DNA of 64,000 bases from Acetobacteraceae bacterium (lineage in GTDB: Bacteria > Pseudomonadota > Alphaproteobacteria > Acetobacterales > Acetobacteraceae). A program made the translations under genes and the position numbers. The notes beneath the pieces are model-generated. The model was not told the origin of the DNA, searched no databases, and saw only the letters and a list, made by a program, of their open reading frames with translations. Where the stretch lies: assembly GCA_965231175.1 (NCBI GenBank), contig CBDDMJ010000009.1, positions 60,496 through 124,495 on the forward strand. Reading direction: 5' to 3'. Within the stretch, counting starts at the first letter, position 1; each line of letters opens with the position of its first letter. Shown piece by piece: positions 1 to 64,000 of this stretch.

Positions 1-123
1 CCGAACAACGCACAAGCCGCCGCACTGGCCACAGCCTCCGCCGCGCTGGGCGCCACCGTGGCTGATGAGCTGGTGGCCATGGCAGTGCGGTTCGTGCGGT
101 ATGTGGCGATGGCGGTAAGTTAA
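1..123 (+). CDS. 3' end of an unidentified CDS (5' part outside the window)
   Basis: Frame 1 is open from position 1 and ends ...VRFVRYVAMAVS* at TAA 121-123. Codon style is like the neighbours. No family was recognised. Confidence 0.3.
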   Translation, partial: PNNAQAAALATASAALGATVADELVAMAVRFVRYVAMAVS

Positions 124-325
124 GGAAGGAAGCACTTCTTTTTGTGAACAAAAAGAAGCAAAAAAACTTTATTAATTTGGGTTCGGGGGCGTGGTTGGTT
201 CAACGCCCATGGTCTGGCATAAAATTTATGCTGGGTCCGGGACGTTGTCCGCATCGCGGCCCATGTCCTTAAGGGGCAAAACTTTTTCGGCGCAGCTTTT
301 TTTCAAAAAAGCTGCTGCTTGCTTT
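122..325. repeat. MITE/REP-like nested palindromic intergenic element, copy E1 (long form)
   Basis: Left end is AAGGAAGGAAGCA + hairpin CTTCTTTTTGT/ACAAAAAGAAG + CAAAAAAACTTT. The interior has a GGGCGT..AACGCCC hairpin and a CTGGCATAAAATTTATGCTGG palindrome. The right end hairpin is CAGCTTTTTT/AAAAAAGCTG + CTGCTTGC. Confidence 0.8.
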
Positions 326-480
326 CAGGACCAGACCGTCAACAATCCGACCACCAGCAGGGCGCCGATGGCGCCGAGGACGTTGAACAGCAGGAATTTG
401 GTGAACCAGTTCCAGCCGGTTTGGCTGGTTTGGTCGAATTCGTTTTCGATTTCGGCGGTGTTTGTGGGTTGTGCGTCCAT
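325..480 (-). CDS. small single-TM membrane protein (51 aa), not in the supplied ORF track
   Basis: ATG at 480-478 and TGA at 327-325 give MDAQPTNTAEIENEFDQTSQTGWNWFTKFLLFNVLGAIGALLVVGLLTVWS. It has a polar N-terminus followed by one hydrophobic helix. The gene fits exactly between purN and element E1. Confidence 0.4.
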   Translation of the reverse strand: MDAQPTNTAEIENEFDQTSQTGWNWFTKFLLFNVLGAIGALLVVGLLTVWS

Positions 481-489
481 GATCGGCTT

Positions 490-1101
490 TTACGGGCTGC
501 CGGGTGCGGTTTGCAAGCGGTTTACGTAGGCGGCGAGGGCTGCCGGATAGAGCAGGTGTTCTTGCGCCAGGACGCGGTCTGCCAGGGTGTCCGGGGTGTC
601 GTCGGGGAGTACCGGGACTTCAGCTTGCATCAGGATCGGGCCTTCGTCCATTGTTTCGGTGACCAGATGTACGGTGCAGCCGTGGCGGGACAGGCCGGCG
701 GCGAGGGCCCGGGCGTGGGTTTCAAGGCCGGGTAGGGCCGGGAGCAGGCTGGGGTGGATGTTCAGCATGCGGCCGGCCCAGCGGTTGACGAGGTATGGCG
801 TCAGCAGGCGCATGTAGCCGGCGAGGCAGACGATATCGATGGCGGCGTCGGTAAGGGCGGCGTCGATGGCGGCTTCGTGGGCGGCGCGGTTCTCACCGTG
901 GGGGCGGCTGGGGATGGCCTGGGTGGCGATGCCGGCGGCGGCGGCGCTGGCAAGGCCGGGGGCGCCGGCGCGATTGGAGATGACAAGGGCAATTTGCGCG
1001 GGGTAGTCCGGCTGGGCGGCGGCCTGGATGAGGGCGGCCATGTTGGAGCCGCGGCCGGAGATGAGGATCGCCACGCGCGGTTTGGCGCCTGGCTGAGTCA
1101 C
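490..1101 (-). CDS. purN: phosphoribosylglycinamide formyltransferase
   Basis: 203 aa with [21 protein letters not shown] and [17 protein letters not shown], which are typical PurN blocks. It overlaps the purM stop by 4 nt. Confidence 0.9.
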
Positions 1102-2099
1102 GCGAACAACTGCTCGGTGTTTTCGATGGTGACGCCGGGTGCAGCGGTAACGGCGCCGAGGCGGAACGGTTGTTCGCCTTGCTGTTGCAGGAGGGCTGTG
1201 GCGGCGGCGGCATCCGTTACCACCAGCGCCATGCCGATGCCGCAGTTGAAGACCCGCAGCATTTCATCCGGAGCGATGCCGCCGGTGCGCGCCAGGTGGC
1301 CGAAAATGGGCGGCATCGGCCAGGGGGCGGTGAGCGACGCGCCGCAGCCCGGCGGCAGGACGCGCGGCAGATTGCCGGGCAGGCCGCCGCCGGTGATATG
1401 CGCGGCGGCTTTCAGCAACCCGGCCTGGTGCAAAGCCAGCACCGGCTGCACGTAGATTCTGGTGGGCGTCAGCAAGGCGGGGTCGAGCGGCAGGCAGGCG
1501 TCCGACAGGATGCGCCGGACCAGGGAAAACCCGTTGGAATGGATGCCAGAGCTTGGCAGCGCCAGGATGGCGTCGCCGGGGGCGACATCGCGCGGCAGCA
1601 GCGTGCCGCGCTCAGCCGCACCCACAGCGAAACCGGCGAGATCGTAATCCCCGCCCGCATACATGCCCGGCATTTCCGCGGTCTCGCCGCCGACCAGTGC
1701 GCAGCCGGCCTGACGGCAGCCTTCGGCGATGCCGGCGATGATGGTGGCGGCGGCCGCGACATCGAGCGCGCCGGTGGCGAAATAATCCAGAAAGAATAAC
1801 GGCGTGGCGCCCTGGACGATCAGGTCGTTGACGCACATCGCCACCAGGTCGATGCCGACATGGTCGTGGATGCCGGTTTCGATGGCGAGCTTCAGCTTGG
1901 TGCCGACGCCGTCCGTGGTGGAGACCAGGATGGGGTCCGTGAAGCCGGCAGCCCGCAGGTCGAACAACGCGCCGAAACCGCCGATGCCGCCGAGCACGCC
2001 GGGACGCAAGGTGGATTTCGCCAGCGGCTTGATGGCCTCCACCAGCGCCTCGCCGGCAGCGATGTCGACGCCGGCATCGCGGTAGGTCAGGCTGGCCAT
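1098..2099 (-). CDS. purM: phosphoribosylformylglycinamidine cyclo-ligase (AIR synthetase)
   Basis: [20 protein letters not shown]... with GGFGALF and DGVGTKLK blocks. The start was chosen at the internal ATG 2099-2097, because the ORF-track N-terminal extension has no PurM-like sequence. Confidence 0.9.
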
Positions 2100-2212
2100 A
2101 TGAAACTCCGATGCTGGCTTTGTTTTGGTGAATAAACGCTTTAGATGGATGGGATGGATATGACTGCCTGCCTGCCTTTCACCATAACCGCTTTGCGCGC
2201 GCAATATTTCGC

Positions 2213-3307
2213 ATGAACCAGCTGGTGCCGGGCAGCAGAGTGCAGTGGCAGCGTGTGCTGCTGGTGGGTATCGTGATTCTGGTGCTGTGGGAATGTCTGC
2301 GGCTGTTCTCCTCCATACTCACCCCGTTCGTGGTGGCGGCCGGGGTGGCGTATTTTCTGGACCCGGCGGTCAGCCGCATCAGCCGGCTCGGGGTGCCACG
2401 GGCAGTGGCAGCCCTCGGGATGCTGCTGGCGGCGGTGATCCTGATCACCCTGTTCGTGCTGCTGCTGTACCCGGTGATCGTCTCGCAGATCAGTCAGCTG
2501 GTCAGCAACCTGCCGGGCTATATCGTGATGGTGCAGAAGGAAATCGGGGTGATCCTGACCGAGGTGGAACACCGGCTGGGACCGGGGCAGATGAGCCAGA
2601 AGCTGCGCGACCTTGCCTCCAACCAGGCCGGCAACATCATGTCCATCGCCGGTACCGCGGCAACCAGCATCATCGGCAGCAGCTTTGCCGTGGTCAACGT
2701 ACTGACCCTGCTGATCATCACGCCGATCGTGGCGTTCTATTTCATTCGCGACTGGCCGGCGATCGTGCGCCATGTGGATACCTGGCTGCCACGCCCGTAT
2801 GAAGGCGTGATCCGCGCCCAGGCCGTGGAAGTGAACCGCATCCTGGCCGCCTGGATACGCGGCCAGGCGATTTGCTGTCTGATGCTGGCGACCATCTACG
2901 CCGTCGGCCTGACCATCGTCGGGCTTGACCTCGGGCTGATCGTCGGCCTCGCCGCCGGGTTTCTCTCCTTCATCCCCTATGTCGGCACCATCGTCGGCGC
3001 CCTGGCGGCAGTCGGCCTGTCGCTCAGCCAGGCGCCCGGCTGGCACGGCGTCCTCTCGGTGCTCGCCGTGTTCGCGGTCGGGCAGGCGCTGAACGACTAC
3101 CTCATCCAGCCGCGCTTCCTCGGCGACCGGGTGGGGCTGCACGCCGTCTGGGTGATCTTCGCCCTGTTCGCCGGCGGTGCCGCCTTCGGCTTCCTCGGCA
3201 TCATGCTGGCAGTGCCGGTAACCGCAACCCTCGGCGTGCTGGCCCGCTTCTGGCTGCGACGATACCTGCAAAGCTCCCTGTACCTGGACGCACCACCGGG
3301 GGCGTGA
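2213..3307 (+). CDS. AI-2E family (PerM/UPF0118) membrane transporter
   Basis: 364 aa, polytopic. Sequence blocks such as [13 protein letters not shown] and [10 protein letters not shown] are typical of the family. Confidence 0.85.
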
Positions 3308-3317
3308 GGCGTTGGTG

Positions 3318-3528
3318 AGGAAGAAAGGAAGAAGGAAGTGACTTCTTTTTGTGAACAAAAAGAAGCAAAAAAACTTTATTAGTTTGGGCCTGAGACTTGG
3401 TTAGCAAAACGCCCATGGCCCAGCATAAATTTTATTCTGGGTTCGGAGGCGTTGTCTCTATCAAAGCCCCTGCCCTAGCATGGCAAAAGTTTTTTGCTTC
3501 TTTTTTTCAAAAAAGAAGTGCTTGCTGC
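3318..3528. repeat. MITE/REP-like element, copy E2 (long form)
   Basis: Same module order as E1. It has the CTTCTTTTTGT/ACAAAAAGAAG hairpin, AACGCCCATGGCCCAGCATAAATTTTATTCTGGG, and a CTTCTTTTTT/AAAAAAGAAG hairpin followed by TGCTTGC. Confidence 0.8.
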
Positions 3529-3532
3529 CCTG

Positions 3533-4267
3533 TTAAGCCGCATCCACGAGGACACGGCGGCCGGAGGGGCGGCGTTTCAGGGGGATTACGGCGTGCAGGT
3601 CTTTGCAGGCTTCGGCGACGGTCAGGCCGGCCAGTTGCGGGGCGAGGGTGGCGCCGGCGCGTTCCCAGAGGTTGAAGAGCCGCAGGTTGAACTTCCAGGT
3701 GAGCGGGGGGGTGAACAGGATGTTGTCCTGGCGTTCGACCTGGAAGAACAGGCTGGCGAGCAGGCGGGCGAGCTGGCCGGTGGAGTATGGCTGGCCGTGG
3801 CCGAAGGGGGTGGATTCCGCATAGGCCCACAGGCTGCGGCGGTTGGGGGCGATGACGATCAGCCGGCCGTCGTCTTTCAGGACGCGCCAGGCTTCGCGCA
3901 TCAGGCGGCGTGCATTGTCGGCCTGGTCCAGCGCGTGGATCAGCAGGATGCGGTCGAACGACAGGTCTGCGAAGGGCAACGCGTCTTCCTCGGCGGTGCA
4001 GGCCAGGCTGGCGCGCCCGGCTGGCCAGGGCGCCTGGCCCAGTTGCTGCGGTGACAGGGCGATGCAGCGGGCAGCCTGGCCGCGCCACAGCCGCAGGTAA
4101 GGGCCGGTATGGCCGATGCCGAGGATGGATTGCCCGGCGCCGGTGGGCCATATATCCAGCAATTGCCGGCGCAACCGTTGCGCGGTGAGAGCGCCAAGCG
4201 GTGTGCCGTAAAATTCTGCTACATCTCGTGCATCGATCGCCATACCGTCTATATACCATGAAAACAT
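3533..4267 (-). CDS. class I SAM-dependent methyltransferase
   Basis: 244 aa with ILGIGHTGPY, DRILLIHALD and LKDDGRLIVIAPNR, giving a methyltransferase type-11-like layout. It is divergent from gloB. Confidence 0.75.
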   Translation of the reverse strand: MFSWYIDGMAIDARDVAEFYGTPLGALTAQRLRRQLLDIWPTGAGQSILGIGHTGPYLRLWRGQAARCIALSPQQLGQAPWPAGRASLACTAEEDALPFADLSFDRILLIHALDQADNARRLMREAWRVLKDDGRLIVIAPNRRSLWAYAESTPFGHGQPYSTGQLARLLASLFFQVERQDNILFTPPLTWKFNLRLFNLWERAGATLAPQLAGLTVAEACKDLHAVIPLKRRPSGRRVLVDAA

Positions 4268-4284
4268 GTTCAGGAGAGATGATT

Positions 4285-5010
4285 ATGACTGTGACCGCCA
4301 CTGCCGTGCCCATGTTGACGGATAATTATGCCTGGTTGTTGCGTGAATCGGCGACCGGGAAAATCGCCATTGTCGACCCGGCCGAGGCAGCCCCGGCGAT
4401 CGCTGCCATCGACGCTTTGGGCGGCAAGCTCGATTACATATTTCTCACCCACCACCATGGCGACCATATAGACGGCGTGCCGGAATTGGTTGAGCGTTAT
4501 CACCCCGCTGTAATCGGCAATGCCGGGGATGCCCACCGTTTGCCGAAACTCGACAATGCTGTGCATGAAGGCGATCTGGTGAATTTCGGTGCCGCCAAGG
4601 CCCGCGTCATCGACGCCCCCGGCCATACGCTCGGGCATATTGCTTATTACATCGCCGATGGCGGCATATTATGCTGCGGCGATACCATGTTCAGCCTGGG
4701 TTGCGGGCGGCTGTTCGAGGGCACGCCGGCGGACATGTTTGGCAGTTTGCAGAAATTCGCTGATCTGCCGAAAGACACGCTGGTTTGTGCCGGCCATGAA
4801 TATACCCAGAGCAATGCCAAATTCGCCCTGGCCATGGACCCGGACAATGAGGCCCTTAAAACCCGCGCCGATGAGGTGACCCGCCTGCGTGCCGCCGGCC
4901 AGGCCACTCTGCCGGTGAAGCTGGCAACCGAGCTGGCAACCAACCCGTTCCTGCGCGCGCCGGATGCGGAGACATTGGGGAATTTGCGGAAGGCCAAGGA
5001 TCATTTTTAG
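4285..5010 (+). CDS. gloB: hydroxyacylglutathione hydrolase (glyoxalase II)
   Basis: MTVTATAVPMLTDNYAWLL..., with the metallo-beta-lactamase motif THHHGDH and GHTLGH. The ATG at 4285 lies 7 nt after AGGAGA. Confidence 0.85.
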   Translation: MTVTATAVPMLTDNYAWLLRESATGKIAIVDPAEAAPAIAAIDALGGKLDYIFLTHHHGDHIDGVPELVERYHPAVIGNAGDAHRLPKLDNAVHEGDLVNFGAAKARVIDAPGHTLGHIAYYIADGGILCCGDTMFSLGCGRLFEGTPADMFGSLQKFADLPKDTLVCAGHEYTQSNAKFALAMDPDNEALKTRADEVTRLRAAGQATLPVKLATELATNPFLRAPDAETLGNLRKAKDHF

Positions 5011-5081
5011 AAGGCAAGGAAGCAGCAGGTAAACCGGCGGGCCAATGTGTTTTCAATGCAGTGGGATTGTTTTCGCATTTA

Positions 5082-6779
5082 TCAAAGATTTCCAGCGGCC
5101 AATAGATCGGCTGCGTGATGGGCGGCGCGGGCGGATAACGCCATATAGGTCAGGGACGGGTTTTGAACTGCGGTGGATGTCATGCAGGCGCCATCCGTAA
5201 TGAATAAATTTCCTACATCGTGGCACTGGTTCCATCCATTCAGCACCGAGGTTTTTGGATCCCGTCCCATACGGGCTGTACCCATTTCGTGAATGCAGTC
5301 TCCCGGTATGCTTGGAACAATCGTTTCAGGTTCAGGGCTATCGATATCCACAGCGCCGATTTTTTGAAGAATTTCAACGGCGTCTTTTGACGCTGCACGA
5401 ACGAGTTTCCATTCATTCTTGCCCATGACAGCATCGATATCGGCAATCGCCCCACCCCATTGGTCGGTTCCGCCCTTGTAAATCCGCACGCGATTTTCTG
5501 AATTCGGCAGGGTTTCGCCGAACATATCCAGGGTGACGCGCCAATTCCCCGGCATGCGGTTGCTTTTCTTGAAGGCTTCCCCGATACCGGGCCGGTTCCC
5601 CGACCAGCCCGGACGCGCGCAGTATACCTGGAAAGCAAACCCGCGCAGATAGGCTTCATCGATTTCCGTTACGTTTCGATAACGTGGAATGTAACTGGGG
5701 GTGGGGCGCCTGCCCGAATAATATTCATCCTCAAATCCCGGTAATGTGGCGCTGATGCGCGGCCCGCGCACATGGTCCATGAGATTTCTACCAACCTGAT
5801 CGCTCCGATTGGCCAGGCCATTCGGAAAGCTTGCAGATTTTGAATTCAACAGGATGAGCGCCGTGGCGATTGTCGAGGCATTTAGAAATATCAGCCTTGC
5901 ATTATAGATGCGCCGTTCTCTGGTTTGCGTATCGATCACATTGACGCCGGTTACCTTTTGGGTCCGGGCGTCATAATTGACCGAATTTACGATCGTATCC
6001 GTCAGAACGGTTAAATTTCCGGTCTGTCTGGCGGCGGGAATTGTAGCCGAGACAGATGAGAAATAAGCGCCGAAGCTGCATCCATGAAAACATTGGTTGC
6101 GTACCTGACACTGTCCGCGACCGAGGGCGGCCTGTTGGTCCGTTACCCGGCGGAGATTTGCCACCCTGCCGATGATGAGTTTGCGCGTCGGGTAATTCGT
6201 TTCAAGACGTTTCTTGAATTCTGTTTCTGCACAGGTCATCTCGAACGGCGGCAGAAAATCGCCGTCGGGTAATTGGGCAAGCCCTTCCGTAGTACCGGAT
6301 ATACCGATAAATGGCTCAATTTTGTCGTACCAGGGGGCGATGTCTTCATACCTGATGGGCCAATCGACGCCGTGCCCATCTTTAAGATTTGCTTCAAAAT
6401 CCATTGGCGACCAACGATAGCAGAGCCGGCCCCACATTAATGAACGGCCACCGAGCTGGTAACCACGCCGCCATTTATAGGGTTTGTTTTGGGCCGTGCG
6501 GTAAGGGTGCTCGCTGTCCTTAACCCAGAATTGTTTTGTAGACTCCTTGAAAGCGTAAAGGTCATTCTGCACCGGATAATCCCGCGCCACCTCGTCCTCC
6601 GATACGCGATCGAGATTTGTGGTCTCCCATGGATCAAGCATATCCGTGTAATCTTTTGCAGGTTCGATATCGCGGCCGCGTTCGATCATCAAAACCTTCA
6701 GGCCGCGTTGCGTCAGTTCCTTGCCGACCCATCCACCGCTGATGCCCGAGCCTACGACGATTGCATCGAAATCAGACAT
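5082..6779 (-). CDS. GMC-family FAD oxidoreductase (large subunit of a membrane/periplasmic sugar dehydrogenase type)
   Basis: 565 aa with the N-terminal FAD fold DAIVVGSGISGGWVGKEL and a C-terminal GMC block HEMGTARMG. It is the last gene of the lower-GC minus-strand operon. Confidence 0.85.
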   Translation of the reverse strand: MSDFDAIVVGSGISGGWVGKELTQRGLKVLMIERGRDIEPAKDYTDMLDPWETTNLDRVSEDEVARDYPVQNDLYAFKESTKQFWVKDSEHPYRTAQNKPYKWRRGYQLGGRSLMWGRLCYRWSPMDFEANLKDGHGVDWPIRYEDIAPWYDKIEPFIGISGTTEGLAQLPDGDFLPPFEMTCAETEFKKRLETNYPTRKLIIGRVANLRRVTDQQAALGRGQCQVRNQCFHGCSFGAYFSSVSATIPAARQTGNLTVLTDTIVNSVNYDARTQKVTGVNVIDTQTRERRIYNARLIFLNASTIATALILLNSKSASFPNGLANRSDQVGRNLMDHVRGPRISATLPGFEDEYYSGRRPTPSYIPRYRNVTEIDEAYLRGFAFQVYCARPGWSGNRPGIGEAFKKSNRMPGNWRVTLDMFGETLPNSENRVRIYKGGTDQWGGAIADIDAVMGKNEWKLVRAASKDAVEILQKIGAVDIDSPEPETIVPSIPGDCIHEMGTARMGRDPKTSVLNGWNQCHDVGNLFITDGACMTSTAVQNPSLTYMALSARAAHHAADLLAAGNL

Positions 6780-6816
6780 TCGTCATTCCTCTGAAAGGTT
6801 GGTTTCGCCTGCAATA

Positions 6817-7407
6817 TCAGCCATCCGTTGCCCAGGTTTTACCCACAGGCGTGCAGGCATTCCAGACCCCGGGAATAGCGTGATACCGCAATTCAATTGT
6901 CGCGCCGGGTTTGGATAAATAATAACTTTCGGCGATCGTCGATTTGATTTCCAGATAATCCTTAAGTGGATGATCGGCTGCGGAAAATATTTCCTGGTCG
7001 AGCGGCTTCAACCGGGCGAAACGCTGTGCCGGAGACAGGGCGATGAAGCTTCCCTCAGGCCCGTTCAGCTGGTTTTGCAGCCGGGCAAACACTGTTCGCC
7101 AGCGCCGTTTTGTATCCGGTGATGCCCAGCTGCAAAATAATTCGCCCAGAATAGCGGGAACGCCTGCTGCGAGTGCGCCTGGGGTCTCCGTCGCGGGAAT
7201 GATTGTATCGGCAAGTGCTTCCAGAAAGATGGCTTCTTTTGCGGTCAGCCTGCTTGTCTCCATCGGAGACGTGCGCCCATGGATGGGTGCGACGATCGTT
7301 ACAGCCAGCAGGTTTTGTATGAATGCGCGGCGACTCGCGTCGGCAGTTACTTTTGGCTTTTCTGATATCCCGGTTTTAGCGGCGGCAATTTTGAATGGCT
7401 CATCCAA
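6817..7407 (-). CDS. gluconate 2-dehydrogenase subunit 3 family protein (small Tat-signal subunit)
   Basis: 196 aa with a twin-arginine-like signal SRRAFIQNLLAVTIVAP. LTAKEAIFLEALADTIIP..TPGA is typical of this family. It lies immediately upstream of the GMC gene. Confidence 0.75.
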   Translation of the reverse strand: MDEPFKIAAAKTGISEKPKVTADASRRAFIQNLLAVTIVAPIHGRTSPMETSRLTAKEAIFLEALADTIIPATETPGALAAGVPAILGELFCSWASPDTKRRWRTVFARLQNQLNGPEGSFIALSPAQRFARLKPLDQEIFSAADHPLKDYLEIKSTIAESYYLSKPGATIELRYHAIPGVWNACTPVGKTWATDG

Positions 7408-8164
7408 AGAATTGTTCCGGATAGAGAGAGTTATTTGGCGTTGTTTTACTCATCGAAGCGAAGAAATCTTTTTCATAAACCCGAAAAAAAACGGCGACTC
7501 TCTGGCCCGGATGACTTCGTTCAAAGTTGCAGTGAGGAACATTTCCAGAAACGACGAACACCGAGCCTGCCGGGCCCAGCATGGGCTTGGACCCGGGGTC
7601 ATCCAAGCTGCATGAATAGCAATACTGATAGGCTTTTCCGGTTTGACCCGCCTGCAAAGCCGCGGTCACCGGCTCGCGCAGGGCTGGCCATACCACGAAA
7701 GCACCATCGTTCTTGCTGAAGACGTCATCGAGATAGACAAATATGATTGCCACGGGAGTCTTTGGAGATGGCGTTTTTTCCGCTTCCGGAAAACCATCCA
7801 AATGGGGAGCGTTGGCTAATCCGCCGGTCTCTCTGACGGCAATTTGCGGATTAATAACGCAACGCAATGGCGTTGCCGTGTGGATGCCAAGCAAAAAATT
7901 CAAGCCGCGCTTTTCCACCACCGCGCGCAACCTGTTCAAGGCAAATGCGTCGCTGGGTTCGCCGATCCAATCAGCGACGCTTGCATCGATCAGTTTCTGA
8001 CACGCCGTTACATAAGCGATCTGGTTGCGTTCCTGCTCGGTTTGACCGCTGTCGTAGGCTGCGAGAATTTCGTTGCGAACATCTTCGACCAGCGCGGCAG
8101 GTAGTTTTTCCGCGAACTCGGCAACCCCATGCGTTTGATACCGGGAATGATCTACTGCTATCAT
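7400..8164 (-). CDS. PhyH-like Fe(II)/2-oxoglutarate dioxygenase family protein (tentative)
   Basis: 254 aa. It has a possible facial triad, H-x-D in APHLDG and a distal H in GNVPHCN, followed by R (GQRVAVFFR). It overlaps the next gene by 8 nt. Confidence 0.5.
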   Translation of the reverse strand: MIAVDHSRYQTHGVAEFAEKLPAALVEDVRNEILAAYDSGQTEQERNQIAYVTACQKLIDASVADWIGEPSDAFALNRLRAVVEKRGLNFLLGIHTATPLRCVINPQIAVRETGGLANAPHLDGFPEAEKTPSPKTPVAIIFVYLDDVFSKNDGAFVVWPALREPVTAALQAGQTGKAYQYCYSCSLDDPGSKPMLGPAGSVFVVSGNVPHCNFERSHPGQRVAVFFRVYEKDFFASMSKTTPNNSLYPEQFFG

Positions 8165-8204
8165 GTGGGGTCTTTCCAGTGGGAAGATCGGCTCGAAACG
8201 CTGT

Positions 8205-10016
8205 TCAACCTTCGACGCCGGACGTCATTTCATGGCGTGCCTCTGCCGGGCGGGGCTTAAGCGAAACGTTTCCACTCCTGACGAAATCGTGAAACAGCGC
8301 GCAACGGACGTTGAGCGTCTCGAAGCTGCCGACATCGACAACCCGGCCGGCTATCATGAATATGACTTCATCGAACAGCGGCAGCAAATGCATGCGGTGC
8401 AAAGCCACGATCATGGTATTGCCGGTGAAGCCTGCCAGCAGACCGTGCATGACCCGCGTTTCGGTATCCGGATCCAGATTGCTGGTCGGTTCATCCAGAA
8501 GGACCAGGCTGCTATCCATCGCGGCGGCGACGCCCCGCGCCAGGGCGATACGCTGCCGCTGGCCGCCCGACCAGTTCGCGCCGCTTTCGTTCACGCGCGT
8601 TGTCATTCCCTTTGGCAGTTCGGAAATGAATTCCGTGGCGCATACGATCGCCATCGCCAGATCAATTTGTGCTTCCGGCAGGGAGGCGCCGAGCGTCAAA
8701 TTCTCAGCCACCGTACCGATAAATAATTCCGCTTCCTGCGGTATCAAAGTCGCTTCCCGCCGCAGATCCGTAGACTCCGCGATGCGTTCGTCGAGGCAGA
8801 TTTGTCCCGTACTCGCAATTTCCAATCCCGACAGCAAGCGCAGCAGGCTGCTCTTTCCAGCACCGCTGGGGCCGACCAGCGCATAACGCTTGCCGCGCTT
8901 CAGCGTTAAATCAACGGAATTCAGGCTGAATTCGTTTTGTTCGCCATTGAAATAACGGTAGCTGAGGTCGCGCAGCTGAAGTTCCCGCCAGTTGGTTGGT
9001 GCGATCTCAGAGACCTGGCTGGATTGCGGGGCTTGCAGGATGAATCGGGAAGAGGCAAAGCCTGCCTGGTATTCCGCAAGCATCGCGAAATTGTTGGCAA
9101 TTACGCTCATGACACCTTCGGTACGTCTGGTATATTCATAAACCATGTAAAGACTGCCCAGCGCCAGGGCGTGTGCACCGCCGCGCAAAGCCAGCATGGC
9201 ATACATTGCCAACAGCAGGCACCAGACCGCAGTGCTGGATATCGAGATACTCACCCATTTTGCCTCGTTGATCCAGGCAAAGCGGCGTAACGGCACCAGC
9301 AGCTCGTTCAGGCGCCTTTGGATCAGCACTCTTACGCCCTGGTAGCGGCGCAATGCGTAAATGGTGAACAGATTCGCAAACGTATCAGTCCAGGCAACGC
9401 TGGCATTTCGTTCCGCCTGGTTGCGCTGGGTCGACAGGTTTATCAAAATCCGGTCGAAGCCCATGCTGATGAGGCTGATCGAGGAGAAACCGAATATGGC
9501 CGCCACACCGACCCAGGGAGAGATGAAGCATAAGGCGGCTATCGGCCCGATCAGACGCACAAAATTTTCAAGATAAATATACTGGCTTTCGGAAAACTGA
9601 TGCAGCGCGTTCGTGCTTTGGATGACACGCTGTGTGGTATCCGCGGAATGCTGGGTGCGGTGCCAAACAAGCGGTGCCAGTAAAAGACGACGCAACAGTT
9701 CCATTGTGAACGCTGTCCGTATTTTCAACGCCACGTTGCGCTCTAAAATCCGGCCGGACAGATGCAGCGCCCAGCTTGCCACGGTGGTCAGAAATACCAG
9801 CCCGAGGTCGCGCCCGGCTTCGGCAATGCCGGGGCTGCCATGGTGCTGAATGGCATTCAAAGCGTGTCCTACAAACCAGGGTACTGCCAGTAAGAGCATC
9901 TCCGCGACCAATAGCAGGCCGAAGGCGCCGATCATTTTGATCCGGCTGCCGGAGGCATAATGCCACAGCCCGAAATATAAGGCGCCGAACTGGCCGAACA
10001 GAGAGCGAATGTTCAT
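8205..10016 (-). CDS. ABC exporter, fused TMD-NBD half-transporter
   Basis: The start was chosen at MNIRSLFGQ... (ATG 10016-10014). It has 6 predicted TM helices, then Walker A GPSGAGKSS, signature WSGGQRQR and Walker B LVLLDEPTS. Its ATG overlaps the TGA of the upstream chitin-synthase-like gene (ATGA). Confidence 0.85.
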   Translation of the reverse strand: MNIRSLFGQFGALYFGLWHYASGSRIKMIGAFGLLLVAEMLLLAVPWFVGHALNAIQHHGSPGIAEAGRDLGLVFLTTVASWALHLSGRILERNVALKIRTAFTMELLRRLLLAPLVWHRTQHSADTTQRVIQSTNALHQFSESQYIYLENFVRLIGPIAALCFISPWVGVAAIFGFSSISLISMGFDRILINLSTQRNQAERNASVAWTDTFANLFTIYALRRYQGVRVLIQRRLNELLVPLRRFAWINEAKWVSISISSTAVWCLLLAMYAMLALRGGAHALALGSLYMVYEYTRRTEGVMSVIANNFAMLAEYQAGFASSRFILQAPQSSQVSEIAPTNWRELQLRDLSYRYFNGEQNEFSLNSVDLTLKRGKRYALVGPSGAGKSSLLRLLSGLEIASTGQICLDERIAESTDLRREATLIPQEAELFIGTVAENLTLGASLPEAQIDLAMAIVCATEFISELPKGMTTRVNESGANWSGGQRQRIALARGVAAAMDSSLVLLDEPTSNLDPDTETRVMHGLLAGFTGNTMIVALHRMHLLPLFDEVIFMIAGRVVDVGSFETLNVRCALFHDFVRSGNVSLKPRPAEARHEMTSGVEG

Positions 10017-11851
10017 ACCGTTACTTTGCAAATCATGAGTGTGAACAACAGCGATAGTCCGGACAATTCCGCCAGCGGGCTTAGACCGTGAACGAAAATC
10101 CCCGGCAATGACAATCCGATCCCGACGGCACAGAGGTTCAACACCAGCCAGCCGGCGAAGAACAAATCCCGCCAATTGCGAAGTTTCCTGAATTCAAGCA
10201 TGCCGAGATTACTGTCCCTCTGGCCTTTGGTACCCCAGCTGAGATCGTGAAACTTGAAGACGGAATAAGTAACCAGCAACGTTTGAATGATCGGATTGAC
10301 GAACCAGGAATATTCGAAAAAACGCCTCAGGATCAGCCATCTGTGCTTATAATCCGTGAGCGCGGTTTTGAATGCCGCCAACGCAATCGGCAACATTAAA
10401 ATCATCGGCGCGCGCCATGAAAAACCGGTGGCCAGCGCCATTGTTATCGATACGAAGGCGCAGGCGGACGCAATATCACGGCAGACCGGATAAATTCGCT
10501 TGGTGGATTTGGGGGCTTTGTAGGGGGTGTAAGAAATCAGGATCGCCGCCGCGGCAATGGAAATCAAGGTTGTTGCCTCGACAAGCGGACCGGAACGCTG
10601 GATTGCCAACCAAACGCAGACCCATGTGCAAATGGTAACGGCCGGCGTGATGAATTGCAGAATGATGGTGAGAAGCTGCCAGAGCATTGCCAAAGTAAAA
10701 TGCAGCTTGCGAGTTCTTGAACGATCGGCGCGGGTTAGCTGATCCGGCAATTTGCCGAGCATCCAAAGCCGGCAAGCGGTCGTACTGTTGATCCACCGCC
10801 TGCGCTGCTGCAACAACTCGGACATGGAGCGGCAAGCGTCCGTGACCGCATGGGCGTCCGCACAAAGGTCCAATTTCCAGTCGCGATTGCCGGCAAATAC
10901 GATTTCATTGCCCAGAACGCGATCCTCAGCCAAAAACATCAATCTTTCGAGATGCGTGCTGGGATTCGTGCCCCGGAGGTAGCGCTCTACCGGGCTGCCG
11001 AGATCCTTGGATCCGGGCCTCGCCTCACTTGTGAGGGCCAGCCATCGCGTGCCGGAGAACTGGCCGGGAAGCACGCTTAAATGACCGCAGGCCAATTCAG
11101 CCGGCAACGAATAGGCGGCCTGCGTCGCGAAGTCAAAAAATTGCCATGCGTGCAGAATTTGATTTCTGGATCTGGCTGCCGGCAACTTCACGCGGGAGGC
11201 CAGCGCACCGACATTTGGCTGTAATTCCATATGATGCACCATATAGCGCATAGCATGCATGTGGATTTTCGTTCCGGTATCAAGCTGATAGCAAAAATTA
11301 GGATTTAGTTTCGTACAGAGATGCCCGAAGAATAAACCATGGCTGTCGAGCTTGCCGCGATTTTCAGGCTTGACGCAGACCACAAAATTAACCAGTGCCG
11401 CGTGTTCCGCCATCATCTGCGGGCGCGTTCCCATCGCATCCAGCAATGCCCCCGCATCAAGGGATGAGAAGTGGAGGTCCCGATTAGGAAGTGAGGAATT
11501 TTCTGTTGAAAACAACTGGTTTTCAACAAGAAACCGCATGATCGAGGCGGATAGCTTTTCGGCGCCATCGGCCAAAATACAGACGCAGGAATTGGCGCGT
11601 TCGAGGGCTGGACGTTCGGTCGCAAAATCCAGCAGGCTGATCAATAAGGCAGATAATGTTGCAAGGAATGCCTCGACCGGCTCATTATACAAAGTTATGC
11701 AGATCAGATTTGTCGGCGACAAATAATTGTCCAGAGATGTTCTGCCAGCATAATCAAGATAATGATACGTGAAGCCTTCGTTCTCTTCAGTAATGCTGGC
11801 CCATTCGGCATCAATCGTAATTGCTTTACGCAACTTGAAATCAGCGCCCAT
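10013..11851 (-). CDS. eukaryote/fungal-type chitin synthase-like GT2 glycosyltransferase
   Basis: 612 aa with ICITLYNEP, CILADGAEK, YQLDTGTK, QFFDF..HLSVLPGQFSGTRW, FLAEDRVLGNE and QQRRRWINS. C-terminal TM helices and DLSWGTKG follow. GGGAG lies 6 nt upstream of the ATG at 11851. Confidence 0.8.
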   Translation of the reverse strand: MGADFKLRKAITIDAEWASITEENEGFTYHYLDYAGRTSLDNYLSPTNLICITLYNEPVEAFLATLSALLISLLDFATERPALERANSCVCILADGAEKLSASIMRFLVENQLFSTENSSLPNRDLHFSSLDAGALLDAMGTRPQMMAEHAALVNFVVCVKPENRGKLDSHGLFFGHLCTKLNPNFCYQLDTGTKIHMHAMRYMVHHMELQPNVGALASRVKLPAARSRNQILHAWQFFDFATQAAYSLPAELACGHLSVLPGQFSGTRWLALTSEARPGSKDLGSPVERYLRGTNPSTHLERLMFLAEDRVLGNEIVFAGNRDWKLDLCADAHAVTDACRSMSELLQQRRRWINSTTACRLWMLGKLPDQLTRADRSRTRKLHFTLAMLWQLLTIILQFITPAVTICTWVCVWLAIQRSGPLVEATTLISIAAAAILISYTPYKAPKSTKRIYPVCRDIASACAFVSITMALATGFSWRAPMILMLPIALAAFKTALTDYKHRWLILRRFFEYSWFVNPIIQTLLVTYSVFKFHDLSWGTKGQRDSNLGMLEFRKLRNWRDLFFAGWLVLNLCAVGIGLSLPGIFVHGLSPLAELSGLSLLFTLMICKVTV

Positions 11852-12283
11852 GCAAGCTCCCGTTACTGGATGAAGGACGAAAATTCATTAAGAAAACGGG
11901 CCTTGCACGAATGGATTTTGCAACCGGGCGGTTGATAATGCCCCTGGTTGGGTTTGCGAGAAACCGCTGTTAAGACACTTAGAAACGATATCCATTGCTC
12001 CTGAGTAATCAAGCGAAGTAGGACGAAAAAACCACACAACACAAGCGTTTTTTGCCTTAAATAATTTTAAACCATACATTTAATATTTGTAACCCGCGTT
12101 TTTCGTTTGGTATTCTGTCTTAGAAATAAAGACTTATCACTCTCATTTGATTTCAAGTCTCTGTTAGGGCTCGATGGCATTTAGAAGCATTATTTTTGGT
12201 TTTTTAATGTTATCGGGTTGATGCAGGAAATTATTCCGAGGTCATGACTTGCATCCCATACACAAAACAACAAAAAGGGATCG
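11852..12283. promoter_or_regulatory. AT-rich divergent intergenic/promoter region between the chitin-synthase operon and the acyltransferase gene
   Basis: This 432-bp non-coding gap is the most AT-rich stretch of the window, with runs such as TTTAATATTTGTAA and TTATTTTTGGTTTTTTAATG. It lies between divergently oriented genes. No specific promoter boxes were assigned. Confidence 0.35.
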
Positions 12284-13429
12284 ATGTTAGGGCCAAGCAG
12301 TCTCAAGGAACACAGTGTAAACAGGGATATCGAGACCCTGCGCGGGGTCGCCATCCTGTTTGTCCTTTTTCATCATTTCGGATTTCTGATCATAGGCATG
12401 CCTGCATATAAAATATTCAAAAGCGATTTTGGCTTGTGGAGCGGCGTGGATCTGTTTTTCTGTATTTCAGGGTTCATTATTTCCAAGAACTATTATGAAA
12501 ATTTTGCGCGAGCCGGAAAAAGCAGTCTATTTGCTGTGACCGCGGCTTTTTGGATCAAGCGCATTTTCAGGCTTTGGCCGTCTGCCTGGCTGTGGCTTGC
12601 CCTGATGGTTTGGCAGTTTACCGTACTCGGACTGGCACCTTTCTGGAACAATTTTTCAGATACGGCGGCTGCAGTGCTCGAGGTCGCCAATTTTCACTGG
12701 TGGATGTGCGCCAACGGGCAAAGCCAATGCGGGCAAATCTCGCATTACTGGAGCTTATCGTTGGAGGAGCAATTTTACCTGTTGTTCCCGCTGCTGTTTC
12801 TCCTGCCCCGCCAGCTGCATCTATGGTTGTTTCTTGGTATTGCCGCCATTCAAATTCCCATCCCAAGGGCACCATGGCAAGATATTCTATGGTTCACGCG
12901 GACCGACGCTATTTCTCTGGGCGTATGCATATATCTGCTGTCGCGGTCGCAGGCCTATCAGCAGATGCGACCGATTTTTCTACGCAATAAGGTTGCGGCT
13001 GCGGTCATAAGTGTTGGATTGGCGGTTCTGCTGGCCGCATTTGCAGAACCGCAAGGATTTCCGCAACGGGCGATCGTGCCATTTGCCACCGGTATGGTGG
13101 CGATCATTTCAGCTTTGTTTGTTCTCCTCGCTTCTTATGATGGTGACTGGCTTTTCAACCTGCCGGTATTGCGTCCCATCCTTCTTTGGATCGGCGCGCG
13201 CTCCTATGCGATCTATTTGATTCAAGTTTTTGCCTACCAGGCTGGACAATACCTTGTTTCCAAAAGCTGGGCGGTTCGCCTGGTGCCGGCTGGCTGGCTG
13301 CCGGTCGCGACCGCCATACTGACCTTTGGTCTGTTAGGAATTCTGGCAGAATTAAATTATCGATTGCTGGAAAGGCCTTTGCGAAAGCAAGGCGCGGTTT
13401 TCGCTTCCCGAATGATGCTTAGAGTCTAA
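12284..13429 (+). CDS. acyltransferase family 3 (OafA/NolL/NodX/ExoZ-type integral-membrane O-acyltransferase)
   Basis: 381 aa and polytopic. It has the N-terminal family signature RDIETLRGVAILFVLFHH. Confidence 0.8.
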   Translation: MLGPSSLKEHSVNRDIETLRGVAILFVLFHHFGFLIIGMPAYKIFKSDFGLWSGVDLFFCISGFIISKNYYENFARAGKSSLFAVTAAFWIKRIFRLWPSAWLWLALMVWQFTVLGLAPFWNNFSDTAAAVLEVANFHWWMCANGQSQCGQISHYWSLSLEEQFYLLFPLLFLLPRQLHLWLFLGIAAIQIPIPRAPWQDILWFTRTDAISLGVCIYLLSRSQAYQQMRPIFLRNKVAAAVISVGLAVLLAAFAEPQGFPQRAIVPFATGMVAIISALFVLLASYDGDWLFNLPVLRPILLWIGARSYAIYLIQVFAYQAGQYLVSKSWAVRLVPAGWLPVATAILTFGLLGILAELNYRLLERPLRKQGAVFASRMMLRV

Positions 13430-13432
13430 TCA

Positions 13433-13572
13433 AAGGAAGCAGCCGCTTTTTTGAAAAAAAGCGGCGCAAAAAACTTTTTTGAATCTGGAGCCGGGGCGTT
13501 TCAAACACCGATGACCCAGATTAACAAAAGTCTTTTTGCTGCTTTTTCTTCAGAAAAAGCAGTGCTTGCTTA
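13433..13572. repeat. MITE/REP-like element, copy E3 (short form)
   Basis: AAAGGAAGCA + GCCGCTTTTTT/AAAAAAAGCGGC hairpin + GCAAAAAACTTTT ... CCCAGATTAACAAAAGTCTTTTTG + CTGCTTTTTC/GAAAAAGCAG hairpin + TGCTTGCTTA. Confidence 0.8.
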
Positions 13573-14709
13573 CCTTAGCGCATCAATCCCGAGTTGGGCG
13601 AGGGTGGCCCAGGCGGTGGCGGAGAGGCAGGGGCGGCGGAAGTAGGAGAATTTGGTTTCGGGTTGGCCTGGTATGAGGCTGGGGCCGGTGGTCAGGCCGG
13701 TGGCGAGGGTTGGGGCGGCGGTAGCGTAGACGTAGCCGTTGGGGGCGGTGTTGGCGGCGATGGTTGAGGTGAAATTCGTGGCCAGGGGGTGCTGGGCGCG
13801 GTGCAGGGCCAGGGCTGCGAAGGCGGTGCCTTCCAGCCAGATGCCGTGGCTGGCGGCAGAAAAGCCGATGCCGTTGCCGTGCTGCAGTTTTTGGATGGCC
13901 GCCAGGGCCGAGGCGGCGGTGCCGATTCCGGCGAGGTAGGGCCAGATGCCGGCATCGGCGGCGAGCAACGGGTTGGCAGCGCCGCCGGGTGTGAGGCCGG
14001 CCTCGAAGACGCCGGTTCGACAGCGGCTGACAACGAAGGTTTTGGCGCTGGCGGCAGCGGGCAGGCGCAGTTTGGCGAAGGCGGCGTAGACATCGATATT
14101 CTGTTCGGTGCTTTGCCAGAGCTGTTTCAGAGGATGCGGTTCGAAGCCATAGAAGCCGCCGTAAAAACCTTGCGGGGCCGAGAGATTGGCGATGATCCAG
14201 TCTGCCGCGCGTTGCGCCGGGGCGGTTTGGCCAAGGGCGATCCACAGCAGCATGGCCCAGGCCAGCGGCCCGGTGGCGGTGCCGGCCTGGTAGGGGTCTT
14301 CGCGCCATTGGCTGGCTTGCCGGTCCCACCAGCCGGGCAGTCTGGCCGGCGTTGTCATGGCGCCAGCCTGATAGGCATTGCGCAGCCGCCCGTCGGTCCA
14401 GAAGCGGTCGTGGGTTTGCGCGATCTCCAGCGCGGCGCCGATGCGGCAGGCGGCGGTGGGCTCGCCGCCTGCCAGCAGGGCGAGGCCGGCGAGGGCATTG
14501 TCATAGACATAGGCGGCATTGGCCTGGGTGAGGTCGAAGTCGGTCGCTGCCGCACCGGTGTTGACGATGTAGCTCGGCAGCAGCACCGGGCCGGATGGCA
14601 GGGCGGCCATGGTGCGGCGGATGGCCCCCAGATAATCGGATGCCAATGCCGATGGCGCGGTGGCTGGCAGCAGCGCCAGGCCGGCGGTGAGCGTGCGGCG
14701 TGAGATCAC
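13570..14709 (-). CDS. secreted hypothetical protein (possibly an alpha/alpha-toroid fold)
   Basis: 379 aa with an N-terminal signal MISRRTLTAGLALLPATAPSALA. It is Ala/Gly/Trp-rich with repeated helical blocks. The family was not recognised. Confidence 0.55.
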   Translation of the reverse strand: MISRRTLTAGLALLPATAPSALASDYLGAIRRTMAALPSGPVLLPSYIVNTGAAATDFDLTQANAAYVYDNALAGLALLAGGEPTAACRIGAALEIAQTHDRFWTDGRLRNAYQAGAMTTPARLPGWWDRQASQWREDPYQAGTATGPLAWAMLLWIALGQTAPAQRAADWIIANLSAPQGFYGGFYGFEPHPLKQLWQSTEQNIDVYAAFAKLRLPAAASAKTFVVSRCRTGVFEAGLTPGGAANPLLAADAGIWPYLAGIGTAASALAAIQKLQHGNGIGFSAASHGIWLEGTAFAALALHRAQHPLATNFTSTIAANTAPNGYVYATAAPTLATGLTTGPSLIPGQPETKFSYFRRPCLSATAWATLAQLGIDALR

Positions 14710-15428
14710 CCCAGGACTTCGGCCAGGATCTCCGCGGTGCGGCCGTTGGCGATGGTGGCGGCGCGGGCGTCGTAATGCACGCCGTTCACCCGGGCGAAGG
14801 CGTGTTGAACGTTGGGGTAGATATGCGCCTCGATATTGGCATTGCCGGCAACGCCCTTGATGACCGCGGCTTGCGCCTCGGGTGAGCTGTACTCGTCATT
14901 GGCGGCCATATGCACCAGCAAAGGGGCGCCGACCTTGCCGACTTCCGGGACCAGCGCTTCCAGCCCGACGCCGTAATAAGAGACATTGACATCGGCATCG
15001 GCGCGCGTTGCCATCATGAAGGCGAGGCGGCCGCCCAGGCAGAAGCCGAGCGTGCCGGCCTTGCCGTTGCCGCCGGGGTATTTGCGCGCCGCCGCCAGCG
15101 CCACCTGCAGATCCGCGATGCCCCGGTCCTGGTCGAAGCCGTCCATCAGCGCGCTGGCCTGCTGCCATTCGGCTGCGGATTTGTCGGTGATGTCGACACC
15201 TGGCTGCTGGCGCCAGAACAGGTCCGGCGCGATGGCGATAAAGCCCATTGCCGCCAGTTCATGACAGGTGGCACGGATCGCCTCGTTGATGCCGAAAATC
15301 TCCTGGATCACCACCACGGCGCCGAACAATTTGCTGCTGTGCGCCGGTGCTGCCACATAGGCCGAAAATGTGCCGGTGCCGTCTGCCGCCGCTAGCGTGA
15401 TCTCAGTCATCCAGGCATCCTTCCGCAT
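14706..15428 (-). CDS. dienelactone hydrolase family protein
   Basis: 240 aa with VVVIQEIFGIN and the nucleophile elbow GFCLGGRLAF. It overlaps the downstream gene by 4 nt. The start could be the internal MTEITL. Confidence 0.85.
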   Translation of the reverse strand: MRKDAWMTEITLAAADGTGTFSAYVAAPAHSSKLFGAVVVIQEIFGINEAIRATCHELAAMGFIAIAPDLFWRQQPGVDITDKSAAEWQQASALMDGFDQDRGIADLQVALAAARKYPGGNGKAGTLGFCLGGRLAFMMATRADADVNVSYYGVGLEALVPEVGKVGAPLLVHMAANDEYSSPEAQAAVIKGVAGNANIEAHIYPNVQHAFARVNGVHYDARAATIANGRTAEILAEVLG

Positions 15429-15483
15429 TTCGGTGCGCTCACCAATCCACCGCTATCCACCTTACAGCCTACCGCATCCGGAT

Positions 15484-16611
15484 TTACAGATAGTGTTCGG
15501 TGAGCGGTGGAAACCCATTAAAATTTTGTGACGCATAGCTGGTGACATAGGCCCCGGTGTCGTGGATCAGCACCTGGTCTCCCGCGGTGAGCGCCAGCGG
15601 CAGGCGGTACGGGGTTTTTTCATACATCACATCGACGCCGTCACAGCTCGGCCCGGCCAGCACCACCGGGCCGCTAGGGCCTGACCCAGCGGTGATCCGG
15701 TAGCGGATCGCCTCGCCCTCGGTTTCCGCGAGGCCGCCGTAGCGGCCAATATCAAGATATACCCAGCGCCGCTCATCGGCCGGGTTGCGCTGGCATACCA
15801 GCACCGTCTCGGCCACCACCACGCCGGCATCGGCCACCATGGCGCGCCCAGGCTCGATCAGCATTTCCGGCAGGTCGTTGCCGAACTGCGCCAGCATGGC
15901 GTTCATGATGGCGGCGCCGAACTCATCGGCCGGCGGGATATCCTCCTGATAGCGGACCGGGAAGCCGCCGCCGAGATTGAGCATTTTCAAGCACAGGCCC
16001 TGGGCTTTGAGATCGGTAAACAGCATCGCCACCTGGGCGATCGCCAGCTCATAGGCCGCGGTGCCGGTCTGCTGGCTGCCGACGTGAAAGGAGATGCCGT
16101 GCGGGACCAGGCCAAGCCCCTGCACGTCCAGCATCAGCTCGCGCGCGCGCGCGATGGTGGTGCCGAATTTTTTGGACAGCGGCCATTCCGCGCCGAGATT
16201 GCTGACCTCGACCCGGCAATACACTTTGGCGCCCGGCGCGTGGGTGGCGATCTTGCGCAGCTCCTCGATCGAATCGAAGGCGAACAAGGCGACACCCTGG
16301 GCATGGGCGGCGGCGATGGCGGCGGGCTTCTTCACGGTATTGCCGAAGCTGATATCCGCAGGCCGCGCCCCCGCACCGAGACATTGCAAGACTTCCTGGA
16401 TGCTGGCGGCATCGAAGCAGGAGCCGAGCCCGGCCAGCAGGCCGAGGATGGGCGCTGCCGGATTGGCCTTGACCGCGTAATAAATGCGCGCCGCCGGCAG
16501 TGCTGCGCGCAAGGCGGCGTAATTTTCCGCCACGCGGTCCAGATCCATCACCAGACACGGTGTGGCGAGTGCCGCCGAAGACAAAAACGATGCGACCTTA
16601 GGGGTCATCAT
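15484..16611 (-). CDS. type III PLP-dependent ornithine/lysine decarboxylase family enzyme
   Basis: 375 aa with YYAVKANP (PLP lysine block), GGGFPV and a GPSCDG-like block. Confidence 0.85.
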   Translation of the reverse strand: MMTPKVASFLSSAALATPCLVMDLDRVAENYAALRAALPAARIYYAVKANPAAPILGLLAGLGSCFDAASIQEVLQCLGAGARPADISFGNTVKKPAAIAAAHAQGVALFAFDSIEELRKIATHAPGAKVYCRVEVSNLGAEWPLSKKFGTTIARARELMLDVQGLGLVPHGISFHVGSQQTGTAAYELAIAQVAMLFTDLKAQGLCLKMLNLGGGFPVRYQEDIPPADEFGAAIMNAMLAQFGNDLPEMLIEPGRAMVADAGVVVAETVLVCQRNPADERRWVYLDIGRYGGLAETEGEAIRYRITAGSGPSGPVVLAGPSCDGVDVMYEKTPYRLPLALTAGDQVLIHDTGAYVTSYASQNFNGFPPLTEHYL

Positions 16612-16845
16612 ACCAGCCTCTCAGATGAAGCCGCCGGAAACAGCCGGCAGGCAAAAGGTTACAAAACGGTCCAACGAACCAGCCACCGGAATGTCGCCAC
16701 CCCAATGCTGCCAGAACGCTTGACGTCGTTACGTAACCACGAGACTTCAAATGAGGCCGTGGCAGAGGCACGTGCGTTGCTGCGTGCGCTGGAATTACGG
16801 GCCACAACGGTAGAACGCAAGTGAATTTTGCGATTGGGTGGGGGG

Positions 16846-16995
16846 GAAGAAAGCAAGCAGTTCTTTTTTGAAAAAAAGAACCAAAAAACTTTTGCCATGC
16901 TGGACCATAGGCGTTTGCCTGACAGCGCCCAGGCCCAGACTCATAAAGTTTTTTTGCTTCTTTTTGTTCACAAAAAGAAGATACTTGCTTTGCTT
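16846..16995. repeat. MITE/REP-like element, copy E4 (short form)
   Basis: GAAGAAAGCAAGCA + GTTCTTTTTT/AAAAAAGAAC hairpin + CAAAAAACTTTT ... GGCCCAGACTCATAAAGTTTTTTTG + CTTCTTTTTGT/ACAAAAAGAAG hairpin. Confidence 0.8.
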
Positions 16996-19540
16996 ATGCT
17001 TGCTTGAACGCGGCATTCACCCAATAGCGCGGGGTTTTTTTGTAGCCGGTGTGGCAGTGGATGGTGACGGCCTGGGCCAGGGTGCGGCGGTCCAGCAGGG
17101 TGATGTGGTTCAGGAACCCGGCGGTGGCGGTGGCATAGCAGGCGGCGAAGGCGCGGGTGATCAGGCCGGGGCCGGTGGAGAGCCATAGTGTGTCGGTATC
17201 GCCGCGGTTGATGGCGGTTACGGCATCGGCCAGGGCGCGCATGATGACCGGGTGGCGCGGGATTGCGGCGATGAAGTTGTTGGCGAGGGTGCCGTGGTCT
17301 TCCTGGTATAATATCAGCTCGGCGCTGCCGAGGAGCGGGTGCAGTGATGCGGTGCAGCGGTCGTCGGCATCGGCGTAGATGCCGCCGGCCACGGCGAGCC
17401 ATGCCAGGCGGAACAGATCGGCTTTTTGTGCCGGCTCGCGGATGCGGCTGTAGGCGGCCTGGACGGCCGGGGGCGTGTGGCGGCGGAGAAATTGCTGCGC
17501 TGTGGTATCGTTGGCGATCTGCGCCCGGTAGTCCGGATTATGCTGCTGCCAGCTGCGCATCAGGGCGGCGACATCGGCGGGGATGTTTGTGGTGTCCCAG
17601 TAGTGCAGAATGGTTTTGGGAATGATTTGCGATGTTGGCGTGCTTGTATGGCTGGCCAGATACCCGGCCTCGGCGAGGGCCACCAGCAGGGTGACGGCGG
17701 CGGCTGTGCTATCCGGATTGGCGGCGACCACCGGGCGCAGGGCGGCCAGGCGGGGCTGCGGCGGCAGGGTTTGCAGTTTTTGCAGCTGCTGCACCAAAGC
17801 GGCATCCAGGCAGTAGTCATCGAGCCGTTGTCCGTAATGGTTTTGCGAGATATTGGGCGAGCGGCCTTGTAGGCGGATGGCAGGCAAGGTGAGCTGGCAG
17901 TAACGCTGCAAATGTCCGCGCGCCTCATCCAGCCGCAGCAGCATGGTGGTGAGGCGGATCAGCTCGGCCTGCACGGCCTCGTCCTGCGGATTTTGCGTCT
18001 CAGCGGCCTGGTATTGCGCCAGGGCTTCGGCAAACCGGCATTGCCGCTCCGCCAGCAGCCCCGCCATGCGCAAGCGCTGGGCGCGCTCGCCGGCGGTACT
18101 GGCCGGGGATGAGGCGAGGCAGGCTTGCACGGCAGCTGTATCGGCGGTGAGCATTTCGCTTTCGCAGGATTCCAGCCAGACGCCGAAATGGCGCGGCCAG
18201 GCGGCACGCGCGGCGCGGCCTCGGCTGAGCGCCTCTGCCAGGCGGCCGGACTGGCGCAGCAGGATCATTTCGATATGCGTGAGTTCGGGTGTGGGCGGAA
18301 ATTCCGCCCGCAGATTTCGCAACGCCGCCAGTGCCGGCTCGATCGACCCGCCATCGGCCAGAGCCCTGACCGCGCCGAGGCGGAAGGCCAGAAGCTGCGG
18401 CTGGCGTTGCGCCGCGGCCTGGTAGATTTGCAGTGCTGCCTGCGGGTTCTGCGCCAGCATCGCCTGCTCGGCCTGCTGGATGGTGATGTAACGGCAGAGC
18501 GGGTCCAGGCCTGCGGCCTGCGCCAACAACGCATCGCATTCCTGCTGCCGCCCCAGCAGACGCGCCTGCACCGCCATGTGTAGCAGGCTTTGCGCATGGG
18601 CCGGATGGCGATGATGCGCGGTGTGGAACAGCGCCAGTGCCGCCTCATGCGCGCCGGCCGCGCGCTCGATCATGCCGGCCACCGTCAGCGCATTCAGGCT
18701 GGCGGGATGTTGCCGCAATACGGCTTGCGCCGTGGCCCGGGCGGCCGTGAAATCCCCGGCGTCCCGCAGCTCATTGGCGATTTCAAGCCGGGCCCAGTCG
18801 TTCCCCGGCTCGGCGCGGTGTGCCCGTTCGAAATACGCCAGCGCGGCGGCGCGGTCTCCGGCGGCGCGCGCGCAATGGCCGAGACCGAGGCAGGCGTAGA
18901 ACTGTTCCGGCTGGTCCGCCAGAATTTCGTGATAGACCGCTGCCGCTGCGGCATGCTGCCCGGCCTCGCGCAGACCGGCGGCAATCTCCAGCCGGGCCAC
19001 CAGATTGTCGGGCTCGGCCGCCAGCGCGGCCTGGAAATGCGCCGCCGCCGCGTCGCCGTCTCCCGCCGCTCTGGCGCAGAAACCAAGGCCGATTTGCGCC
19101 AGGGCGGCATGCGCCGTTGCCAGCAGCGCCTGATAGATTGCCCGGGCTTCCACCAGCCGTCCCTGCTCGCGCCGCACGGTTGCCAGTTCCAGCCGTGGCC
19201 AGGGATTGCCGTCATCGGGCGCGCAGGCAAACCAACCTGCTGCTGCGGCAAGATCCCCGCGCGCCTTGGCGCACAGGCCGCGCCCCAGCAATGCGTAAGT
19301 CTGGTCCGGCTGGGCGGCGAGGATGGCGGCATAGGCTGCCTCCGCCTCATCAAGGCGGTTGAGGTGCCGCAGCGCCGCCCCGGCCTCCAGCCGCGCGATC
19401 AGATGATCCGGTGCCGCCTGCAAAGCGTTTTCAAAACAGGCGAGAGCGGCGGCGTGTTCATGGCGGTCCCGCGCCGCCAGGCCGAGGCTAAGATGCGCCT
19501 CGGCCGCCGCGAGGTCTTCAGGCGAAGGAGAACAGCTCAA
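16994..19540 (-). CDS. TPR-repeat protein fused to a C-terminal DXD-motif glycosyltransferase domain (Gly_transf_sug/OCH1-like)
   Basis: 848 aa. About 560 aa form Ala-rich TPR-like repeats (A..F..AL...P....A...LA). ILHYWDTTNIPADV and ADLFRLAWLAVAGGIYADADDRC follow. Confidence 0.7.
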   Translation of the reverse strand: MSCSPSPEDLAAAEAHLSLGLAARDRHEHAAALACFENALQAAPDHLIARLEAGAALRHLNRLDEAEAAYAAILAAQPDQTYALLGRGLCAKARGDLAAAAGWFACAPDDGNPWPRLELATVRREQGRLVEARAIYQALLATAHAALAQIGLGFCARAAGDGDAAAAHFQAALAAEPDNLVARLEIAAGLREAGQHAAAAAVYHEILADQPEQFYACLGLGHCARAAGDRAAALAYFERAHRAEPGNDWARLEIANELRDAGDFTAARATAQAVLRQHPASLNALTVAGMIERAAGAHEAALALFHTAHHRHPAHAQSLLHMAVQARLLGRQQECDALLAQAAGLDPLCRYITIQQAEQAMLAQNPQAALQIYQAAAQRQPQLLAFRLGAVRALADGGSIEPALAALRNLRAEFPPTPELTHIEMILLRQSGRLAEALSRGRAARAAWPRHFGVWLESCESEMLTADTAAVQACLASSPASTAGERAQRLRMAGLLAERQCRFAEALAQYQAAETQNPQDEAVQAELIRLTTMLLRLDEARGHLQRYCQLTLPAIRLQGRSPNISQNHYGQRLDDYCLDAALVQQLQKLQTLPPQPRLAALRPVVAANPDSTAAAVTLLVALAEAGYLASHTSTPTSQIIPKTILHYWDTTNIPADVAALMRSWQQHNPDYRAQIANDTTAQQFLRRHTPPAVQAAYSRIREPAQKADLFRLAWLAVAGGIYADADDRCTASLHPLLGSAELILYQEDHGTLANNFIAAIPRHPVIMRALADAVTAINRGDTDTLWLSTGPGLITRAFAACYATATAGFLNHITLLDRRTLAQAVTIHCHTGYKKTPRYWVNAAFKQA

Positions 19541-19880
19541 CGTCGAACATCAGCGTGGCGTTCGGCGGGATCGCCCCGCCCGCGCCGCGCGCGCCGTAGC
19601 CGTGTTCGGGCGGGATGATCAGCGTGCGCTTGCCGCCGACCTGCATGGTGGCGACCCCCTGATCCCACCCGGAGATCACCTGGCCGACGCCGAGCCGGAA
19701 AGCGAAGGGGCTGCCACGGTCGCGCGAGGAGTCGAATTTCTTGCCTTTGGCGCCGTTGTCGTACAGCCAGCCGGTGTAATGCACGGTGACGGTCTGGCCG
19801 GTTTTCGGGCTGTCTCCGGTTCCTACCACCTCATCCTGATACTGGATGCCTGAGGGTAGTGCTGTGAAATCTGTGCTCAT
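19518..19880 (-). CDS. FKBP-type peptidyl-prolyl cis-trans isomerase
   Basis: MSTDFTALPSGIQYQDEVVGTG...VHYTGWL..GKKFDSS..PF.F.LG.GQVI.GWD.G. The internal ATG at 19880 is preceded by GGAG. Confidence 0.85.
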   Translation of the reverse strand: MSTDFTALPSGIQYQDEVVGTGDSPKTGQTVTVHYTGWLYDNGAKGKKFDSSRDRGSPFAFRLGVGQVISGWDQGVATMQVGGKRTLIIPPEHGYGARGAGGAIPPNATLMFDVELFSFA

Positions 19881-20007
19881 GGTTCGCTCCATTGTTGACC
19901 TGGCCCCTATACCAGCCGCCATCGCCGCTGCCGAGAGCATGGGATTTACTGGAAAGCCGGTAGGTGTTGGCCTACATATGGACCGTATCAAGGATGAGGT
20001 TTCGGCC

Positions 20008-20577
20008 ATGAGCAAAATCGCCATTATCCACCATTCCGGCTATGGCCATACCCATCGCATGGCCAAGCATGTGGAAGAGGGCGTTGCCAATACCGGTGCC
20101 GATGTGCATCTCATCGCCATCAACGAGCATGGCGATATCACCGATTACGATTGGGAATTGCTCGGCAGCGCCGCCGGCATATTGTTTGGCTCCCCGACCT
20201 ATATGGGCGGGCCATCCTGGCAGTTCAAAAAATTCGCCGATGCCAGCTCCAAGCCCTGGTTCGCGCAATTATGGAAAGATAAATTCGCCGGCGGCTTTAC
20301 CAACTCCGCCACCATGAACGGCGATAAATTCTCCACCATCCAGTATTTCATCACCCTCGCCATGCAGCACTCCATGGCCTGGGTCGGCACCGGCATGATG
20401 CCCTCCAACAACAAAGCCGCCACCCGCGAATCGGTGAATTACGTCGGCGGGTTCGCCGGCGCCCTGGCGCAATCCCCGGCGGATGCCTCGCCGGATGAAA
20501 TGATCCAGGGCGATCTGCAAACCGCGATAAAATTCGGCGAGCGCTTTGCGCGGTTTGTGGCGGTGCATGGGAAGTAA
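20008..20577 (+). CDS. flavodoxin-like fold NAD(P)H:quinone oxidoreductase (WrbA-like)
   Basis: MSKIAIIHHSGYGHTHRMAK..., GSPTYMGGPSWQFKKF. The start was chosen at the internal ATG; the upstream part of the ORF is antisense to FKBP. Confidence 0.75.
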   Translation: MSKIAIIHHSGYGHTHRMAKHVEEGVANTGADVHLIAINEHGDITDYDWELLGSAAGILFGSPTYMGGPSWQFKKFADASSKPWFAQLWKDKFAGGFTNSATMNGDKFSTIQYFITLAMQHSMAWVGTGMMPSNNKAATRESVNYVGGFAGALAQSPADASPDEMIQGDLQTAIKFGERFARFVAVHGK

Positions 20578-20720
20578 GGCAGAAAGCAAGCACTGCTTTT
20601 TTGAAAAAAAGCAGCAAAAAACTTTTATGAGTTTTAAGCCGGGCGTTTCAAACACCAATGGCCCAGATTAACAAAAGTCTTTTTGCTGCTTTTTCTTCAG
20701 AAAAAGCAGTGCTTCCTTAC
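20576..20720. repeat. MITE/REP-like element, copy E5 (short form)
   Basis: AAGGCAGAAAGCAAGCA + CTGCTTTTTT/AAAAAAAGCAG ... GGCCCAGATTAACAAAAGTCTTTTTG + CTGCTTTTTC/GAAAAAGCAG + TGCTTCCTTAC. It starts inside the TAA stop at 20575-20577. Confidence 0.8.
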
Positions 20721-21377
20721 TTATAAAAGGGATGCAGCGATGTTGACTGAGAGGGCCAGCAGGATCGTGTTGAACAAGAAACTGATCATGCCGTGCAGGG
20801 TGGCCAGACGCCGTAATCCGCGGCCTGTGATGTTGACGTCCGCTACCTGAAACGTCATCCCCAGCACAAAGGAATAATACACGAAATCCAGATAATCCGG
20901 ATTTTCCTCATGTGGAAACTCCAGCCCTTTCTGAAACGATCCATCGGCGGTTTTTTCATAATATTCATGCGCGTAACGATACGCGAATGTCACCTGCGTG
21001 GTCAGCCAGGACAAAGCCAAAGTCGAAATCACGAAGGTGAGATAGGCGCTGCGATGCGCCTGGTGGGCGTCGTGATTGGTGAAAATGAAAATGGCGGCAA
21101 AACTCATTGCCGAGCCGATCAACGTCAGGGCGAAGATCGTCCACTCCCCCTCCTCCTGCTGCTCGGCGTCGCGGGCGATCCGCGTATGGTCCGAACGGGC
21201 AAACAAAACCGCCGTCAGACCCAGATAAACCACCGCCCCAATATCCCAGGCCACCACCACACGCGTCGCAACATGCGGCACCGAGGCCAGGCAAAAGTAA
21301 CTGCAAACCGCCAAGGCCAGACCGGTAAACAACCGCGGCCTGCCGCCTATAATTCTGAACAACCGCCAATCCAACAT
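20721..21377 (-). CDS. DUF1345 family membrane protein
   Basis: 218 aa with 4-5 TM helices and a DFVYYSFVLGMTFQVADV block typical of the family, as I recall it. Confidence 0.65.
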   Translation of the reverse strand: MLDWRLFRIIGGRPRLFTGLALAVCSYFCLASVPHVATRVVVAWDIGAVVYLGLTAVLFARSDHTRIARDAEQQEEGEWTIFALTLIGSAMSFAAIFIFTNHDAHQAHRSAYLTFVISTLALSWLTTQVTFAYRYAHEYYEKTADGSFQKGLEFPHEENPDYLDFVYYSFVLGMTFQVADVNITGRGLRRLATLHGMISFLFNTILLALSVNIAASLL

Positions 21378-21401
21378 GGCCGGGTATTGCCACAGCTTGC
21401 T

Positions 21402-22607
21402 TTATAAGGCGATGACCCCGGCATCCGCGCTGTTCGGAAAGATGCGCGCTAACGCGGCGTTGCTAAGGCCCAAATGAGTTTGCAGGGCGGATTTTGCCAC
21501 GCTGCGAACGTCCGTGGTGGGGGCGAGGTCGCGGTTTTCGAACAACTGGCTGGGGCGCAGGCCGGGCCAGGTACCGGCGATTTTGCCGCCGCGCAGGGCG
21601 CCGCCGAGCAGCAGTGCCATGGTGGCGGTGCCGTGATCGGTGCCTTTGGTGCCGTTGATGGCGGCGGTGCGGCCGAATTCGGTGATCACCAGCACCATGG
21701 TGTTGCGCCAGGCTGGGCCGAGAGCGGTGCGCAGGGCAGCGAGCCCGGCATCCAGCCCGGTGAGCGGGGCTTGCAGGCCGTTGACCTGGTTGCCGTGGGT
21801 GTCCCAGCCTTGCAGCTGAAAGGCGGCGATGCGCGGGCCGTCCGGCGCGGCCAGCAGGGCGCCGGCCTGTTGCGCCATGGCGGGGAAATCCGCACGCGTG
21901 GCTTTGGGCTTGGTGCCATCGTCGCTCATGATGTCCACGGTCTGGCTGAGGATGCCGGCATCGAAGGCGGTGGATTTCAGGCCTTGCCGGATGGCCGGGC
22001 CGGTCAGCGGGTCCGGCGCGTTGAGGGCGGCGATGCGTGCGTACAGATCCGGCGGCGGTTTGGCGAAGCTCTCGACCGCATAGGAGGCGACCGGCATTTT
22101 GCCACGGATCAGCAGCGGCGTGCCGATGCCGACCGATAGCCCGGCCGGCTCGGTGCCGCCGGTTGGCGGCAGTTCCGCGATCGCCCGGTTGAGCCAGCCC
22201 GAGGTGATCCCGGTTTCATCCGGCACGCCGAGCTGCAACAGGTCCTGCGCCTCGAAATGGCTGCGGGTGCGGTAAGGACCGGCCACCGCGTGCACCGGCA
22301 GCACCTGCCCGGCCTGGTACATCGTATAAATGTTGGCCAGGGCCGGATGCAGGCCGTAGAACCCGCCGAGGTCGAACAGGCCGTTGGGCTGGCCGGGGGC
22401 GGGAGGCACCAGCGGCGCGCGCAGGCTCAGCAGATTGGCATCGCCGTACGGCACCACCGCCGACATGCCGTCCAGCGCGCCGCGCAGCAGCACGACGACG
22501 AAGCGCTGGTCTCCCGGGGCGGCGGCCAGGGCCAGTTTCACTCTGGCGGCGCTGGCCACCACGGCCAGGCCGAGCAATGTGGCCCGCCGCGTGAGATGCA
22601 GGGTCAT
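21402..22607 (-). CDS. DUF1501 domain protein (sulfatase-like, Tat-exported)
   Basis: 401 aa with Tat-type signal LTRRATLLGLAVVASAA and the GWDTH block (LQGWDTHGNQ). It is paired with DUF1800 upstream. Confidence 0.85.
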   Translation of the reverse strand: MTLHLTRRATLLGLAVVASAARVKLALAAAPGDQRFVVVLLRGALDGMSAVVPYGDANLLSLRAPLVPPAPGQPNGLFDLGGFYGLHPALANIYTMYQAGQVLPVHAVAGPYRTRSHFEAQDLLQLGVPDETGITSGWLNRAIAELPPTGGTEPAGLSVGIGTPLLIRGKMPVASYAVESFAKPPPDLYARIAALNAPDPLTGPAIRQGLKSTAFDAGILSQTVDIMSDDGTKPKATRADFPAMAQQAGALLAAPDGPRIAAFQLQGWDTHGNQVNGLQAPLTGLDAGLAALRTALGPAWRNTMVLVITEFGRTAAINGTKGTDHGTATMALLLGGALRGGKIAGTWPGLRPSQLFENRDLAPTTDVRSVAKSALQTHLGLSNAALARIFPNSADAGVIAL

Positions 22608-22611
22608 GGGT

Positions 22612-23964
22612 CTATCTCCGTTGAAATTCCGGCGCGGCGAATAGCAGGGTCAGCGCCTCGCGCCGTGAGCCGGCCGCCGCCATCGCCGTGGCGGTGGCCG
22701 GGCGCAGCAGCGGCCCGAGCGCCACTGCTGCGATCGCTGCCGGCTGCGGGCCATTCGCACCATTGTCGAAGCGCGCGGCATAGGTATAGGCCCAATCGAT
22801 CCGGCTCAGCACCGCTGCCCCGCCATCCCAGTCGGCGGCCTGGCTGGACCAGCCGTTCGGCAACGGGGCGGCCCATAACGGCTGGCCCATCTGGCTCAGT
22901 ACGGCGGCGTAGTTCACCGGCGGCTGGTCCGGCGGCGGCGGGGCGGCGCGAATGGCGGAGAGAACGAACTCCATCGGGGTTTTGAGTTTGGTGAGGCCGC
23001 TCCAGGCGGCCGTTACTTCCAGCAGCGCCAGGGCCGCCGCCGCCAGGTCACCGCCGGTCTCCCGCAAGCGCCCGGCGATGTGGGCCACCGCCGCCGGCGG
23101 CGGGGTATCGGCGATGAAATGCGCCGCCAGCTGCTGCGCGATATGGTTGTAAGTGGCCGGATGCCGCGACAGGAAGGTCAAGGCGTCGATGCCGCCCTGT
23201 TCGCCGCCGCCGAAGCGCCGGCCCATGACCGTCTGCGGCCCCGGCTGATGCGCCCGCGGGCGGAACAGAAAGCCGGTGGCATCCCCCTGCCCGTCTTTGG
23301 CGCTGATCGACCAGCCGGTGAGCAGCCTGGCCATGCTGGTGACATCGGCCTGGCTGTACCCGGCGGCCAGCCCGACAGTGTGCAGCTCCAGGCATTCGCG
23401 GCCGAGGTTTTCGTTCAGGCCGCGGCCGGTGCGCTGACCCGCCGGGCTATCCGGTCCGACCGAAATATCGTTGGCGAGGTAGCGCAGCATCGCCGGATGA
23501 CGCTCTGCCGCCAGCAGCATGCCGGTGAAATTGCCGGTGACATGCGGGCGGATCGCCTCCCGGATGAAGGGTCCGGCCAGCGCGGCGGTTTGGCCCTGCA
23601 AAATGCTGACGGTGAAATGATTGGCCCAGAACCAGACCAGATGTTCACGAAACCCGACCGGCACTTGCGCCGCCCAGCCCATCTGCGCGGTGCTGTCGGC
23701 GCGGTACAGCGCCTTGGCCTGGGATTTGAACGGCGCTGCCGGCGTTCCGGCCTGGAGCAAGGCGCGCCTTGCCTTGAGATCCGCGATGGTGGCCTGCACC
23801 GCGGTCCGGCCATCCGGCAAGCCGGCAAAACCGGGGCTGTTCAAGGCCGGGTCCGGTCCGGCGAGGTCGGCGCGCAGCAGCGCCATGGCATCGTCCGTGG
23901 CCGCGGTACCCCATAACGGGCCCAGCCCGAAGCGGATCAGCGCAGGCGCCGTCATGTTGTCCAT
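22612..23964 (-). CDS. DUF1800 domain protein
   Basis: 450 aa with the LVWFWANHFTVS block characteristic of DUF1800. It lies 4 nt upstream of the DUF1501 gene. Confidence 0.85.
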   Translation of the reverse strand: MDNMTAPALIRFGLGPLWGTAATDDAMALLRADLAGPDPALNSPGFAGLPDGRTAVQATIADLKARRALLQAGTPAAPFKSQAKALYRADSTAQMGWAAQVPVGFREHLVWFWANHFTVSILQGQTAALAGPFIREAIRPHVTGNFTGMLLAAERHPAMLRYLANDISVGPDSPAGQRTGRGLNENLGRECLELHTVGLAAGYSQADVTSMARLLTGWSISAKDGQGDATGFLFRPRAHQPGPQTVMGRRFGGGEQGGIDALTFLSRHPATYNHIAQQLAAHFIADTPPPAAVAHIAGRLRETGGDLAAAALALLEVTAAWSGLTKLKTPMEFVLSAIRAAPPPPDQPPVNYAAVLSQMGQPLWAAPLPNGWSSQAADWDGGAAVLSRIDWAYTYAARFDNGANGPQPAAIAAVALGPLLRPATATAMAAAGSRREALTLLFAAPEFQRR

Positions 23965-24089
23965 CGAGACGGCTTACGCCGGTTTTGTGTAAGCGCATGT
24001 CACAAAGAGTAAGAACCGCTACCTCTGCCATATCTTCGCCTTGATGCATGTCTTCAAGGTTGCAGACGATATTCATGAAAGGATGAGCG

Positions 24090-24296
24090 ATGAAACGGTT
24101 GTTCTCGACTTTGGGCGTGCTGGCCCTGAGCCTTGCGGTGACAGGCTGCATCATAGCCCCGCGGCCCCGCGAGGGTTACTACCGGGCGCCGCCGCAGGCT
24201 TATTACGCGCCGCCGCCGCGACCCTATTATCCGCCGCGTCCGCAGCCCTATTACCCGCCGCCGCCGGGTGTCAGCGTGGGGGTCAACATCCACTGA
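24090..24296 (+). CDS. small Pro/Tyr-rich lipoprotein
   Basis: 68 aa with lipobox LAVTGC. The mature part is GYYRAPPQAYYAPPPRPYYPPRPQPYYPPPPG. An intrinsic terminator follows. Confidence 0.55.
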   Translation: MKRLFSTLGVLALSLAVTGCIIAPRPREGYYRAPPQAYYAPPPRPYYPPRPQPYYPPPPGVSVGVNIH

Positions 24297-24361
24297 CCAC
24301 CGTACGGCAGCGGCCATACCCTTGCCAAAAGCCGCGCCCTGCCGCAAAAGCCACCGGATCA

Positions 24362-24397
24362 GGCGCCCCCCTCAGCGGGGGCGCCAAATCCTTTTTA
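24362..24397 (+). terminator. Rho-independent terminator candidate
   Basis: A 9-bp GC stem GGCGCCCCC/GGGGGCGCC with loop CTCAGC, followed by AAATCCTTTTTAT. Confidence 0.55.
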
Positions 24398-24422
24398 TGT
24401 CCGTGGCTGGTGGAGGCTTTAG

Positions 24423-26502
<2,080 letters not shown>

Positions 26503-26504
<2 letters not shown>

Positions 26505-26709
26505 GGCAGAAAATAAGTTCTGCTTTTTTGAAAAAAAGCAGCAAAAAACTTTTGAATGCTGGGGCATGGGCGTGATGCGGACAACGCCTTTGAACCAGCA
26601 GAAATTTTATGCCGGGGCAGGGGCGTTCGGCGGACAACGCCCCTGGCCCAGATTCATAAAGTTTTTTTGCTTCTTTTTTGTTCACAAAAAAGAAGTGCTT
26701 TCTGCCTTG
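26503..26709. repeat. MITE/REP-like element, copy E6 (long form)
   Basis: It starts in the EF-G TAA stop. CTGCTTTTTT/AAAAAAAGCAG hairpin, two GGGCGT..AACGCC hairpins flanking CCAGCAGAAATTTTATGCCGG, then CTTCTTTTTTGT/ACAAAAAAGAAG. Confidence 0.8.
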
Positions 26710-26719
26710 ATAGGAGCTT

Positions 26720-27330
26720 CATGAACCTGCCCTTTCGCATTACGATCTGCGGTTTGGATGAGTTGGCGGGGCATTGATGCCCGGGTCAGTCATGTGCTTT
26801 CCATACTGGACCCGGACTGGCCGGTGCCGGAGGTATTTGGCGCTTACGGCGAGCATGAAAAGCTTGAATTGCGTTTTGACGACATTATTGAGCCGTATGA
26901 GGGCGAGATTGCGCCGCAGCCTGGGCATGTTGAGCAATTGCTGCGTTCGGACGGCGTTTTACCGAAACGGCGGCGCATCTGCTGGTGCATTGCCATGCCG
27001 GCGTTTCCCGATCCGCGGCATTTGCTGCTGCTGGCGCAGGCTTTGCCGGCGCAGCCGGGTGCTGCTATTTTTCCCGTCTGCGCTCCGCCCGCAAATCTGG
27101 CCCAACCTGCGCATTGTTGGGTTGCCATTCGGCCGCAAGGACCTGATTGCCGCGCATGGACCGCCAGCCTGCAGCGCAGGCTTACCTGGCCGAATTTTTG
27201 CGGCGTAAATCGGCATAATGTGCAGACGGTATCCGCCCGCAGATCTGGCCGAATTTGCGGATTGTCGAGAGTGGGTGATGCGGCGCTGGGCCGCAACGGC
27301 GATCTCATGTACCGCTGCCCACGGCATAAA
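26720..27330 (+). pseudogene. tyrosine-phosphatase-family (CX5R) gene, disrupted by frameshifts
   Basis: MNLPFRITICGLDELAGH runs into a stop at ~26775. The homology continues in another frame (IDARVSHVLSILDPDWP...LELRFDDI). The active-site block LLVHCHAGVSRSAAF sits in a third frame (~26975-27020). The C-terminal IWPNLRIV block occurs twice. Confidence 0.6.
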
Positions 27331-27539
27331 CGGCGGGCTGCAGTTACAGCCGTCAGGCCTATTATGGCGGAAGAGTTCACGACCCGCGGCCTGGACGGCC
27401 AGAGAGGTAGCGGCGGGTGCTGAAGTAGCTTTATAAGCGGAGCGGAGGTTGATTCACGCTCTGCAGGTTGCCGCGTTGACAACGCTGTCAAAATCTTTAC
27501 GCAATGATGCGGCTTTGGCTGCGGAACGCCGGTCATTTT

Positions 27540-28350
27540 TCCGGGGGCACCACCAGCGGCGACACCATAAACGGCGGCGGCGCGGAATATGGGAGTGATG
27601 CATGACCGACCAGGAAAAGCGGTGCAATACCGGCGGTCTGTTTGACCGCGCGTTGATCACCGGATGTTGTGACGAAATTCGCGACCTCGGCATCGACCTG
27701 CGCGATTGGATCAGCCGGGCGATGGGGTATGCTTTATACCGAGCTGGTTGGAGTTGACGCAGTGTTGCCATCTCCGGCGGCACCGCCTACGGCACCACGG
27801 TCAGCGGCGGCTACGAATATGTCACCAGCGGCGGCGTGGAAAGCAACGGCACCATCGCCGGCGGCACGCTGCAGATCGACACCGGCGCATCGGCCGGCAG
27901 CCTTCACCGGAGCGAGCACGTTGATTATCGCGCCTACAGCGGATTTCCGGCTTCGCACGGCGACAGCTGCACTTTCCGCTGGCACCGGCACAGCGATATA
28001 ACCATCTCCGCGCCGGTGAAACCACCCGATATCGCTACATGAGACGGATTTCAGCATTGACGGCGGTGCGCTGCGAAACCATCGCCTGTTTTTTCCCGGC
28101 CTGATCCGACGCGCGGCGAGGTGGCGGTGGAAGCGCTGCCCGGCCTTATCTGCGGCGCGGCCAGGCCGCTGGCTGGCTTGGTCGTTCCAGCGCTGCCACC
28201 GGCTTCGCCGATCCGTTGCGCGTTCTGCCCATCCGCATCACCGCCTCTGCGCTGGGGAATAACATCCCGTTGCAGGATTTGCTGGTCTCGCCGGATCACG
28301 CGATCTTTCTCGGCGGCGTGCTGATCCTGGGCCGAGGGCAATCAGGGCGT
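27540..28350 (+). pseudogene. Hint-domain / Gly-rich repeat surface protein remnants (multiple frameshifts and stops)
   Basis: Fragments lie in different frames: GGTTSGDTINGGGAEYGSDA*, ISGGTAYGTTVSGGYEYVTSGGVESNGTIAGGTLQIDTGASAGS, ..EVAVEALPGL.., and DPLRVLPIRITASALGNNIPLQDLLVSPDHAIFLGGVLI (Hint C-terminal block). Confidence 0.55.
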
Positions 28351-28444
28351 TTTTGACCATGCGGCGGGGGGATGGGAAAGGCGTGATAAGCCGGGCTATT
28401 GCAACTCTCGAATCCGACGAAAATGCAATGATCGCAAAAAATGG

Positions 28445-28565
28445 TTGATCTTCTCAAAAAAAGCAAAAAACTTCATGAGTCTGGGCCTTCGATCAAACGC
28501 CTCGGGCCGTGCATAAATTTCTCTGATGGTTCCAGGCTGTCCGCTTTACGCCCAGCCCCTTAAGT
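28445..28565. repeat. degenerate MITE/REP-like element, copy E7
   Basis: AAAAAAGCAAAAAACTTCATGAGTCTGGGCC..AAACGCCTCGGGCCGTGCATAAATTT retains internal modules. Both terminal hairpins are eroded. Confidence 0.5.
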
Positions 28566-28589
28566 TTTATTAACAATAAATTGGTTTCG

Positions 28590-29879
28590 TTAGTCGGCGA
28601 ACGGGTCCTGCATCAGGATCGTATCGTCGCGTTCCGGGCTGGTGGACAGCAGCGTGACCGGGGCTTCCACCAGTTCCTCGATGCGTTTGACGTATTTGAT
28701 GGCCGGCGCCGGCAGGTCCGCCCAGCTGCGGGCGCCGCGGGTTGAGCCGGACCAGCCTTCCATCACCTCGTAGACTGGTTTGGCGGCGGCCTGGGCGGCC
28801 ATGCCGGCCGGCAGATGGGTGTAGCGCTTGCCTTTGATCTCGAAGCCGACGCCGACTTTGAGTTCGGTCATGCCGTCCAGCACGTCGAGCTTGGTGAGTG
28901 CGAGGCCGTTGATGCCGCCGACCTTGACCGCCTGGCGGACCAGGGCGGCGTCGAACCAGCCGCAGCGGCGTTTGCGCCCGGTGACGGTGCCGAATTCATG
29001 GCCGCGTTCGCCGAGCATACGCCCGGTATCGTCGAATAATTCGGTCGGGAACGGCCCGGACCCGACGCGGGTGCAATAGGCTTTGGCGATGCCCAGCACC
29101 CGCCCGACGGCATCCGGCCCGACGCCGGCGCCGGCGGCGGCGGTGCCTGCCACGGTGTTGGAGGAGGTGACGAACGGGTAGGTGCCGTGATCCACATCCA
29201 GCATCACCGCCTGCGCGCCTTCGAACAATATCCGCGCGCCGGCTTTGCGGGCGGCCGACAGCCGCTCCCATACCGGCTCGGCGAACGGCAGCAATTGCGG
29301 CGCCAGCGCCAGCAGGTCGCGCAGCAGATCCGCCTTGTCGAATACCGGCGCGCCGAGGCCGGCGAGCAGCGTATTGTGATGCAGCAGCAATTCGTCGAGC
29401 TTGGCGGTCAGCGTTTCCGGCTCGGCGAGGTCGCAGACGCGGATCGCGCGCCTGGCCACCTTGTCCTCATAGGCCGGGCCGATGCCGCGCCCGGTGGTGC
29501 CGATTTTATGCTCGCCGCGCGCGGCCTCGCGGGCGGAATCCAGGGCCGCATGCAGCGGCAGGATCAGCGGGGCGTTATCGGCGATCCGCAGGGTTTCCGG
29601 CGTTATGTGCAGGCCCTGCGCCTGCACGCGGGCGATCTCCGCCAGCAGCGCCACCGGGTCTATCACCACGCCGTTGCCGATGATGCCGAGCTTGCCGCGC
29701 ACCAGGCCGGAGGGCAGCAGCGAGAGTTTATAGGTCTGGTTGCCCACCACCAAAGTGTGCCCGGCATTATGGCCGCCCTGGAAGCGCACCACGATATCGG
29801 CCCGGCTGGCCAGCCAATCGACCACCTTGCCTTTGCCCTCATCGCCCCATTGCGCGCCGATAATGGTGACATTGCTCAT
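28590..29879 (-). CDS. purA: adenylosuccinate synthase
   Basis: [21 protein letters not shown]..., 429 aa. The ATG at 29879-29877 overlaps the hisZ TGA (ATGA). The 94-aa N-terminal extension in the ORF track is not PurA-like. Confidence 0.9.
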
Positions 29880-31030
29880 GAGGAAGGCGCCTCCAGCGCC
29901 GTTGGGTAAGGCGCCTCCAGCGCCAGAGGTTGGTGGTTCTGATAGATGAAACCGCAGGCCTGGCGGCGCGCTTCGGCCGCATCGTCCGTGGTGCCGAGGC
30001 TGGAGACGGTGGCGTAACCCTCGGCCCGCAGCCGTGCCGCGTCTGCCGCCGGGGTGCCGTGCGGCAGAAAAATCCTTGCCCGCAAGACCGGCGGCGGCGC
30101 GACTTTGACGATCGTATCGGGGTACAAGGTAATTCCCGTTGCCGGTTCGCTGTCCCCGCACAAATATCGCCCGCCCTGCCCGAGCTCGGCCGGCTCGCCC
30201 AAAGCATACACCGTGAAGCAGATGCCGGTGTGGTATTGGTAGCCGCGAAATTCCACCGGGTCGACCGTGAGCATGAGGTCCGGATGGCGCGCCTGCACCG
30301 CCGTTACCGCCGCTGCCAGCCGCGCCGCATGGGCTTGTGCTGCCGCCGGCAGCGGGATGGCGAGCAGAGCCGGGATGGCGCGCGGCGCCGGGCCGCAGGC
30401 TTGCAGCAAGGCCAGCAGCACGGGCGTGAGCGCGCCGCCCAGCTGTGCCACCGCGGCGTGGTCCTTACGGTCCAGCGCGCGCGCCAGCTCCGGCTGGTCG
30501 CCGAGCAGCGGGCGCACCAGCGCCGGCAAAGTGAGATCGAAGCTTATTTGCGTCAGGCCGATCGCCGCCAATGCGGCGGCGGCGGTGAGGATGATCTCCG
30601 CATCGGCCGCCGCAGTATCATGGCCGATCAGCTCGATGCCGGCCTGGGCGATCTGCCGTTCCGGTTGCAGCTGCGAGCCGCTGATGCGCAGACATTGCCC
30701 GGCATAGGCCAGGCGCAGCGGGCGCGGGGCCGCACCCAGGCGGGTGACGGCGAGGCGGGCGATCTGCGGGGTGGTGTCGGCGCGCACGCCCATCATCCGC
30801 TGGCTCGCCGGGTCCATCAGGCGGAAGGTCTGTTCCGCGGTGGCCGCACCGGAGCCGGCAAACAGGCTGTCCTCGAATTCCAGCAGCGGCGGTTTGACGC
30901 GTTGATAGCCGTGCGCGGCAAAGCAATCCATGATGGCCTCGACCGAACGCGCCTCGATTTCAGCCTCCGGCGGCAGAACATCGCGCAGGCCGGCGGGCAG
31001 CAAGGCGGGATGAAGGCGGGGCTCGTTCAT
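29876..31030 (-). CDS. hisZ: ATP phosphoribosyltransferase regulatory subunit
   Basis: 384 aa. [13 protein letters not shown]...[13 protein letters not shown]...FRLMDP gives a HisS-like fold without an anticodon domain. Confidence 0.85.
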
Positions 31031-31128
31031 GGAACCGGCGCTATAGCATCCGCAACGGACATTACAAATTGCCAGAGACGTTACGCCTATGCTTCGATGG
31101 ACTGCAACCTTACCTTGTGGCCGGGCCG

Positions 31129-32532
31129 ATGCTGTTCAATTCAATCCCCTTTGTGCTTGGCTTCCTGCCCGTCACGCTGGCCGGCTATTGGCTGAGCGGG
31201 CGCTGGGGCAGCAAACCGGCGCGGTGGTGGCTGCTGGCGGCGAGCCTGTTTTTCTATGGCTGGTGGAAACCGGCGCTGTTGCTGCTGCTGATCGGCTCGA
31301 TATTAGTGAATTTTCAGGCCGCAGCGCTGATCCGCCGCTGGGGCAAGCGGTTTCTGGTTATCGGGCTGGGATTCAACCTCGGGCTGCTCGGGCTGTTCAA
31401 ATATGCGCCGTTATTCGGCATGACCGGGATATTTCTGCCGCTCGGGATCAGTTTTTTCAGCTTCCAGCAGATCATGTATCTGGTGGATACCTATCGTGGC
31501 GAGATCGGCGCCGCGGCGTTCCTCGACTATGCGTGTTTCGTGGCATTTTTCCCGCATCTGATCGCCGGGCCGATCGTGCGGCCGCGCGAGATGATACCGC
31601 AGTTCAAGGCCTTGAGGCCGCAGGTGATGCTGGCGGCGGGGCTGGAGATTTTTTTGCTCGGCCTCGCCAAGAAGCTGGTGCTGGCGGATAGTTTCGCCCA
31701 CTTTGCCGACCCCGGTTTCGCCGCCGCCGGCCAGCGGCTGCCGGTGACGCTGATCGAGGCCTGGGTGGCGCTGCTGGCTTACGGGCTGCAGATCTATTTC
31801 GATTTCTCCGGCTATTCGGACATGGCGATCGGGCTGGCGGCGATGGTCGGTATCCGCTTTCCGCTCAATTTCAACAGCCCCTATCAGGCCCGCAACATCA
31901 GCGATTTCTGGCGGCGCTGGAATATCACGCTCAGCGGGTTCTTGCGCGACTATCTGTATATTCCGCTCGGCGGCAACCGGCATGGCGAGGCGAGACGGAT
32001 TTTCAACCTGATGGCGACCATGCTGCTGGGCGGGCTGTGGCATGGCGCGGCCGTGCGCTTCATGCTCTGGGGCGGGCTGCATGGTGCTTATCTGGTGCTG
32101 CATGGCTGGTGGCGGCGGACCGGGCTGCCGATGCCGAAATTTCTGGCCCAGGCGCTGACGCTGAGCGCGGTGCTGCTGGCCTGGGTGCCGTTCCGGGCGC
32201 CGAGCTTTGCGGCGGCAGCGGATTTCTACAAAGGCCTGGGCGGGTTCAACGGGATCGCCTTGCCGGAGATTGTCTTGCATTTGGCACCAGCGCTGCGGCA
32301 TGTGGTGACGGCGGTGCCGGTGCTGCCGTATCTGGGCGATGCACGAAGCCTGAGCCTGCCGCAGGGGGTTTTGCTGCTGCTGTTGGGCTGGAGCATCGCC
32401 TTGCTGCTGCCTGAACTGCACAGCATGACCAAACCACGGCGCAATGCGGCGGTGGTGGCGAGTTTTGCTCTGACCGTGCAGGCGCTGTTTTTTGCGCCCT
32501 ACACGATACCGTTTCTGTATTTCCAGTTTTGA
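31129..32532 (+). CDS. MBOAT family O-acyltransferase (AlgI/DltB-like)
   Basis: MLFNSIPFVLGFLPVTL... with FFPHLIAGPI, NISDFWRRWNITL and GGLWHG (the conserved MBOAT His). Confidence 0.85.
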   Translation: MLFNSIPFVLGFLPVTLAGYWLSGRWGSKPARWWLLAASLFFYGWWKPALLLLLIGSILVNFQAAALIRRWGKRFLVIGLGFNLGLLGLFKYAPLFGMTGIFLPLGISFFSFQQIMYLVDTYRGEIGAAAFLDYACFVAFFPHLIAGPIVRPREMIPQFKALRPQVMLAAGLEIFLLGLAKKLVLADSFAHFADPGFAAAGQRLPVTLIEAWVALLAYGLQIYFDFSGYSDMAIGLAAMVGIRFPLNFNSPYQARNISDFWRRWNITLSGFLRDYLYIPLGGNRHGEARRIFNLMATMLLGGLWHGAAVRFMLWGGLHGAYLVLHGWWRRTGLPMPKFLAQALTLSAVLLAWVPFRAPSFAAAADFYKGLGGFNGIALPEIVLHLAPALRHVVTAVPVLPYLGDARSLSLPQGVLLLLLGWSIALLLPELHSMTKPRRNAAVVASFALTVQALFFAPYTIPFLYFQF

Positions 32533-33515
32533 AACGCCTGACGATCCTGGCGGTCTGCTCGTTCCTGCTGTATGGCATGGTGTTCGGATTTATCCTGGAC
32601 CGGCCATTGTCTTTAGGATTATTGCAGCTCGAGATGCAGCAGAAAACGGCGCGGCTGGCGCGGCTGCCGGCGCGCAAACTGGTGATCCTCGCCGGCTCGA
32701 ACGGGCCGTACTCGCATTCATGCCAGGTGATCGGCGCCATGCTGAGCCTGGCCTGCGAAAACGCCGGGATCGCCGTCGGCATCGGGCTCGACGATATCTT
32801 CATGCAATATGCTTCGTATTTGCATAAAGGCGATATCGTCTACATGCCGATGGAGACCGCGCAATATGTCACGACCCGGGCGCAGAACCGCAGCGATGCG
32901 GATGGCGGCATATTGCTGCGCTACGACCGCGCCCGGTTGATGCAGCTGCCGCCGGACCGCAGCATCGGCGCGCTGTTCTGCTGCAATCTCAGCGATTTTC
33001 TGGAATCCCTGGCCGAGATGCCGATCGCGCAGGCAGGGTTGATCAAACCCCAGGCCTTGCTTGCCACGGAGTATAACGAAGAGGGCGATCGCATCGGCGC
33101 CGTGTTGGCGAGTGCCGATAAATCATTGCTCAACCGGCCGGCGCGTCCGGCACCGGATGCCAAAGCCATTACCGCCGGCTATGGCGCCCAGCTGATCGCC
33201 GCCTTCGTGGCAAGCGAAACCGCGCGCGGCGTTATCGTCATCGGCGGCCTGCCGACCGATTTCACCGACGCCGCCCTACCGCCGCAAACCATCCAGGCCA
33301 TCAGTGATATCTACACAAAAAACGGCGGCAGATTCATGGTACTGGCAAATCACAGCCATTATCCGCGCGAAGATTTCTACGACAGCGAGGATCATCTGGC
33401 GCAGCCTTATCAATATATACATTCGGTGGCGGTGGCGAACATGTTGAAGCAAGCAGTTCTTTTTGTGAAAAAAAAGAACCAAAAAAACTTTGCCATGCTG
33501 GGGCATGGGACGTGA
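32529..33515 (+). CDS. hypothetical membrane-anchored protein coupled to the MBOAT gene
   Basis: The TTG start overlaps the MBOAT TGA (TTGA). It has an N-terminal TM helix MKRLTILAVCSFLLYGMVFGFIL. The last ~22 codons (KQAVLFVKKKNQKNFAMLGHGT*) are encoded by repeat copy E8. Confidence 0.5.
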   Translation: MKRLTILAVCSFLLYGMVFGFILDRPLSLGLLQLEMQQKTARLARLPARKLVILAGSNGPYSHSCQVIGAMLSLACENAGIAVGIGLDDIFMQYASYLHKGDIVYMPMETAQYVTTRAQNRSDADGGILLRYDRARLMQLPPDRSIGALFCCNLSDFLESLAEMPIAQAGLIKPQALLATEYNEEGDRIGAVLASADKSLLNRPARPAPDAKAITAGYGAQLIAAFVASETARGVIVIGGLPTDFTDAALPPQTIQAISDIYTKNGGRFMVLANHSHYPREDFYDSEDHLAQPYQYIHSVAVANMLKQAVLFVKKKNQKNFAMLGHGT

Positions 33516-33645
33516 TGATGACAGCGCCTCCGGACCCAGAATAAAATTTATGCTGGGCCATGGGCGTTTGGTTGCTAACGCCCATGGCCCAGACTCATAA
33601 AGTTTTTTTGCTTCTTTTTGTTCACAAAAAGAAGATACTTCCTCC
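33446..33645. repeat. MITE/REP-like element, copy E8 (long form)
   Basis: GAAGCAAGCA + GTTCTTTTT../..AAAAGAAC hairpin, CCCAGAATAAAATTTATGCTGGG palindrome, GGGCGTTTGGTTGCTAACGCCC hairpin, GGCCCAGACTCATAAAGTTTTTTTG + CTTCTTTTTGT/ACAAAAAGAAG. Confidence 0.8.
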
Positions 33646-33652
33646 CCCCTAT

Positions 33653-35065
33653 TTAATACTCCTCATCAGCCACATAGCTGCCGATCCGTTGCACCAGGTC
33701 GGGTGAGCGGTTGGACAGGATGGCGCCGTAGATGAGGGACAGGATGAGCAGGCCGAGGGCGAGGTAGGGGTAGAGGTTGAACGGGTAGGGTTGGCCGGGT
33801 TCGACCAGGCCCCAGAGCGGGAACAGCATGAGGGCAGTGCCGAGCAGGGGGATGATGAGGTGTTTGACGGCGCTGAAATCGGTGCGGTGGTGTTTCAGCA
33901 TATAGACCGGCAAAGCGAGGTTGGTGAGCAGATAGGTGATGATGATCGGGATGGTGCCGAGGGTGCCGGTTTCGCCGAACAGGGTGACCGGGTCGGTATT
34001 CCAGCCGAACACGATGACGATGGCGAAGGCGACCAGGATGTAGGTCCACATCGCGGTGTAAGGGGTTTTGTGCTGCGGGTGGATTTTGCCGAAGAATACC
34101 GGCAGCAGGCCCTCGCGGCTGGAGCTGAACAGGATGCGCGCCTGGGCGTTGGTGAGGCCGATCAGCGAGGAGAAGATGCTGGTGACACCCGCAAGATAAG
34201 CGACGATGAGCAGGAAGGCGGCAGAGGCCTTGAAGGCATCAACGAAGGGGATGGCGGAGCTGCCGATGGCTTTGGCATCGTTATGGAAGGCGGTTTCGGT
34301 GGCGAAGGCGAGGAAGATGTAGAGGATGCCGATGGCGACCGTGCCGGTGATGAGGGCGCGCGGCACGTTACGGCGGGGGTTGGTGGTTTCCTCCGCCAGC
34401 ATCGCGGAGTTTTCCCAGCCGATGAACAGATAAATGGCGAGCGGAAAGCCGAGGCCGATGCCGGCGAGGCCGCCGGAGATGCTGGAGGGCATCAGCGGGA
34501 CCCAGCTGATGGTATGGCGATTTACCACCAGCATGATGATGGCGCCGATCAGCAGCAGGATCAGCTCAAAATAAAAGAAGATCGCCGCCCAGGTGGTGGA
34601 CAGGCTGATGCCGCGCGATACCAGCAGGCCGACGATGGCGGTGCAGATCAGGCTTAGAAGCTGCCAGGGCACGTTAATGTGCAGGAACAGTTGCAAAGTA
34701 CTGTGCGCCCAGCCGCCGGCAATGACGACCACCGACGATGCCGCGATGCAATACCCCACCACCACAAATATGGAAGCCGCCGCCCCCGCCACCGGCCCGA
34801 ACGCCATGCCGATGAACGTGACGAAAGAGCCGGTGCTGGGACGATATTTTGAAAACTCCGCCAGCGTATTGGTGAGAAACAAGATCACCACCATGGCAAC
34901 CAATATCGTCAGCGGCGCGCCAACGCCGGCACCCGACACGATCAGCCCGAAACCGAAAAAGAAACTCATCGCCGGCGCAATGTTCGCCAGCGTGGACGCA
35001 ATGATCTGTGAAAGCCCGAGCGAATTCTTCTGCAACCGATGACCGGTTAACGCCGCTGATGCCAT
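33653..35065 (-). CDS. APC superfamily amino acid/polyamine permease
   Basis: 470 aa with ~12 TM helices and typical APC N-terminal blocks (IASTLANIAPAMSFFF). Confidence 0.85.
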   Translation of the reverse strand: MASAALTGHRLQKNSLGLSQIIASTLANIAPAMSFFFGFGLIVSGAGVGAPLTILVAMVVILFLTNTLAEFSKYRPSTGSFVTFIGMAFGPVAGAAASIFVVVGYCIAASSVVVIAGGWAHSTLQLFLHINVPWQLLSLICTAIVGLLVSRGISLSTTWAAIFFYFELILLLIGAIIMLVVNRHTISWVPLMPSSISGGLAGIGLGFPLAIYLFIGWENSAMLAEETTNPRRNVPRALITGTVAIGILYIFLAFATETAFHNDAKAIGSSAIPFVDAFKASAAFLLIVAYLAGVTSIFSSLIGLTNAQARILFSSSREGLLPVFFGKIHPQHKTPYTAMWTYILVAFAIVIVFGWNTDPVTLFGETGTLGTIPIIITYLLTNLALPVYMLKHHRTDFSAVKHLIIPLLGTALMLFPLWGLVEPGQPYPFNLYPYLALGLLILSLIYGAILSNRSPDLVQRIGSYVADEEY

Positions 35066-35094
35066 GGTATCCTCCTGTTGGTTTTATTTATTTT

Positions 35095-35241
35095 AAGGAA
35101 GTAAGCGCTTCTTTTTTGAAAAAAAGAAGCAAAAAACTTTTACTCCTTGGGGACATGGGTTGTGATGTCGACAACGCCTCCGCCCCAGACTCATAAAGTT
35201 TTTTTGCTTCTTTTTGTTCACAAAAAGAAGTGCTTCCTTTC
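35095..35241. repeat. MITE/REP-like element, copy E9 (short form)
   Basis: AAGGAAGTAAGCG + CTTCTTTTTT/AAAAAAGAAG + CAAAAAACTTTT ... CCCCAGACTCATAAAGTTTTTTTG + CTTCTTTTTGT/ACAAAAAGAAG + TGCTTCCTTT. Confidence 0.8.
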
Positions 35242-35244
35242 TCT

Positions 35245-35883
35245 TTACTTAACGCTGAATTCCGCCTCGGTCCGCGCGCGGATGTCTTCGATGGTGACGT
35301 CCGGGGCGTGGTCGATCAGGGTTAGCATCGGGGTTTTTGCGGGGTCGATTTCAAACACGCCGAGGTCGGTGATGACGAGGTCGACGACGCCGGCGCCGGT
35401 GAGTGGCAGGGTGCATTGTTTCAGCAGTTTGGGTTTATCGCCGGCGGTATGTTCCATCAGGACCACCACGCGCGGCACGCCGGCGACCAGGTCCATGGCG
35501 CCGCCCATGCCTTTAACCATTTTGCCGGGGATCATCCAGTTGGCGAGGTCGCCGTTTTCGGCGACTTGCAGGGCGCCGAGGATGGAAATGTCGATATGGC
35601 CGCCGCGGATCATGGCGAAGCTGGCGGCGCTGTCGAAGAAGCTGGTGGTGGGGATTTGCGTGACGGTTTGTTTGCCGGCGTTGATGAGGTCGGCGTCTTC
35701 TTCGCCTTCATAGGGGAAGGGGCCCATGCCGAGCATGCCGTTTTCGCTTTGCAGCTGGATGGAGACGCCTTCGGGGATGTGGTTGGCGACCAGTGTGGGG
35801 ATGCCGATGCCGAGATTGACGTAGAAGCCGTCCTTAAGTTCGGCGGCGGCGCGGGCTGCCATTTCGTCTCTGGTCCATGGCAT
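35245..35883 (-). CDS. scoB: 3-oxoacid CoA-transferase subunit B
   Basis: 212 aa with the [12 protein letters not shown] active-site Glu block. Confidence 0.9.
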
Positions 35884-35885
35884 GG

Positions 35886-36608
35886 TTATGCGGCCTTTTT
35901 GCGGGTGGTGCGTTGTTCGATGCGCTTGTCGAGCTGGTCCAGCTTGATCAGGCGTTTGACGAAGATGCCGGGGGTGATGATGTGGTCGGGGTCGAGCGCG
36001 CCGGGTTCGACCAGAAGTTCGACTTCGGCGACCGTGATTTTGGCGGCGGTGGCCATCATCGGGTTAAAGTTGCGGGCGGTTTTACGGTATACGAGGTTGC
36101 CTTCCGGGTCGGCTTTCCAGGCGTGGATGACGGCGAGGTCGGCGAACAGGCCGCGTTCCATGATGTAGTTGCGGCCGTCGAATGTGCGGGTTTCCTTGCC
36201 TTCGGCGATTTGGGTGCCGGCGCCGGTGGCGGTGAAGAAGGCGGGGATGCCGGCGCCGCCGGCGCGGATGCGTTCGGCCAGCGTGCCTTGCGGGTTGAAT
36301 TCGATTTCGAGTTCGCCGGCGAGGAATTGTTTGGCGAAGGTGGCGTTTTCGCCGACATAGGAGGAGATCATTTTTTTGATCTGCCTGGTTTCCAGCAGCA
36401 TGCCGAGGCCGACGCCGTCGATGCCGGCATTGTTGGAGATGATGGTGAGGTTTTTGACACCGGAGTCGCGTATGGCGGCGATCAGGGTGCCGGGAATGCC
36501 GCACAGGCCGAAGCCCCCGGACATGATGGTCATGCCGTCGTGCAGCAGGCCGGCGAGGGCGGCGGTGGCGTTGGCGTGGAGCTTGCCGTGGGTTTTGCTG
36601 AGACTCAT
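35886..36608 (-). CDS. scoA: 3-oxoacid CoA-transferase subunit A
   Basis: The start was chosen at [10 protein letters not shown]... It has [15 protein letters not shown] and [10 protein letters not shown] blocks. Confidence 0.9.
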
Positions 36609-36610
36609 GT

Positions 36611-37783
<1,173 letters not shown>

Positions 37784-37813
37784 GGTGGGGACCTTTTTAT
37801 GGATATTGCCTGA

Positions 37814-38983
37814 CTATAGGCTCTGCACCCATGCAGTGAAAGGCTCCCACAAGGCGTGCTCCGCATTGGTGCCGGCGATCATGCCGATATGTCCGGCGGC
37901 CGGTTCCACGATGACGGGGCTGGCGAAAGCCGCGGCGAGCGGGCGTGCCGAAGCCGGTGGCACCAGGCGGTCGCGGGCGGGGATGGCGCAGAATACCGGA
38001 CCTTTGAAGGTTGCCGGATCGACCGCCAGACCGGCGACGCGCCAGCTGCGCAGGGCTGGAGTATTGCCGCCATACCAGCCGCCGAGGGTCTCGCGCGCGG
38101 TGGGGGCGGCCAGCGGCACCCCGTCTGCCAGCCAGTCCTCCATGGCGACGAAGCGCAAGGCGCGCGCGCTGGTTTTGTCCTGGCCTGCGAAATCCCGGTA
38201 TTTTTCGCCGACACCCTGCGGGTCGATCATAGTGAACAAGGTTTGCAGGGCATCGATCGGCAGGGTGCCGGAGAGGTTCATCAGCGGTTCCATCAGGCGG
38301 ATCGTTTCGCTGAGTTTTTTGGCCTGGTCCGCGTCTGCGGCGTGAAAATCCCAGGGGGTGGCCAGCAGGGCCAGAGCCCGCACCCGGGCCGGCAGGCGGA
38401 GAGCCGCCGCCATCGCCAGCAGGCCGCCCATGCAGTAGCCGGCGAGTATCACCGGGCCGGGGGCCGCCAGGATGGCGCGCTCCAGGCGCCCGGCAATGTA
38501 GTCGGTCAGTGTGAATTGCCGTTCGACCTCGCCGGGCCAGCCCCAATCCAGCAGCAGCGGGCGGCAGCCGCGGCTTGCCAGCCAGCGCATCATCGAGGCC
38601 TCCGGCATCAGATCCAGTATATAGGCGCGGTTGACCAGGCTCGGGACGAACAGGACGAGGGCGCCGCTGCCGCCGTAATCCAGCAGCCTGGTCTCGCCTT
38701 CCTGCCAGAGCACCGGCGGGTCGCATAAACTGCGGCTGTAGGCCGAGCCGCGATAGGCGGCGATGCCGGCCACCAGCGCGCTATCGTGCCGGGCGGCGGC
38801 GGCGAAGCTGGCGGCCAGCGTATCGGGGTCAGTCCGGCCGTTCAAACCTTGCCAGACGTTGTTCCAGTTCGGCGATCCGCTGGCTGAGCTGGCGGATTTC
38901 ATCCAGGCCAGACTCAGATGCAGCAGCAGCGGCCGCGGGCCCCGGCGGCTGAGCGGGGCCGGCTGTTCGGGCCGCTGGATCAT
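37814..38983 (-). CDS. PhaC-like alpha/beta hydrolase (short, class III-like PHA synthase family)
   Basis: 389 aa with GPRPLLLHL N-terminal block, VPSLVNRAYILDL and lipase-box-like GYCMGG. It sits beside the thiolase and phaR. Confidence 0.7.
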   Translation of the reverse strand: MIQRPEQPAPLSRRGPRPLLLHLSLAWMKSASSASGSPNWNNVWQGLNGRTDPDTLAASFAAAARHDSALVAGIAAYRGSAYSRSLCDPPVLWQEGETRLLDYGGSGALVLFVPSLVNRAYILDLMPEASMMRWLASRGCRPLLLDWGWPGEVERQFTLTDYIAGRLERAILAAPGPVILAGYCMGGLLAMAAALRLPARVRALALLATPWDFHAADADQAKKLSETIRLMEPLMNLSGTLPIDALQTLFTMIDPQGVGEKYRDFAGQDKTSARALRFVAMEDWLADGVPLAAPTARETLGGWYGGNTPALRSWRVAGLAVDPATFKGPVFCAIPARDRLVPPASARPLAAAFASPVIVEPAAGHIGMIAGTNAEHALWEPFTAWVQSL

Positions 38984-39173
38984 GCGGCTTCAGCAGGTCG
39001 AGCGCCGTGGTGGCGGCCTGGGTCCAGGCTGCAAACAAGGTGGCCCAGCCTTCGCGCAGTTCGCGGTCCGCGGCCATCGCCGTCAGCTCGCTCTGCCACA
39101 GCACCAGCCAGTCGCGGCTTTGCGTATCCAGCCGGGCCGCGTGATTTTTGCCGGAGGTCGAAACATCGCCCAT
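38829..39173 (-). CDS. possible small coiled-coil protein upstream of the PhaC-like gene (uncertain)
   Basis: 114-aa ORF ending LDEIRQLSQRIAELEQRLARFERPD*. It overlaps the annotated N-terminus of the PhaC-like ORF by ~155 nt in another frame, so one of the two models must be wrong in that stretch. Confidence 0.35.
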   Translation of the reverse strand: MGDVSTSGKNHAARLDTQSRDWLVLWQSELTAMAADRELREGWATLFAAWTQAATTALDLLKPHDPAARTAGPAQPPGPAAAAAASESGLDEIRQLSQRIAELEQRLARFERPD

Positions 39174-39357
39174 GCCGCGTTTTGGCCCTTGTTGTCATTT
39201 TGTTGTCATCTGGCAATTGCTTGTACCGTACAACCCTGAATACTGGCTATATCCAGATTCAACCCCTGCTGATGGGCCCCTGCTGAAAGGTATGGTTGCA
39301 CCGCACAATCTCTTGTGTGATCGTAGCGGAAAATTGGCCTCAATAGCCTGGAAGCGC

Positions 39358-39981
39358 ATGAAAATGACCGTCGCCACACCTGATCTGTCCAATCCCGTCA
39401 TCGTCAAAAAATATGCCAACCGCCGCTTATACAATACCGAAAGCTCATCCTATATCACGCTCGACAATCTGGCCGAAATGGTACGCAACAACCGCGATTT
39501 CGTGGTCTACGATGCCAAATCCGGCGAAGATATCACGCGCAGCGTGCTGACGCAGATTATCGTCGAGGAAGAAGGCAAGGGCAAAGCCATGCTGCCGACC
39601 AATTTCCTGCGTCAGTTAATCGGCTTTTATGGCGATAATATGCAGAGCGTGGTGCCGCGTTATCTCGATCAGGCGATGAACAGCTTCGCCAAGCAGCAGG
39701 AATCCATCCGTACCGCCATGCAGCAGACCATCGGCACGTTTTTGCCGCCAGGCATGGAGGATGTGGGGCGCAAGAACATGGCGATGATGGAGCGTGCCAT
39801 GAATTTGTTCACGCCGTTCTACAAGGATGGCAGCGACGGCAAGGCCGGGGCGGCGCTGAATGAATACCAGGAGGAAATCATCAGCCTGCGCGCCGAGGTG
39901 GAGCGGCTGCAACAGCAACTGGCGACACTGCGCGCCAAGACCAAACCGGTACCGCCAAAAATGCCTGAGCAGGATCCTTAA
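39358..39981 (+). CDS. phaR: polyhydroxyalkanoate synthesis repressor
   Basis: MKMTVATPDLSNPVIVKKYANRRLYNTESSSYITLDNLAEMV is the canonical PhaR N-terminus. Confidence 0.85.
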   Translation: MKMTVATPDLSNPVIVKKYANRRLYNTESSSYITLDNLAEMVRNNRDFVVYDAKSGEDITRSVLTQIIVEEEGKGKAMLPTNFLRQLIGFYGDNMQSVVPRYLDQAMNSFAKQQESIRTAMQQTIGTFLPPGMEDVGRKNMAMMERAMNLFTPFYKDGSDGKAGAALNEYQEEIISLRAEVERLQQQLATLRAKTKPVPPKMPEQDP

Positions 39982-40118
39982 CTTTGCGACATCACCGGTT
40001 TTTGTGGGTGACGCCTGTGACCGGCGCGCTTAGAGCTGGATGACATTCAAAGGAGTTCGGTGTCTTCCATAACAGCCGGTATGAACGCAGGTCAGCGCCC
40101 GGAGCCTCATATACCAGT

Positions 40119-40562
40119 TTGCTGGGATTCGTGGCGCTGTGCCTGCTGGTGGGGGCCGCCGGTGCCGGGATCACGATCAGCAATATCCATAGCTGGTATC
40201 TGACCCTTGATCCGCCGCCGGCAACGCCGCCGAACCGGGTGTTCTATCCGGTGTGGACAGTGCTTTATACCATGATGGGGGTGGCGGCCTGGCGCGTCTG
40301 GCGGCTGCCCAACTACCATGCCGCCCTCACCCTGTGGGGCTGGCAGCTGGGGTTGAATGCGTTGTGGACCCCGGTGTTTTTCGGGTTGCATTTGCTGCTG
40401 CCGGCGCTGGCCGTACTCCTGGGTTTGAACGTCATGGTGGTTTTGACCATCGGCCGGTTTTACCGGCAGGATAAAACGGCGGCGTTTTTGTTGCTGCCTT
40501 ACCTGGGTTGGACCGGGTTTGCGGTCTATCTGAATGCCGGGTTCTGGTGGCTGAACCATTAA
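40119..40562 (+). CDS. tspO: TspO/MBR family tryptophan-rich sensory protein
   Basis: 147 aa with W..L..PP..PPN.VF.PVWT.LY..MG.A.W and LLLPYL.W..FA..LN. Confidence 0.85.
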   Translation: MLGFVALCLLVGAAGAGITISNIHSWYLTLDPPPATPPNRVFYPVWTVLYTMMGVAAWRVWRLPNYHAALTLWGWQLGLNALWTPVFFGLHLLLPALAVLLGLNVMVVLTIGRFYRQDKTAAFLLLPYLGWTGFAVYLNAGFWWLNH

Positions 40563-40580
40563 TAGGCTAAAACCGCCGGT

Positions 40581-41174
40581 ATGACCCAATCCACCGGACT
40601 GTCCGCCACCGCCGCTCTGCTCATCGGCCTCACCTTCGCCGTGTCCGCGCAGGCGCAGAACGATCCGACCGGCGGCAATCCAACGGGCATCAGCAATCCG
40701 GCCCCCGTGCAGCCGCGCCAGCCGGCCCCGGATATCGCACCGCCCGCCTTGCCCGGCGCCAGCGCGCAGGTGCTCAGCACCGCCCCCAAATTAACCCCCG
40801 CCTCCTCCGGCGACCCGACCACCGCCTTGTTTACCGCCATCAACAAAGCCGATTACGCGGCAGCCCAGGATGCCGTAAGCCGGGGGGCGGACCTCAATGC
40901 GCAGAACAGTCTCGGCGAATCCCCGCTCGATTTGGCGATTTCGTTGAACCGCAACGATATTACCTTCATGCTGCTCTCGGCCCGCAACGAAAGCGGCGAT
41001 AGCTATGCCCCGCCAGCAACGCCCGCAACGGCACGAAACCATGCCGCGCCGGTTGTGAAAACCTACACCGTCCCGGCACGGCTGGTGGAAACCCCGAAAA
41101 AACCGGCGGCACCAGCCAATGTTGCGGGTACGCCGAATGTGTCGGTCGGGTTTCTGGGGTTTGGGACGAAATAG
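40581..41174 (+). CDS. secreted ankyrin-repeat protein
   Basis: Signal peptide ...LTFAVSAQA. The ankyrin unit is TALFTAINKADYAAAQDAVSRGADLNAQNSLGESPLDLAISLNRNDITFMLL. Confidence 0.7.
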   Translation: MTQSTGLSATAALLIGLTFAVSAQAQNDPTGGNPTGISNPAPVQPRQPAPDIAPPALPGASAQVLSTAPKLTPASSGDPTTALFTAINKADYAAAQDAVSRGADLNAQNSLGESPLDLAISLNRNDITFMLLSARNESGDSYAPPATPATARNHAAPVVKTYTVPARLVETPKKPAAPANVAGTPNVSVGFLGFGTK

Positions 41175-41177
41175 CTA

Positions 41178-41250
41178 GCAGCAAGCAGCAGCTTTTTTGT
41201 AAAAAAGCTGCGCAAAAAACTTTTGCTCCTTGGGGCATGGGCGGTGGTGC
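41178..41250. repeat. half MITE/REP-like element, copy E10
   Basis: GCAGCAAGCAG + CAGCTTTTTT/AAAAAAGCTG hairpin + CGCAAAAAACTTTTGCTCCTTGGGGCATGGGCG. The second half is absent. Confidence 0.5.
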
Positions 41251-41260
41251 CAGCGTCTTT

Positions 41261-42631
41261 TCACTGTTGATTTAGGCTGACGATAACTTTCAGCCCTGGT
41301 CTGTTATCCTCAAGGGTGATCGTGCCTTCATGCAATGCCGCTATGGCGAGCGAAAGGGGCAGGCCCAGGCCATGACCGGGGCGATGGCGGGACGCATCAA
41401 GCCTGACGAAGCGCTGCAGCACGCGTTTACGGTCTGCAGGCGGAATGCCGCTGCCGTTATCGGCAAAATTTATCGCGATTTTGCCGTCGCGCCGGTTGGC
41501 ACTTATTGAAACGACGGACGCGCCTTCGGCATGCAGGATGATATTGTCCAGCATATTCGAGAAAAGCTGCAATATTAAATCCTGATCGCCGCGCAGCATC
41601 AAATTCGGCGCGATATCGGTCTCGATCAGGATTTCCGCCTCGGCGAAAGAAGGTTCGTAGCTCTCTATCAACATCAACAGGATCGAGGTGATCGACATAT
41701 CGGTGAAATGGGCGCGCCGGCCGCCGGCTTCGACCTCGGCAATCCGCAGCATTGCTGCAAAAATCCCAAGCGCCTGATCAATCTGAGCCAGCGCTTCATC
41801 GAATACCTCCCGCAATTCGGGTTCGCTCTGTCTTGCACTTGAAAGCTCAAGATGCTCCCGCAAACGCGCCAGAGGCGAACGAAGGTCATGAGAAATATCG
41901 CTTGCGACCTGCTTGAGATTTTCCATCAGGTGCTGAAGCCGCTGCAGCATCGCATTCATGCTGGCCGCCAGGCGATCGAACTCGTCGCCGGCAGGGGTGA
42001 TCTCAATCCGCCGCGACAGATCGCCCTGCATGATATCGCGCAATGTCGTGGCAAACATATCGACCCGGCTCTGCGCCGTGCGGGCGGCGAGATAGCCGTT
42101 CAACAGGCCAAGCGCCATGATAATGCCGAATACCGCAAGGAAGGATTGCGCAATCACTTTATTCAGGCTCAGCAGTGCTGTGGCATCGGCGGCAATAAAC
42201 AGTGTCTCGCCATCCGGAAAACGCCGCGCGATGCCGCGGATTGCTAAAACTCTCTTCGGCAAGGTCAAACCGTCACGCGCCCGGAATGTGCGCAAGCCGG
42301 TCCACCGGTTCGCCAAGCCTGGCGTAAGACGGAAATTCCCGGCTTTCCAGCGGTGATCCGCGCCGATATCCGCAAAGAACAAACCGCCTCCTTCGGCCAA
42401 GGTCGCGTTTACGTTTTGCGCCACCGGCTGGCGGTCATGCTGGATGTCGCCAAGAATATCGCTGAGTGCTGCGTCCACCGCATCGTCGATCTGTCCGCGC
42501 CAGGCAATTTCCGCCGCATGGTGAATGATGAGGAACACCAGAATGGCGCCGCCGAGCGACAGCGCCAGGCTGCGGAGTGCCAGGCGGAAACCGGAAGTTT
42601 TGAGAAGGCGTCGGGAAGCATCAGGCCGCAT
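41261..42631 (-). CDS. sensor histidine kinase (HAMP-HisKA-HATPase_c)
   Basis: The start was chosen at MRPDASRRLL.. It has two TM helices, the H-box ASDISHDLRSPL, the N-box LDNIILHA and the G-box DNGSGIP. Confidence 0.8.
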   Translation of the reverse strand: MRPDASRRLLKTSGFRLALRSLALSLGGAILVFLIIHHAAEIAWRGQIDDAVDAALSDILGDIQHDRQPVAQNVNATLAEGGGLFFADIGADHRWKAGNFRLTPGLANRWTGLRTFRARDGLTLPKRVLAIRGIARRFPDGETLFIAADATALLSLNKVIAQSFLAVFGIIMALGLLNGYLAARTAQSRVDMFATTLRDIMQGDLSRRIEITPAGDEFDRLAASMNAMLQRLQHLMENLKQVASDISHDLRSPLARLREHLELSSARQSEPELREVFDEALAQIDQALGIFAAMLRIAEVEAGGRRAHFTDMSITSILLMLIESYEPSFAEAEILIETDIAPNLMLRGDQDLILQLFSNMLDNIILHAEGASVVSISANRRDGKIAINFADNGSGIPPADRKRVLQRFVRLDASRHRPGHGLGLPLSLAIAALHEGTITLEDNRPGLKVIVSLNQQ

Positions 42632-43295
42632 CGATCTTATATCCGGCGCCGCGATACGTTTGAATGAGCGGCGGCGAAAAGCCGTTATCGATTTTGCTGC
42701 GCAATCGGCTGATATGCGCTTCGACAATGCTGGTGCGAGGTACGAAATGAAATCCCCACACATCTTCCAGCAACATCGTTCGGGTTACGACCTGACCGGC
42801 ATTGCTCATCAAATATTCCAGCACCTCGTATTCCCGCGGCTTCAGCAGAATTCTGCTGCCACCGCGGCGCACGGTTCTTGAACTTCTGTTGAGTTCCAGA
42901 TCGGCGATCTGCTGCACGACGGGCTGTTGCGGCACGGCATTGCGCCTGGTCAGAGCGGAAATCCTCGCCGAAAGCTCTGCCATGGCGTATGGTTTGACCA
43001 GGTAATCATCGCCGCCGGCCCGCAACCCCTGCAGCCGGTCATCCAACCCGCCCAATGCCGTCAGGAACAAGGCAGGCGTGTGAATGCCGGCGGCGCGTAA
43101 TGTCTGCAGCACGTTAATGCCATCCAGGCCAGGCAATAGTCTATCGAGGATCAAAATGTCGAAGCTGCCGGAGACGGCAGTGATCAAACCGGCTCGTCCG
43201 TCGCCGGCAACGTCCACCTCATGCCCATCCGCTGCCAATCCTTCGCAGAGATTTGCCGCTGCCTGTGGGTCATCCTCGATCAGTAGGATTCTCAT
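42621..43295 (-). CDS. OmpR-family response regulator
   Basis: MRILLIEDDPQAA...DILILDRLLPGLDG... with a winged-helix C-terminus (YRGAGYKI). Confidence 0.9.
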   Translation of the reverse strand: MRILLIEDDPQAAANLCEGLAADGHEVDVAGDGRAGLITAVSGSFDILILDRLLPGLDGINVLQTLRAAGIHTPALFLTALGGLDDRLQGLRAGGDDYLVKPYAMAELSARISALTRRNAVPQQPVVQQIADLELNRSSRTVRRGGSRILLKPREYEVLEYLMSNAGQVVTRTMLLEDVWGFHFVPRTSIVEAHISRLRSKIDNGFSPPLIQTYRGAGYKIDAA

Positions 43296-43431
43296 CGGCC
43301 TGCATTTAGCAGAGGCTGGGTGGTGTTGCACATAAATCGCGGCCGGCAGCATCCCACGACGGTTCAAGATTAAAATCAGACAAGGTTGCCGTAACGCTTT
43401 GGGCAAGTGCGAACATGCATTGCCGGTGGCT

Positions 43432-44757
43432 ATGCGGATGTTGATAGCCCTTTTACTGGCTGCGGTCCTTACCGGATGCGCTGCCTACCATGCCGCGCCC
43501 TTGCCGAGCGCGCCCAGCCTGGCATCAACGCCGGCCGAGCTGCCGGCTCGTTTGCCCGATGGCGTGCGTATCGATACCAGCATGCCTCTGTCCTTGCAGA
43601 ATATCGCAGCCCTTGCTGTTCTGAACGACCCGGCGCTTAAGGCCGCACGGGCTCAGCATGATATTTCCGCCGCCGAACTGACGGCGGGCATGCCGCCCGA
43701 TCCTTCCATTTCCGGCGGTTTTGCGGCCCTGCTCGGGGGGCCGGGAACGATGCCTGCGATCTCCGGTGCCTTCACCCAAGATATCGGCGCGTTGATCACC
43801 TATAAGACCGAGCGCCAGGCGGCATCGGCCGGGCTCGGCCAGGTGGATGCCGGAATTCTCTGGCAGGAATGGCAGGTTGCCGCACAGGCCGAACAATTAG
43901 CCGTAGCGATCTGCGCCGATCAGGCCAACCTCGCCAGCCTGCAGGCTGATCGCGCGCTGCTCACCAGCGTCGACCAGGCGACACAATCCGAAATTGCCCA
44001 AAGCAACCAGACTCTGAATGATGGCGCAACGAGCATGGCAGCACTTGCCGCCGTGCAATCGGCGCTGGCGGCCGTGGCGTTTCAGGCAAGCCATGACGTG
44101 GATCAGCTGGACGCTTTGCTCGGCCTGCAGCCCGGTACCGCCATCGCTATCGCGGCATTGCAGGTGCAGGCGCCACCTGCGGACCTGCTTGCCCGAGCCT
44201 TGGCCACTTTGGGCCAGCGCCGCCCCGATCTCATCGCGTTGCGCTACGGCTACGATCAGGCTGATGCGAGGTTACGCGCCGCCATCCTCACCCAGTTTCT
44301 GCCGCTCAGCCTGGGTGCCAATGGCGGGCGGGATACCACGGGCGTTGATACGGCCGGCCCGCAGATCACCCTGACCTTGCCGTTCTTCAACCGCAACCGC
44401 AGCGCCATCAAGGCAGCGGCGGCGACGCGCGCGGCGCTGGCCGCACAATATGCCGCCGCCCTCGATGGAGCGGCGAGTGGAATGCAGGCGCTGGCGGCGG
44501 ATATTGCGTTGCTGCAACCAGAAACCGCGCAGGCACAGACCGCAGCGATGCAGGCGGGCAGCATGGCAGCATCCGCGCAAACCGCCTTTGCAGACGGCCA
44601 GATCAGCGCCCCTGCCCTGGCCAACCTGCAAGTCGGCGCCGGCGAACGTCAACGCAATTATGTCAGCCTGCGCAGCCAGCTTCAAAGCACCGAAATCTCA
44701 CTGGCAACACTGCTCGGCCTTGGCCTTCCTTTACTTGAAGAGACATCACCATCTTGA
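43432..44757 (+). CDS. TolC/CzcC-family outer membrane efflux protein
   Basis: Lipobox LLAAVLTGC. It is Ala/Gln-rich with a two-repeat coiled-coil OEP layout. It is the first gene of a three-gene efflux operon with 4-nt overlaps. Confidence 0.75.
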   Translation: MRMLIALLLAAVLTGCAAYHAAPLPSAPSLASTPAELPARLPDGVRIDTSMPLSLQNIAALAVLNDPALKAARAQHDISAAELTAGMPPDPSISGGFAALLGGPGTMPAISGAFTQDIGALITYKTERQAASAGLGQVDAGILWQEWQVAAQAEQLAVAICADQANLASLQADRALLTSVDQATQSEIAQSNQTLNDGATSMAALAAVQSALAAVAFQASHDVDQLDALLGLQPGTAIAIAALQVQAPPADLLARALATLGQRRPDLIALRYGYDQADARLRAAILTQFLPLSLGANGGRDTTGVDTAGPQITLTLPFFNRNRSAIKAAAATRAALAAQYAAALDGAASGMQALAADIALLQPETAQAQTAAMQAGSMAASAQTAFADGQISAPALANLQVGAGERQRNYVSLRSQLQSTEISLATLLGLGLPLLEETSPS

Positions 44758-45803
44758 AAAAGCGTTTGTTCTCCGCTGGTTTAGCCGGCCTCGCAGTACT
44801 TGCCGGGCTTTTCCTGCTCATCCGTCCGGCGCCGAAGCCACCAGCCTCGCCGGCACCAAGTGCCATGGTCAGTTACGTACATGTGTTCCGGCAGGTTGTG
44901 CCGCTCAGGGTCGAAGGCGCCGGCAGCGTTGTCGCGGGGGTGGCGCCATCGGATATCAGCCTCGCCGCACCCGGCATTGTCACCGTCTTCACGGTGCGGG
45001 CCGGCCAGGCGGTTGATGAAGGCGAGGTGCTGGCTCTGGTCATGCCCGATCCCCTATCCGTTGCGGTTCTGCGAAAAGCGGGGAATGCCGTTCATGCCGC
45101 CGGCGCTGCCCGTGACCATGTGGCGGCACTGCTGGCACAGCATCTGGCAACCAAGGCCGACCTTGCCGCCGCGTCGCAGAATTTGCAGGACATGCAGACA
45201 GATTTTGCGGCTTTGCAAGCCACCGGCACCGGAACGCAACGCCGCCTCGTAGCACCCTTCGCTGGAACGATCACCGCCATCTCCGCGGCTCCCGGCAGTC
45301 TTTTGCCCGCCGGCACAGCGGTGTTTCAGCTTGCCGCCGCATCCGGGCTCAGCATCCTGGCCGGGGTTGCCGAAGCCGATGCGCTGCAAATCCGCCAGGG
45401 AGACACGGCGAGGATCACCCTTCTCAATACCGGGGTACAATTATCAGCGACCGTTGCGCAACGCGCAACGATGCTCAACCCGCAAACCGGTCTCATCGAC
45501 GTCACGCTGCTGCCGGCCGGCGCCGTTACGCTGGGTGAACCTGTGGCGGTTACGATTACCACGGGCAGCGTCGCGGCCTTTCAGGTGCCCAGTGCTGCGG
45601 TGTTGAGCGATGCAGAGGGCGATTATGTCTTCCTGCTCGATCATCGAAATATCGCGCATCGTAAAGATGTGCAGGTGATCGAATCTGAAAGCGGCACCAG
45701 CGTTCTGGCGCCAGATTTTGACGCCGGCATGCGTTTGGCAACCACCGGCGCCTATCAACTCTCGGACGGAATGACGGCAACGCTGCAAGGTATCGCCCCT
45801 TGA
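44754..45803 (+). CDS. efflux RND periplasmic adaptor (MFP)
   Basis: 349 aa with an N-terminal anchor and biotinyl-lipoyl-like/hairpin/beta-barrel pattern. It overlaps both neighbours. Confidence 0.75.
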   Translation: MKKRLFSAGLAGLAVLAGLFLLIRPAPKPPASPAPSAMVSYVHVFRQVVPLRVEGAGSVVAGVAPSDISLAAPGIVTVFTVRAGQAVDEGEVLALVMPDPLSVAVLRKAGNAVHAAGAARDHVAALLAQHLATKADLAAASQNLQDMQTDFAALQATGTGTQRRLVAPFAGTITAISAAPGSLLPAGTAVFQLAAASGLSILAGVAEADALQIRQGDTARITLLNTGVQLSATVAQRATMLNPQTGLIDVTLLPAGAVTLGEPVAVTITTGSVAAFQVPSAAVLSDAEGDYVFLLDHRNIAHRKDVQVIESESGTSVLAPDFDAGMRLATTGAYQLSDGMTATLQGIAP

Positions 45804-48800
45804 GCATGATTGTCTGGCTGGACCGGCATCGCCGATCTGTTCTTACAATAGCGGCGGCACTGGCGCTGGCAGGAATGACCGCAGCGATCAGCCTGCCGAT
45901 TGGTCTCTATCCCGATGCGTCCTTTCCACGTGTCCGCATCAATATCGATGCCGGCAGCCAGCCCGCATCACAGATGGTGTTGCAGACCACCCAGAAGATC
46001 GAACAGGCGGTCCGTGCCGTTCCAGGCGTTGTCGATCTTGTTTCCATCACCTCGCGCGGCGCAGCACAGATCACCGTGGATTTTGCCTGGGGTACGGATA
46101 TGGCAGCGGCAACGCTTGGCGTGAACGCGGCGATGGCGCAGAGCCTCGGCGGTTTTTCCTCTGGTATCAACTATACCGTTCTGCGGATGACCCCGAATGT
46201 GTTTCCGTTCATGGCCTATGCGTTATCCTCTCCCACCATAAGCCAGGCGCGGCTGCAGGAGATCGCTACCTATCAGCTGGTGCCGCTGCTCTCCGGGCTG
46301 ACCGGCGTTGCCCAGGCGCAGGTGCAGGGCGGCGATACCACAGAGGTTGAGGTGAGCGCCGATCCGCGGCGCCTTGAGGCTTTTCATCTCACGCTCGATG
46401 ATCTGGTGAATGCGTTGAGCGGCGCCAACACCCTGCAATCCGTCGGACGGGTGGAAGATCACGACCTGCTTTACCTGGTCCTGGCCTCCAATCCTTTGCA
46501 CGGAGTTGAGGATGTAAAACACACCGTCATCCACGCCGGACCTGCAGGTGTACTGCACCTGTCAGATGTCGCGGATGTGCGGATGGGGGTGGTGCCGCAA
46601 TTCCTCAGCGTCGATGCCAACGGCAAGCGTGCCGTGACGTTGTTGCTTTTCCAGCAGCCAGGCACGGACATGGTTCATATCGCCAAGGCGGCCGACCAGG
46701 CATTGGCAGGGTTCGCCGCGCAATTGCCGCCTGGCGTTACACTGACCAAGTGGTACGATCAGAGCGCGCTGGTGCTCGCTGCGGCAGGCTCGGTGCGGGA
46801 TGCCATTTTGATCGGCATTGTTCTGGCGGCGATTGTCCTGTTGATTTTTCTGCGCAGCTGGCGGATCACCCTGCTTGCCATTGCCGTCGTGCCAGCCGCG
46901 CTCGCTGCCGCCATTCTGGTGCTTTCCCTGTTCGGGCTCAGCTTCAATATCATGACGCTGGGCGGCCTCGCGGCTTCGGTTGGCCTGGTTATCGACGACG
47001 TCATCGTAATGATCGAACATATCGCAAGGCGGAGTGCGGAAGGTGCCAAGACCAAGGGACGCCTGTGGGTGTTGTCTGCCGGCAGCGAATTTCTCTGGCC
47101 GCTGACCGGCTCATCCGCCGCCACGCTACTGGTTTTCGCGCCGCTGGGCTTTCTGTCGGGCGTTACCGGCGCATTCTTCAAAGCACTCTCGTTGACCATG
47201 ACAGCCACCCTGCTGGCGTCCTGGGCACTTACCGCTTTGGCCGTGCCGTTGCTGGCAGGCACGTTAATGGATTTCGAACGCTGGCATGATCCTGGAGCAA
47301 ACCGCGAGGGCAGGTTGGACCGGCTGCTTGGCGGGCTTTTGGCGGCATTGTTTCGCCGCCCAGCACTCCTGCTCCTGCCGGCAGCACTCCTGCTCGGCAT
47401 CGGTCTGTTTTCATATTTTCATGTGCAGACCGGTTTCATGCCCGATCTCGACGAGGGTGGGTTTGTGCTGGATTTCATAACGGAACCTGGAACCTCGCTC
47501 GCGGAAAGCGAGCGCGAGATGGGAGAAATCGAAGTCATACTCCGTAACGATCGGGCGGTGCAGGACTACTCCCTGCGCGTGGGCGCCGGGTTTGGCGGCG
47601 ATCTGCATGAATCCAATTCCGGCGATTTCGTGATCCGCCTGAAACCGCTCGGCCAGCGGGACGGCATCAACACGGTTATGGCCCGGATCAGCGGCGCCAT
47701 CACCGCTCATGTCCCAGGCGTGAATTTCGATCCGCACCAGCTGATGGGCGATGAAATCGGCGACCTGACAGGCGTGCCTCAGCCGATCGAAATCAAGCTT
47801 GCCGCCGCCGATCCTGCCCAGCTTGATCCGGCGGCTGCGCGCGTCGCTGCCGCCATCAGCAAAATCGCCGGCGTAAACGCGGTGGATGACGGCATCATCC
47901 CGGCGGGGGATGCCATCAACATCACGGTAGACCTGGCGCGCGCCGCGGCTTTGGGGCTGAATCCTTCACAGGTTGCCGCAATGGTGCGGACTGCGATGGC
48001 AGGCATTGTCGCTACGCAATATCAAGGGGCCGAGCAACTCATCGGGGTTCGCGTGCGCCTGATCGGCGCTGCGCAGTTCAGCAGCGATGATCTGCAATCT
48101 CTGCCTATCTCCACGCCAAGTGGAGCCGTGGTGCCGTTGAAAAGCATCGCCAGTTTCAACGTCGTCTCCGGCCTGCCCGAAATCACGCGGGAGAATTTGC
48201 AGCAGATCGTGGACGTAACCGGGCGGCTCGACGGAAGAGGCCTCGGTGCCGGCATCGCCGATGTGAAGGCAGCGCTGGCAAAGCCCGGCGTATTGGGGCC
48301 TGGCGTGACGTATACGTTGGGCGGGCTCTACCAGCAGCAGCAAATGGCTTTCGCGGGGCTGGCGCGCGTATTTGCGGCTGCATTGCTCGCGGAATTCATT
48401 CTTCTGCTCTTGCTTTACGAACGGTTCACCTGGGTATTGGCGATCATCTGCACATCGCTGCTTTCCACCACCGCGGTCTTCACCGGTCTCTACGTCACCG
48501 ATGTTACGCTAAACATCACGGCGATGATGGGGATGGTGATGATTGTCGGTATCGCTACTGAAATGGCGATATTCTATGTCTCGGAGCTGCAGCATTTGCT
48601 CGCCTCCGTGCCGCCGCGGCAAGCCCTGATGACCGCCAGCGCCAACCGGCTGCGGCCGATTGCCATGACCACGCTCGCCGCCATTCTGACCTTGCTGCCG
48701 CTGGCGCTCGATGTTGGCCAGGGGGCCGGCATGCAGCAACCTCTGGCGGTCGCGATTATCGCCGGTTTGCTGGTGCAGTTTCCCCTCGTTCTCCTGGCCC

Positions 48801-48853
48801 TGCCGGTCCTCCTGTCCGTAATGTCATCCGGCTTTAGAACGAGCTTACCCTAA
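45800..48853 (+). CDS. CusA/CzcA-type heavy-metal efflux RND permease
   Basis: 1017 aa with the 12-TM AcrB/CzcA architecture and a GLVIDDVIVMIEHI block in TM4. Confidence 0.9.
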   Translation: MSMIVWLDRHRRSVLTIAAALALAGMTAAISLPIGLYPDASFPRVRINIDAGSQPASQMVLQTTQKIEQAVRAVPGVVDLVSITSRGAAQITVDFAWGTDMAAATLGVNAAMAQSLGGFSSGINYTVLRMTPNVFPFMAYALSSPTISQARLQEIATYQLVPLLSGLTGVAQAQVQGGDTTEVEVSADPRRLEAFHLTLDDLVNALSGANTLQSVGRVEDHDLLYLVLASNPLHGVEDVKHTVIHAGPAGVLHLSDVADVRMGVVPQFLSVDANGKRAVTLLLFQQPGTDMVHIAKAADQALAGFAAQLPPGVTLTKWYDQSALVLAAAGSVRDAILIGIVLAAIVLLIFLRSWRITLLAIAVVPAALAAAILVLSLFGLSFNIMTLGGLAASVGLVIDDVIVMIEHIARRSAEGAKTKGRLWVLSAGSEFLWPLTGSSAATLLVFAPLGFLSGVTGAFFKALSLTMTATLLASWALTALAVPLLAGTLMDFERWHDPGANREGRLDRLLGGLLAALFRRPALLLLPAALLLGIGLFSYFHVQTGFMPDLDEGGFVLDFITEPGTSLAESEREMGEIEVILRNDRAVQDYSLRVGAGFGGDLHESNSGDFVIRLKPLGQRDGINTVMARISGAITAHVPGVNFDPHQLMGDEIGDLTGVPQPIEIKLAAADPAQLDPAAARVAAAISKIAGVNAVDDGIIPAGDAINITVDLARAAALGLNPSQVAAMVRTAMAGIVATQYQGAEQLIGVRVRLIGAAQFSSDDLQSLPISTPSGAVVPLKSIASFNVVSGLPEITRENLQQIVDVTGRLDGRGLGAGIADVKAALAKPGVLGPGVTYTLGGLYQQQQMAFAGLARVFAAALLAEFILLLLLYERFTWVLAIICTSLLSTTAVFTGLYVTDVTLNITAMMGMVMIVGIATEMAIFYVSELQHLLASVPPRQALMTASANRLRPIAMTTLAAILTLLPLALDVGQGAGMQQPLAVAIIAGLLVQFPLVLLALPVLLSVMSSGFRTSLP

Positions 48854-48860
48854 TTAAATT

Positions 48861-49066
48861 AAAGGAAGCAGCCGCTTTTTTGAAAAAAAGCGGCGCAAAA
48901 AACTTTTGCCATTGAAGGCAAGGGCGTGATTCCGGCAACGCCCCCGAACCCAGGGTAAAATTAATGCTGGAGCATGGGCGCTGGCAATGACAACGCCCCA
49001 GCCCCAGATTCACAAAAGTTTTTTTGCTGCTTTTTTTTCAAAAAAAGCAGTGCTTTCTTGCCTTGC
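48861..49066. repeat. MITE/REP-like element, copy E11 (long form)
   Basis: AAAGGAAGCA + GCCGCTTTTTT/AAAAAAAGCGGC, GGGCGTGATTCCGGCAACGCCC, CCCAGGGTAAAATTAATGCTGG, GGGCGCTGGCAATGACAACGCCC, CTGCTTTTTTTT/AAAAAAAGCAG. Confidence 0.8.
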
Positions 49067-49067
49067 C

Positions 49068-50234
49068 TTAGCTCTGCACATCCGGGCTCAGTACGACGCA
49101 GCCGGTGGGGCCGTTCGATAGTTTTTCGCAGGCGGTTACGGCGTCGTCATGCGGCAGGCCGGTGACGCGGGCGCGGTATTTGGTGCCGGTGGCGAGGTGG
49201 ACGGCCATGATGGTTGGTTGCCCGTGGATCAGCACTTGCACGGCTGAGAGTTCGGCGATGCCGAGCGCGGCGTTGGCGTTGTCCTTGGTATTGTAGGCGC
49301 CGACCTGAATAGCCCAGCCATGGGTTTGGCCAAGCGGTGCCGATTGCGGCGGCGGGGTGTCGGCCATCGCCGCGGGGATGAGCGAGAAGCCGGCAGTTGC
49401 AGGCGGGCTGGGTGGTGCTGGCTGCGGCGGCGGGGTGACCGGCTGCGACAGCGCCGGCTGCGGCGTATAGACGGCGGATTCGGGTGGGGCCTGCGGCACC
49501 AGAGCGGCCACCAGCACCGGCGCGACCGGGTTGGCAGGGGCGCTGGGTGCGGCCGGCATATCGGGGGAGTAGCCGGGCGGCAGCAGGCCGCCGGCGCGGC
49601 TGGCGGGCTGGGTGTTCAAGGCCAGCTGGTCGGCCTCCGAGCGGTCATCCGGGTAATAGCCTTCGATGCGCGGCGCGATCATCGCGACGTAGCGCGTGGT
49701 CTCGTTTGGCAGCGGGGTGTGGTAATCCATGTACGAATCAAGCCGCCCGGGCCCGGCATTATAGGCGGCGAGGAAGCCGGGCGAGCCGTAGACGGTGTAC
49801 ATTTCATGAATATAGGCGGTGCCGGCCATGATATTATTATACGGGTTGAAGGCGTCATCGCCGAGCGCGTAACGCGCGGCCATTTCCTGGTAGGTTTCGG
49901 GTTCCAGCTGCATCAGCCCCATGGCGCCGGCGGGGGAGACGGTGAGCTGGCCGTCCATATATTCCTGGCCGCCGGATTCGACGCGCATCACTTCGCGGAT
50001 CCATTGCTGCGGCACGTCGAAGCGGGCGGCGGCGATGCTGATATAGGGTCCCCATGGATCGCCGGGCGGGCCGGGGGGGCGGTAATTGCCCGCGGCATGG
50101 TCGATATAGTAATTGGTGGTGGGGCCCTCCGCGATGGTGCGGCTGGGGCTGGAACAGGCGGACAGGGCGCTCAGCCCGGCCAGACAAGTGCCCGCCTGCA
50201 ACCAGTTCAGCCTGGATTTTGCCGGCGTGGTCAT
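49068..50234 (-). CDS. lytic transglycosylase (SLT domain) with C-terminal SPOR domain
   Basis: Lipoprotein-type signal (LSALSAC). The SLT catalytic block is VMRVESGG...GAMGLMQL..TY. A Pro-rich linker and a SPOR-like GWAIQVGAYNTKDNANAAL follow. Confidence 0.8.
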   Translation of the reverse strand: MTTPAKSRLNWLQAGTCLAGLSALSACSSPSRTIAEGPTTNYYIDHAAGNYRPPGPPGDPWGPYISIAAARFDVPQQWIREVMRVESGGQEYMDGQLTVSPAGAMGLMQLEPETYQEMAARYALGDDAFNPYNNIMAGTAYIHEMYTVYGSPGFLAAYNAGPGRLDSYMDYHTPLPNETTRYVAMIAPRIEGYYPDDRSEADQLALNTQPASRAGGLLPPGYSPDMPAAPSAPANPVAPVLVAALVPQAPPESAVYTPQPALSQPVTPPPQPAPPSPPATAGFSLIPAAMADTPPPQSAPLGQTHGWAIQVGAYNTKDNANAALGIAELSAVQVLIHGQPTIMAVHLATGTKYRARVTGLPHDDAVTACEKLSNGPTGCVVLSPDVQS

Positions 50235-50429
50235 GCCGGGGTCGGGAAAAACGGCGTCGCCACGGGTAAGCCTCCTGATCCAGCGTATTTACATCATTGG
50301 TTTGCAGTGTTCTGCTCAATAATGGCATAAACAAGGCACTGTAAGCCCTTACGGGCAAACGGAAGTTTCTGCAAGTAAAACCTGGGCGCCATGATTGTCT
50401 TTGGCATGGGTTTGCCGGTACATCACCTC

Positions 50430-50777
50430 ATGAAGCGCATTTTGCCCTTACTGTGTCTGGGTCTGGCCGCCTGCGCCGGGCGTGGCGCGCCGGCGGTGCT
50501 GCCGGTCCCCCCGGTGGCCGGCAAAATGCTGTACGGTACGGTTGCCGCGATCCGGCCGGTCGATATCGCCAGTGCGCAGGATGCTCAGGCCGCCGGCATC
50601 AACGCCGTGCTCGCCGCCTTGCAGCAGCCGGCCCTGACCCCGCCGGTGACAGCACAGGAGGTGGTGATCCGGACCGACGATGGCGGTGCAGTTTCGATCA
50701 TCAGCGCGGTGCCGCATAGCCCCGGCCAAAAGGTCGGGATTTTGCAGGGCACGCCGACCAGCCTGCTGCTGCGCTAG
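50430..50777 (+). CDS. small lipoprotein, unknown function
   Basis: MKRILPLLCLGLAACAG lipobox. About 115 aa. Confidence 0.5.
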   Translation: MKRILPLLCLGLAACAGRGAPAVLPVPPVAGKMLYGTVAAIRPVDIASAQDAQAAGINAVLAALQQPALTPPVTAQEVVIRTDDGGAVSIISAVPHSPGQKVGILQGTPTSLLLR

Positions 50778-50778
50778 C

Positions 50779-50918
50779 AGAGGAAGTAGCCGCTTTTTTG
50801 AAAAAAAGCGGCGCAAAAAACTTTCATAAGTCAGGAGCCGGGAGTTTTTAACGCCATTGGCCCAGATTAATAGAAGTCTTTTTGCTGCTTTTTCTTCAGA
50901 AAAAGCAGTGCTTCCTTA
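50779..50918. repeat. MITE/REP-like element, copy E12 (short form)
   Basis: AGAGGAAGTA + GCCGCTTTTTT/AAAAAAAGCGGC ... GGCCCAGATTAATAGAAGTCTTTTTG + CTGCTTTTTC/GAAAAAGCAG + TGCTTCCTTAT. Confidence 0.8.
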
Positions 50919-50974
50919 TAACCGGACCGCGCGCTGCAGTTGAAGACGGCTGCCCATTCGGCTATCGCCAGACC

Positions 50975-51874
50975 ATGAACATGACAGCACTGCCCGGTGC
51001 ACCGCCGGAGCTCGATTTGCTCACACTCGCCCAGCCGCCGGAAATCCAGATTTCGATCGCCGCAGCGCCCAACTGGCGCGCCCGCTTCGCGCTGGCGTGG
51101 ACGGATTTGCGGCAATCCGCGATGCTCTGGCGTCTGATCTGGACGCTGGCGCTGCTGGATATAAGGCTGCGCTATCGCGGCTCGATCCTCGGGCCGTTCT
51201 GGCTCACGCTGTCAACCGCCGTGATGGTCAGCTCGCTCGGGTTTTTATATTCACGGCTGTTCCATACCGACATCACGACCTATTTGCCGTTTCTGTCGCT
51301 TTCGCTGGTACTGTGGAATTTTCTGAATACGCTGACCGGCGATGCCTGCACCTGCTTCACCCTGTCGGAAAACATGATCCGCGCCATGCGCATGCCGCTC
51401 TCGCTGCACGCCGCGCGCGTGGTGATCCGCAATATCCTGGTGCTGGCGCACAATATTATCGTCATCGTCGGTGTCTTCATCATCATGCACCGCGCCCCGG
51501 GCGCGTTCTCGCTGCTGGTGATCCCGGCGTTCGCGCTCTGGGTGTTCGATGCCCTGGCCGTCGGCCTGCTGCTCGGCATCGTCTGCGCCCGCTTCAGGGA
51601 TGTGCCGCCGATCGTTGCCAGCATCATGCAGATCGCGTTTTTCGTCAGCCCGATCCTGTGGAGCCCGACCGTGCTGGCGCATCGCGGGCTGGGCATCGTG
51701 CTGATCAAATGGAACCCGTTTTTTGCGCTGCTGGAGATCGTCCGCGGGCCGCTGCTGGGTAGCCCGTTGATGGGCGAAACCTGGCTGGTGGCACTCGGCT
51801 ATTCCGCGGGACTCGGCCTGCTGGCCGCCCTGGCCTTTGCCAAGGCGCGGTCGCGCATCTCCTACTGGGTATAA
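50975..51874 (+). CDS. ABC-2 type polysaccharide/O-antigen export permease (Wzm/KpsM-like)
   Basis: The start was chosen at MNMTALPG.. It has the block D...RYRGS.LG.FW and 6 TM helices. Confidence 0.8.
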   Translation: MNMTALPGAPPELDLLTLAQPPEIQISIAAAPNWRARFALAWTDLRQSAMLWRLIWTLALLDIRLRYRGSILGPFWLTLSTAVMVSSLGFLYSRLFHTDITTYLPFLSLSLVLWNFLNTLTGDACTCFTLSENMIRAMRMPLSLHAARVVIRNILVLAHNIIVIVGVFIIMHRAPGAFSLLVIPAFALWVFDALAVGLLLGIVCARFRDVPPIVASIMQIAFFVSPILWSPTVLAHRGLGIVLIKWNPFFALLEIVRGPLLGSPLMGETWLVALGYSAGLGLLAALAFAKARSRISYWV

Positions 51875-51878
51875 GGAC

Positions 51879-52661
51879 ATGGCCAGCCTCAGTATCGAGC
51901 GCGTTTCGATCTCCTTTCCGCTGTATCACGGCGAAAGCCGCAGCCTGAAGAAAACCGTGTTCGCCGCCGCCTCCGGCCGGCTCGGCGAGGACCGCCGCCA
52001 CCGCCTGGTGGTGCAGGCGCTGCGCGATGTTTCCTTCACGCTGAACAGCGGTGACCGCCTTGGCTTTATCGGCTCCAACGGCGCCGGCAAAACCACGCTG
52101 CTGCGCGCCATGGCCGGTATCTACGAGCCGGTGGAAGGCCATATCCAGATCAACGGCGCCGTCACCGCCCTGCTGGACCCCGGGCAGGGCATGAACCTCG
52201 AACTCACAGGACGCGAAAACATCCGCCTGCGCGGCCTGTTCAACGGCCTCAACCCGGCACAGATTGCCCAGTTGATCGACGACGTCGCGGAATTCGCCGA
52301 GCTGGCCCAGTTCATGGACTTGCCGGTGCGAATGTACAGCTCCGGCATGGTGGTCCGCCTCGGCTTCGCCCTGGCCACCGCCACCAAACCGCAAGTCCTG
52401 CTGATGGACGAATGGATCCTCGCCGGCGACGCCAGCTTCATGGACAAAGCCCGCAACCGGCTGGAAACCATGGTCCGCGGCGCCGAGATCCTGGTGCTGT
52501 CGTCGCACTCGGCCGATATCATCATGAAATGGTGCAACCGCGTGATCTGGATGGACGGCGGTGAAATCCGCGCCGATGGAGCACCGGACGACGTCCTCTC
52601 CGCCTATCTGACGCCGGATCAATTCGCGCTGGCCAAGGCGACGTTGAAGGTGGTGGCTTAA
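51879..52661 (+). CDS. ABC polysaccharide export ATP-binding protein (Wzt/KpsT-like)
   Basis: MASLSIERVSISFPLY.. with Walker A GSNGAGKTT, signature YSSGMVVRL and Walker B VLLMDEW. Confidence 0.85.
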   Translation: MASLSIERVSISFPLYHGESRSLKKTVFAAASGRLGEDRRHRLVVQALRDVSFTLNSGDRLGFIGSNGAGKTTLLRAMAGIYEPVEGHIQINGAVTALLDPGQGMNLELTGRENIRLRGLFNGLNPAQIAQLIDDVAEFAELAQFMDLPVRMYSSGMVVRLGFALATATKPQVLLMDEWILAGDASFMDKARNRLETMVRGAEILVLSSHSADIIMKWCNRVIWMDGGEIRADGAPDDVLSAYLTPDQFALAKATLKVVA

Positions 52662-52909
52662 GACAAGGAAGCACTTCTTTTTGTGAACAAAAAGAAGCAA
52701 AAAACTTTATGAGTCTGGGCCTGGGGCGGAGCGGCCAAGGTTGCGTATGCGAAGCGTATGGAATGCCGCGGAGGGGTGGTCCGCCAAACGCCTCATGATC
52801 CGGTATAAATTTCTGCTGGGTACTGGGCGTTGTCTGCATCCCGCCCCATGCCCCAGAAGAATCAAAAGTTTTTTGCTGCTTTTTTTCAAAAAAGCAGTGC
52901 TTGCTTTAC
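52659..52909. repeat. MITE/REP-like element, copy E13 (longest form, extra internal insert)
   Basis: It starts in the TAA stop at 52659-52661. CTTCTTTTTGT/ACAAAAAGAAG, ATGAGTCTGGGCC, an extra ~50-nt insert containing GCGTATGCGAAGCGTATGG, a CCGGTATAAATTTCTGCTGGG module, then CTGCTTTTTTT/AAAAAAGCAG + TGCTTGC. Confidence 0.8.
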
Positions 52910-53707
52910 TTTTCCCTCATCCGCTCCGGCGATCATGCCGAAGCGGATGAACAGGTCGATCAGCACCAGGTTCACGTTGAATTTGAAATCGTCGGTGGTG
53001 GCGACGATTTTGAAGACTTCATCGAGCGGCATCAGGGTGAAGGACGCCATTTCTCCGTCTGCCGGGATGGGGGTGAAGCTTTCCGGCAGGATCAGGTCGT
53101 AGGCGAAGATGGCGTCGCGGCGCAGGCCTTCCGGGCGTTGCATATCGTAGCGGAAGAAGGCCACCGGTCTGGCTTTGGCGGCCAGGCTGGGGGGCAGGCT
53201 GGCTTCCTCGGCGGCTTCCTTGAGGAGGGTTTGCTGCCGGCTGAAGCCGGCTGCGATGCCGCCGGCCACCAGATGGTCGAGCTTGCCGGGGTCGAGTTTT
53301 TTATCGGCGGCGCGTTTGCCGACCCAGAGGTGCCAGCCGGCGGCGTTTTTGACCAGCCCGTTGACATGCACGCCGGCGCCGATGACGCCGAAATCCGGTA
53401 CCGCGCCGCGGTCCAGGATTGCCAGCACCGGGCCGTCCACATCCTGCCGCACGTCGAAATTTTCATCGCGCAGGGCGATGCCGGCGGCTTTGGCGATGGC
53501 ATTCAGCTGGCCGGCCGCGGCGCTGTGCAGCACCACGCGGTCTGTCACCTTGATATCCGGATTGGCGGCCAGTTTTGCCGCCAGTTCAGGGCTCACATAG
53601 CCGACGTGCCGGTCGCCGATGTGGAACGCCAGGCGGCCGCCGGGCAGGAATGCGTTCCGGCAGGCTGTTATGTGAGATAATAGCTTTTCAATTTCAGGTG
53701 TAGATGC
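52886..53707 (-). CDS. NUDIX-related (DUF4743-like) protein, tentative
   Basis: The start was chosen at MASTPEIEKLL. The Nudix box is only partly recognisable (GGIAAGFSRQQTLLKEAAEEASL). The last 8 codons and the stop lie inside repeat E13. Confidence 0.5.
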   Translation of the reverse strand, partial: ASTPEIEKLLSHITACRNAFLPGGRLAFHIGDRHVGYVSPELAAKLAANPDIKVTDRVVLHSAAAGQLNAIAKAAGIALRDENFDVRQDVDGPVLAILDRGAVPDFGVIGAGVHVNGLVKNAAGWHLWVGKRAADKKLDPGKLDHLVAGGIAAGFSRQQTLLKEAAEEASLPPSLAAKARPVAFFRYDMQRPEGLRRDAIFAYDLILPESFTPIPADGEMASFTLMPLDEVFKIVATTDDFKFNVNLVLIDLFIRFGMIAGADEGKVKQALLF

Positions 53708-53719
53708 CATCTGGCAGAG

Positions 53720-55609
53720 ATGAGACCTAGCCACTCCGTTGCCAACCCGTCGCCGCCAGCAGACCATAAGAGCAAGCCGGGCCGCAGCGGCTGGGCGACC
53801 ACCCGGTCATTGTTGCCGTATCTATGGCCGAAGAACGCCCTCGGCCTGCGGGTGCGGCTGGTGCTTGCCACGATTTGCATGATCCTTGCCAAGGTCGCTA
53901 CCGTTTATGTGCCGATCCTGTATTCGCACGCGGTCGATCAGCTGTCGCCGAAGGCCGGCATCCTGGTGGTTCCGGCCGCCATCATCGTGGCATATGGTTT
54001 GGTTCGCATTGCCTCGACGGCGTTTGGCGAGCTGCGGGACGCGCTGTTCGCGGCGGTGCAGATGCGCGCCTCGCGGGTGGTTGCCCGGCAGACCTTCGAG
54101 CATTTGCATGGCCTGTCGATGCGGTTTCATCTGGACCGCCAGACCGGCGGGCTTTCCAACGTTATTTTGCGCGGCACCCTTGGCATACAGAATGTGCTGC
54201 GTCTGGCCACGTTCAATGTGGTTCCTACCATCATCGAGCTGATGCTGACCGCCGGCATTCTTTGGTATATGTTCGGCATCTGGTTTGCCGTCGTCACTTT
54301 CCTCGCCGTGGTGGTTTATATGGGCTTCACCTTCGGTATGACTGCATGGCGCTCCAAATTCCGCCGCCTGATGAACCAGACCGATAACGAGGCGCAGACC
54401 AAAGCCATCGACTCATTATTGAACTTCGAAACCGTGAAGTATTTCGGCAATGAGGAGCATGAGGCCAGCCGCTTCGACCAGAGCCTGGCGCGCTATGAAA
54501 AAGCCTCGGTGCAGTCGCAGGTGTCGCTGAACGCCTTGAACATCGGGCAGGGTGTAGTGATTTCGTTGGCGCTCGCGGTGATGATGCTGATGGCTGCCGA
54601 TGCCGTCAGCCAGCACCGCATGACGGTTGGCCAGTTCGTGCTGGTCAATACCTATCTCATGCAGCTGTATGTGCCGCTTGGCATGCTCGGCTTCGTGTAC
54701 TGGCAGATCAGCCAGGGTCTGGTGGATATGGAGCAGATGTTCTCGCTGCTGCATGTCAACCAGGATATCGCCGATGCGCCGGATGCCCGCATACTGCCGG
54801 CCACCGGCCTGCCGGCCGAAGTGCGGTTTCAGGATGTGCGTTTTGCCTATAATCCGGACCGGGAAATTCTGCATGGCATCGGCTTCACCGTGGCACCCGG
54901 GCAGAAAGTCGCGCTGGTCGGGCCGACCGGCTCCGGCAAATCCACCATCAGCCGCCTGCTGTTCCGCTTTTATGATACCACCCAGGGCAGCGTGCTGATC
55001 GACGGCACCGATATCCGCGAGATCACGCAGAAATCGCTGCGCGCCAGCATCGGCGTGGTGCCGCAGGATACCGTGCTGTTCAACGATTCAATCTATTACA
55101 ATATCGCCTATGGCCGCCCCGGCGCCAGCACTGAGGAGATCGAGCACGCCGCGCGTCTGGCGCAGATACATGATTTCATCATCACCTTGCCGCAAGGCTA
55201 CCAGACCAAGGTGGGCGAACGCGGGTTGAAACTCTCCGGCGGTGAGAAGCAGCGCGTTGCCATTGCCCGCACCATTTTGAAAAATCCCCGTATCCTGATC
55301 CTGGACGAAGCCACCTCGGCGCTCGACACCGCCACCGAGCAGGAGATCGGCGCCGCCCTGCGCTCCATCGCCTACGACCGTACCACCCTGGTGATCGCCC
55401 ACCGGCTCTCGACCGTTACCGATGCCGATGAAATCCTGGTGCTGTCCGAGGGCAATATCGTCGAACGCGGCACCCATGCCGATCTGCTGGATGCCCAAGG
55501 CACTTATGCCGCCATGTGGGCAGCCCAGGTCGAGCTTGAGGATATCGCCGTCGAAGCCGGGATCGACCCGGTGCAGCTCGAAAAAACCGTCTCGGAAGCC
55601 GCGGCGTAA
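53720..55609 (+). CDS. ATM1/HMT1-type ABC exporter (TMD-NBD)
   Basis: 629 aa with 6 TM helices, then Walker A GPTGSGKST, signature LSGGEKQR and Walker B ILILDEATSALD. Confidence 0.85.
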   Translation: MRPSHSVANPSPPADHKSKPGRSGWATTRSLLPYLWPKNALGLRVRLVLATICMILAKVATVYVPILYSHAVDQLSPKAGILVVPAAIIVAYGLVRIASTAFGELRDALFAAVQMRASRVVARQTFEHLHGLSMRFHLDRQTGGLSNVILRGTLGIQNVLRLATFNVVPTIIELMLTAGILWYMFGIWFAVVTFLAVVVYMGFTFGMTAWRSKFRRLMNQTDNEAQTKAIDSLLNFETVKYFGNEEHEASRFDQSLARYEKASVQSQVSLNALNIGQGVVISLALAVMMLMAADAVSQHRMTVGQFVLVNTYLMQLYVPLGMLGFVYWQISQGLVDMEQMFSLLHVNQDIADAPDARILPATGLPAEVRFQDVRFAYNPDREILHGIGFTVAPGQKVALVGPTGSGKSTISRLLFRFYDTTQGSVLIDGTDIREITQKSLRASIGVVPQDTVLFNDSIYYNIAYGRPGASTEEIEHAARLAQIHDFIITLPQGYQTKVGERGLKLSGGEKQRVAIARTILKNPRILILDEATSALDTATEQEIGAALRSIAYDRTTLVIAHRLSTVTDADEILVLSEGNIVERGTHADLLDAQGTYAAMWAAQVELEDIAVEAGIDPVQLEKTVSEAAA

Positions 55610-55664
55610 GCTGGATTTGCGGCCGCCAGCCACCAAGTAAAGACGCCAAGAAAGGCAAAGCCCG

Positions 55665-55922
55665 ATGGAGCCAATACAGCCTACGCCGGAACGCGAGCTC
55701 TCCCAGGCCGGTTCGGTGGTCGATAAAAGCATCGAATTCATGACCGGCCAGAACATCCCGCCGCTCGCCATCGCTTCGGCCCTGCTCGGCGGCGCCATCG
55801 GCGTACTGTGCCGCAACCTGCCGGACGATATCGTTATCCAGATCCTGCAAAACGCCATCGAAAGCATCGAAACCGGCGAAATGCATAACGCCGCCGGCCA
55901 GGACCACGCCGGCACGGCTTGA
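55665..55922 (+). CDS. hypothetical protein (85 aa)
   Basis: The ORF is followed by a good intrinsic terminator. No family was recognised. Confidence 0.4.
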   Translation: MEPIQPTPERELSQAGSVVDKSIEFMTGQNIPPLAIASALLGGAIGVLCRNLPDDIVIQILQNAIESIETGEMHNAAGQDHAGTA

Positions 55923-55957
55923 CCCTGGCGGGCGGTTTCGCCATAACCTGCGGCGCG

Positions 55958-55987
55958 CAGCCCTGCAAAGGGCTGCTTTCTGTTTTG
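55958..55987 (+). terminator. Rho-independent terminator candidate
   Basis: Stem GCAGCCC/GGGCTGC, loop TGCAAA, followed by TTTCTGTTTT. Confidence 0.55.
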
Positions 55988-56008
55988 TAGACAAGTAGGA
56001 TATACCCG

Positions 56009-56308
56009 ATGGCCCGCCGCTGCGAATTGACCGGAAAAACCGTGATGTCTGGCAATAATGTCAGCCACGCCAACAACAAGACCCGCCGCCGTTTCCTGCC
56101 CAATCTGCAGGAAACCACGCTGACCTCGGATATCCTCGGTGCCGTCCGCCTGCGCCTGTCGACCCGCGCCATCCGGACCATCGAACATAATGGCGGCCTC
56201 GATGCCTACATACTTGGCCAATCCGCCAGCAAGCTGACCACCGAAGGCCGCGTACTGAAACGCCGCCTGAACCTGGCCTCCGCCAAGAAAGACGCCAAGG
56301 CGGCCTGA
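56009..56308 (+). CDS. rpmB: 50S ribosomal protein L28
   Basis: [34 protein letters not shown] is the canonical L28 N-terminus. Confidence 0.9.
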
Positions 56309-56336
56309 GCCGGATTACTTTCAAAGGGGTCGGTTG

Positions 56337-56476
56337 TAAGGAAGCACTGCTTTTTCTGAAGAAAAAGCAGCAAAAAGACTTTTATTAATCTGGGCCATTG
56401 GCGTTTAAAATTCCCGGCTTCGGACTCAAAGAAGTTTTTTGCGCCGCTTTTTTTCAAAAAGCGGCTGCTTTCTTTG
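56337..56476. repeat. MITE/REP-like element, copy E14 (short form, inverted relative to E3/E5/E12)
   Basis: GTAAGGAAGCA + CTGCTTTTTC/GAAAAAGCAG + CAAAAAGACTTTTATTAATCTGGGCC ... AAGTTTTTTGC + GCCGCTTTTTTT/AAAAAGCGGC + TGCTTTC. Confidence 0.8.
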
Positions 56477-56598
56477 TCAGGACATATCTGCTCCAGACCG
56501 GGTCCGGGGCAGCCCTTGCTTTCATGTCGACACCTGTCGACAAACGGGTTGGGCTTGGTTAAGGGGCAGGTATAACCCTCCAACTATTTAGGCTGCCC

Positions 56599-58329
56599 AT
56601 GCCCAGTTTCGCTCCTTCCGCACTGGCTGCCGAACGGCGCATGCCCAATCGCTGGGATGCCGCGGGGTTGCTGCTGGTGATGGGGCTGTTGATCGGCCTG
56701 GTGGATGTGGGGCGCAGCACGTTGTTCACGCCGCTTTCGGTGGGCCATGCCTCTGCCATTCATCTCGATCCGTCTTATTTGCCGGGTTATGCGCTGCGTA
56801 CCACGGCGCGGATGTTCGCGGCTTTGTTCGCCTCGCTGTTTTTTACCTTTACCTTTGCGACGGGGGCGGCGAAGAGCCGGCGGGCCGGGCTGATTTTGAT
56901 CCCGATCCTCGATATTCTGCAATCGGTGCCGATCCTGGGGTTTCTCTCGTTCACCGTGGTGTTTTTTCTGAACCTGTTTCCGGGCCGGGTTTTCGGTGCG
57001 GAACTGGCCTGTATTTTTGCGATTTTCACCAGCCAGGCCTGGAACATGGCGTTCAGCTTCTACCAGTCGCTCACCATGCTGCCGGCGGATTTGCAGGAAG
57101 CCGCACGGGCTTTCCGGCTCTCGCCGTGGCAGAAATTCTGGCGGCTCGATGTGCCGTTTGCGATGCCGGGGCTGGTTTGGAACACCATGCTTTCGATGTC
57201 CGGCGGCTGGTTTTTCGTGGTCGCGTCCGAGGCGATTACCGTGGGCAATACCACTTTCGCGCTGCCGGGCATCGGCTCTTATGTGGCGATGGCCTTGGCG
57301 CAGAAAAATCTGCTGGCGATTTTCTATGCCATCGTGGCGATGCTAGTGGTGATTTTGCTGTACGATCAGCTGCTGTTCCGGCCGCTGGTGGCGTGGTCCG
57401 GCAAGTTCCGGTTCGAGACCACGGCGGCGGTGGCGACGCCGGACCCCTGGATGTTGAAATTGATCCGGCAGACCAGCGTGTTCAGGGCGATTTTCGATAT
57501 GCTGGGCGATGCTCTCGGCGTGGTGCTGCGGCTGCGGCTGGCGGGCAGTTCGACCGTGCAGGTGGATGAGAACCGCCAACCGTCACGGGTGATCGATGCG
57601 ATCTGGTTTGCGATGATCGCTGCCCTGGCGGCTTACGCTTTTTGGAAAATCCTCGGCTTCATTGCCGGCTCCTTGCATTGGCACGATCTGGGCACGGCGT
57701 TGCTGATGGGCACCTATACGATGATCCGCGTGATCGTGCTGATGGCGATTGCGGCTTTGGTGTGGGTGCCGGTCGGCGTGTGGATCGGTCTCAGGCCAAA
57801 GGCGACGCGCATCGTGCAGCCGGTCGCGCAGTTTCTTGCGGCGTTTCCGGCCAATCTGCTGTTTCCGCCGTTCGTGGTGGCGATTGTGTATTTCCACGTC
57901 AGTCCGAATATCTGGCTGACGCCGCTGATGCTGATCGGCACGCAATGGTATATTTTGTTCAACGTCATTGCCGGTGCTGCGGCGTTCCCGGGCGATATGC
58001 GCGAGGCGGTGGCGAATTTCCGCATCCACGGCTGGCTGCGCTGGAAGCGGGTGATGATCCCCGGCATTTTGCCGTATTTCGTGACCGGCGCGATTACTGC
58101 GAGCGGCGGCGCCTGGAATGCTTCGATCGTTGCCGAAGTGGCCAGCTGGGGCAGCACGAATTTGCACGCAGAGGGGCTGGGCGCTTATATCGCGCAGGCC
58201 ACCACCGCCGGCGATACGCCGCGCATCGTGCTCGGCGTGGCGGTCATGTCCGCCTTTGTCATCACCTTCAACCGGGTCTTGTGGCGTCCGCTGTACGCCT
58301 ATGCCGCCCGCCGCACCACGATGGGGTAA
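56599..58329 (+). CDS. ABC transporter permease with duplicated (fused) transmembrane domains, NitT/TauT-like
   Basis: 576 aa with two successive ~6-TM BPD-type modules. The cognate ATPase gene follows 3 nt later. Confidence 0.75.
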   Translation: MPSFAPSALAAERRMPNRWDAAGLLLVMGLLIGLVDVGRSTLFTPLSVGHASAIHLDPSYLPGYALRTTARMFAALFASLFFTFTFATGAAKSRRAGLILIPILDILQSVPILGFLSFTVVFFLNLFPGRVFGAELACIFAIFTSQAWNMAFSFYQSLTMLPADLQEAARAFRLSPWQKFWRLDVPFAMPGLVWNTMLSMSGGWFFVVASEAITVGNTTFALPGIGSYVAMALAQKNLLAIFYAIVAMLVVILLYDQLLFRPLVAWSGKFRFETTAAVATPDPWMLKLIRQTSVFRAIFDMLGDALGVVLRLRLAGSSTVQVDENRQPSRVIDAIWFAMIAALAAYAFWKILGFIAGSLHWHDLGTALLMGTYTMIRVIVLMAIAALVWVPVGVWIGLRPKATRIVQPVAQFLAAFPANLLFPPFVVAIVYFHVSPNIWLTPLMLIGTQWYILFNVIAGAAAFPGDMREAVANFRIHGWLRWKRVMIPGILPYFVTGAITASGGAWNASIVAEVASWGSTNLHAEGLGAYIAQATTAGDTPRIVLGVAVMSAFVITFNRVLWRPLYAYAARRTTMG

Positions 58330-58332
58330 GAT

Positions 58333-59190
58333 ATGGATCAGGCCACCGCGATCGAGGCGCCGCTCGTCACCGTCCGCAACTGCCGGCAGGCTTACCATAA
58401 GGATGCCAGTGCCGATCTGATCGTGCTGGATGACGTGAACCTGACGTTGCAGGCCGGCGAGATTGTCGGGCTGCTGGGGCGGTCCGGCTCCGGCAAATCG
58501 ACATTGCTGCGAATTGTTTCGGGGCTGCTCAAGCCCACCGCCGGCGAGGTGAAATGGCGCGGCGTGCCGTTGACCGGGCCGGCCGAGGGGGTGGCGATGG
58601 TGTTCCAGAGCTTCGCGCTGTTTCCCTGGCTGACCGTGCAGGAAAACGTCGGGCTGGGGCTGGAAGCGCAAGGGGTGAAGAAGGACGAGCGTGAGGAGCG
58701 GACCGAGGCGGCGATCGATCTGATCGGCCTCGGCGGTTACGATACCGCCTATCCGAAAGAACTTTCCGGCGGCATGCGCCAGCGGGTGGGGCTGGCGCGG
58801 GCGCTGGTGGTGCATCCGGATCTGCTGCTGATGGACGAACCGTTTTCGGCACTCGATGTGCTGACCGCCGAGACGCTGCGTACCGACCTCATCGACCTCT
58901 GGATGGACCGCAAACTGCCGGTCAAATCCATCCTGATCGTCACGCATAATATCGAGGAAGCGGTGCTGATGTGCGACCGTATCCTGGTGTTTTCCTCCAA
59001 TCCCGGCCGGGTGGCGCAGGAGCTGAAAGTGCCGTTCGCGCATCCGCGCAACCGCTTCGACCCCGCCTTCCGGCAGATGGTGGACGATATTTACGGCATC
59101 ATGACCCGCCGCAAAATCAACCCGCCGCAAGCCGTGCCGGCAACCGGTTTTGCCACTCCGCTGCACCCGGTCTTGCCGCCATGCCAGGAG
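58333..59190 (+). CDS. ABC transporter ATP-binding protein, probably 3'-truncated at a sequence junction
   Basis: Walker A GRSGSGKST, signature LSGGMRQR, Walker B LLLMDEP and H-loop VTHN. ABC-like sequence continues to ~DDIYGIMTRRKINPPQ. The ORF then reads to a stop at 59232 through sequence that belongs to an antisense gene fragment. Confidence 0.7.
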
Positions 59191-59194
59191 CGAA

Positions 59195-59530
59195 CCGCAT
59201 CGATCTCGGCAATGTTGTTCTTGAGCAGGTAGCCGCAAAACCAACGCATGCCCTCGGTCACGGCGTCGTCATCGGCGACGCCCGCGCAAGCGGCGACGGC
59301 GCTGCGGATGGCCGCCTTCGCCTGCTCGCGGCCGAGATCGCGCGTCCGTTCGTAGAGCGCCAGGTTGTCGACGAAACGCTCCACCGCGATCGTGCCGTTC
59401 GCGTCCGGGACGTGAACGCGAATCGCATCCGTGTCCGTATCGACGCCGATCAGCAGCGTCGCGATTTTAGCGCCGCAGCAGTGGCTGCGTTCGACGGCCT
59501 GCGAGAGTTGTTGCAAGCGCTCGAGCAGGG
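59195..59530 (-). pseudogene. start-less internal fragment of an unidentified gene
   Basis: The minus frame reads ..AVERSHCCGAKIATLLIGVDTDTDAIRVHVPDANGTIAVERFVDNLALYERTRDLGREQAKAAIRSAVAACAGVADDDAVTEGMRWFCGYLLKNNIAEIDAVRS.. There is no ATG in the stretch. It uses G/C-ending codons like the downstream segment. Confidence 0.35.
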
Positions 59531-59544
59531 CCCCGGCGGCCCGC

Positions 59545-60155
59545 GCAGCGACAGCTCGATCACGCTCGGCATGTCCTACGACACCCGCGACAGCGTGCTG
59601 CTGACCCGCAAGGGCGAGCACGTCGACTTCTCCGCGGAGTTCGCGGGTGGCCCGCTGCTCGGCCAGACGAACATCTACAAGTTCCAGGCCGATGCGCAGC
59701 ACTACACCCTGCTGCCCTACGACATGATCCTGACCCTCGCGGGCGCCACCGGCGTGGTCGACTACTACGACAGCAGCACGGAAGTGCCGCTCTTCGACCG
59801 CTTCTTCATCGGCGGCTCGCGCTCGGTCCGCGGGTTCAGCAACCGCAACATCGGCCCGATCGACAACAACGGCGTGCCTCTCGGCGGCGACACCATGGCC
59901 TACGCCAATGTCGAGGTCACCTTCCCGATCATGGACCGTGTGCGCGGCGCCATCTTCACGGATGCCGGCTTCCTCGACGCCCGCCCGTTCCATTACCAGG
60001 ACGCGTACAACGAACTCGATGCCGCTGCGGGCGTGGGCCTGCGCCTGAACCTGCCGATCGGCCCGCTCCGGCTCGACTACGGCATCCCGTACAAGGACCA
60101 GGGCTACAACCACAGCACGGGCAAGTTTAGCTTTGACGTCGGATACCAATTTTGA
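59545..60155 (+). pseudogene. bamA: BamA (Omp85) C-terminal beta-barrel fragment; POTRA domains and most of the barrel missing
   Basis: ITLGMSYDTRDSVLLTRKGEH...FFIGGSRSVRGF...GGDTMAYANVEVTFPI...AGVGLRLNLPIGPLRLDYGIPY...GKFSFDVGYQF*. Only the last ~200 aa are present, with no in-frame plausible start. Confidence 0.75.
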
Positions 60156-60171
60156 GAGGGTGGCCGACTCC

Positions 60172-60792
60172 ATGAAAAAGCTTCTGTTTTGTGCTCTGCT
60201 GGTTTTTCTGCCGGTTTCGCTGGCCTCCGCTGACCTGAAGATCGCGACGATCGATCTGGGCAAGGCCTTCGATCAGTACTACAAGACGAAGGAGGCGGCC
60301 GCCCACCTCAAGCAGAAGCAGGAGGAGGCGCAGAAGGAAATTCAGGACAAGGTCGCCGACTACCAGCGCATCAGCGACGAGGTGAACACCCTCGACAAGG
60401 AGTCCCACGATCCGACCCTCGCCCCTGAGGCGCAGAAGGACAAGGCCAAGGCGCGCGACCAGCGCGGCGCCGACCTGCAGGCCGCCGGCCGCCAGATCGA
60501 GGAATTCCGGACCGAGCGCGGCAACGAGCTCAAGGACGAGTACGTCCGCCGCCGGAAGGAAATCGTCGACGAAATCACCAAGATCATCGTCGATTACTCG
60601 GGCCCGCAGGGCTTTGACCTCGTGCTCGACAAGTCGTCGGCCTCGGCCACCAGCGGCGTGCCGTTCGTGCTCTACAATTCGAACAAGCTGGTCGACATCA
60701 CGCCGGACGTCATCACCCGCCTCAACGCCGGTGCTCCGACGGGCGCCAATGCTGGCGCGGTTCCCGCCCCGGCCCCGGCCGCCACGCACTAA
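60172..60792 (+). CDS. skp: OmpH/Skp periplasmic chaperone
   Basis: MKKLLFCALLVFLPVSLASADLKIATIDLGKAF.., a Lys/Glu/Gln-rich coiled coil. It lies between bamA and lpxD, as is classical. Confidence 0.8.
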   Translation: MKKLLFCALLVFLPVSLASADLKIATIDLGKAFDQYYKTKEAAAHLKQKQEEAQKEIQDKVADYQRISDEVNTLDKESHDPTLAPEAQKDKAKARDQRGADLQAAGRQIEEFRTERGNELKDEYVRRRKEIVDEITKIIVDYSGPQGFDLVLDKSSASATSGVPFVLYNSNKLVDITPDVITRLNAGAPTGANAGAVPAPAPAATH

Positions 60793-60799
60793 CCCCAGC

Positions 60800-61837
60800 G
60801 TGGCGACGGTGCACACGGTCCGCTCCCTGGCCGAGCTGGTGGGCGGCGTCGTGGCGGGAGAGGGTGCCGACAAGGCCATCACCGGCCTGAACGATCTCAA
60901 GAACGCGGACCCGTCCGAGGTCTCCTTTCTCGGCAACGCGAAGTACGAGGGCATGGCGCGCGAAAGCCGCGCCGGCGCCATCCTCGTCACCCCGGCCGAC
61001 TCGTCCCGGCTGACCGGAACCCGCATCGAGGTCGCTTCGCCCAGTGCGGCTTTTTCGCAGGTCGCCGCCCTTTTTGCTTCCCCGCCCCTCCGCTACGAGC
61101 CCGGCGTGCATCCGACCGCCGTGGTTGCGCCCGACGTGGAACTGGGCGCCGGCGTCAGCGTGCAGCCCCATGTGGTGATCAACGCGGGCGTGAAGATCCG
61201 CGCAGGCACCGTCATCGGCGCCGGATGTTTCATCGGCGAGGGAACAGTCATCGGCGAGAACTGCCTGATTTATCCGCGGGTGACCGTGCGGGAGCGTTGT
61301 GTCATCGGCGCGCGCGTTATCCTGCAGAGCGGCGCGGTCATCGGCGGCGACGGTTTCGGCTACGATTTCAAGGACGGACGTTTTGTGAAGATCGACCACA
61401 CCGGCATCGTCCAGATCGACGACGATGTCGAGGTCGGCGCGAATGCCACCATCGATCGCGCTCGTTTCGGCCGCACGCACATTGGCGAGGGCGTGAAGAT
61501 CGACAACCTGGTCATGATCGCCCACAACGTCACCATCGGCGCCCACTCGGTCATCGTTGCGCAGGCCGGCATCGCGGGCAGCACCACGCTGGGACGCTAC
61601 GTTACCGTCGCGGCGCAGGCGGGCCTCGTCGGCCACATCACGATCGGTGACAAGGCCATTCTCACGGCGCAGTCGGGCGTGACGAAGGACATCGCCTCCG
61701 GCGCACAGATGACCGGCAGCCACGCCCGCCCGACGCGCGAGTACATCAAGCTTGAGGCGCTCACCACGCGCCTGCCCGACGTCTTCGCCCGCCTCAAGGC
61801 GCTGGAAGAAAAGGTCAAGACTCTCGGCGGCGAGTAG
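60800..61837 (+). CDS. lpxD: UDP-3-O-acylglucosamine N-acyltransferase
   Basis: GTG start, VATVHTVRSLAELVGG... Left-handed beta-helix hexapeptide repeats (IGA.V.I..GA.IG..) and a C-terminal helix are present. Confidence 0.85.
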   Translation: MATVHTVRSLAELVGGVVAGEGADKAITGLNDLKNADPSEVSFLGNAKYEGMARESRAGAILVTPADSSRLTGTRIEVASPSAAFSQVAALFASPPLRYEPGVHPTAVVAPDVELGAGVSVQPHVVINAGVKIRAGTVIGAGCFIGEGTVIGENCLIYPRVTVRERCVIGARVILQSGAVIGGDGFGYDFKDGRFVKIDHTGIVQIDDDVEVGANATIDRARFGRTHIGEGVKIDNLVMIAHNVTIGAHSVIVAQAGIAGSTTLGRYVTVAAQAGLVGHITIGDKAILTAQSGVTKDIASGAQMTGSHARPTREYIKLEALTTRLPDVFARLKALEEKVKTLGGE

Positions 61838-61939
61838 GCTGTGCGCGCCTCGAGCCGCTGACACGCGACCGTAACGGCGTCTGAAAAATTCCTGTCCACA
61901 CTCTCGCATCTTCCTGCATTCGCCATTAGATTTCGCGCC

Positions 61940-62830
61940 ATGGCATCCGCGCAGAAAGTGAAGATCGGCCTGCTTCAGACCTGGGCCGACGCGAATCCCG
62001 AGTCCAACCTCGAACGGACGCGCACGCTCGTGCATCAGGCGGCCGACCAGGGCGCGCAGATCATTTGCACGCAGGAGCTCTTCCGCTCCCCCTACTTCTG
62101 CCAGAGCGAGGACCACGCGAACTTTGCCCTGGCCGAGCCGATTCCGGAGGGCCCAAGCACGCGCGCCTTCCAGGAACTCGCGCGTGAGCGCGGCGTGGTC
62201 ATCGTCGCCTCGCTTTTCGAGCGGCGCGCGGCCGGGATCTATCACAACACCGCAGTCATTATCGACGCGGACGGCGCCTACCTCGGCATGTACCGGAAGA
62301 TGCACATCCCGGACGATCCGCTCTTCTACGAGAAATTCTACTTCACGCCGGGCGACCTCGGCTTTCGCGCCTGGGACACAAAGTTCGGACGCATCGGCGT
62401 GCTGATCTGCTGGGACCAGTGGTTCCCCGAGGCGGCGCGGCTCACCGCCATGCAGGGCGCGCAGATTCTTTTCTATCCGACGGCCATCGGCTGGCACCCG
62501 GGGGAGAAGGACCAGTACGGGCACGCGCACCATTCCTCATGGGAAACGATCCAGCGCGCGCACGCCGTGGCCAACGGCTGCTATGTCGCCGTGACCAATC
62601 GCGTCGGCCACGAGACGCCCATCGGCGGCGACGGCATCGAGTTTTGGGGCCAGAGCTTCATCGCCAACACCTCGGGCGAGATCGTGGCCAAGGCCGGCCC
62701 GCACAAGGAGCAGGTCATGGTGCATGAGATCGATCTTGGCACTGTCGACGTCACGCGCACCCACTGGCCATTCCTGCGCGACCGCCGCATCGACGCCTAC
62801 GGCGATCTCACGCGCCGGCTGATTGACTAA
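61940..62830 (+). CDS. aguB: N-carbamoylputrescine amidase (carbon-nitrogen hydrolase)
   Basis: 296 aa with the ICTQELF, YRKMHIPD and VLICWDQWFPE (catalytic Cys) blocks. Confidence 0.85.
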   Translation: MASAQKVKIGLLQTWADANPESNLERTRTLVHQAADQGAQIICTQELFRSPYFCQSEDHANFALAEPIPEGPSTRAFQELARERGVVIVASLFERRAAGIYHNTAVIIDADGAYLGMYRKMHIPDDPLFYEKFYFTPGDLGFRAWDTKFGRIGVLICWDQWFPEAARLTAMQGAQILFYPTAIGWHPGEKDQYGHAHHSSWETIQRAHAVANGCYVAVTNRVGHETPIGGDGIEFWGQSFIANTSGEIVAKAGPHKEQVMVHEIDLGTVDVTRTHWPFLRDRRIDAYGDLTRRLID

Positions 62831-62848
62831 CCGGTCCGATCGCAACGC

Positions 62849-63892
62849 ATGAACGCGACGCCGCGCGCCCTGGGCTACCACATGCCCGCGGAGTGGGAAC
62901 GCCACGACGCCACCTGGCTGACCTGGCCGCGCCGGGACGGCATCAGCTTCCCCGACGCTTTCGAGCAGATCCCCGCGCTCTGGGCCGGGCTGGCGAAGCT
63001 GCTGGCGGAAAACGAACTGGTCCACATCAACGTTTTCGACGAGGCGCACGAGGTTGAGATCCGCGAGGCACTCCAGCAGGCCGACGCGCCGCTCGGCACG
63101 CGCATTTACCTTCATCCCTTTCCCGCCTACGAGCCCTGGTGCCGCGACCACGGCCCGATCTTTGTCCGTCGTGCGCAGGAGCTCGCCGTGGTCGACTGGC
63201 GCTACAACGCCTGGGGCGGCAAATATCCGCCGTGCGACCTGGACGATGCCGTGCCGCAGCACGTGGCGAAGCTGCTCGATCTGCCCCTCTTCTCGCCGGA
63301 CATGATTTTGGAAGGCGGCTCCATTGAGGTGAACGGGCAGGGCACTCTGCTCACGACTGAGGCCTGTCTGCTCAACCCCAATCGTAATCCCGGACTGGGT
63401 CGCGCCGAGATCGAGCAAAACCTGCGCGACTACCTCGGCGTCGAGCAGATCCTCTGGCTGGGCGAGGGGATTGTCGGCGACGACACCGACGGCCATATCG
63501 ACGACCTCACCCGCTTCACCGACGAGACGACGCTGGTCACGATCATGGAGGACGACCCTGCAGATGAGAATTACGCGCTGCTGGTCGAGAACCGGAAGCG
63601 ACTCGAGGCCATGCGCACGCCGGGCGGCCAGCCGTGGCGCATCGTCGATCTGCCGACGCCCGGCCGCATCGAGCGCGAGGGCCAGCGGCTGCCCGCCAGC
63701 TACGCGAATTTCTACATCGCCAACGGCATCGTCATCATGCCCGGTTTCGATCACCCGAACGACGCGCGTGCCGCGGCGATTTTGCATGAGCTGTTCCCGA
63801 CCCGCCGCGTGATGGTTTGGCCGTCGCTGGACCTGATCTGGGGCCTCGGCGCGCTGCATTGCATCACCCAGCAGCAACCGGCGGCACGGTGA
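62849..63892 (+). CDS. aguA: agmatine deiminase
   Basis: 347 aa with MPAEWERHDATWL.WP, GGSIEVNGQGTLLTTE, DGHIDD and GALHCITQQQP (catalytic Cys). Confidence 0.9.
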   Translation: MNATPRALGYHMPAEWERHDATWLTWPRRDGISFPDAFEQIPALWAGLAKLLAENELVHINVFDEAHEVEIREALQQADAPLGTRIYLHPFPAYEPWCRDHGPIFVRRAQELAVVDWRYNAWGGKYPPCDLDDAVPQHVAKLLDLPLFSPDMILEGGSIEVNGQGTLLTTEACLLNPNRNPGLGRAEIEQNLRDYLGVEQILWLGEGIVGDDTDGHIDDLTRFTDETTLVTIMEDDPADENYALLVENRKRLEAMRTPGGQPWRIVDLPTPGRIEREGQRLPASYANFYIANGIVIMPGFDHPNDARAAAILHELFPTRRVMVWPSLDLIWGLGALHCITQQQPAAR

Positions 63893-63903
63893 CGACCGGC
63901 CCT

Positions 63904-64000
63904 ATGCGCTGGTTGCTGGCCTCCTGGGGGTCGCGTGGAGATCTGCATCCGTTCCTGGCGGTGGGCCGCGGTCTGCTCGCCCTTGGCGACGAGGTGACGC
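63904..64000 (+). CDS. 5' end of a GT1-family (MGT/UDP-glycosyltransferase-like) gene, truncated by the window
   Basis: MRWLLASWGSRGDLHPFLAVGRGLLALGDEVT resembles the N-terminal GT1 G-loop (GS.GD..P). Only 32 codons are visible. Confidence 0.45.
   Translation, partial: MRWLLASWGSRGDLHPFLAVGRGLLALGDEVT

Follow-up and report, generated by a model that had tools for sequence, protein, structure and literature searches.

What kind of repeat recurs between the genes of this contig, and what might it do there? The window (the whole stretch of DNA analysed, 64,000 nt from an Acetobacteraceae bacterium) was described in a first-pass annotation as carrying fourteen copies of a nested-palindromic, MITE- or REP-like element. 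Here we describe the copies, their relatives in other genomes and the readings that they allow.

Copies, anatomy and position at gene ends

When the terminal modules of the repeat were turned into a search profile, 26 modules were detected in the window (E-values of 1e-18 to 4e-7); they form 12 complete elements and the partial copies E7 and E10 (Table 1). No module was found elsewhere in the window, and all of the fourteen sites listed earlier were occupied. The copies amount to 2383 bases (2.38 kb), or 3.7% of the window. The element is of 140-250 bases, with measured lengths from 125 to 320 nt. Two whole elements folded at -65 kcal/mol (z = -10.4) and -87 kcal/mol (z = -8.9), far more stably than shuffled sequence. 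The proposed dispersed, modular, nested-palindromic repeat family is real.

Each element consists of two inverted terminal modules around one or two GC-rich hairpins, the latter being lineage-specific. As had been described, a GGAAGCA-type end is followed by an A/T hairpin, CAAAAAACTTT, (ATGAG/ATTAA)TCTGGGCC and GGGCGT..AACGCCC hairpins, and the opposite end is the mirror image. The terminal module of ~50 nt contains, in this order, (AAGN)3-4, an A/T-rich hairpin of 10 bp whose 4-bp foot co-varies, C, A6 and CTTTT. The outer stem was found as CTTC/GAAG, GTTC/GAAC, GTCC/GGAC, CCGC/GCGG, CTGC/GCAG and other variants. The element is bounded by a variable (AAGN)n run and has no sharp end. Besides inverted doublets, single modules are also present. 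Since the two ends of one copy usually belong to different module types, the orientation of a copy can be read, and E14 points the opposite way to E3, E5 and E12, both as the annotation had claimed.

Table 1. Repeat elements in the window, their modules and the genes that they adjoin.
Element	Position	Form	Modules and internal parts	Junction and flanking genes
E1	122..327	long, two GC hairpins	122-192 (+), 258-327 (-)	stop of + gene running off the window start; stop TCA 325-327 of 51-aa minus-strand ORF
E2	3318..3531	long	3331-3398 (+), 3463-3531 (-)	convergent: AI-2E transporter 2213-3307 (+) / methyltransferase 3533-4267 (-) (Pfam)
E3	13428..13574	short	right module is variant TTTTTCT/AGAAAAA/AAAAAGA	convergent: acyltransferase 12284-13429 (+) / ORF 13570-14709 (-)
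E4	16845..16995	short		minus-strand tandem, directly after stop of TPR/glycosyltransferase gene 16994-19540 (-)
E5	20575..20722	short		convergent: FMN reductase 19846-20577 (+) / DUF1345 20721-21377 (-)
E6	26502..26708	long		starts at TAA stop of EF-G-like gene 24423-26504 (+)
E7	28430..28570	degenerate	left module alone recognisable, 28430-28491 (+), 29 bits	ends 20 nt short of purA stop (purA 28590-30161, -)
E8	33443..33646	long		convergent: ORF 32529-33515 (+) / APC permease gene 33653-35065 (-)
E9	35093..35243	short		minus-strand tandem: CoA-transferase stop (35245-35883, -) / permease gene start
E9, left module	35095..35141 (+)		(AAGN)3 35095-35106; outer stem CTTC 35108-35111; T6 35112-35117; GA 35118-35119; A6 35120-35125; GAAG 35126-35129; C 35130; third segment A6 35131-35136; CTTTT 35137-35141	
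E9, right module	35195..35243 (-)		GTGAAC-loop type, inverted	
E10	41175..41260	half element	left module 41175-41245 (+), one GC hairpin, then T-run; terminator-like hairpin 41234-41251	convergent: ORF 40581-41174 (+) / histidine kinase gene 41261-42763 (-) (Pfam)
E11	48858..49066	long		convergent: AcrB-type pump 45800-48853 (+) / SLT/SPOR protein 49068-50234 (-)
E12	50777..50920	short		plus-strand tandem: after ORF 50391-50777, before ABC-2 permease gene
E13	52660..52910	longest copy	~45 nt extra insert in first GC hairpin	convergent: ABC ATPase 51837-52661 (+) / NUDIX protein 52886-53767 (-)
E14	56335..56478	short		plus-strand tandem

The elements adjoin stop codons. The stop codons of both flanking genes overlap the ends of E5, and the plus-strand ORF before E8 extends into the element. 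In the window, 9-10 of the ~11 convergent junctions are filled, four elements lie at tandem junctions and none lies at a divergent one. The copies occupy gene 3' ends and do not saturate all of the intergenic space as previously stated. The 70 classifiable elements across genomes comprised 45 at tandem, 21 at convergent and 4 at divergent junctions, and in locus L120 an element likewise follows the ortholog of the APC permease gene next to E8. Selection against insertions elsewhere could alone be sufficient to produce this bias.

Distribution and three-way co-variation of the terminal module

The same modules were found in ~40 other assemblies, including Acidiphilium, Acidocella, Rhodovastum, metagenome-assembled genomes from bog and lichen and the finished reference plasmid of Acidiphilium multivorum AIU301. 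In total, 331 modules and 107 complete elements were present in ~100 of 118 genome loci, mostly of Acetobacteraceae (among them Acidiphilium rubrum, Acidiphilium sp. PA, Acidocella and Rhodovastum). Judged from its permease, which shares 81-87% identity with Acidocella proteins of named origin, the window organism is an Acidocella-like member of this family. Rfam gave no match at the gathering threshold, and the only hits at E<=1 were long hairpins of a generic kind, among them mir-4524 and the plastid psbA 3'UTR. No description of the element was found in the literature searched. In agreement with the first-pass annotation, the family apparently has no existing name.

Mirror-repeat co-variation links the two arms of the end hairpin with the downstream A6 at three positions, where T·A/A is exchanged for C·G/G. 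The mirror rule was obeyed by 182 of 198 variant modules, a count that includes a fourth variant which was first predicted and then found in metagenomes with a hairpin-only pattern. Fisher tests gave p = 4e-14 and 1e-17 for the three-way co-variation, in the mirror register only; these p-values ignore relatedness. Co-variation of this kind is as expected of a three-stranded fold, and the module may form a triplex. The three-way mirror pattern came as an unexpected result.

The blocks are of the triplex type: T6, A6 and A6 follow one another with loops of GA and GAAG-C, and the middle block of the homopurine mirror repeat A6-GAAG-C-A6 is shared with an inverted repeat. Three consecutive blocks, short loops and stems of at least 6 nt are also expected of the BoxC/PIT motif of E. 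coli, and the module, as read from its sequence, has the layout of an intrastrand triplex like that repeat.

Mode of spread and competing readings

Orthologous copies persist where the flanks are 85-93% identical. In locus L057 one site, at about 6140-6320, is filled, and its ortholog at 3944-3976 of L109 is empty, with no clean excision footprint; one orthologous site carries the element in opposite orientations; and synteny breaks at an element between L004 and L021. Comparison of orthologous sites, which had been suggested earlier, revealed the presence/absence polymorphism (at one site). No target-site duplication was found: at 102 elements, direct repeats of 3-5 nt (the longest seen) were distributed as in a shuffled-partner control, and 2-3-bp TA/TAA duplications are inseparable from stop codons. 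The search for a cognate transposase or RAYT was likewise negative: module pairs 0.7-1.3 kb apart enclose no transposase ORF, no transposase was found within the window, and tblastn detected no RAYT in ~0.9 Mb (the window and loci L001-L121) with an approximate query for a gene that would be single-copy.

As in REPINs, a domesticated HUH/Y1 (RAYT-type) enzyme with one gene per genome may move the hairpin modules by cut and paste in single-stranded form. Such a process would explain why the doublets are inverted, why target duplications are absent and why copies persist vertically for long. The singletons, the persistence of orthologous copies across species and the extragenic position at gene 3' ends also fit, as does the stem co-variation, which is expected for a structure recognised in single-stranded form. 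REP/BIME of E. coli and other Proteobacteria and the REPIN doublets are similarly extragenic and multi-copy, located at gene 3' ends and at convergent or co-directional junctions; they are mosaics of hairpin units in alternating orientation, cause no target duplication and are kept at orthologous sites. However, REPs are GC-rich palindromes of 20-40 nt, whereas the present element has A/T-rich modules of ~50 nt and separate GC hairpins, and its end modules are conserved over several genera. REPs and REPINs carry a GTAG or CGTC tag at one end, but no conserved tag adjoins the hairpin here and the 13 upstream positions are (AAGN)n. In addition, REP surveys give none for Acetobacteraceae, and CGTC-tagged REPs were missing from this family in a 2013 survey. 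The empty RAYT search weighs only slightly against the REPIN-like reading since the gene would be single-copy. On balance, we regard this mode of spread as unlikely.

It is improbable that the element is a plain non-autonomous MITE, the ~50-bp inverted ends of which are recognised by the DDE transposase of an IS elsewhere and which piles up at gene ends since other insertions are harmful. The long terminal inverted repeats, the small size (MITEs being <300 bp), the high copy number and the filled, empty and flipped orthologous sites are in line with a MITE. TA/TAA often flanks the copies, although this is confounded with stop codons. Correia elements of Neisseria and other bacterial MITEs are also 100-250 nt long, have terminal inverted repeats with short and long forms, fold into a long RNA hairpin and can act as terminators. 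The evidence that defines a MITE was not found, however, contrary to the earlier label: direct repeats of at least 4 nt at the ends were not above shuffled controls, and no transposase lay between the module pairs or in the window. The ends of Correia elements are sharp and 26 bp long, a TA duplication is present and the elements are restricted to one genus, whereas the present family has fuzzy ends set by the (AAGN)n run, no detected duplication and a spread over several genera. Conservation of the end modules over several genera while the stems co-vary is unexpected for a protein-binding site on duplex DNA.

A purely DNA-level role seems quite improbable as well. The ends, prone to form cruciforms and H-DNA, would then influence supercoiling, the binding of nucleoid proteins or replication, or else be no more than unstable non-B DNA, as has been proposed for BoxC/TMECO, and would do nothing in RNA. 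The sharing of one block by a mirror repeat and an inverted repeat corresponds to the class II/IV layout of intrastrand triplexes reported for BoxC, the mismatches have no strand bias, and the synteny break and the flipped copy are consistent with such a role. BoxC/PIT/TMECO (Hoyne 2000; Holder 2015, PMC4666352) resembles the element in its consecutive pyrimidine, purine and mirror-purine blocks (class II, or class IV when the other strand is read) and in being intergenic, multi-copy and at times arranged as inverted pairs. BoxC is G/C-rich with the TMECO consensus CCCTCNCCC-N3-6-GGGNGAGGG-N3-GGGNGAGGG, whereas the present module is A/T-rich and unrelated in sequence; it makes up both ends of a larger palindrome whose core is terminator-like, and the triplex reading comes from cross-genus co-variation, not from biophysics. 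A stable BoxC triplex was unseen in duplex DNA or in vivo (PMC4666352), and a DNA-level role would leave the avoidance of divergent junctions and the abutment on stop codons unexplained.

Chance similarity or an assembly artefact of collapsed or duplicated reads, the latter raised as an alternative in the first-pass annotation, was rejected as practically impossible, since the copies differ, have unique gene contexts, reach E-values of 1e-18 and recur in dozens of independent assemblies as well as on the finished plasmid.

A putative two-way transcript-end structure

The gene-end position, the cross-genus conservation and the internal co-variation fit the class of extragenic palindromes represented by REP/BIME, ERIC and BoxC better than a MITE, and we place the element in that class rather than among demonstrated MITEs. 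The reading that we favour, to which we give about an even chance, is that of a composite extragenic palindromic family of this kind which sits at gene 3' ends as a two-way transcript-end structure and turns over slowly.

ERIC/IRU of Enterobacteriaceae and Vibrionaceae are comparable in that they are imperfect palindromes of ~130 nt in transcribed intergenic regions, form long versions through internal insertions and are conserved in sequence across genera. They differ in host group, in lacking triplex-type ends and in sequence, which was compared via Rfam only.

The core of the element, in which CAAAAAACTTT...AAAGTTTTTTG flank the GC hairpin as a 5' A-tract and a 3' T-tract, would correspond to the A-tract, extended GC-rich stem and T-tract of a bidirectional intrinsic terminator or a 3'-end stabiliser. 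The half element E10 retains the GC hairpin and the T-run, and a terminator scan picked up outward-reading end hairpins with a CTTCCTT tail. Bidirectional intrinsic terminators share the A-tract, GC-rich hairpin and T-tract and the location between convergent genes, but they evolved locally, whereas the present element is a dispersed repeat unit, is far longer and has extra end hairpins and an A/T-rich pairing spacer between the GC core and the T-run. The T-run begins 9-11 nt past the GC-rich core and adjoins the stem only if the A/T-rich stem base pairs. Counted on the sense strand of 44 elements in tandem context, mismatches of the G·U type were as frequent as those of the A·C type (164 vs 156), and the pairing between the element halves thus shows no RNA-specific signature. 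BoxC/PIT of E. coli, the closest triplex-type repeat, showed neither terminator nor promoter activity (PMC4666352).

The stem of each end hairpin may accept the adjoining A6, or T6 when the opposite strand is read, as a third strand. The U·A-U triple helices of MALAT1 and PAN-ENE RNA, likened here only in the way they work, have the same outward strand order of U-run, short linker, U-run, loop and A-run and allow the same isosteric exchange of U·A-U for C+·G-C. They are eukaryotic or viral and clamp a 3' A-tract in another topology, whereas in the present element the order is read from the DNA and both the RNA form and the position of the 3' end are putative.

The layout and the position of the copies suggest that the element probably is a two-way transcript-end structure that serves in termination or stabilisation. 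The repeat family is native to the acidophilic branch of the Acetobacteraceae. Turnover of its copies at gene ends would be slow and its mechanism one without detectable target duplication, and the copies would act on transcripts arriving from either side.

Census, anatomy and spread of the element

The window was read site by site, scanned for the core CAAAAAACTTT-type motif, and searched with a profile of the terminal module, the A/T-rich end of about 50 nt that flanks the GC-rich hairpin centre in two inverted copies. The same modular sequence was present at all 14 sites described by the first-pass annotation, the core motif was confined to these sites, and the profile detected 26 modules (E-values 1e-18 to 4e-7). 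These modules make up 12 complete elements (E1-E14 except E7 and E10) and two partial ones, a degenerate copy (E7) and a left half alone (E10). The elements were 85-251 nt long and summed to 2383 nt, in agreement with the earlier figure of about 2.3 kb. The short form of ~145 nt contains one GC-rich hairpin, and the long form of ~205 nt contains two with a CATAAAATTTATG-type palindrome linking them; an additional insert is present in E13. The module types at the two ends of one copy were usually unlike, which makes the orientation of an element readable, and comparison of these types confirmed that E14 runs in the opposite direction to E3, E5 and E12.

From outer to inner, the module consists of three to four (AAGN) units, a 4-bp outer stem, T6, GA, A6, the complement of the outer stem, a C linker, a third segment of A6, and an innermost CTTTT. 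Because the number of (AAGN) units varies, the boundary of the element is fuzzy. The outer stem co-varied freely: 105 unique modules had C-G at its first pair (columns 12 and 33 in the fixed-geometry alignment) and 61 had G-C, and another pair was T-A in 144, C-G in 15 and G-C in 7. RNAalifold found two-sided changes at five of eight pairs; on whole elements it recovered one end hairpin and no more, because the centres do not align. The local end hairpins reached -8 to -13 kcal/mol when folded as DNA, and the whole-element fold was a single long hairpin (-87 and -65 kcal/mol, z = -8.9 and -10.4).

The GC hairpins of most copies in the window, including E4, E8, E9 and E13, are flanked by GANTC (GAGTC, GACTC, GATTC), the CcrM methylation motif. 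This motif was not conserved in the family across other genomes. CcrM, IHF and Shine-Dalgarno readings of motifs were considered and dropped as unsupported.

The window has a GC content of ~61%, and its APC permease shows 81-87% identity to proteins named Acidocella. One genome per species was scanned with the pattern AAAAAGN{2,4}GCAAAAAACTTT, which yielded at least 118 loci. Among the matches listed, most belonged to Acetobacteraceae (bog and lichen MAGs, Acidocella, Acidiphilium rubrum, Acidiphilium sp. PA, Rhodovastum), and a minority were chance matches in Clostridia. The module profile detected at least 331 modules in those loci and the window, which pair into at least 107 complete elements, most often 130-150 nt long. 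The plasmid collection gave a single match, inside an ABC-transporter operon on pACMV3 of Acidiphilium multivorum AIU301. Since the family is present in many other loci and on pACMV3, the repeat is neither strain-specific nor the assembly artefact that the first-pass annotation had considered. The end modules were conserved between genera. The centre differed by lineage, with CTGGGCC..GGGCGTT..AACGCCC..GGCCCAG for the Acidocella/Acidiphilium type and CCGCTGTCGCGG..CCGCGACAGCGG for that of bog and lichen. Rfam searches at gathering and relaxed thresholds returned nothing specific to the element, which accords with the earlier failure to recognise a named family.

Coordinates of features in the window and in comparison loci from other genomes
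Feature	Sequence	Position (strand)	Observation
51-aa ORF MDAQPTNTAEIENEFDQTSQTGWNWFTKFLLFNVLGAIGALLVVGLLTVWS	Window	328-480 (-)	End coincides exactly with right edge of E1; one predicted hydrophobic helix; no Pfam match
Lower-GC island	Window	3530-13430	~10 kb; GC 52-57% against ~62%; zero element copies
Element-free convergent junction	Window	4201-5010 (+) / 5082-6779 (-)	
Three tandem 24-nt units (TAYTAYCSNGCGCCGCCGC...)	Window	24177-24266	Upstream of EF-G-like gene; if translated, proline-rich YY(R/A)PP repeat
Interval from E6 to E7	Window	26709-28430	1.7 kb; no ORF with Pfam match; phosphatase-like frame, presumably of the COG5350 family, seemingly frameshift-split (MNLPFRITICGLDELAGH stops at 26777, other frame resumes from 26758); probably a pseudogene or sequencing error
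GANTC, example	Window	35179-35183	
48-aa "hypothetical protein" WP_154653566.1	pACMV3 (L122)	2911-3057 = NC_015179.1 12234-12380	Called across the element copy
Two back-to-back modules	L112, bog MAG labelled Acidobacteria	6034-6117	Outward-facing, without (AAGN)n between; contig may be mis-binned Acetobacteraceae, or a two-element junction
Five A-rich pattern matches	L029, Porcipelethomonas ammoniilytica (Clostridia)	2029-2254 and 7849-7970	~100 nt apart; points to an unrelated repeat, tandem or interspersed

Three-way co-variation of the A/T-rich ends

The T-run of the 5' arm, the A-run of the 3' arm and the third segment varied jointly. Written in this order, the standard type is TTTTTT/AAAAAA/AAAAAA, and the variants were TTTTTC/GAAAAA/AAAAAG, TTTTCT/AGAAAA/AAAAGA, TTTTTCT/AGAAAAA/AAAAAGA and TTTCTT/AAGAAA/AAAGAA; matched lengths of 5/5/5 and 7/7/7 were also found. 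The third segment mirrors the 3' arm or, put differently, is complementary to the 5' arm in parallel orientation. When 168 unique related modules were chosen by fixed geometry alone, the association reached p = 4e-14 and 1e-17 at two variable columns (p uncorrected for relatedness), and it was absent from these modules in shifted or antiparallel registers. Many assemblies contain variants alongside the standard type; the loci are non-orthologous and the outer stems differ.

From this mirror rule and one example already seen, it was predicted that a TTTCTT/AAGAAA hairpin is followed by AAAGAA. In a metagenome scan whose pattern fixed the hairpin alone and left the third segment free, AAAGAA followed in 91 of 103 such modules, and AAAGAAA in 14 of 15 modules of the 7-nt form. 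A G occupied the mirrored position in 182 of the 198 modules having a C-G pair in the tract, and any G was present in the third segment of only 2 of 207 standard modules; the copies are related and represent four or five allelic types, so that these counts do not equal independent events. One orthologous pair was an exception to the rule, with both hairpin arms changed and the third segment unchanged.

A shifted Watson-Crick helix, in which the tail of the outer stem and the T-run pair with the third segment, makes the same sequence predictions as the mirror rule for any outer stem of the form NTTC. Just six modules discriminate (CTGC in four, TTAC and CTAC in one each); these obey the mirror rule, and the shifted helix is disfavoured. 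As read from the sequence, the order of pyrimidine, purine and mirror purine is the layout of a putative class II intrastrand triplex, or class IV on the other strand. The change from T·A*A to C·G*G, which on the other strand corresponds to U*A-U becoming C+*G-C, is the isosteric exchange expected of such candidate base triples. It is conceivable, though we consider it rather unlikely, that selection keeps the A/T-rich ends triplex-foldable and that their RNA form caps or reinforces the 3' ends of many acidophile mRNAs, in a manner likened to the MALAT1/ENE triple helices.

A near-identical TTCTTTCTTTGAAAAGAAAGAA(C/G)CAAAGAAACTTT motif recurs in gut-metagenome contigs (L142, L149, L157, L159, L182, L183, L190, L192, L206, L210, L221), preceded by one of two fixed flanks, AAGGCTAAGACTCT or GGAAATAAGCTGAT. 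It too has the pyrimidine, purine and mirror purine layout, outside an Acetobacteraceae context; contig L159 is of low GC.

Gene-end position, turnover and candidate roles

The strands of the genes beside the elements were set by codon-position GC and Pfam. Elements occupied 9-10 of ~11 convergent junctions in the window, usually contacting both stop codons, and four elements lay in tandem junctions directly after the upstream gene; the divergent junctions of the window were all unoccupied. Across genomes, 70 classifiable elements were distributed over 45 tandem, 21 convergent and 4 divergent junctions, whereas random placement would give about one quarter divergent. The sole element-free convergent junction in the window falls in a lower-GC island encoding a GMC oxidoreductase, a gluconate-2-dehydrogenase subunit 3-like protein, an ABC exporter, a chitin-synthase-like GT2 and an acyltransferase. 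This island looks like a horizontal acquisition later than the spread of the repeat.

The core is ordered as A-tract, stem and T-tract, the layout of a bidirectional terminator or 3'-end stabiliser, in keeping with where the elements lie relative to genes. Together with its CTTCCTT tail, the end hairpin that reads outward was also flagged as terminator-like. Because of the core layout, the gene-end position and these hairpins, we favour, at about even confidence, a two-way transcript-end element with putatively hairpin- or triplex-prone ends. The element may instead have a DNA-level role, as H-DNA or a cruciform, because sense-strand G·U and A·C mismatches showed no RNA-specific bias (164 versus 156) and single modules were only weakly skewed relative to transcription (24 in entry and 13 in exit orientation, p = 0.10).

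Most copies were kept at orthologous sites (flank identity 85-93%). One convergent junction was polymorphic for presence, filled in locus L057 and empty in L109, one orthologous site carried the element in opposite orientations in two genomes, and a truncated element coincided with one synteny break; the copies therefore turn over. The permease homologs L119-L121 gave no clean empty sites because of their low DNA identity (82%) and the loss of synteny beyond the gene. The copies may spread selfishly by a RAYT-like enzyme, although tblastn with an approximate RAYT query gave no match in a small DNA sample and no GTAG/CGTC tag was found beside the hairpin; a survey of tagged REPs lists the CGTC-tagged class as absent from Acetobacteraceae. 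Selfish spread by a DDE enzyme may also be considered, but flanking direct repeats were no longer than in shuffled controls, and distant inverted modules, taken as possible ends of a parent insertion sequence, enclosed ordinary genes alone and no transposase. The hallmarks of a DDE-type MITE are missing, and the MITE label of the first-pass annotation is not upheld, nor did a cognate transposase emerge from either search.

Relation to known repeats and significance

The element resembles REP/BIME, ERIC and BoxC in its way of working and has some features in common with Correia-type MITEs, but it lacks the defining sequence features of these families (tag, consensus, target duplication, host range). 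It is best filed as an extragenic palindrome with A/T-rich triplex-type ends. The same class II/IV triplex layout has been described for E. coli BoxC/PIT/TMECO. Its isolated strand adopts a triplex in vitro, but the repeat is not known to have any function and showed no terminator activity (PMC4666352). That work could not show that the triplex motifs form or matter in vivo (PMC4666352).

The repeat family is a well-supported result of an ordinary kind; the three-way co-variation is unusual. The element is already a source of spurious gene calls, of which the 48-aa protein on pACMV3 is probably one. The T6/A6/A6 standard and the TTTTTC-, TTTTCT- and TTTCTT-type sets form a natural allelic series that behaves like compensatory triple mutants, and the in vivo relevance of intrastrand triplexes is thus directly testable. 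If the triplex reading is true, the element would be the first case of a dispersed repeat in bacteria whose triplex is backed by isosteric three-way co-variation across genera. Extrapolation from the density in the window leads us to expect several hundred copies per genome, in which case the element would shape transcript ends across an environmentally important group of acidophiles.

What the first reader, a model, noticed from the sequence alone, without database searches (positions are those of the whole stretch)
131..160. Compensatory base changes preserve the terminal hairpins across copies
The G/C clamp of the terminal stem differs between copies, but both arms always change together:
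- CTTC...GAAG (E1, E2, E4, E6, E8, E9, E13);
- CTGC...GCAG (E3, E5, E6, E11, E12, E13, E14);
- CAGC...GCTG (E1, E10);
- GCCGC...GCGGC (E3, E11, E12, E14);
- GTTC...GAAC (E4, E8).

The flanking GGAAGCA and CAAAAAACTTT stay constant. Covariation indicates selection on a DNA or RNA secondary structure. That could be a recognition hairpin for a mobilising enzyme, or an RNA stability/processing signal. The coordinates given are the example in copy E1.
Basis: seen in the sequence. Interest (0 to 1): 0.65.

Follow-up and report, generated by a model that had tools for sequence, protein, structure and literature searches.

The report
Self-folding hairpin ends of Acetobacteraceae repeats
The paired base changes are real and highly non-random: each end of a very abundant, apparently undescribed gene-end repeat of the Acetobacteraceae is a hairpin kept intact by selection, and the run of A's beside it changes with the hairpin in a mirror pattern that points to a three-stranded fold.

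Summary
Observation confirmed.

- **Scale.** In 251 modules from about 98 related loci, collected without any demand on the clamp, the four clamp pairs are 94-97% Watson-Crick. At least 12 complementary clamp variants occur.
- **Significance.** Covariation is far above shuffled and slid controls. It also survives a tree-aware test: 11 and 6 same-branch double changes against 0.65 and 0.36 expected.
- **Unit under constraint.** The local hairpin is constrained, not the long left-right stem. The two ends of one element usually carry different hairpins (54 of 67).
- **New result.** The flank CAAAAAACTTT is not constant. Its purine run is a mirror copy of the 3' arm in length and in G position (339 of 375 modules, four samples). 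Neither copying nor Watson-Crick pairing explains this. An intrastrand triple helix does.

The elements belong to the REP/BIME/MITE kind. They sit at gene 3' ends (24 convergent, 28 tandem, 3 divergent) and no published description was found. Function (RNA 3'-end structure or single-strand DNA recognition site) remains undecided.

The parts
135..158 (+). E1 left hairpin CTTC-T5-GTGAAC-A5-GAAG. The module spans 125-170 and the flank is C-A7-C.
293..316 (-). E1 right hairpin GCAGC-T6-G-A7-GCTGC. The flank is degenerate (CCGAAAAAG).
3342..3365 (+). E2 left hairpin CTTC-T5-GTGAAC-A5-GAAG, flank A7
3497..3518 (-). E2 right hairpin CTTC-T6-G-A7-GAAG, flank A6
13442..13465 (+). E3 left hairpin GCCGC-T6-G-A7-GCGGC, flank GC-A6
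13539..13562 (-). E3 right hairpin CTGC-T5-CTGAAG-A5-GCAG, flank A5GA (mirror of AGA5)
16860..16881 (+). E4 left hairpin GTTC-T6-G-A7-GAAC, flank A6. This is the family-wide 'A end'.
16957..16980 (-). E4 right hairpin CTTC-T5-GTGAAC-A5-GAAG, flank A7
20593..20614 (+). E5 left hairpin CTGC-T6-G-A7-GCAG, flank A6
20686..20709 (-). E5 right hairpin CTGC-T5-CTGAAG-A5-GCAG, flank A5GA
26520..26541 (+). E6 left hairpin CTGC-T6-G-A7-GCAG, flank A6
26670..26695 (-). E6 right hairpin CTTC-T6-GTGAAC-A6-GAAG, flank A7. One of the two exceptions to the length rule in the window.
33456..33479 (+). E8 left hairpin GTTC-T5-GTG-A8-GAAC, with one apical mismatch; flank A7
33611..33634 (-). E8 right hairpin CTTC-T5-GTGAAC-A5-GAAG, flank A7
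35107..35130 (+). E9 left hairpin (G)CTTC-T6-G-A7-GAAG(C), flank A6
35207..35230 (-). E9 right hairpin CTTC-T5-GTGAAC-A5-GAAG, flank A7
41188..41211 (+). E10 hairpin GCAGC-T6-GT-A6-GCTGC, flank GC-A6. This is a half element with no right end.
48871..48894 (+). E11 left hairpin GCCGC-T6-G-A7-GCGGC, flank GC-A6
49027..49050 (-). E11 right hairpin CTGC-T7-G-A8-GCAG, flank A7. All three runs are one base longer.
50789..50812 (+). E12 left hairpin GCCGC-T6-G-A7-GCGGC, flank GC-A6
50885..50908 (-). E12 right hairpin CTGC-T5-CTGAAG-A5-GCAG, flank A5GA
52674..52697 (+). E13 left hairpin CTTC-T5-GTGAAC-A5-GAAG, flank A6 (exception to the length rule). The orthologous site in L238 carries a CCGC-type module.
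52876..52897 (-). E13 right hairpin CTGC-T6-G-A7-GCAG, flank A6
56347..56370 (+). E14 left hairpin CTGC-T5-CTGAAG-A5-GCAG, flank A5GA
56443..56465 (-). E14 right hairpin GCCGC-T5-G-A7-GCGGC, flank GC-A6

Best explanation
Each end of the repeat is a self-folding single-strand module.

**The fold.** The 22-26-nt perfect palindrome folds into a hairpin. It has an A/T-only upper stem around a fixed GA centre and is closed by a 4-5-bp clamp that holds the only G:C pairs.

**Why both arms change together.** Copies are propagated or retained only while this local hairpin is intact. Variation therefore shows up as changes on both arms, or as equal lengthening of the T-run and the A-run. Lineages mutated on one arm stay rare.

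**The third segment.** The purine run that follows the hairpin (C-An-C) is a mirror image of the 3' arm and changes with it. The simplest reading concerns the strand that reads out of the element, 5'-Tn-G-clamp-Tn-TC-An-clamp-TGCTTCC. There the outer T-run lies as a Hoogsteen third strand on the A/T stem, forming T.A-T, C+.G-C and T.C-G triplets. This is the architecture of 'potential intrastrand triplex' motifs.

**Proposed function.** My best guess is that the fold works in transcripts at gene ends. Each element carries one module per direction. In the outgoing direction the reinforced hairpin is followed by UGCUUCCUU, which gives a two-way terminator or 3'-end protecting structure. The same fold is probably also what the unknown spreading machinery recognises.

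**Shown versus inferred.** Shown: the covariation, the local nature of the fold, the mirror rule, the gene-end location, and the family-wide conservation. Inferred: the triplex, and RNA as the acting molecule.

**My odds.**

| Claim | Probability |
|---|---|
| Hairpin under structural constraint | 0.9 |
| Third strand real | 0.45 |
| RNA gene-end role | 0.35 |
For: **Clamp pairing.**
- Clamp pairs are 94-97% Watson-Crick in 251 modules harvested without reference to the clamp. States at the variable pairs are TA 181/GC 36/CG 12/AT 11, TA 215/CG 23/AT 5, and CG 138/GC 95.
- At least 12 complementary clamp variants occur, whereas one-arm variants are singletons.

**Tool counts.**
- A2: covariation 0.244 against 0.069 +/- 0.007 in shuffles (0/500); slid registers reach at most 0.07.
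- A3: 8-pair hairpin 96% paired, covariation 0.437 against 0.122 (0/500).

**Tree-aware test.** 11 and 6 same-branch double changes against 0.65 and 0.36 expected.

**Local fold, not the long stem.** Left and right hairpins of one element differ in 54 of 67 elements. Identical clamps are rarer than random pairing would give (13 against 19.9).

**Mirror rule.**
- Obeyed in 339 of 375 modules across the window, genomes, metagenomes and viral contigs.
- The G offset is mirrored in 69 of 69 cases.
- Arm and flank lengths correlate with Spearman 0.89.
- Parallel arm-flank 'pairs': 9 cells changed on both sides against 0.9 in shuffles (0/500).

**Orthologous sites.**
- L078/L082 show T5/A5/A5GA against T6/A6/A6GA.
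- Distant orthologues differ only by compensated changes or by swaps of the whole hairpin type. Single-arm hits are seen only between close relatives.

**Conservation and position.**
- Terminal modules are conserved across genera while interiors are not.
- Gene context of full elements: 24 convergent, 28 tandem, 3 divergent.
- In the outgoing orientation the modules score as terminator-like.
- The modules occur in metatranscriptome contigs.
Against: - **No usable RNA end data.** The runs found hold only assembled contigs, and these break at the repeat.
- **Weak terminator features.** Stems are A/U-rich and weak as RNA (-7 to -16 kcal/mol; z-scores 0.2 to -2.6). The tail UGCUUCCUU is a poor U-tract.
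- **Competing fold.** A full-length transcript is predicted to prefer the long left-right hairpin (-62 kcal/mol).
- **No orientation preference.** Solo modules show none relative to neighbouring genes (19 against 13). The end-type bias is not significant.
- **No strand signal.** There is no G.U-over-A.C excess that would name a transcribed strand.
- **Steric problem.** A paired clamp and a third strand in mirror register are joined by one nucleotide only. They may be alternative states rather than one structure; this is my own geometric reasoning and was not modelled.
- **Sequence conservation.** Near-invariance of the A-end sequence across genera suggests a sequence-reading protein rather than a generic terminator.
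- **Non-independent counts.** Module-level counts are not phylogenetically independent.
Confidence: 0.45

Rival explanations
1. The hairpins, with their flanking motifs, are single-strand DNA recognition structures for the enzyme that mobilises the element. This would resemble the subterminal hairpins of IS200/IS605-type elements or REP sequences read by RAYT transposases. Only copies with an intact fold are copied, so every successful subfamily is self-complementary.
For: - High copy number: about one per 4 kb in the window.
- Conserved ends with species-specific interiors.
- Two different ends per element, giving a polarity like left and right transposon ends.
- No target-site duplication, as in IS200/IS605.
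- Different module types at orthologous sites, implying turnover.
- Presence on viral contigs.
- No strand asymmetry of wobble mismatches.
Against: - No transposase was found. The long module-to-module intervals hold ordinary genes.
- The defining REP heads GTAG/CGTC are absent.
- Orthologous copies persist between species whose coding flanks are only 74-83% identical.
Confidence: 0.3
2. The structure acts in double-stranded DNA. The perfect, AT-centred palindrome extrudes as a cruciform, and the adjacent mirror repeat forms H-DNA. At the ends of converging genes this would absorb supercoils or bind a nucleoid or topoisomerase protein, as proposed for REP/BIME elements.
For: - The layout of an inverted repeat plus a homopurine mirror repeat is the classical requirement for cruciform and H-DNA.
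- Enrichment between convergent genes.
- Symmetry with respect to strand.
Against: - There is no direct evidence.
- H-DNA alone would not need the 5' arm, and a cruciform alone would not need the mirror flank, so two separate constraints must be assumed.
- Short 22-26-bp palindromes extrude poorly in vivo (my own knowledge).
Confidence: 0.12
3. There is no selection on function. Palindromes correct themselves by intrastrand template switching during replication, so a change in one arm is either reverted or copied to the other arm.
For: - Perfect complementarity with very few intermediates.
- Symmetric length changes of the T- and A-runs, which slippage plus template switching could yield.
Against: - Template switching yields inverted copies. 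It cannot yield the mirror-image flank, which follows the arm in 339 of 375 modules.
- The asymmetric GA centre is kept in 191 of 227 modules.
- The two ends keep distinct hairpin types across genera.
- Modules are as conserved as the coding flanks while interiors decay: 80%, 81% and 65% identity.
Confidence: 0.08
4. The apparent covariation is only descent from a few subfamilies, or the selected structure is the long hairpin formed by the left and right ends of the whole element.
For: - Clamp type correlates with apex type and flank within a genome.
- The whole element folds into a long hairpin in silico.
- The C:G/G:C flip of the outermost clamp pair is largely one old split between the two end types.
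Against: - Same-branch double changes are 11 and 6 against 0.65 and 0.36 expected, on a tree built from the same columns.
- At least 12 complementary clamp variants are combined with several apex types.
- The result is replicated in samples picked by other criteria.
- The ends of one element differ in 54 of 67 elements, so the long stem is mismatched exactly where the local stems are perfect.
Confidence: 0.05

Closest known systems
REP / BIME elements and REPIN-RAYT systems (Enterobacteria, Pseudomonas, Stenotrophomonas; Di Nocera et al. 2013, PMC3733652)
   Same: These are short, extragenic, very abundant palindromes placed after genes, often between convergent genes. They show mosaic or modular organisation with two palindrome types in inverted orientation (like BIME Y and Z units), and the stems stay complementary.
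   Different: - There is no GTAG or CGTC head. PMC3733652 states that CGTC repeats are missing from Acetobacteraceae.
- The stems are A/T-rich inside a GC-rich genome.
- The end sequence is conserved across a whole family instead of being species-specific.
- The mirror-repeat flank has no REP counterpart.
Potential intrastrand triplex (PIT) motifs / TM-ECO = BoxC of E. coli (Holder et al. 2015, PMC4666352, which cites Hoyne et al. 2000)
   Same: The order of segments on one strand is the same: pyrimidine stem, short loop, purine stem, loop, mirror purine stem. The motif is dispersed, intergenic and multi-copy.
   Different: - TM-ECO is G/C-rich (CCCTCNCCC...GGGNGAGGG N3 GGGNGAGGG). This module is almost pure A/T.
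- Here the second loop is itself Watson-Crick paired to four bases upstream (the clamp).
- Here the motif is the end-piece of a larger inverted-repeat element.
- Triplex formation is shown in vitro for TM-ECO but is not shown here.
- That paper found A/T-rich candidates mostly explainable by chance, whereas here covariation supports the motif.
Bacterial MITEs with structured ends (Correia/NEMIS of Neisseria, ERIC, pneumococcal BOX, Rickettsia RPE)
   Same: Size is 120-250 bp. They are non-coding, with inverted ends and a variable or modular interior. They are tolerated at gene ends and co-transcribed with genes.
   Different: - No target-site duplication was detected.
- No autonomous parent was found.
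- Each end is itself a perfect local palindrome, and the two ends differ.
Intrinsic (rho-independent) bidirectional terminators
   Same: A hairpin lies directly after stop codons and is followed, in the outgoing direction, by a pyrimidine/U-rich tail. The two-way arrangement sits between convergent genes. The consensus scan flags several modules.
   Different: - The stem is A/U-rich with G:C only at its foot, which is the reverse of the usual design.
- The U-tract is interrupted.
- The sequence is conserved among hundreds of copies and across genera, which ordinary terminators are not.
RNA triple-helix 3'-end stabilisers (ENE of PAN RNA, MALAT1 triple helix; from my own knowledge, not checked in the library)
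   Same: The order on the outgoing strand is a U-run (Hoogsteen), a U-run (Watson-Crick) and an A-run near the 3' end. This would give U.A-U triplets.
   Different: - These are known from eukaryotes, their viruses and transposons, not from bacteria.
- There the A-tract is the very 3' end.
- There is no evidence here that the RNA ends at the module.

Membership tests
REP / REPIN-RAYT | Conserved GTAG (or CGTC) tetranucleotide at the head of the palindrome | tested here: not met
   Heads are (A-R-G-N)n purine tracts. CTAC...GTAG clamps occur in only 5 of 251 modules. PMC3733652 reports no CGTC repeats in Acetobacteraceae.
REP / REPIN-RAYT | A RAYT (IS200/IS605-like Y1 transposase) gene in the genome, flanked by the repeats | not testable with these tools
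No transposase was seen between distant module pairs.
REP / REPIN-RAYT | Two near-identical palindromes in inverted orientation that form one long hairpin (REPIN) | tested here: not met
   The two hairpins of one element differ in 54 of 67 elements. Whole hairpins are identical in only 4.
MITE (DDE-transposase type) | Terminal inverted repeats | tested here: met
   Both ends carry the same module in inverted orientation. The inverted repeats are imperfect because the end types differ.
MITE (DDE-transposase type) | Target-site duplication | tested here: not met
   The longest direct repeat between own flanks averages 4.73, against 4.64 for flanks of other elements.
MITE (DDE-transposase type) | An autonomous element with the same ends | tested here: inconclusive
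   None was found in about 0.9 Mb of loci. Whole genomes could not be searched.
Potential intrastrand triplex motif (PIT / ITxF type) | Pyrimidine stem, loop of 1-6, purine stem, loop of 1-6, and a mirror purine stem of at least 6 nt with AAT/GGC-compatible triplets | tested here: met
   Stems are 5-8 nt and loops are 2 nt and 5-7 nt. The mirror rule holds in 339 of 375 modules.
Potential intrastrand triplex motif (PIT / ITxF type) | Triplex actually forms (CD, NMR, footprinting) | not testable with these tools
   This needs wet-lab biophysics. Only three-way covariation is available.
TM-ECO / BoxC | Consensus CCCTCNCCC N3-6 GGGNGAGGG N3 GGGNGAGGG | tested here: not met
   The module is A/T-rich and has no similarity to that consensus.
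Intrinsic terminator | Stable G+C-rich stem directly followed by a U-tract | tested here: inconclusive
   Several modules in the outgoing orientation pass the lax consensus scan. However, the stems are A/U-rich (-7 to -16 kcal/mol) and the tail is UGCUUCCUU.
Any Rfam family | Match at the gathering score | tested here: not met
   There were 0 matches in the window. Only sub-threshold generic hairpin matches appeared at E <= 1.

The most novel reading that the evidence does not exclude
The end module is a naturally selected A/T-rich intramolecular triple helix: T.A-T or U.A-U triplets, with C+.G-C and T.C-G at the variant positions. It alternates with, or is locked by, a Watson-Crick clamp. It is kept in hundreds of copies per genome throughout the Acetobacteraceae and their phages. 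If it acts in RNA, it would be a bacterial counterpart of the triple-helix 3'-end protectors known from eukaryotic and viral RNAs. Because C+.G-C triplets need protonation, it might respond to the unusually acidic cytoplasm of this family.
Probability: 0.3. Interest if true: 0.85.

Novelty: new variant of a known kind. Interest (0 to 1): 0.62.

Why it matters
Small palindromic repeats fill much of the non-coding DNA of many bacteria, yet it is rarely clear which part of them is under selection, or at what level. This family gives an unusually clean answer.

- **Where the constraint lies.** It sits on each local end hairpin, not on the whole-element stem. It extends to a third segment in a pattern that only a parallel or mirror interaction (a triple helix) explains.
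- **Why that is unusual.** As far as I know, covariation support for an intramolecular triplex in a natural bacterial element has not been reported. Triplex motifs in bacteria have so far rested on sequence pattern and in-vitro folding (PMC4666352).
- **Annotation.** Stop codons commonly lie inside the element's terminal tract, assemblies break at the element, and it occurs at roughly one copy per 4 kb.
- **Testability.** It offers a testable candidate for how transcripts end in GC-rich Acetobacteraceae, which include the industrial acetic acid bacteria.

Tried and rejected
No genome-wide alignment of the window's own genome and no search for a partner gene could be made. I used 98 GC-rich loci of genome contigs plus metagenome and viral loci instead.

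**RNA evidence**
- No RNA run of the organism exists.
- Metatranscriptome contigs of an Acidiphilium relative contain the modules but break at them, so they say nothing about 3' ends.

**Orthologous comparisons**
- Metagenome contigs of relatives (X3-X5) also break at every element.
- Neighbourhoods of WrbA homologues were not syntenic and carried no element.
- A flank-based search gave 13 orthologous module pairs.

**Databases and literature**
- Rfam gave nothing.
- Searches by family name, genus and literal sequence found no description.

**Structural alternatives rejected**
- *Alternative antiparallel hairpin between the 5' arm and the flank.* It needs a different register for each type, predicts A5GC after CTGC clamps where A5GA is observed, and cannot explain A7 after the GTGAAC type.
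- *Flank as a direct repeat of the arm.* The G offsets do not match: 1 against 4-6.
- *Palindromic operator for a dimeric protein.* Covarying half-sites are not expected under that model.
- *IS5-like YTAR target.* The apparent TTAA/CTAA/CTAG next to the elements are the stop codons inside the A-R-G-N tract, and no duplication is present.

**Strand assignment**
- A wobble-asymmetry test for the transcribed strand found none: about 8 G.T against about 7 A.C.
Full report
**What is at the coordinates.**
- Window 131-160 is AGCACTTCTTTTTGTGAACAAAAAGAAGCA. The perfect palindrome CTTCTTTTTGTGAACAAAAAGAAG lies at 135-158, directly after a TAA stop at 121-123.
- It is the left end of the first of about 14 copies of a modular intergenic repeat in the window.
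- Each full copy has three parts:
  - a terminal module, made of a purine tract, an A/T-rich perfect hairpin closed by a 4-5-bp clamp, and then C-An-C-TTT;
  - one or two G+C-rich internal hairpins;
  - the same kind of module inverted.
- I located 25 terminal hairpins.
- The hairpin-plus-flank pattern occurs 19 times against 0.00 in shuffles.
- Rfam has no family for it.

**Where the family occurs.**
Most hits were Acetobacteraceae or Rhodospirillales, including Acidiphilium rubrum, Acidocella, Roseomonas, Rhodovastum, Rhodovarius, Gluconacetobacter tumulicola and many bog and soil MAGs.
- The A+T-rich Firmicutes and Bacteroidetes hits are a different matter and were excluded by G+C content.
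- The family also appears in metagenome contigs and on IMG/VR viral contigs.
- I found no published description.
- Earlier notes of this scan had met the same family in other genomes and also found none.

**Is the covariation more than chance or descent?**
- I harvested modules by anchoring only on the T-run, the A-run and a downstream A-run, with no demand on the clamp.
- In 251 modules the four clamp pairs are 97, 96, 97 and 94% Watson-Crick although three of them are polymorphic: TA 181/GC 36/CG 12/AT 11; TA 215/CG 23/AT 5; CG 138/GC 95.
- At least twelve complementary 4-bp clamps exist (CTTC 92, GTTC 79, CCGC 18, CTGC 14, GTCC 11, CTAC 5 and others). Variants changed on one arm only are singletons.
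- For the tool counts I built gapless pseudo-alignments from real segments anchored on the runs. A2 takes 12 nt 5' of the T-run, the first three T, the last three A and 14 nt 3'. A3 adds the apex.

| Alignment | Covariation score | Shuffles | Best slid register | Other |
|---|---|---|---|---|
| A2 | 0.244 | 0.069 +/- 0.007 (0 of 500 reach it) | 0.07 | 106 cells changed on both sides against 32.6 |
| A3, 8-pair hairpin | 0.437 | 0.122 | 0.125 | 96% paired against 78.9%; six of eight pairs changed on both sides |

This is conservative, because the tree then groups sequences by stem type.
- I placed changes by parsimony. The two most variable pairs change on the same branch 11 and 6 times, where 0.65 and 0.36 are expected.
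- Descent of a few subfamilies therefore does not explain the pattern.
- One caveat applies. The C:G/G:C flip of the outermost pair is largely one old split between the two end types described below.

**Which structure is constrained?**
- A whole element is predicted to fold as one long hairpin, with the left end pairing the right end (-62 kcal/mol).
- That is not where the covariation lies. Among 67 elements with two intact clamps, the two hairpins differ in 54. Identical clamps are rarer than random pairing predicts (13 against 19.9 +/- 3.2). Whole hairpins are identical in only 4.
- Typically one end is GTTC-T6-GA-A6-GAAC, almost invariant across genera. The other is CTTC with an interrupted apex (CTGAAG, GTGAAC or CGAG).
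- In the window the same polarity appears as an uninterrupted T6/A6 end paired with a CTGAAG or GTGAAC end in 10 of 12 full copies.
- So each local hairpin is the unit, and the element has two distinct ends.

**The flank is not constant: a three-way rule.**

| Hairpin inner arms | Flank that follows |
|---|---|
| T6-GA-A6 | C-A6-C |
| T5-GA-A5 | C-A5-C |
| T7-GA-A7 | C-A7-C |
| T5CT-GA-AGA5 | C-A5GA-C |
| T4CT-GA-AGA4 | C-A4GA-C |
| T6CT-GA-AGA6 | C-A6GA-C |
| T5C-GA-GA5 | C-A5G-C |
| T5GT-GA-ACA5 | C-A7-C |

- The flank is thus the mirror image of the 3' arm, with A placed opposite the arm's C.
- Over four samples the rule holds in 339 of 375 modules:

| Sample | Modules | Obey the rule |
|---|---|---|
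| Window | 24 | 22 |
| Genomes | 193 | 174 |
| Metagenomes | 120 | 110 |
| Viral contigs | 38 | 33 |

- It holds in 143 of 170 modules when the commonest arm is left out.
- A G in the arm goes with a G in the flank (69/3/6/297). Its offset is mirrored in 69 of 69 cases and never matches a direct repeat.
- Arm and flank lengths correlate with Spearman 0.89.
- The metagenome hairpins were picked by the hairpin alone, so that sample is unbiased for the flank.
- Written as parallel 'pairs' between the 5' arm and the flank, the tool finds 9 cells changed on both sides against 0.9 in shuffles (0 of 500). This involves only two variable columns, and one slid register scores as high because it lands on the clamp.
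- At an orthologous site, L078 has T5/A5/A5GA and L082 has T6/A6/A6GA.
- A mirror repeat can arise neither by slippage (which gives a direct copy) nor by template switching (which gives an inverted copy). It also cannot pair antiparallel with the 5' arm. That alternative needs a different register for each type, predicts A5GC after CTGC clamps, and cannot explain A7.
- The arrangement is pyrimidine stem, loop, purine stem, loop, mirror purine stem. This is the definition of a potential intrastrand triplex (PMC4666352).
- On the complementary, outgoing strand the triplets would be T.A-T, C+.G-C and T.C-G. From my own knowledge these are the accepted pyrimidine-motif triplets, including the best natural answer to a C-G inversion.
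- I regard the triplex as the best available reading of the three-way rule, not as shown.
- By my own geometric reasoning, a paired clamp and a mirror-register third strand joined by a single base are hard to have at once. They may be alternative states.

**Context and evolution.**
- Full elements lie between convergent genes 24 times, between tandem genes 28 times and between divergent genes 3 times. In the window the counts are 8, 6 and 0.
- 63% of module outer sides face a gene's 3' end (121 against 70, p = 3e-4). The stop is usually 8-20 nt before the clamp, that is, inside the conserved (A-R-G-N)x3 tract.
- There is no target-site duplication.
- Solo modules show no orientation preference.
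- There are 13 orthologous module pairs.
  - Close relatives show single-arm hits (L009/L045, L264/L275).
  - Distant ones differ by compensated changes or by a different, internally consistent module type at the same site (window E13L against L238; L269 against L301; L327 against L262).
  - For the 11 pairs with flank identity below 97%, mean identity is 80% for modules, 81% for the coding flanks and 65% for element interiors.
- This argues for constraint or homogenisation plus turnover, on small numbers.

**What it does.**
- In the outgoing orientation a module is a hairpin followed by TGCTTCCTT, and it passes a lax terminator scan.
- Each element presents one such module to transcripts from either side. 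Several elements fill the whole space between two converging stop codons (E5: 20578-20720).
- I therefore favour a gene-end RNA structure, either a terminator or a 3'-end protector, carried by a repeat that spreads or once spread.
- This choice is weak for several reasons:
  - the stems are A/U-rich;
  - the tail is a poor U-tract;
  - no wobble asymmetry marks a strand;
  - the near-invariant A-end sequence suggests a sequence-reading protein.
- Recognition of the folded single-stranded DNA by a mobilising enzyme is nearly as likely. A double-strand cruciform/H-DNA role cannot be excluded.
- RNA data that could decide are not available.

**Verdict.**
- The element belongs to the familiar REP/BIME/MITE kind but fails the defining tests of REP (head motif, REPIN symmetry) and of classical MITEs (target duplication).
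- Its end module is an A/T-rich, clamp-closed version of the intrastrand-triplex architecture.
- I rate it a new variant of a known kind.

Noticed in passing
window 121-123, 20575-20577, 26502-26504, 52659-52661 and others; loci: Stop codons of flanking genes lie inside the element's conserved terminal tract (A-R-G-N)x3, as T-A-A-G in phase with the 4-nt period. The commonest stop-to-clamp distances are 8 and 12 nt. Some reading frames run on to the TGA formed at the hairpin centre (distance -12/-13). The element seems to supply gene stops.
   Followed up: partly
window E4 16850-16990, E8 33446-33644; loci aligned: Elements have a polarity. One end is GTTC-T6-GA-A6-GAAC-C-A6-CTTTT, nearly invariant across genera. 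The other end is CTTC with an interrupted apex (CTGAAG, GTGAAC or CGAG). Interiors are species-specific.
   Followed up: partly
L116 (1824, 4958, 5122, minus strand), L002, L027, L063: Ruminococcus and other Clostridia MAGs carry their own repeated module with the same layout: clamp-T5/6-G-A6/7-clamp-(A)C-A5/6-CTTTT, preceded by TGCCCCTGAACCCCAC. This may be an analogous hairpin-plus-A-run design in an unrelated phylum.
   Followed up: no
L245-L360, GC-rich ones (e.g. L263, L280, L301, L327): 18 of 20 GC-rich IMG/VR viral contigs fetched carry several modules of the family, so phages or prophages of these hosts hold it too.
   Followed up: partly
window 28445-28590 (E7) and 41179-41250 (E10): E7 is a decayed copy that keeps the flank (GCAAAAAACTTC) and the internal modules but has lost the 5' hairpin. 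E10 is a half element with no right end.
   Followed up: no
L019 2172-2240, L028 7509, L118 2513: In some genomes the purine tract is replaced by a second, overlapping A/T hairpin (for example TTTTTTCAAAAAGAAGTTCTTTTTTGAAAAAAAGAAC). This gives nested or tandem hairpins.
   Followed up: no
window 3336-4002 and 16676-17342: Metagenome contigs of relatives pile up to thousands-fold summed depth on the terminal modules and break there. The repeat fragments short-read assemblies of these organisms.
   Followed up: no
window flank positions -1 and -6 relative to the clamp: At the variable positions of the purine tract, the left and right ends of the same element agree more often than ends of different elements (0.46 against 0.28). 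This hints at some long-range pairing or shared ancestry of the two ends.
   Followed up: no
window 19846-20577: The gene left of E5 is a WrbA-type flavodoxin (PF03358). Its real product is about 189 aa (P0001), shorter than the 243-aa ORF listed. Homologues in relatives sit in other neighbourhoods without an element.
   Followed up: partly

Follow-up and report, generated by a model that had tools for sequence, protein, structure and literature searches.

The 64,000-nucleotide stretch of DNA analyzed here (the window) comes from an Acidocella/Acidiphilium-like, acid-loving member of the Acetobacteraceae and contains a low-GC island of six genes, about 8.3 kb in length. The first-pass annotation described it as a candidate synthesis, export and tailoring cluster for a modified GlcNAc glycan, which raises the question of whether the six genes act together and what they would make. 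The features of the island are as follows.

5082–6779, minus strand: GMC-family FAD dehydrogenase catalytic subunit (GMC), 565 aa (Pfam, PDB)
6817–7407, minus strand: Gluconate_2-dh3 "hitch-hiker" small subunit, 196 aa (Pfam PF13618, twin-arginine motif)
7400–8164, minus strand: predicted rare PhyH-type Fe(II)/2-oxoglutarate oxygenase (PhyH-like), 254 aa (profile, motif, predicted fold)
8205–10016, minus strand: ABCB-type (type IV) TMD-NBD half-transporter exporter (ABC), 603 aa (Pfam, PDB)
10013–11851, minus strand: chitin-synthase-like (CHS) processive GT2 synthase, 612 aa (Pfam, PDB, motifs)
11852–12283: divergent intergenic region, 432 nt, 39.6% GC (composition, sequence)
12284–13429, plus strand: acyltransferase-3 (AT3) integral-membrane (O-)acyltransferase, 381 aa (Pfam)
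13442–13465: perfect 10-bp-stem palindrome GCCGCTTTTT/AAAAAGCGGC (terminator-like scan, sequence)

Structure and Origin of the Island

The open reading frames lie exactly where the first-pass annotation placed them, and the six genes, their order and their short gaps or overlaps are borne out by these positions and by the junction sequences. The domain identities of all six proteins likewise hold, for five of them from Pfam and for the PhyH-like protein from its profile, its motif and its modelled fold. The GC content of the six genes is 0.51–0.57, compared to 0.64–0.68 for those flanking genes that are clearly native, and their GC3 is 0.55–0.68, compared to about 0.80 for the right-flank genes; GloB, at the left edge, falls in between (GC 0.58, GC3 0.67). 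The island is foreign DNA, acquired horizontally.

The stop codon of CHS and the start codon of ABC share the sequence ATGA, a 4-nt overlap indicative of translational coupling. A gap of 40 nt separates ABC from the PhyH-like gene, which overlaps the small-subunit gene by 8 nt; the sole canonical start codon of the latter is TTG. The small-subunit gene is followed after 37 nt, including an AGAGGA ribosome-binding site, by GMC. Given these junctions (-4, 40, -8, and 37 nt), a single transcription unit is plausible for the five co-directional genes. AT3 is transcribed divergently, as had been noted, and the AT-rich spacer is presumed to be the promoter region of both transcription units. It contains one weak sigma-70-like match (minus strand, 12093–12064), not above background, and no Rfam family match. 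Just past the AT3 stop codon, the palindrome is a possible bidirectional terminator at the right island edge; in the consensus scans overall, neither promoter nor terminator matches exceeded the shuffled background.

Predicted Functions of the Encoded Proteins

The synthase matches both Chitin_synth_1 (2e-14) and Chitin_synth_2 (8e-14) above the cut-off. It has a short N-terminus, a cytosolic GT domain and about six C-terminal hydrophobic helices, with the hydrophobic segments within residues 383–608. Its top PDB matches are the eukaryotic enzymes Phytophthora sojae Chs1 (1e-27), yeast Chs1 and Candida albicans Chs2, in line with its initial description as a eukaryote-type synthase. Among 25 bacterial homologues the motifs EDR (309–311), QRRRW (349–353), and WGTKG (539–543) are invariant, and S538 is kept in at least 90%. 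With all hallmark motifs present, the enzyme is predicted to be catalytically intact.

The exporter comprises ABC_membrane and ABC_tran domains, reaches no NCBIfam subfamily at cut-off, and has ABCB1, ABCB4, and ABCB19 as PDB relatives. Its start is M54 of a long ORF, giving a 603-aa product identical to a database entry. Full-length orthologues with 42–55% identity adjoin CHS in the five closest CHS loci (L001, L002, L003, L008, and L055), while the best full-length matches at more distant CHS loci reach at most 33%. Sequence comparison thus marks the exporter as a conserved partner in the CHS clade of the window.

The PhyH-like ORF taken alone gave no Pfam, NCBIfam or PDB sequence match. A profile built from 17 distant homologues, however, matches PhyH-type oxygenases in the PDB (GriE, 4.6e-7; HygX, SnoK, and PhyH), and 9 of 18 family members match Pfam PhyH. 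The residues H121-x-D123...H211...R222/R228 are invariant in the family, and the AF2 model (pLDDT 88.8) retrieved the 2OG oxygenases ColD, HygX, TlxI, and SnoN in Foldseek. Profile, motif and predicted fold all identify the protein as a putative PhyH-type Fe/2OG oxygenase, presumably cytoplasmic, since it carries no signal peptide. It shares the predicted double-stranded beta-helix fold, the HxD...H triad and the 2OG-binding arginine with HygX, SnoK/SnoN, ColD, and GriE, PhyH-clade tailoring enzymes of sugars and natural products, but differs from them in its low identity (13–18%), TM-scores of 0.5–0.6 and very small family (about 20 representatives in 1.84 billion). Only 19 distant homologues were found among these representatives, the nearest (42%) in unrelated gene contexts.

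Acetobacteraceae are known for periplasmic FAD sugar dehydrogenases built from a small subunit and a GMC subunit. The small subunit of the island (PF13618, 1e-16) carries the twin-arginine motif SRRAFIQ, whose RR aligns with those of five homologues. GMC, comprising GMC_oxred_N and GMC_oxred_C, has no signal peptide of its own; its top PDB matches are the fructose dehydrogenase large subunit FdhL (1e-41) and the Burkholderia cepacia FAD-GDH alpha subunit (8e-32). Cys224, Cys230, and Cys234 form a 3Fe-4S-type motif aligning to the cysteine-rich stretch of FdhL, which is conserved across the hitch-hiker FAD sugar dehydrogenase class, in which a Gluconate_2-dh3-type subunit carries the Tat signal for the GMC enzyme (PMC6719666). 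By its sequence, GMC is assigned to this hitch-hiker/3Fe-4S dehydrogenase class. The Gluconobacter FdhSCL and B. cepacia FAD-GDH gamma-alpha-beta complexes have the cysteine motif and the Tat small subunit in common with the island (PMC6719666). These heterotrimers, however, contain a multihaem cytochrome c subunit, for which the island has no gene, and GMC shows modest identity to FdhL and GDH-alpha. The closest relatives of the island pair are two-subunit enzymes in glycoside/sugar catabolic clusters.

AT3 matches Acyl_transf_3 (5e-23, residues 14–350) and has multiple hydrophobic segments and no fused SGNH domain. Its GC content (0.507) is similar to that of the rest of the island.

Distribution of Similar Gene Sets

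Co-occurrence was surveyed in 136 non-redundant CHS loci, with small subunit + GMC pairs sought in their 1.71 Mb of locus DNA. The full six-gene set was found in no other locus, and no counterpart of AT3 or of the PhyH-like gene is present at any of them. The first-pass annotation had itself named a lack of co-occurrence elsewhere as evidence against its proposal, and such a lack is seen for the full set only: two sub-modules do recur, CHS with an ABCB-type exporter and CHS with a Tat small subunit and GMC. The six-gene arrangement is limited to the window organism and a relative of 96% DNA identity.

The second sub-module occurs in three lineages including that of the window, with the pair always on the CHS strand, and the surveyed DNA contains no further small subunit + GMC pairs. 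In L065/L066, CHS, the small subunit and GMC form a minimal three-gene island with an ATGA overlap, without an ABC gene in L065; the block has a GC content of 0.37–0.46 against 0.55–0.58 in the flanks, and transposase genes lie downstream. In L023 (Cellvibrionaceae) the order is small subunit, GMC, a 700-aa protein, CHS, a cytochrome c/propeller protein and GH3. Most close CHS relatives have A-T-TE, DUF1800, and DUF1501 in place of the GMC pair. Tailoring genes also surround CHS in the wider family, a feature already noted in PMC5122149; among them are A-T-TE loaders, NRPS C domains, thioesterases, carbamoyltransferases, methyltransferases, cupin/JmjC proteins, epimerases and SDRs.

Comparison with Described Systems

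Bacterial CHS operons or islands with deviating G+C content and variable tailoring neighbors, including a NodH sulfotransferase, were described genomically in 2016, and chitin EPS was proposed as their product (PMC5122149). These division-1 chs islands (Goncalves et al., 2016; PMC5122149) share with the island the eukaryote-type CHS family, which is short at its N-terminus and lacks the Chitin_synth_1N domain, the lower G+C, the operon-like packing and the variable tailoring/efflux neighbors. Their hallmark DUF1800 + DUF1501 is, however, absent from the window island, although such a pair of native GC lies 9.5 kb away. The set of ABCB exporter, PhyH-type oxygenase, small subunit + GMC, and AT3 was not reported there, and Acetobacteraceae are not among the dozen bacteria described. 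In view of this precedent, the statement that no described pathway with this combination is known was overstated: the island is a new partner set within an already described type, not a categorically new system.

The likeness to Nod-factor biosynthesis, also drawn initially, concerns the general logic. The GlcNAc-oligomer synthase of that pathway, its ABC exporter and its AT3 O-acetyltransferase (NolL/NodX) have parallels in the island, and homologous CHS islands contain Nod-like decorating genes, namely a Carbam_trans_N/C carbamoyltransferase, a methyltransferase, NRPS-like A-T-TE acyl/aminoacyl loaders and 2OG/JmjC hydroxylases; their carbamoyltransferase, methyltransferase and acyl-loading genes recall the decorations of Nod factors, a pathway that includes NodU, NodS and NodH. 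The comparison fails at the level of membership. The synthase is of the CHS type rather than NodC, NodA and NodB are missing, the exporter is a fused ABCB-type half-transporter rather than the NodI/NodJ ABC-2 system, the tailoring is oxidative, and there is neither a nod-box nor NodD.

Another analogy is offered by CslA-GlxA of Streptomyces, where a processive GT2 synthase depends on a coupled extracytoplasmic oxidoreductase encoded directly beside it (PMC11022532), a pairing also proposed for the island. The likeness is one of analogy only: CslA is cellulose-synthase-like and from a Gram-positive host, whereas the island synthase is CHS-type, and GlxA is a membrane-anchored copper radical oxidase, in place of which the island has an FAD/3Fe-4S GMC with a Tat hitch-hiker.

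Proposed Pathway and Alternative Interpretations

With about even confidence, we propose that the island makes a GlcNAc glycan, either secreted or at the cell surface, whose export is followed by oxidation in the periplasm, a synthase-oxidase logic like that of CslA-GlxA. The inner-membrane CHS-like GT2 enzyme would polymerize UDP-GlcNAc into a beta-1,4 GlcNAc chain or oligomer; its homology and motifs are established, its substrate and chain length predicted. The coupled half-transporter may move this product, or a cytoplasmically modified form, across the inner membrane; the proposed hydroxylation or other oxidation of the product or a precursor before export by the PhyH-like oxygenase is the weakest link. 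The twin-arginine small subunit would bring folded GMC into the periplasm by Tat hitch-hiking, a mechanism established for this enzyme class (PMC6719666). There GMC could oxidize a sugar hydroxyl of the exported glycan, its electrons probably passing to a periplasmic acceptor rather than O2, as in characterized class members, and on the same side of the membrane AT3 may attach an O-acyl (acetyl) group. Such a pathway would yield a small chito-oligosaccharide-like glycan, oxidized and acetylated, that is secreted or exposed at the surface, and the functional heart would be the triad of CHS, small subunit and GMC, a synthase with its extracytoplasmic oxidase. The general synthesis-export-tailoring logic first suggested is reasonable, but the PhyH-like gene and AT3 are linked to it by position and composition only.

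This proposal is favored by the co-directional packing, the uniform composition, the intact CHS, the clade-conserved ABC, the small subunit + GMC beside CHS in two further lineages with no stray pairs, the hitch-hiker class of GMC, the tailoring genes around the wider CHS family and the CslA-GlxA precedent. Against it stand the confinement of the six-gene set to two close relatives, the lack of PhyH-like and AT3 counterparts at other CHS loci, the prevalence of A-T-TE + DUF1800 + DUF1501 rather than the GMC pair among close CHS relatives, the very large family to which the GMC pair belongs (more than 8000 matches at E < 1e-50), and the absence from the island of a cytochrome c subunit or of any other evident electron acceptor.

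Further evidence against it also feeds the main rival, which we consider rather unlikely: a mosaic in which CHS-ABC is left over from the usual CHS/A-T-TE/ABC/DUF1800/DUF1501 cluster, and the PhyH-like, small-subunit and GMC genes form an unrelated periplasmic glycoside or sugar dehydrogenase module, catabolic or oxidative-fermentation in type, that lies downstream by chance and acts on external sugars instead of the CHS product. Of four contexts examined around the closest pairs (67–70% identity), three are sugar clusters of a catabolic type, with GFO_IDH_MocA, AP_endonuc_2, MFS, and a PhyH-family gene adjoining GMC. A more distant relative on a Novosphingobium plasmid (about 68% DNA identity over part of the gene) lies in a ThuA/MFS/sugar-isomerase cluster. 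The small subunit is about equally close to a catabolic-cluster counterpart (L067, 49%) and the CHS-linked one of L065 (47%), and in a crude NJ tree there is no CHS-specific GMC clade, the window and L065 enzymes not being exclusive sisters. The host family and the FdhL match fit a sugar dehydrogenase, and in the 96%-identical relative the small-subunit gene is succeeded by an integrase/ArdC element that begins 4 nt before the GMC start-codon position and parts GMC from the remaining operon. Such a mosaic is, however, at odds with the ATGA junction of CHS and the pair within one low-GC island in L065, with their operonic arrangement in L023, and with the lack of further pairs in the CHS-locus flanks. 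A domain search found no AP_endonuc_2, GFO_IDH_MocA or sugar-transporter genes in the island; its PhyH-like protein, with an hhalign probability of 2%, is not specifically related to the catabolic-cluster PhyH; and foreign composition and tight coupling are common to the genes.

The about six C-terminal helices and full processive-synthase motifs of CHS, like those of channel-forming eukaryotic enzymes, would also suit a structural polymer, a long-chain, O-acetylated, partly oxidized chitin-like exopolysaccharide or biofilm polymer extruded by the CHS channel itself, with ABC exporting, for example, a primer, lipid or by-product. In L065, which has the triad without ABC, the synthase itself must be the route by which the product enters the periplasm. 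O-acetylation of surface polysaccharides is a common activity of AT3 proteins, and the chitin EPS proposal for CHS islands points the same way. We regard such a polymer as unlikely: the domain search revealed none of the typical components of synthase-dependent EPS systems in Gram-negative bacteria (outer-membrane porin, secretin, TPR scaffold, c-di-GMP receptor), the CHS relatives occur among NRPS-like, small-molecule-type tailoring genes, and a conserved, translationally coupled exporter is hard to explain if the polymer translocates itself. Least probable is that the island, acquired horizontally, is a remnant now silent or in decay, whose genes currently serve no coordinated function. The foreign composition and AT-rich control region typical of xenogeneic silencing, the missing A-T-TE and DUF1800/DUF1501 partners and the mobile-element activity at the locus in a relative would agree with this reading, but each of the six ORFs is intact over its full length, catalytic motifs and start/stop overlaps are kept, and a second strain has the same arrangement at 96% DNA identity, again with intact ORFs.

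Gene Content, Junctions and Composition of the Island

The six open reading frames described in the first-pass annotation are all present at positions 5082–13429 of the window, and the domains of five of them were confirmed by Pfam:

5082–6779, minus strand: GMC-family FAD dehydrogenase (GMC); Pfam GMC_oxred_N and GMC_oxred_C
6817–7407, minus strand: small subunit, the Tat "hitch-hiker" partner of GMC; Pfam Gluconate_2-dh3
7400–8164, minus strand: PhyH-like oxygenase; no Pfam match alone, PhyH-type by profile, motif and predicted fold
8205–10016, minus strand: ABC exporter (ABC); Pfam ABC_membrane and ABC_tran
10013–11851, minus strand: chitin synthase-like glycosyltransferase (CHS); Pfam Chitin_synth_1 and Chitin_synth_2
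12284–13429, plus strand: acyltransferase-3 (AT3); Pfam Acyl_transf_3

The junctions between the minus-strand genes were read from the sequence. The stop codon of CHS and the start codon of ABC share the tetranucleotide ATGA, 40 nt separate ABC from the PhyH-like gene, and the latter overlaps the small subunit gene by 8 nt. The 37-nt spacer between the small subunit and GMC contains AGAGGA ahead of the GMC start. Translation of ABC was assigned to start at M54 of a longer open reading frame, giving a 603-aa product that matches a protein-collection entry exactly, and that of the small subunit at a TTG codon, the sole canonical start upstream of its twin-arginine motif. AT3 is transcribed divergently across a 432-nt spacer with 39.6% GC. 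Promoter and terminator scans and an Rfam search of the island yielded nothing informative.

The six genes have a GC content of 0.51–0.57 and GC3 of 0.55–0.68, against 0.64–0.68 GC in the clearly native flanking genes on both sides and a GC3 of about 0.80 on the right flank; GloB, on the left edge, falls in between (GC 0.58, GC3 0.67). Among the genes outside the island, EF-G (24423–26504) shares a 90% cluster with proteins of Acidocella and Acidiphilium, which places the host in the Acetobacteraceae. Neither tRNA genes nor convincing flanking direct or inverted repeats were found at the borders, and no integrase was found in the island. In the plasmid collection, DNA-level relatives were found for the GMC gene only and none for CHS, so that the island corresponds to no known cassette carried on plasmids.

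A 96% identical metagenomic contig, L057/L058 (positions 4780–14162, a relative of window 6783–11561), retains the order CHS, ABC, PhyH-like, small subunit. It diverges from the window 4 nt ahead of where the GMC start codon lies and continues with a phage-type integrase, an ArdC/MPTase protein, a further integrase and an AIDA/Hint protein. L150, a second contig of that sample whose strain is somewhat more divergent, carries small subunit, GMC, gloB and, further on, purM and purN, as in the window. Apparently, a mobile element was inserted into the 37-nt spacer in L057/L058, splitting the operon.

On the right, the island is abutted by orf379 (13570–14709, minus strand), a 379-aa open reading frame with a GC content of 0.68 and a Tat-like N terminus (MISRRTLTAGLALLP...ALA). 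No match to it was found in Pfam, NCBIfam or PDB sequences and, given also its native composition, it was rejected as an island member. A perfect palindrome, GCCGCTTTTTTGAAAAAAAGCGGC, lies at 13442–13465, where AT3 and orf379 converge, and is a possible bidirectional terminator at the right edge of the island. Further out, 3.5 kb from the island, positions 16994–19540 (minus strand) encode an 848-aa protein of native GC that combines a TPR array at its N terminus with a Gly_transf_sug (DXD)/capsule-synthesis-like glycosyltransferase domain at its C terminus.

Synthase, Exporter and Tailoring Enzymes

CHS matches PF01644 with 54.2 bits (cut-off 25) and PF03142 with 51.5 bits (cut-off 27). Its glycosyltransferase domain begins near residue 44 and is followed by about six hydrophobic helices; the eukaryotic N-terminal domain Chitin_synth_1N (PF08407) was absent in the Pfam scan. 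The best solved relatives are Chs1 of Phytophthora sojae (1e-27), yeast Chs1 and Candida Chs2. The motifs E309 D310 R311, Q349–W353 (QRRRW) and W539–G543 (WGTKG) are invariant among 25 bacterial homologues; they represent the EDR, Q(R/Q)xRW and SWGTK/R motifs of processive CHS and align with P. sojae Chs1.

ABC is a single fused TMD-NBD polypeptide, an ABCB-type half-transporter. Assignment to MsbA, CydDC, NdvA, type I secretion or PglK was rejected, as no NCBIfam cut-off was reached. AT3 belongs to Acyl_transf_3, a very broad family.

GMC is closest to the large subunit of fructose dehydrogenase, FdhL (1e-41), and to the alpha subunit of Burkholderia FAD-dependent glucose dehydrogenase (FAD-GDH; 8e-32). 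In the alignment with FdhL, its Cys224, Cys230 and Cys234 fall on the C(C)xxxxCxxxC stretch, which in this enzyme class binds a 3Fe-4S cluster (PMC6719666); GMC thus shows a motif predicted to be of the 3Fe-4S type. The protein begins directly with the FAD-binding GxGxxG and has neither a hydrophobic N terminus nor a signal peptide of its own. The twin-arginine motif of the small subunit, SRRAFIQ, aligns with the RR motifs of five homologues. A dehydrogenase without a signal accompanied by a Gluconate_2-dh3 small subunit with a twin-arginine signal is the arrangement of fructose dehydrogenase and FAD-GDH, in which the small subunit provides the Tat signal for both (PMC6719666). Unlike these enzymes, the island lacks a gene for the multihaem cytochrome c subunit, and no cytochrome c domain was found in the island or the flanking ORFs scanned. 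The island therefore does not encode a complete complex of this type.

The assignment of the protein encoded at 7400–8164 to the PhyH-like oxygenases in the first-pass annotation was correct, as evidenced by the family profile, an invariant motif and the AlphaFold2 (AF2) fold, and the subfamily proved to be very rare. Alone, the protein has no Pfam, NCBIfam or PDB match, and a word-indexed search of 5.8 billion proteins returned only the protein itself. When 1.84 billion representatives were searched exhaustively with HMMER, 19 distant homologues emerged at E ≤ 1e-3. In their alignment Q107, H121, D123, G124, H211, R222 and R228 are invariant, and these residues comprise the predicted HxD...H facial triad and 2OG-binding arginine. 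The family profile matches GriE in the PDB (4.6e-7), as well as HygX, SnoK, human PhyH and ectoine hydroxylase, and Pfam PhyH is matched by 9 of 18 family members (best 3.4e-7). Modelling gave a pLDDT of 36 from the single sequence and 88.8 from the alignment; the top Foldseek matches of the model are all Fe/2OG oxygenases (E about 1e-9, TM 0.5–0.6), including ColD, HygX, TlxI, SnoN and SyrB2. The nearest relatives (42% identity) have unrelated surroundings: one lies in an organosulfur-type cluster, another in a Fic/mobile-element island with transposase. Genes for luciferase-like monooxygenases, NMT1-type binding proteins and acyl-CoA dehydrogenases neighbour family members in loci L059–L064.

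Co-occurrence of the Island Genes in Bacterial CHS Loci

CHS loci were gathered from 54 GTDB species representatives, from metagenomes (80 loci) and, in a few cases, by exact look-up, giving 139 loci, 136 of them non-redundant, and 1.71 Mb of DNA. The CHS protein used singly had retrieved no relatives from the metagenomes; the 80 loci were obtained when the scan was repeated with an alignment. The ORFs of all loci were clustered and then searched with the six window proteins and partner proteins.

Occurrence of selected genes among the 139 CHS loci
DUF1501: 21 loci
DUF1800: 19 loci
NRPS-like A-T-TE protein: 19 loci (30 by family clustering)
ABC at ≥70% query coverage: 11 loci
Carbamoyltransferase: 3–4 loci
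Small subunit with GMC: 3 lineages
PhyH-like: window only
AT3: window only

Co-occurrence elsewhere had been proposed as the test of a six-gene pathway, and the full set is not conserved across the 136 non-redundant loci. What recurs are two of its parts, CHS with ABC and CHS with the small subunit and GMC, while PhyH-like and AT3 accompany CHS in the window only. The six-gene "pathway" as such is thus not conserved, and the window presents a compact, intact five-plus-one-gene version of a bacterial CHS island.

The first sub-module is found in the closest CHS relatives (L001, L055, L002, L003 and L008; 35–48% identity), all of which have the content CHS, A-T-TE, ABC, DUF1800 and DUF1501; the A-T-TE and DUF genes are missing from the window's island. 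The ABC proteins of these five loci are 42–55% identical to that of the window, whereas the best full-length matches in more distant CHS loci reach at most 33%, indicating that CHS and ABC form a clade-conserved core.

The second sub-module occurs in two further lineages. In L065/L066 the small subunit and GMC directly adjoin CHS in the order CHS, small subunit, GMC, with an ATGA overlap (CHS 40% and GMC 69% identical to the window's). This three-gene block has a GC content of 0.37–0.46 within flanks of 0.55–0.58, and transposase genes lie downstream. In L023, a Cellvibrionaceae MAG, genes for the small subunit, GMC, a 700-aa protein, CHS, an 815-aa protein and a GH3 glycosidase follow one another on one strand (5340–16222; CHS 29% and GMC 43% identical). 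The 700-aa protein has no Pfam match; the 815-aa protein resembles a cytochrome c domain and a PQQ-type beta-propeller weakly, with Pfam scores below threshold, and could be an electron acceptor of the kind missing from the window's island. Beyond these three lineages no small subunit–GMC pair was found in the 1.71 Mb of CHS-locus DNA. A crude neighbour-joining (NJ) tree of CHS places L065 as sister to (window, (L001, L055)). The comparison points to a recurrent minimal unit of CHS, Tat small subunit and GMC, moving as a single island.

Relatives of the GMC Dehydrogenase

The GMC family is large, with more than 8000 matches at E < 1e-50 and hundreds at about 60–70% identity. The surroundings of four of its closest members (67–70% identity) were examined; three are clusters of a catabolic type, carrying GFO_IDH_MocA, AP_endonuc_2, MFS, PhyH and IU_nuc_hydro genes. 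A more distant annotated relative on a Novosphingobium plasmid lies in the order ThuA, MFS, sugar isomerase, small subunit, GMC. For the small subunit of the window, identity to a catabolic homologue (49%) is about as high as to the CHS-linked one (47%). A CHS-specific GMC clade was not supported by the NJ tree, in which the GMCs of the window and L065 are not exclusive sisters. Family size, catabolic contexts and this topology together suggest that the pair comes from, or lies within, a common pool of glycoside/sugar dehydrogenases. Its linkage to CHS is then either repeated recruitment or coincidence, and the latter is disfavoured by the ATGA fusion and common island composition in L065.

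The cluster around the closest GMC homologues is itself recurrent (L067, 5865–17631; also L151–L154), with the content GFO_IDH_MocA, AP_endonuc_2, small subunit, GMC, AP_endonuc_2, PhyH and IU_nuc_hydro, and MFS, ThuA and GH30 present or absent. Its content resembles that of a catabolic pathway for periplasmic glycoside oxidation of the 3-keto type. The PhyH protein of these clusters has no specific kinship to that of the island (hhalign probability 2%), and their equivalence was rejected.

Comparison with Known Systems

Division-1 CHS genes were described in about a dozen bacterial genomes, in horizontally transferred operons, some of low G+C content, with DUF1800/DUF1501 and with variable neighbours such as NodH, taurine dioxygenase, epimerase and efflux genes; chitin exopolysaccharide or chito-oligosaccharide was proposed as the product (Goncalves et al., 2016; PMC5122149). 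No later functional study of such islands was found in the literature, and for none of the bacterial CHS-type synthases is the product known from experiment. The window's island is one of these islands by its synthase family, motifs and deviating G+C content, but lacks adjacent co-oriented DUF1800 and DUF1501 genes, and its set of partners beside CHS has not been reported before. A DUF1800 (22612–23964) and DUF1501 (21402–22607) pair, in other bacteria the hallmark companion of CHS, is encoded on the minus strand 9.5 kb from CHS. It was rejected as a displaced partner on account of its native GC and the 30% identity to CHS-linked DUF1501, and probably has no connection with the island.

With NodC, NodA, NodB and NodIJ all missing, the island does not qualify as a nod cluster. 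The synthase is of the CHS rather than NodC type (the sole NCBIfam matches to bacterial GT2 families lie far below cut-off, PgaC_IcaA scoring 19 bits against 422), the exporter is a fused ABCB-type protein and not a separate NodI/NodJ pair of the ABC-2 type, and deacetylase and NodA families had no match in the six island proteins or the flanking ORFs scanned. The best functional analogy is CslA-GlxA (PMC11022532), in the synthase-oxidase logic only: GlxA is a copper radical oxidase, whereas the partner in the island is an FAD-dependent GMC dehydrogenase.

Proposed Pathway and Alternatives

From the observed gene identities, motifs, coupling, island composition and recurrence of the two sub-modules, the following scheme can be drawn. 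At the inner membrane, CHS would assemble GlcNAc into a chain or oligomer, which the cytoplasmic PhyH-type oxygenase may modify before export, and ABC would carry the product or its cytoplasmically modified form. The Tat small subunit would pilot the FAD/3Fe-4S GMC enzyme into the periplasm, where it may oxidise a sugar hydroxyl, and AT3 could O-acylate at the periplasmic face. Synthesis of an exported, oxidised and O-acylated GlcNAc product derived from CHS is the best explanation of the island, with about an even chance of being right.

The alternative of an ordinary mosaic, in which a foreign remnant of CHS and ABC lies next to a catabolic sugar dehydrogenase module, is rather unlikely, although it accounts for the catabolic surroundings of three of the four close GMC relatives examined and for the non-sister position of the GMCs of the window and L065; the fused, compositionally uniform block of L065 argues against such a chance linkage to CHS. 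Production of a structural polymer is a weaker candidate still, a decorated oligosaccharide being favoured because the wider CHS family occurs amid Nod-like and small-molecule tailoring genes (PMC5122149). That the island is a silent remnant appears the least probable.

The recurring triad of CHS, Tat small subunit and GMC provides a new testable lead on the products of bacterial chitin synthases. More tentatively, and less likely true than not, a subset of bacterial CHS-like enzymes may form an obligate pair with a Tat-exported GMC, recruited in three lineages independently or by common descent, and make oxidised chito-oligosaccharides or glycans. These would be a previously unknown product class, of the keto or aldonate type and here also O-acetylated, secreted by proteobacteria. 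Such a system would stand as a bacterial counterpart to CslA-GlxA and would yield decorated chitin oligomers by a route outside the rhizobia, with a possible part for these oligomers in signalling or in a matrix. Oxidised or acetylated chito-oligosaccharides are known to act on plant and animal receptors, and real coupling of synthase and oxidase would open a new route to them, as well as assign a biosynthetic role to the very abundant, poorly understood two-subunit GMC dehydrogenases. Were the coupling not real, the locus would be the mosaic described.

Other Bacterial CHS Clusters

The five-gene cluster of the close CHS relatives (e.g., L002, 296–10011; L055, 5809–18186), with an A-T-TE protein of about 890 aa, is accompanied in L055 by a NodU-type carbamoyltransferase. 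This content suggests an acylated or aminoacylated, carbamoylated chito-oligosaccharide as the product; no description of a cluster of CHS, A-T-TE, ABCB exporter, DUF1800 and DUF1501 was found.

Compared with the dozen genomes of 2016, CHS-type genes now extend to 54 GTDB species representatives and at least 80 metagenome loci, so that more than 130 bacterial loci are visible across Proteobacteria, Cyanobacteria, Bacteroidota and Desulfobacterota. They include members of Cyanobacteria, Bacteroidota, Geobacter and Desulfobacteraceae (e.g., L009, L011, L012, L015, L018, L028, L030, L033, L041 and L047), in which the neighbours of CHS are often methyltransferase, cupin/JmjC, epimerase or NRPS genes.
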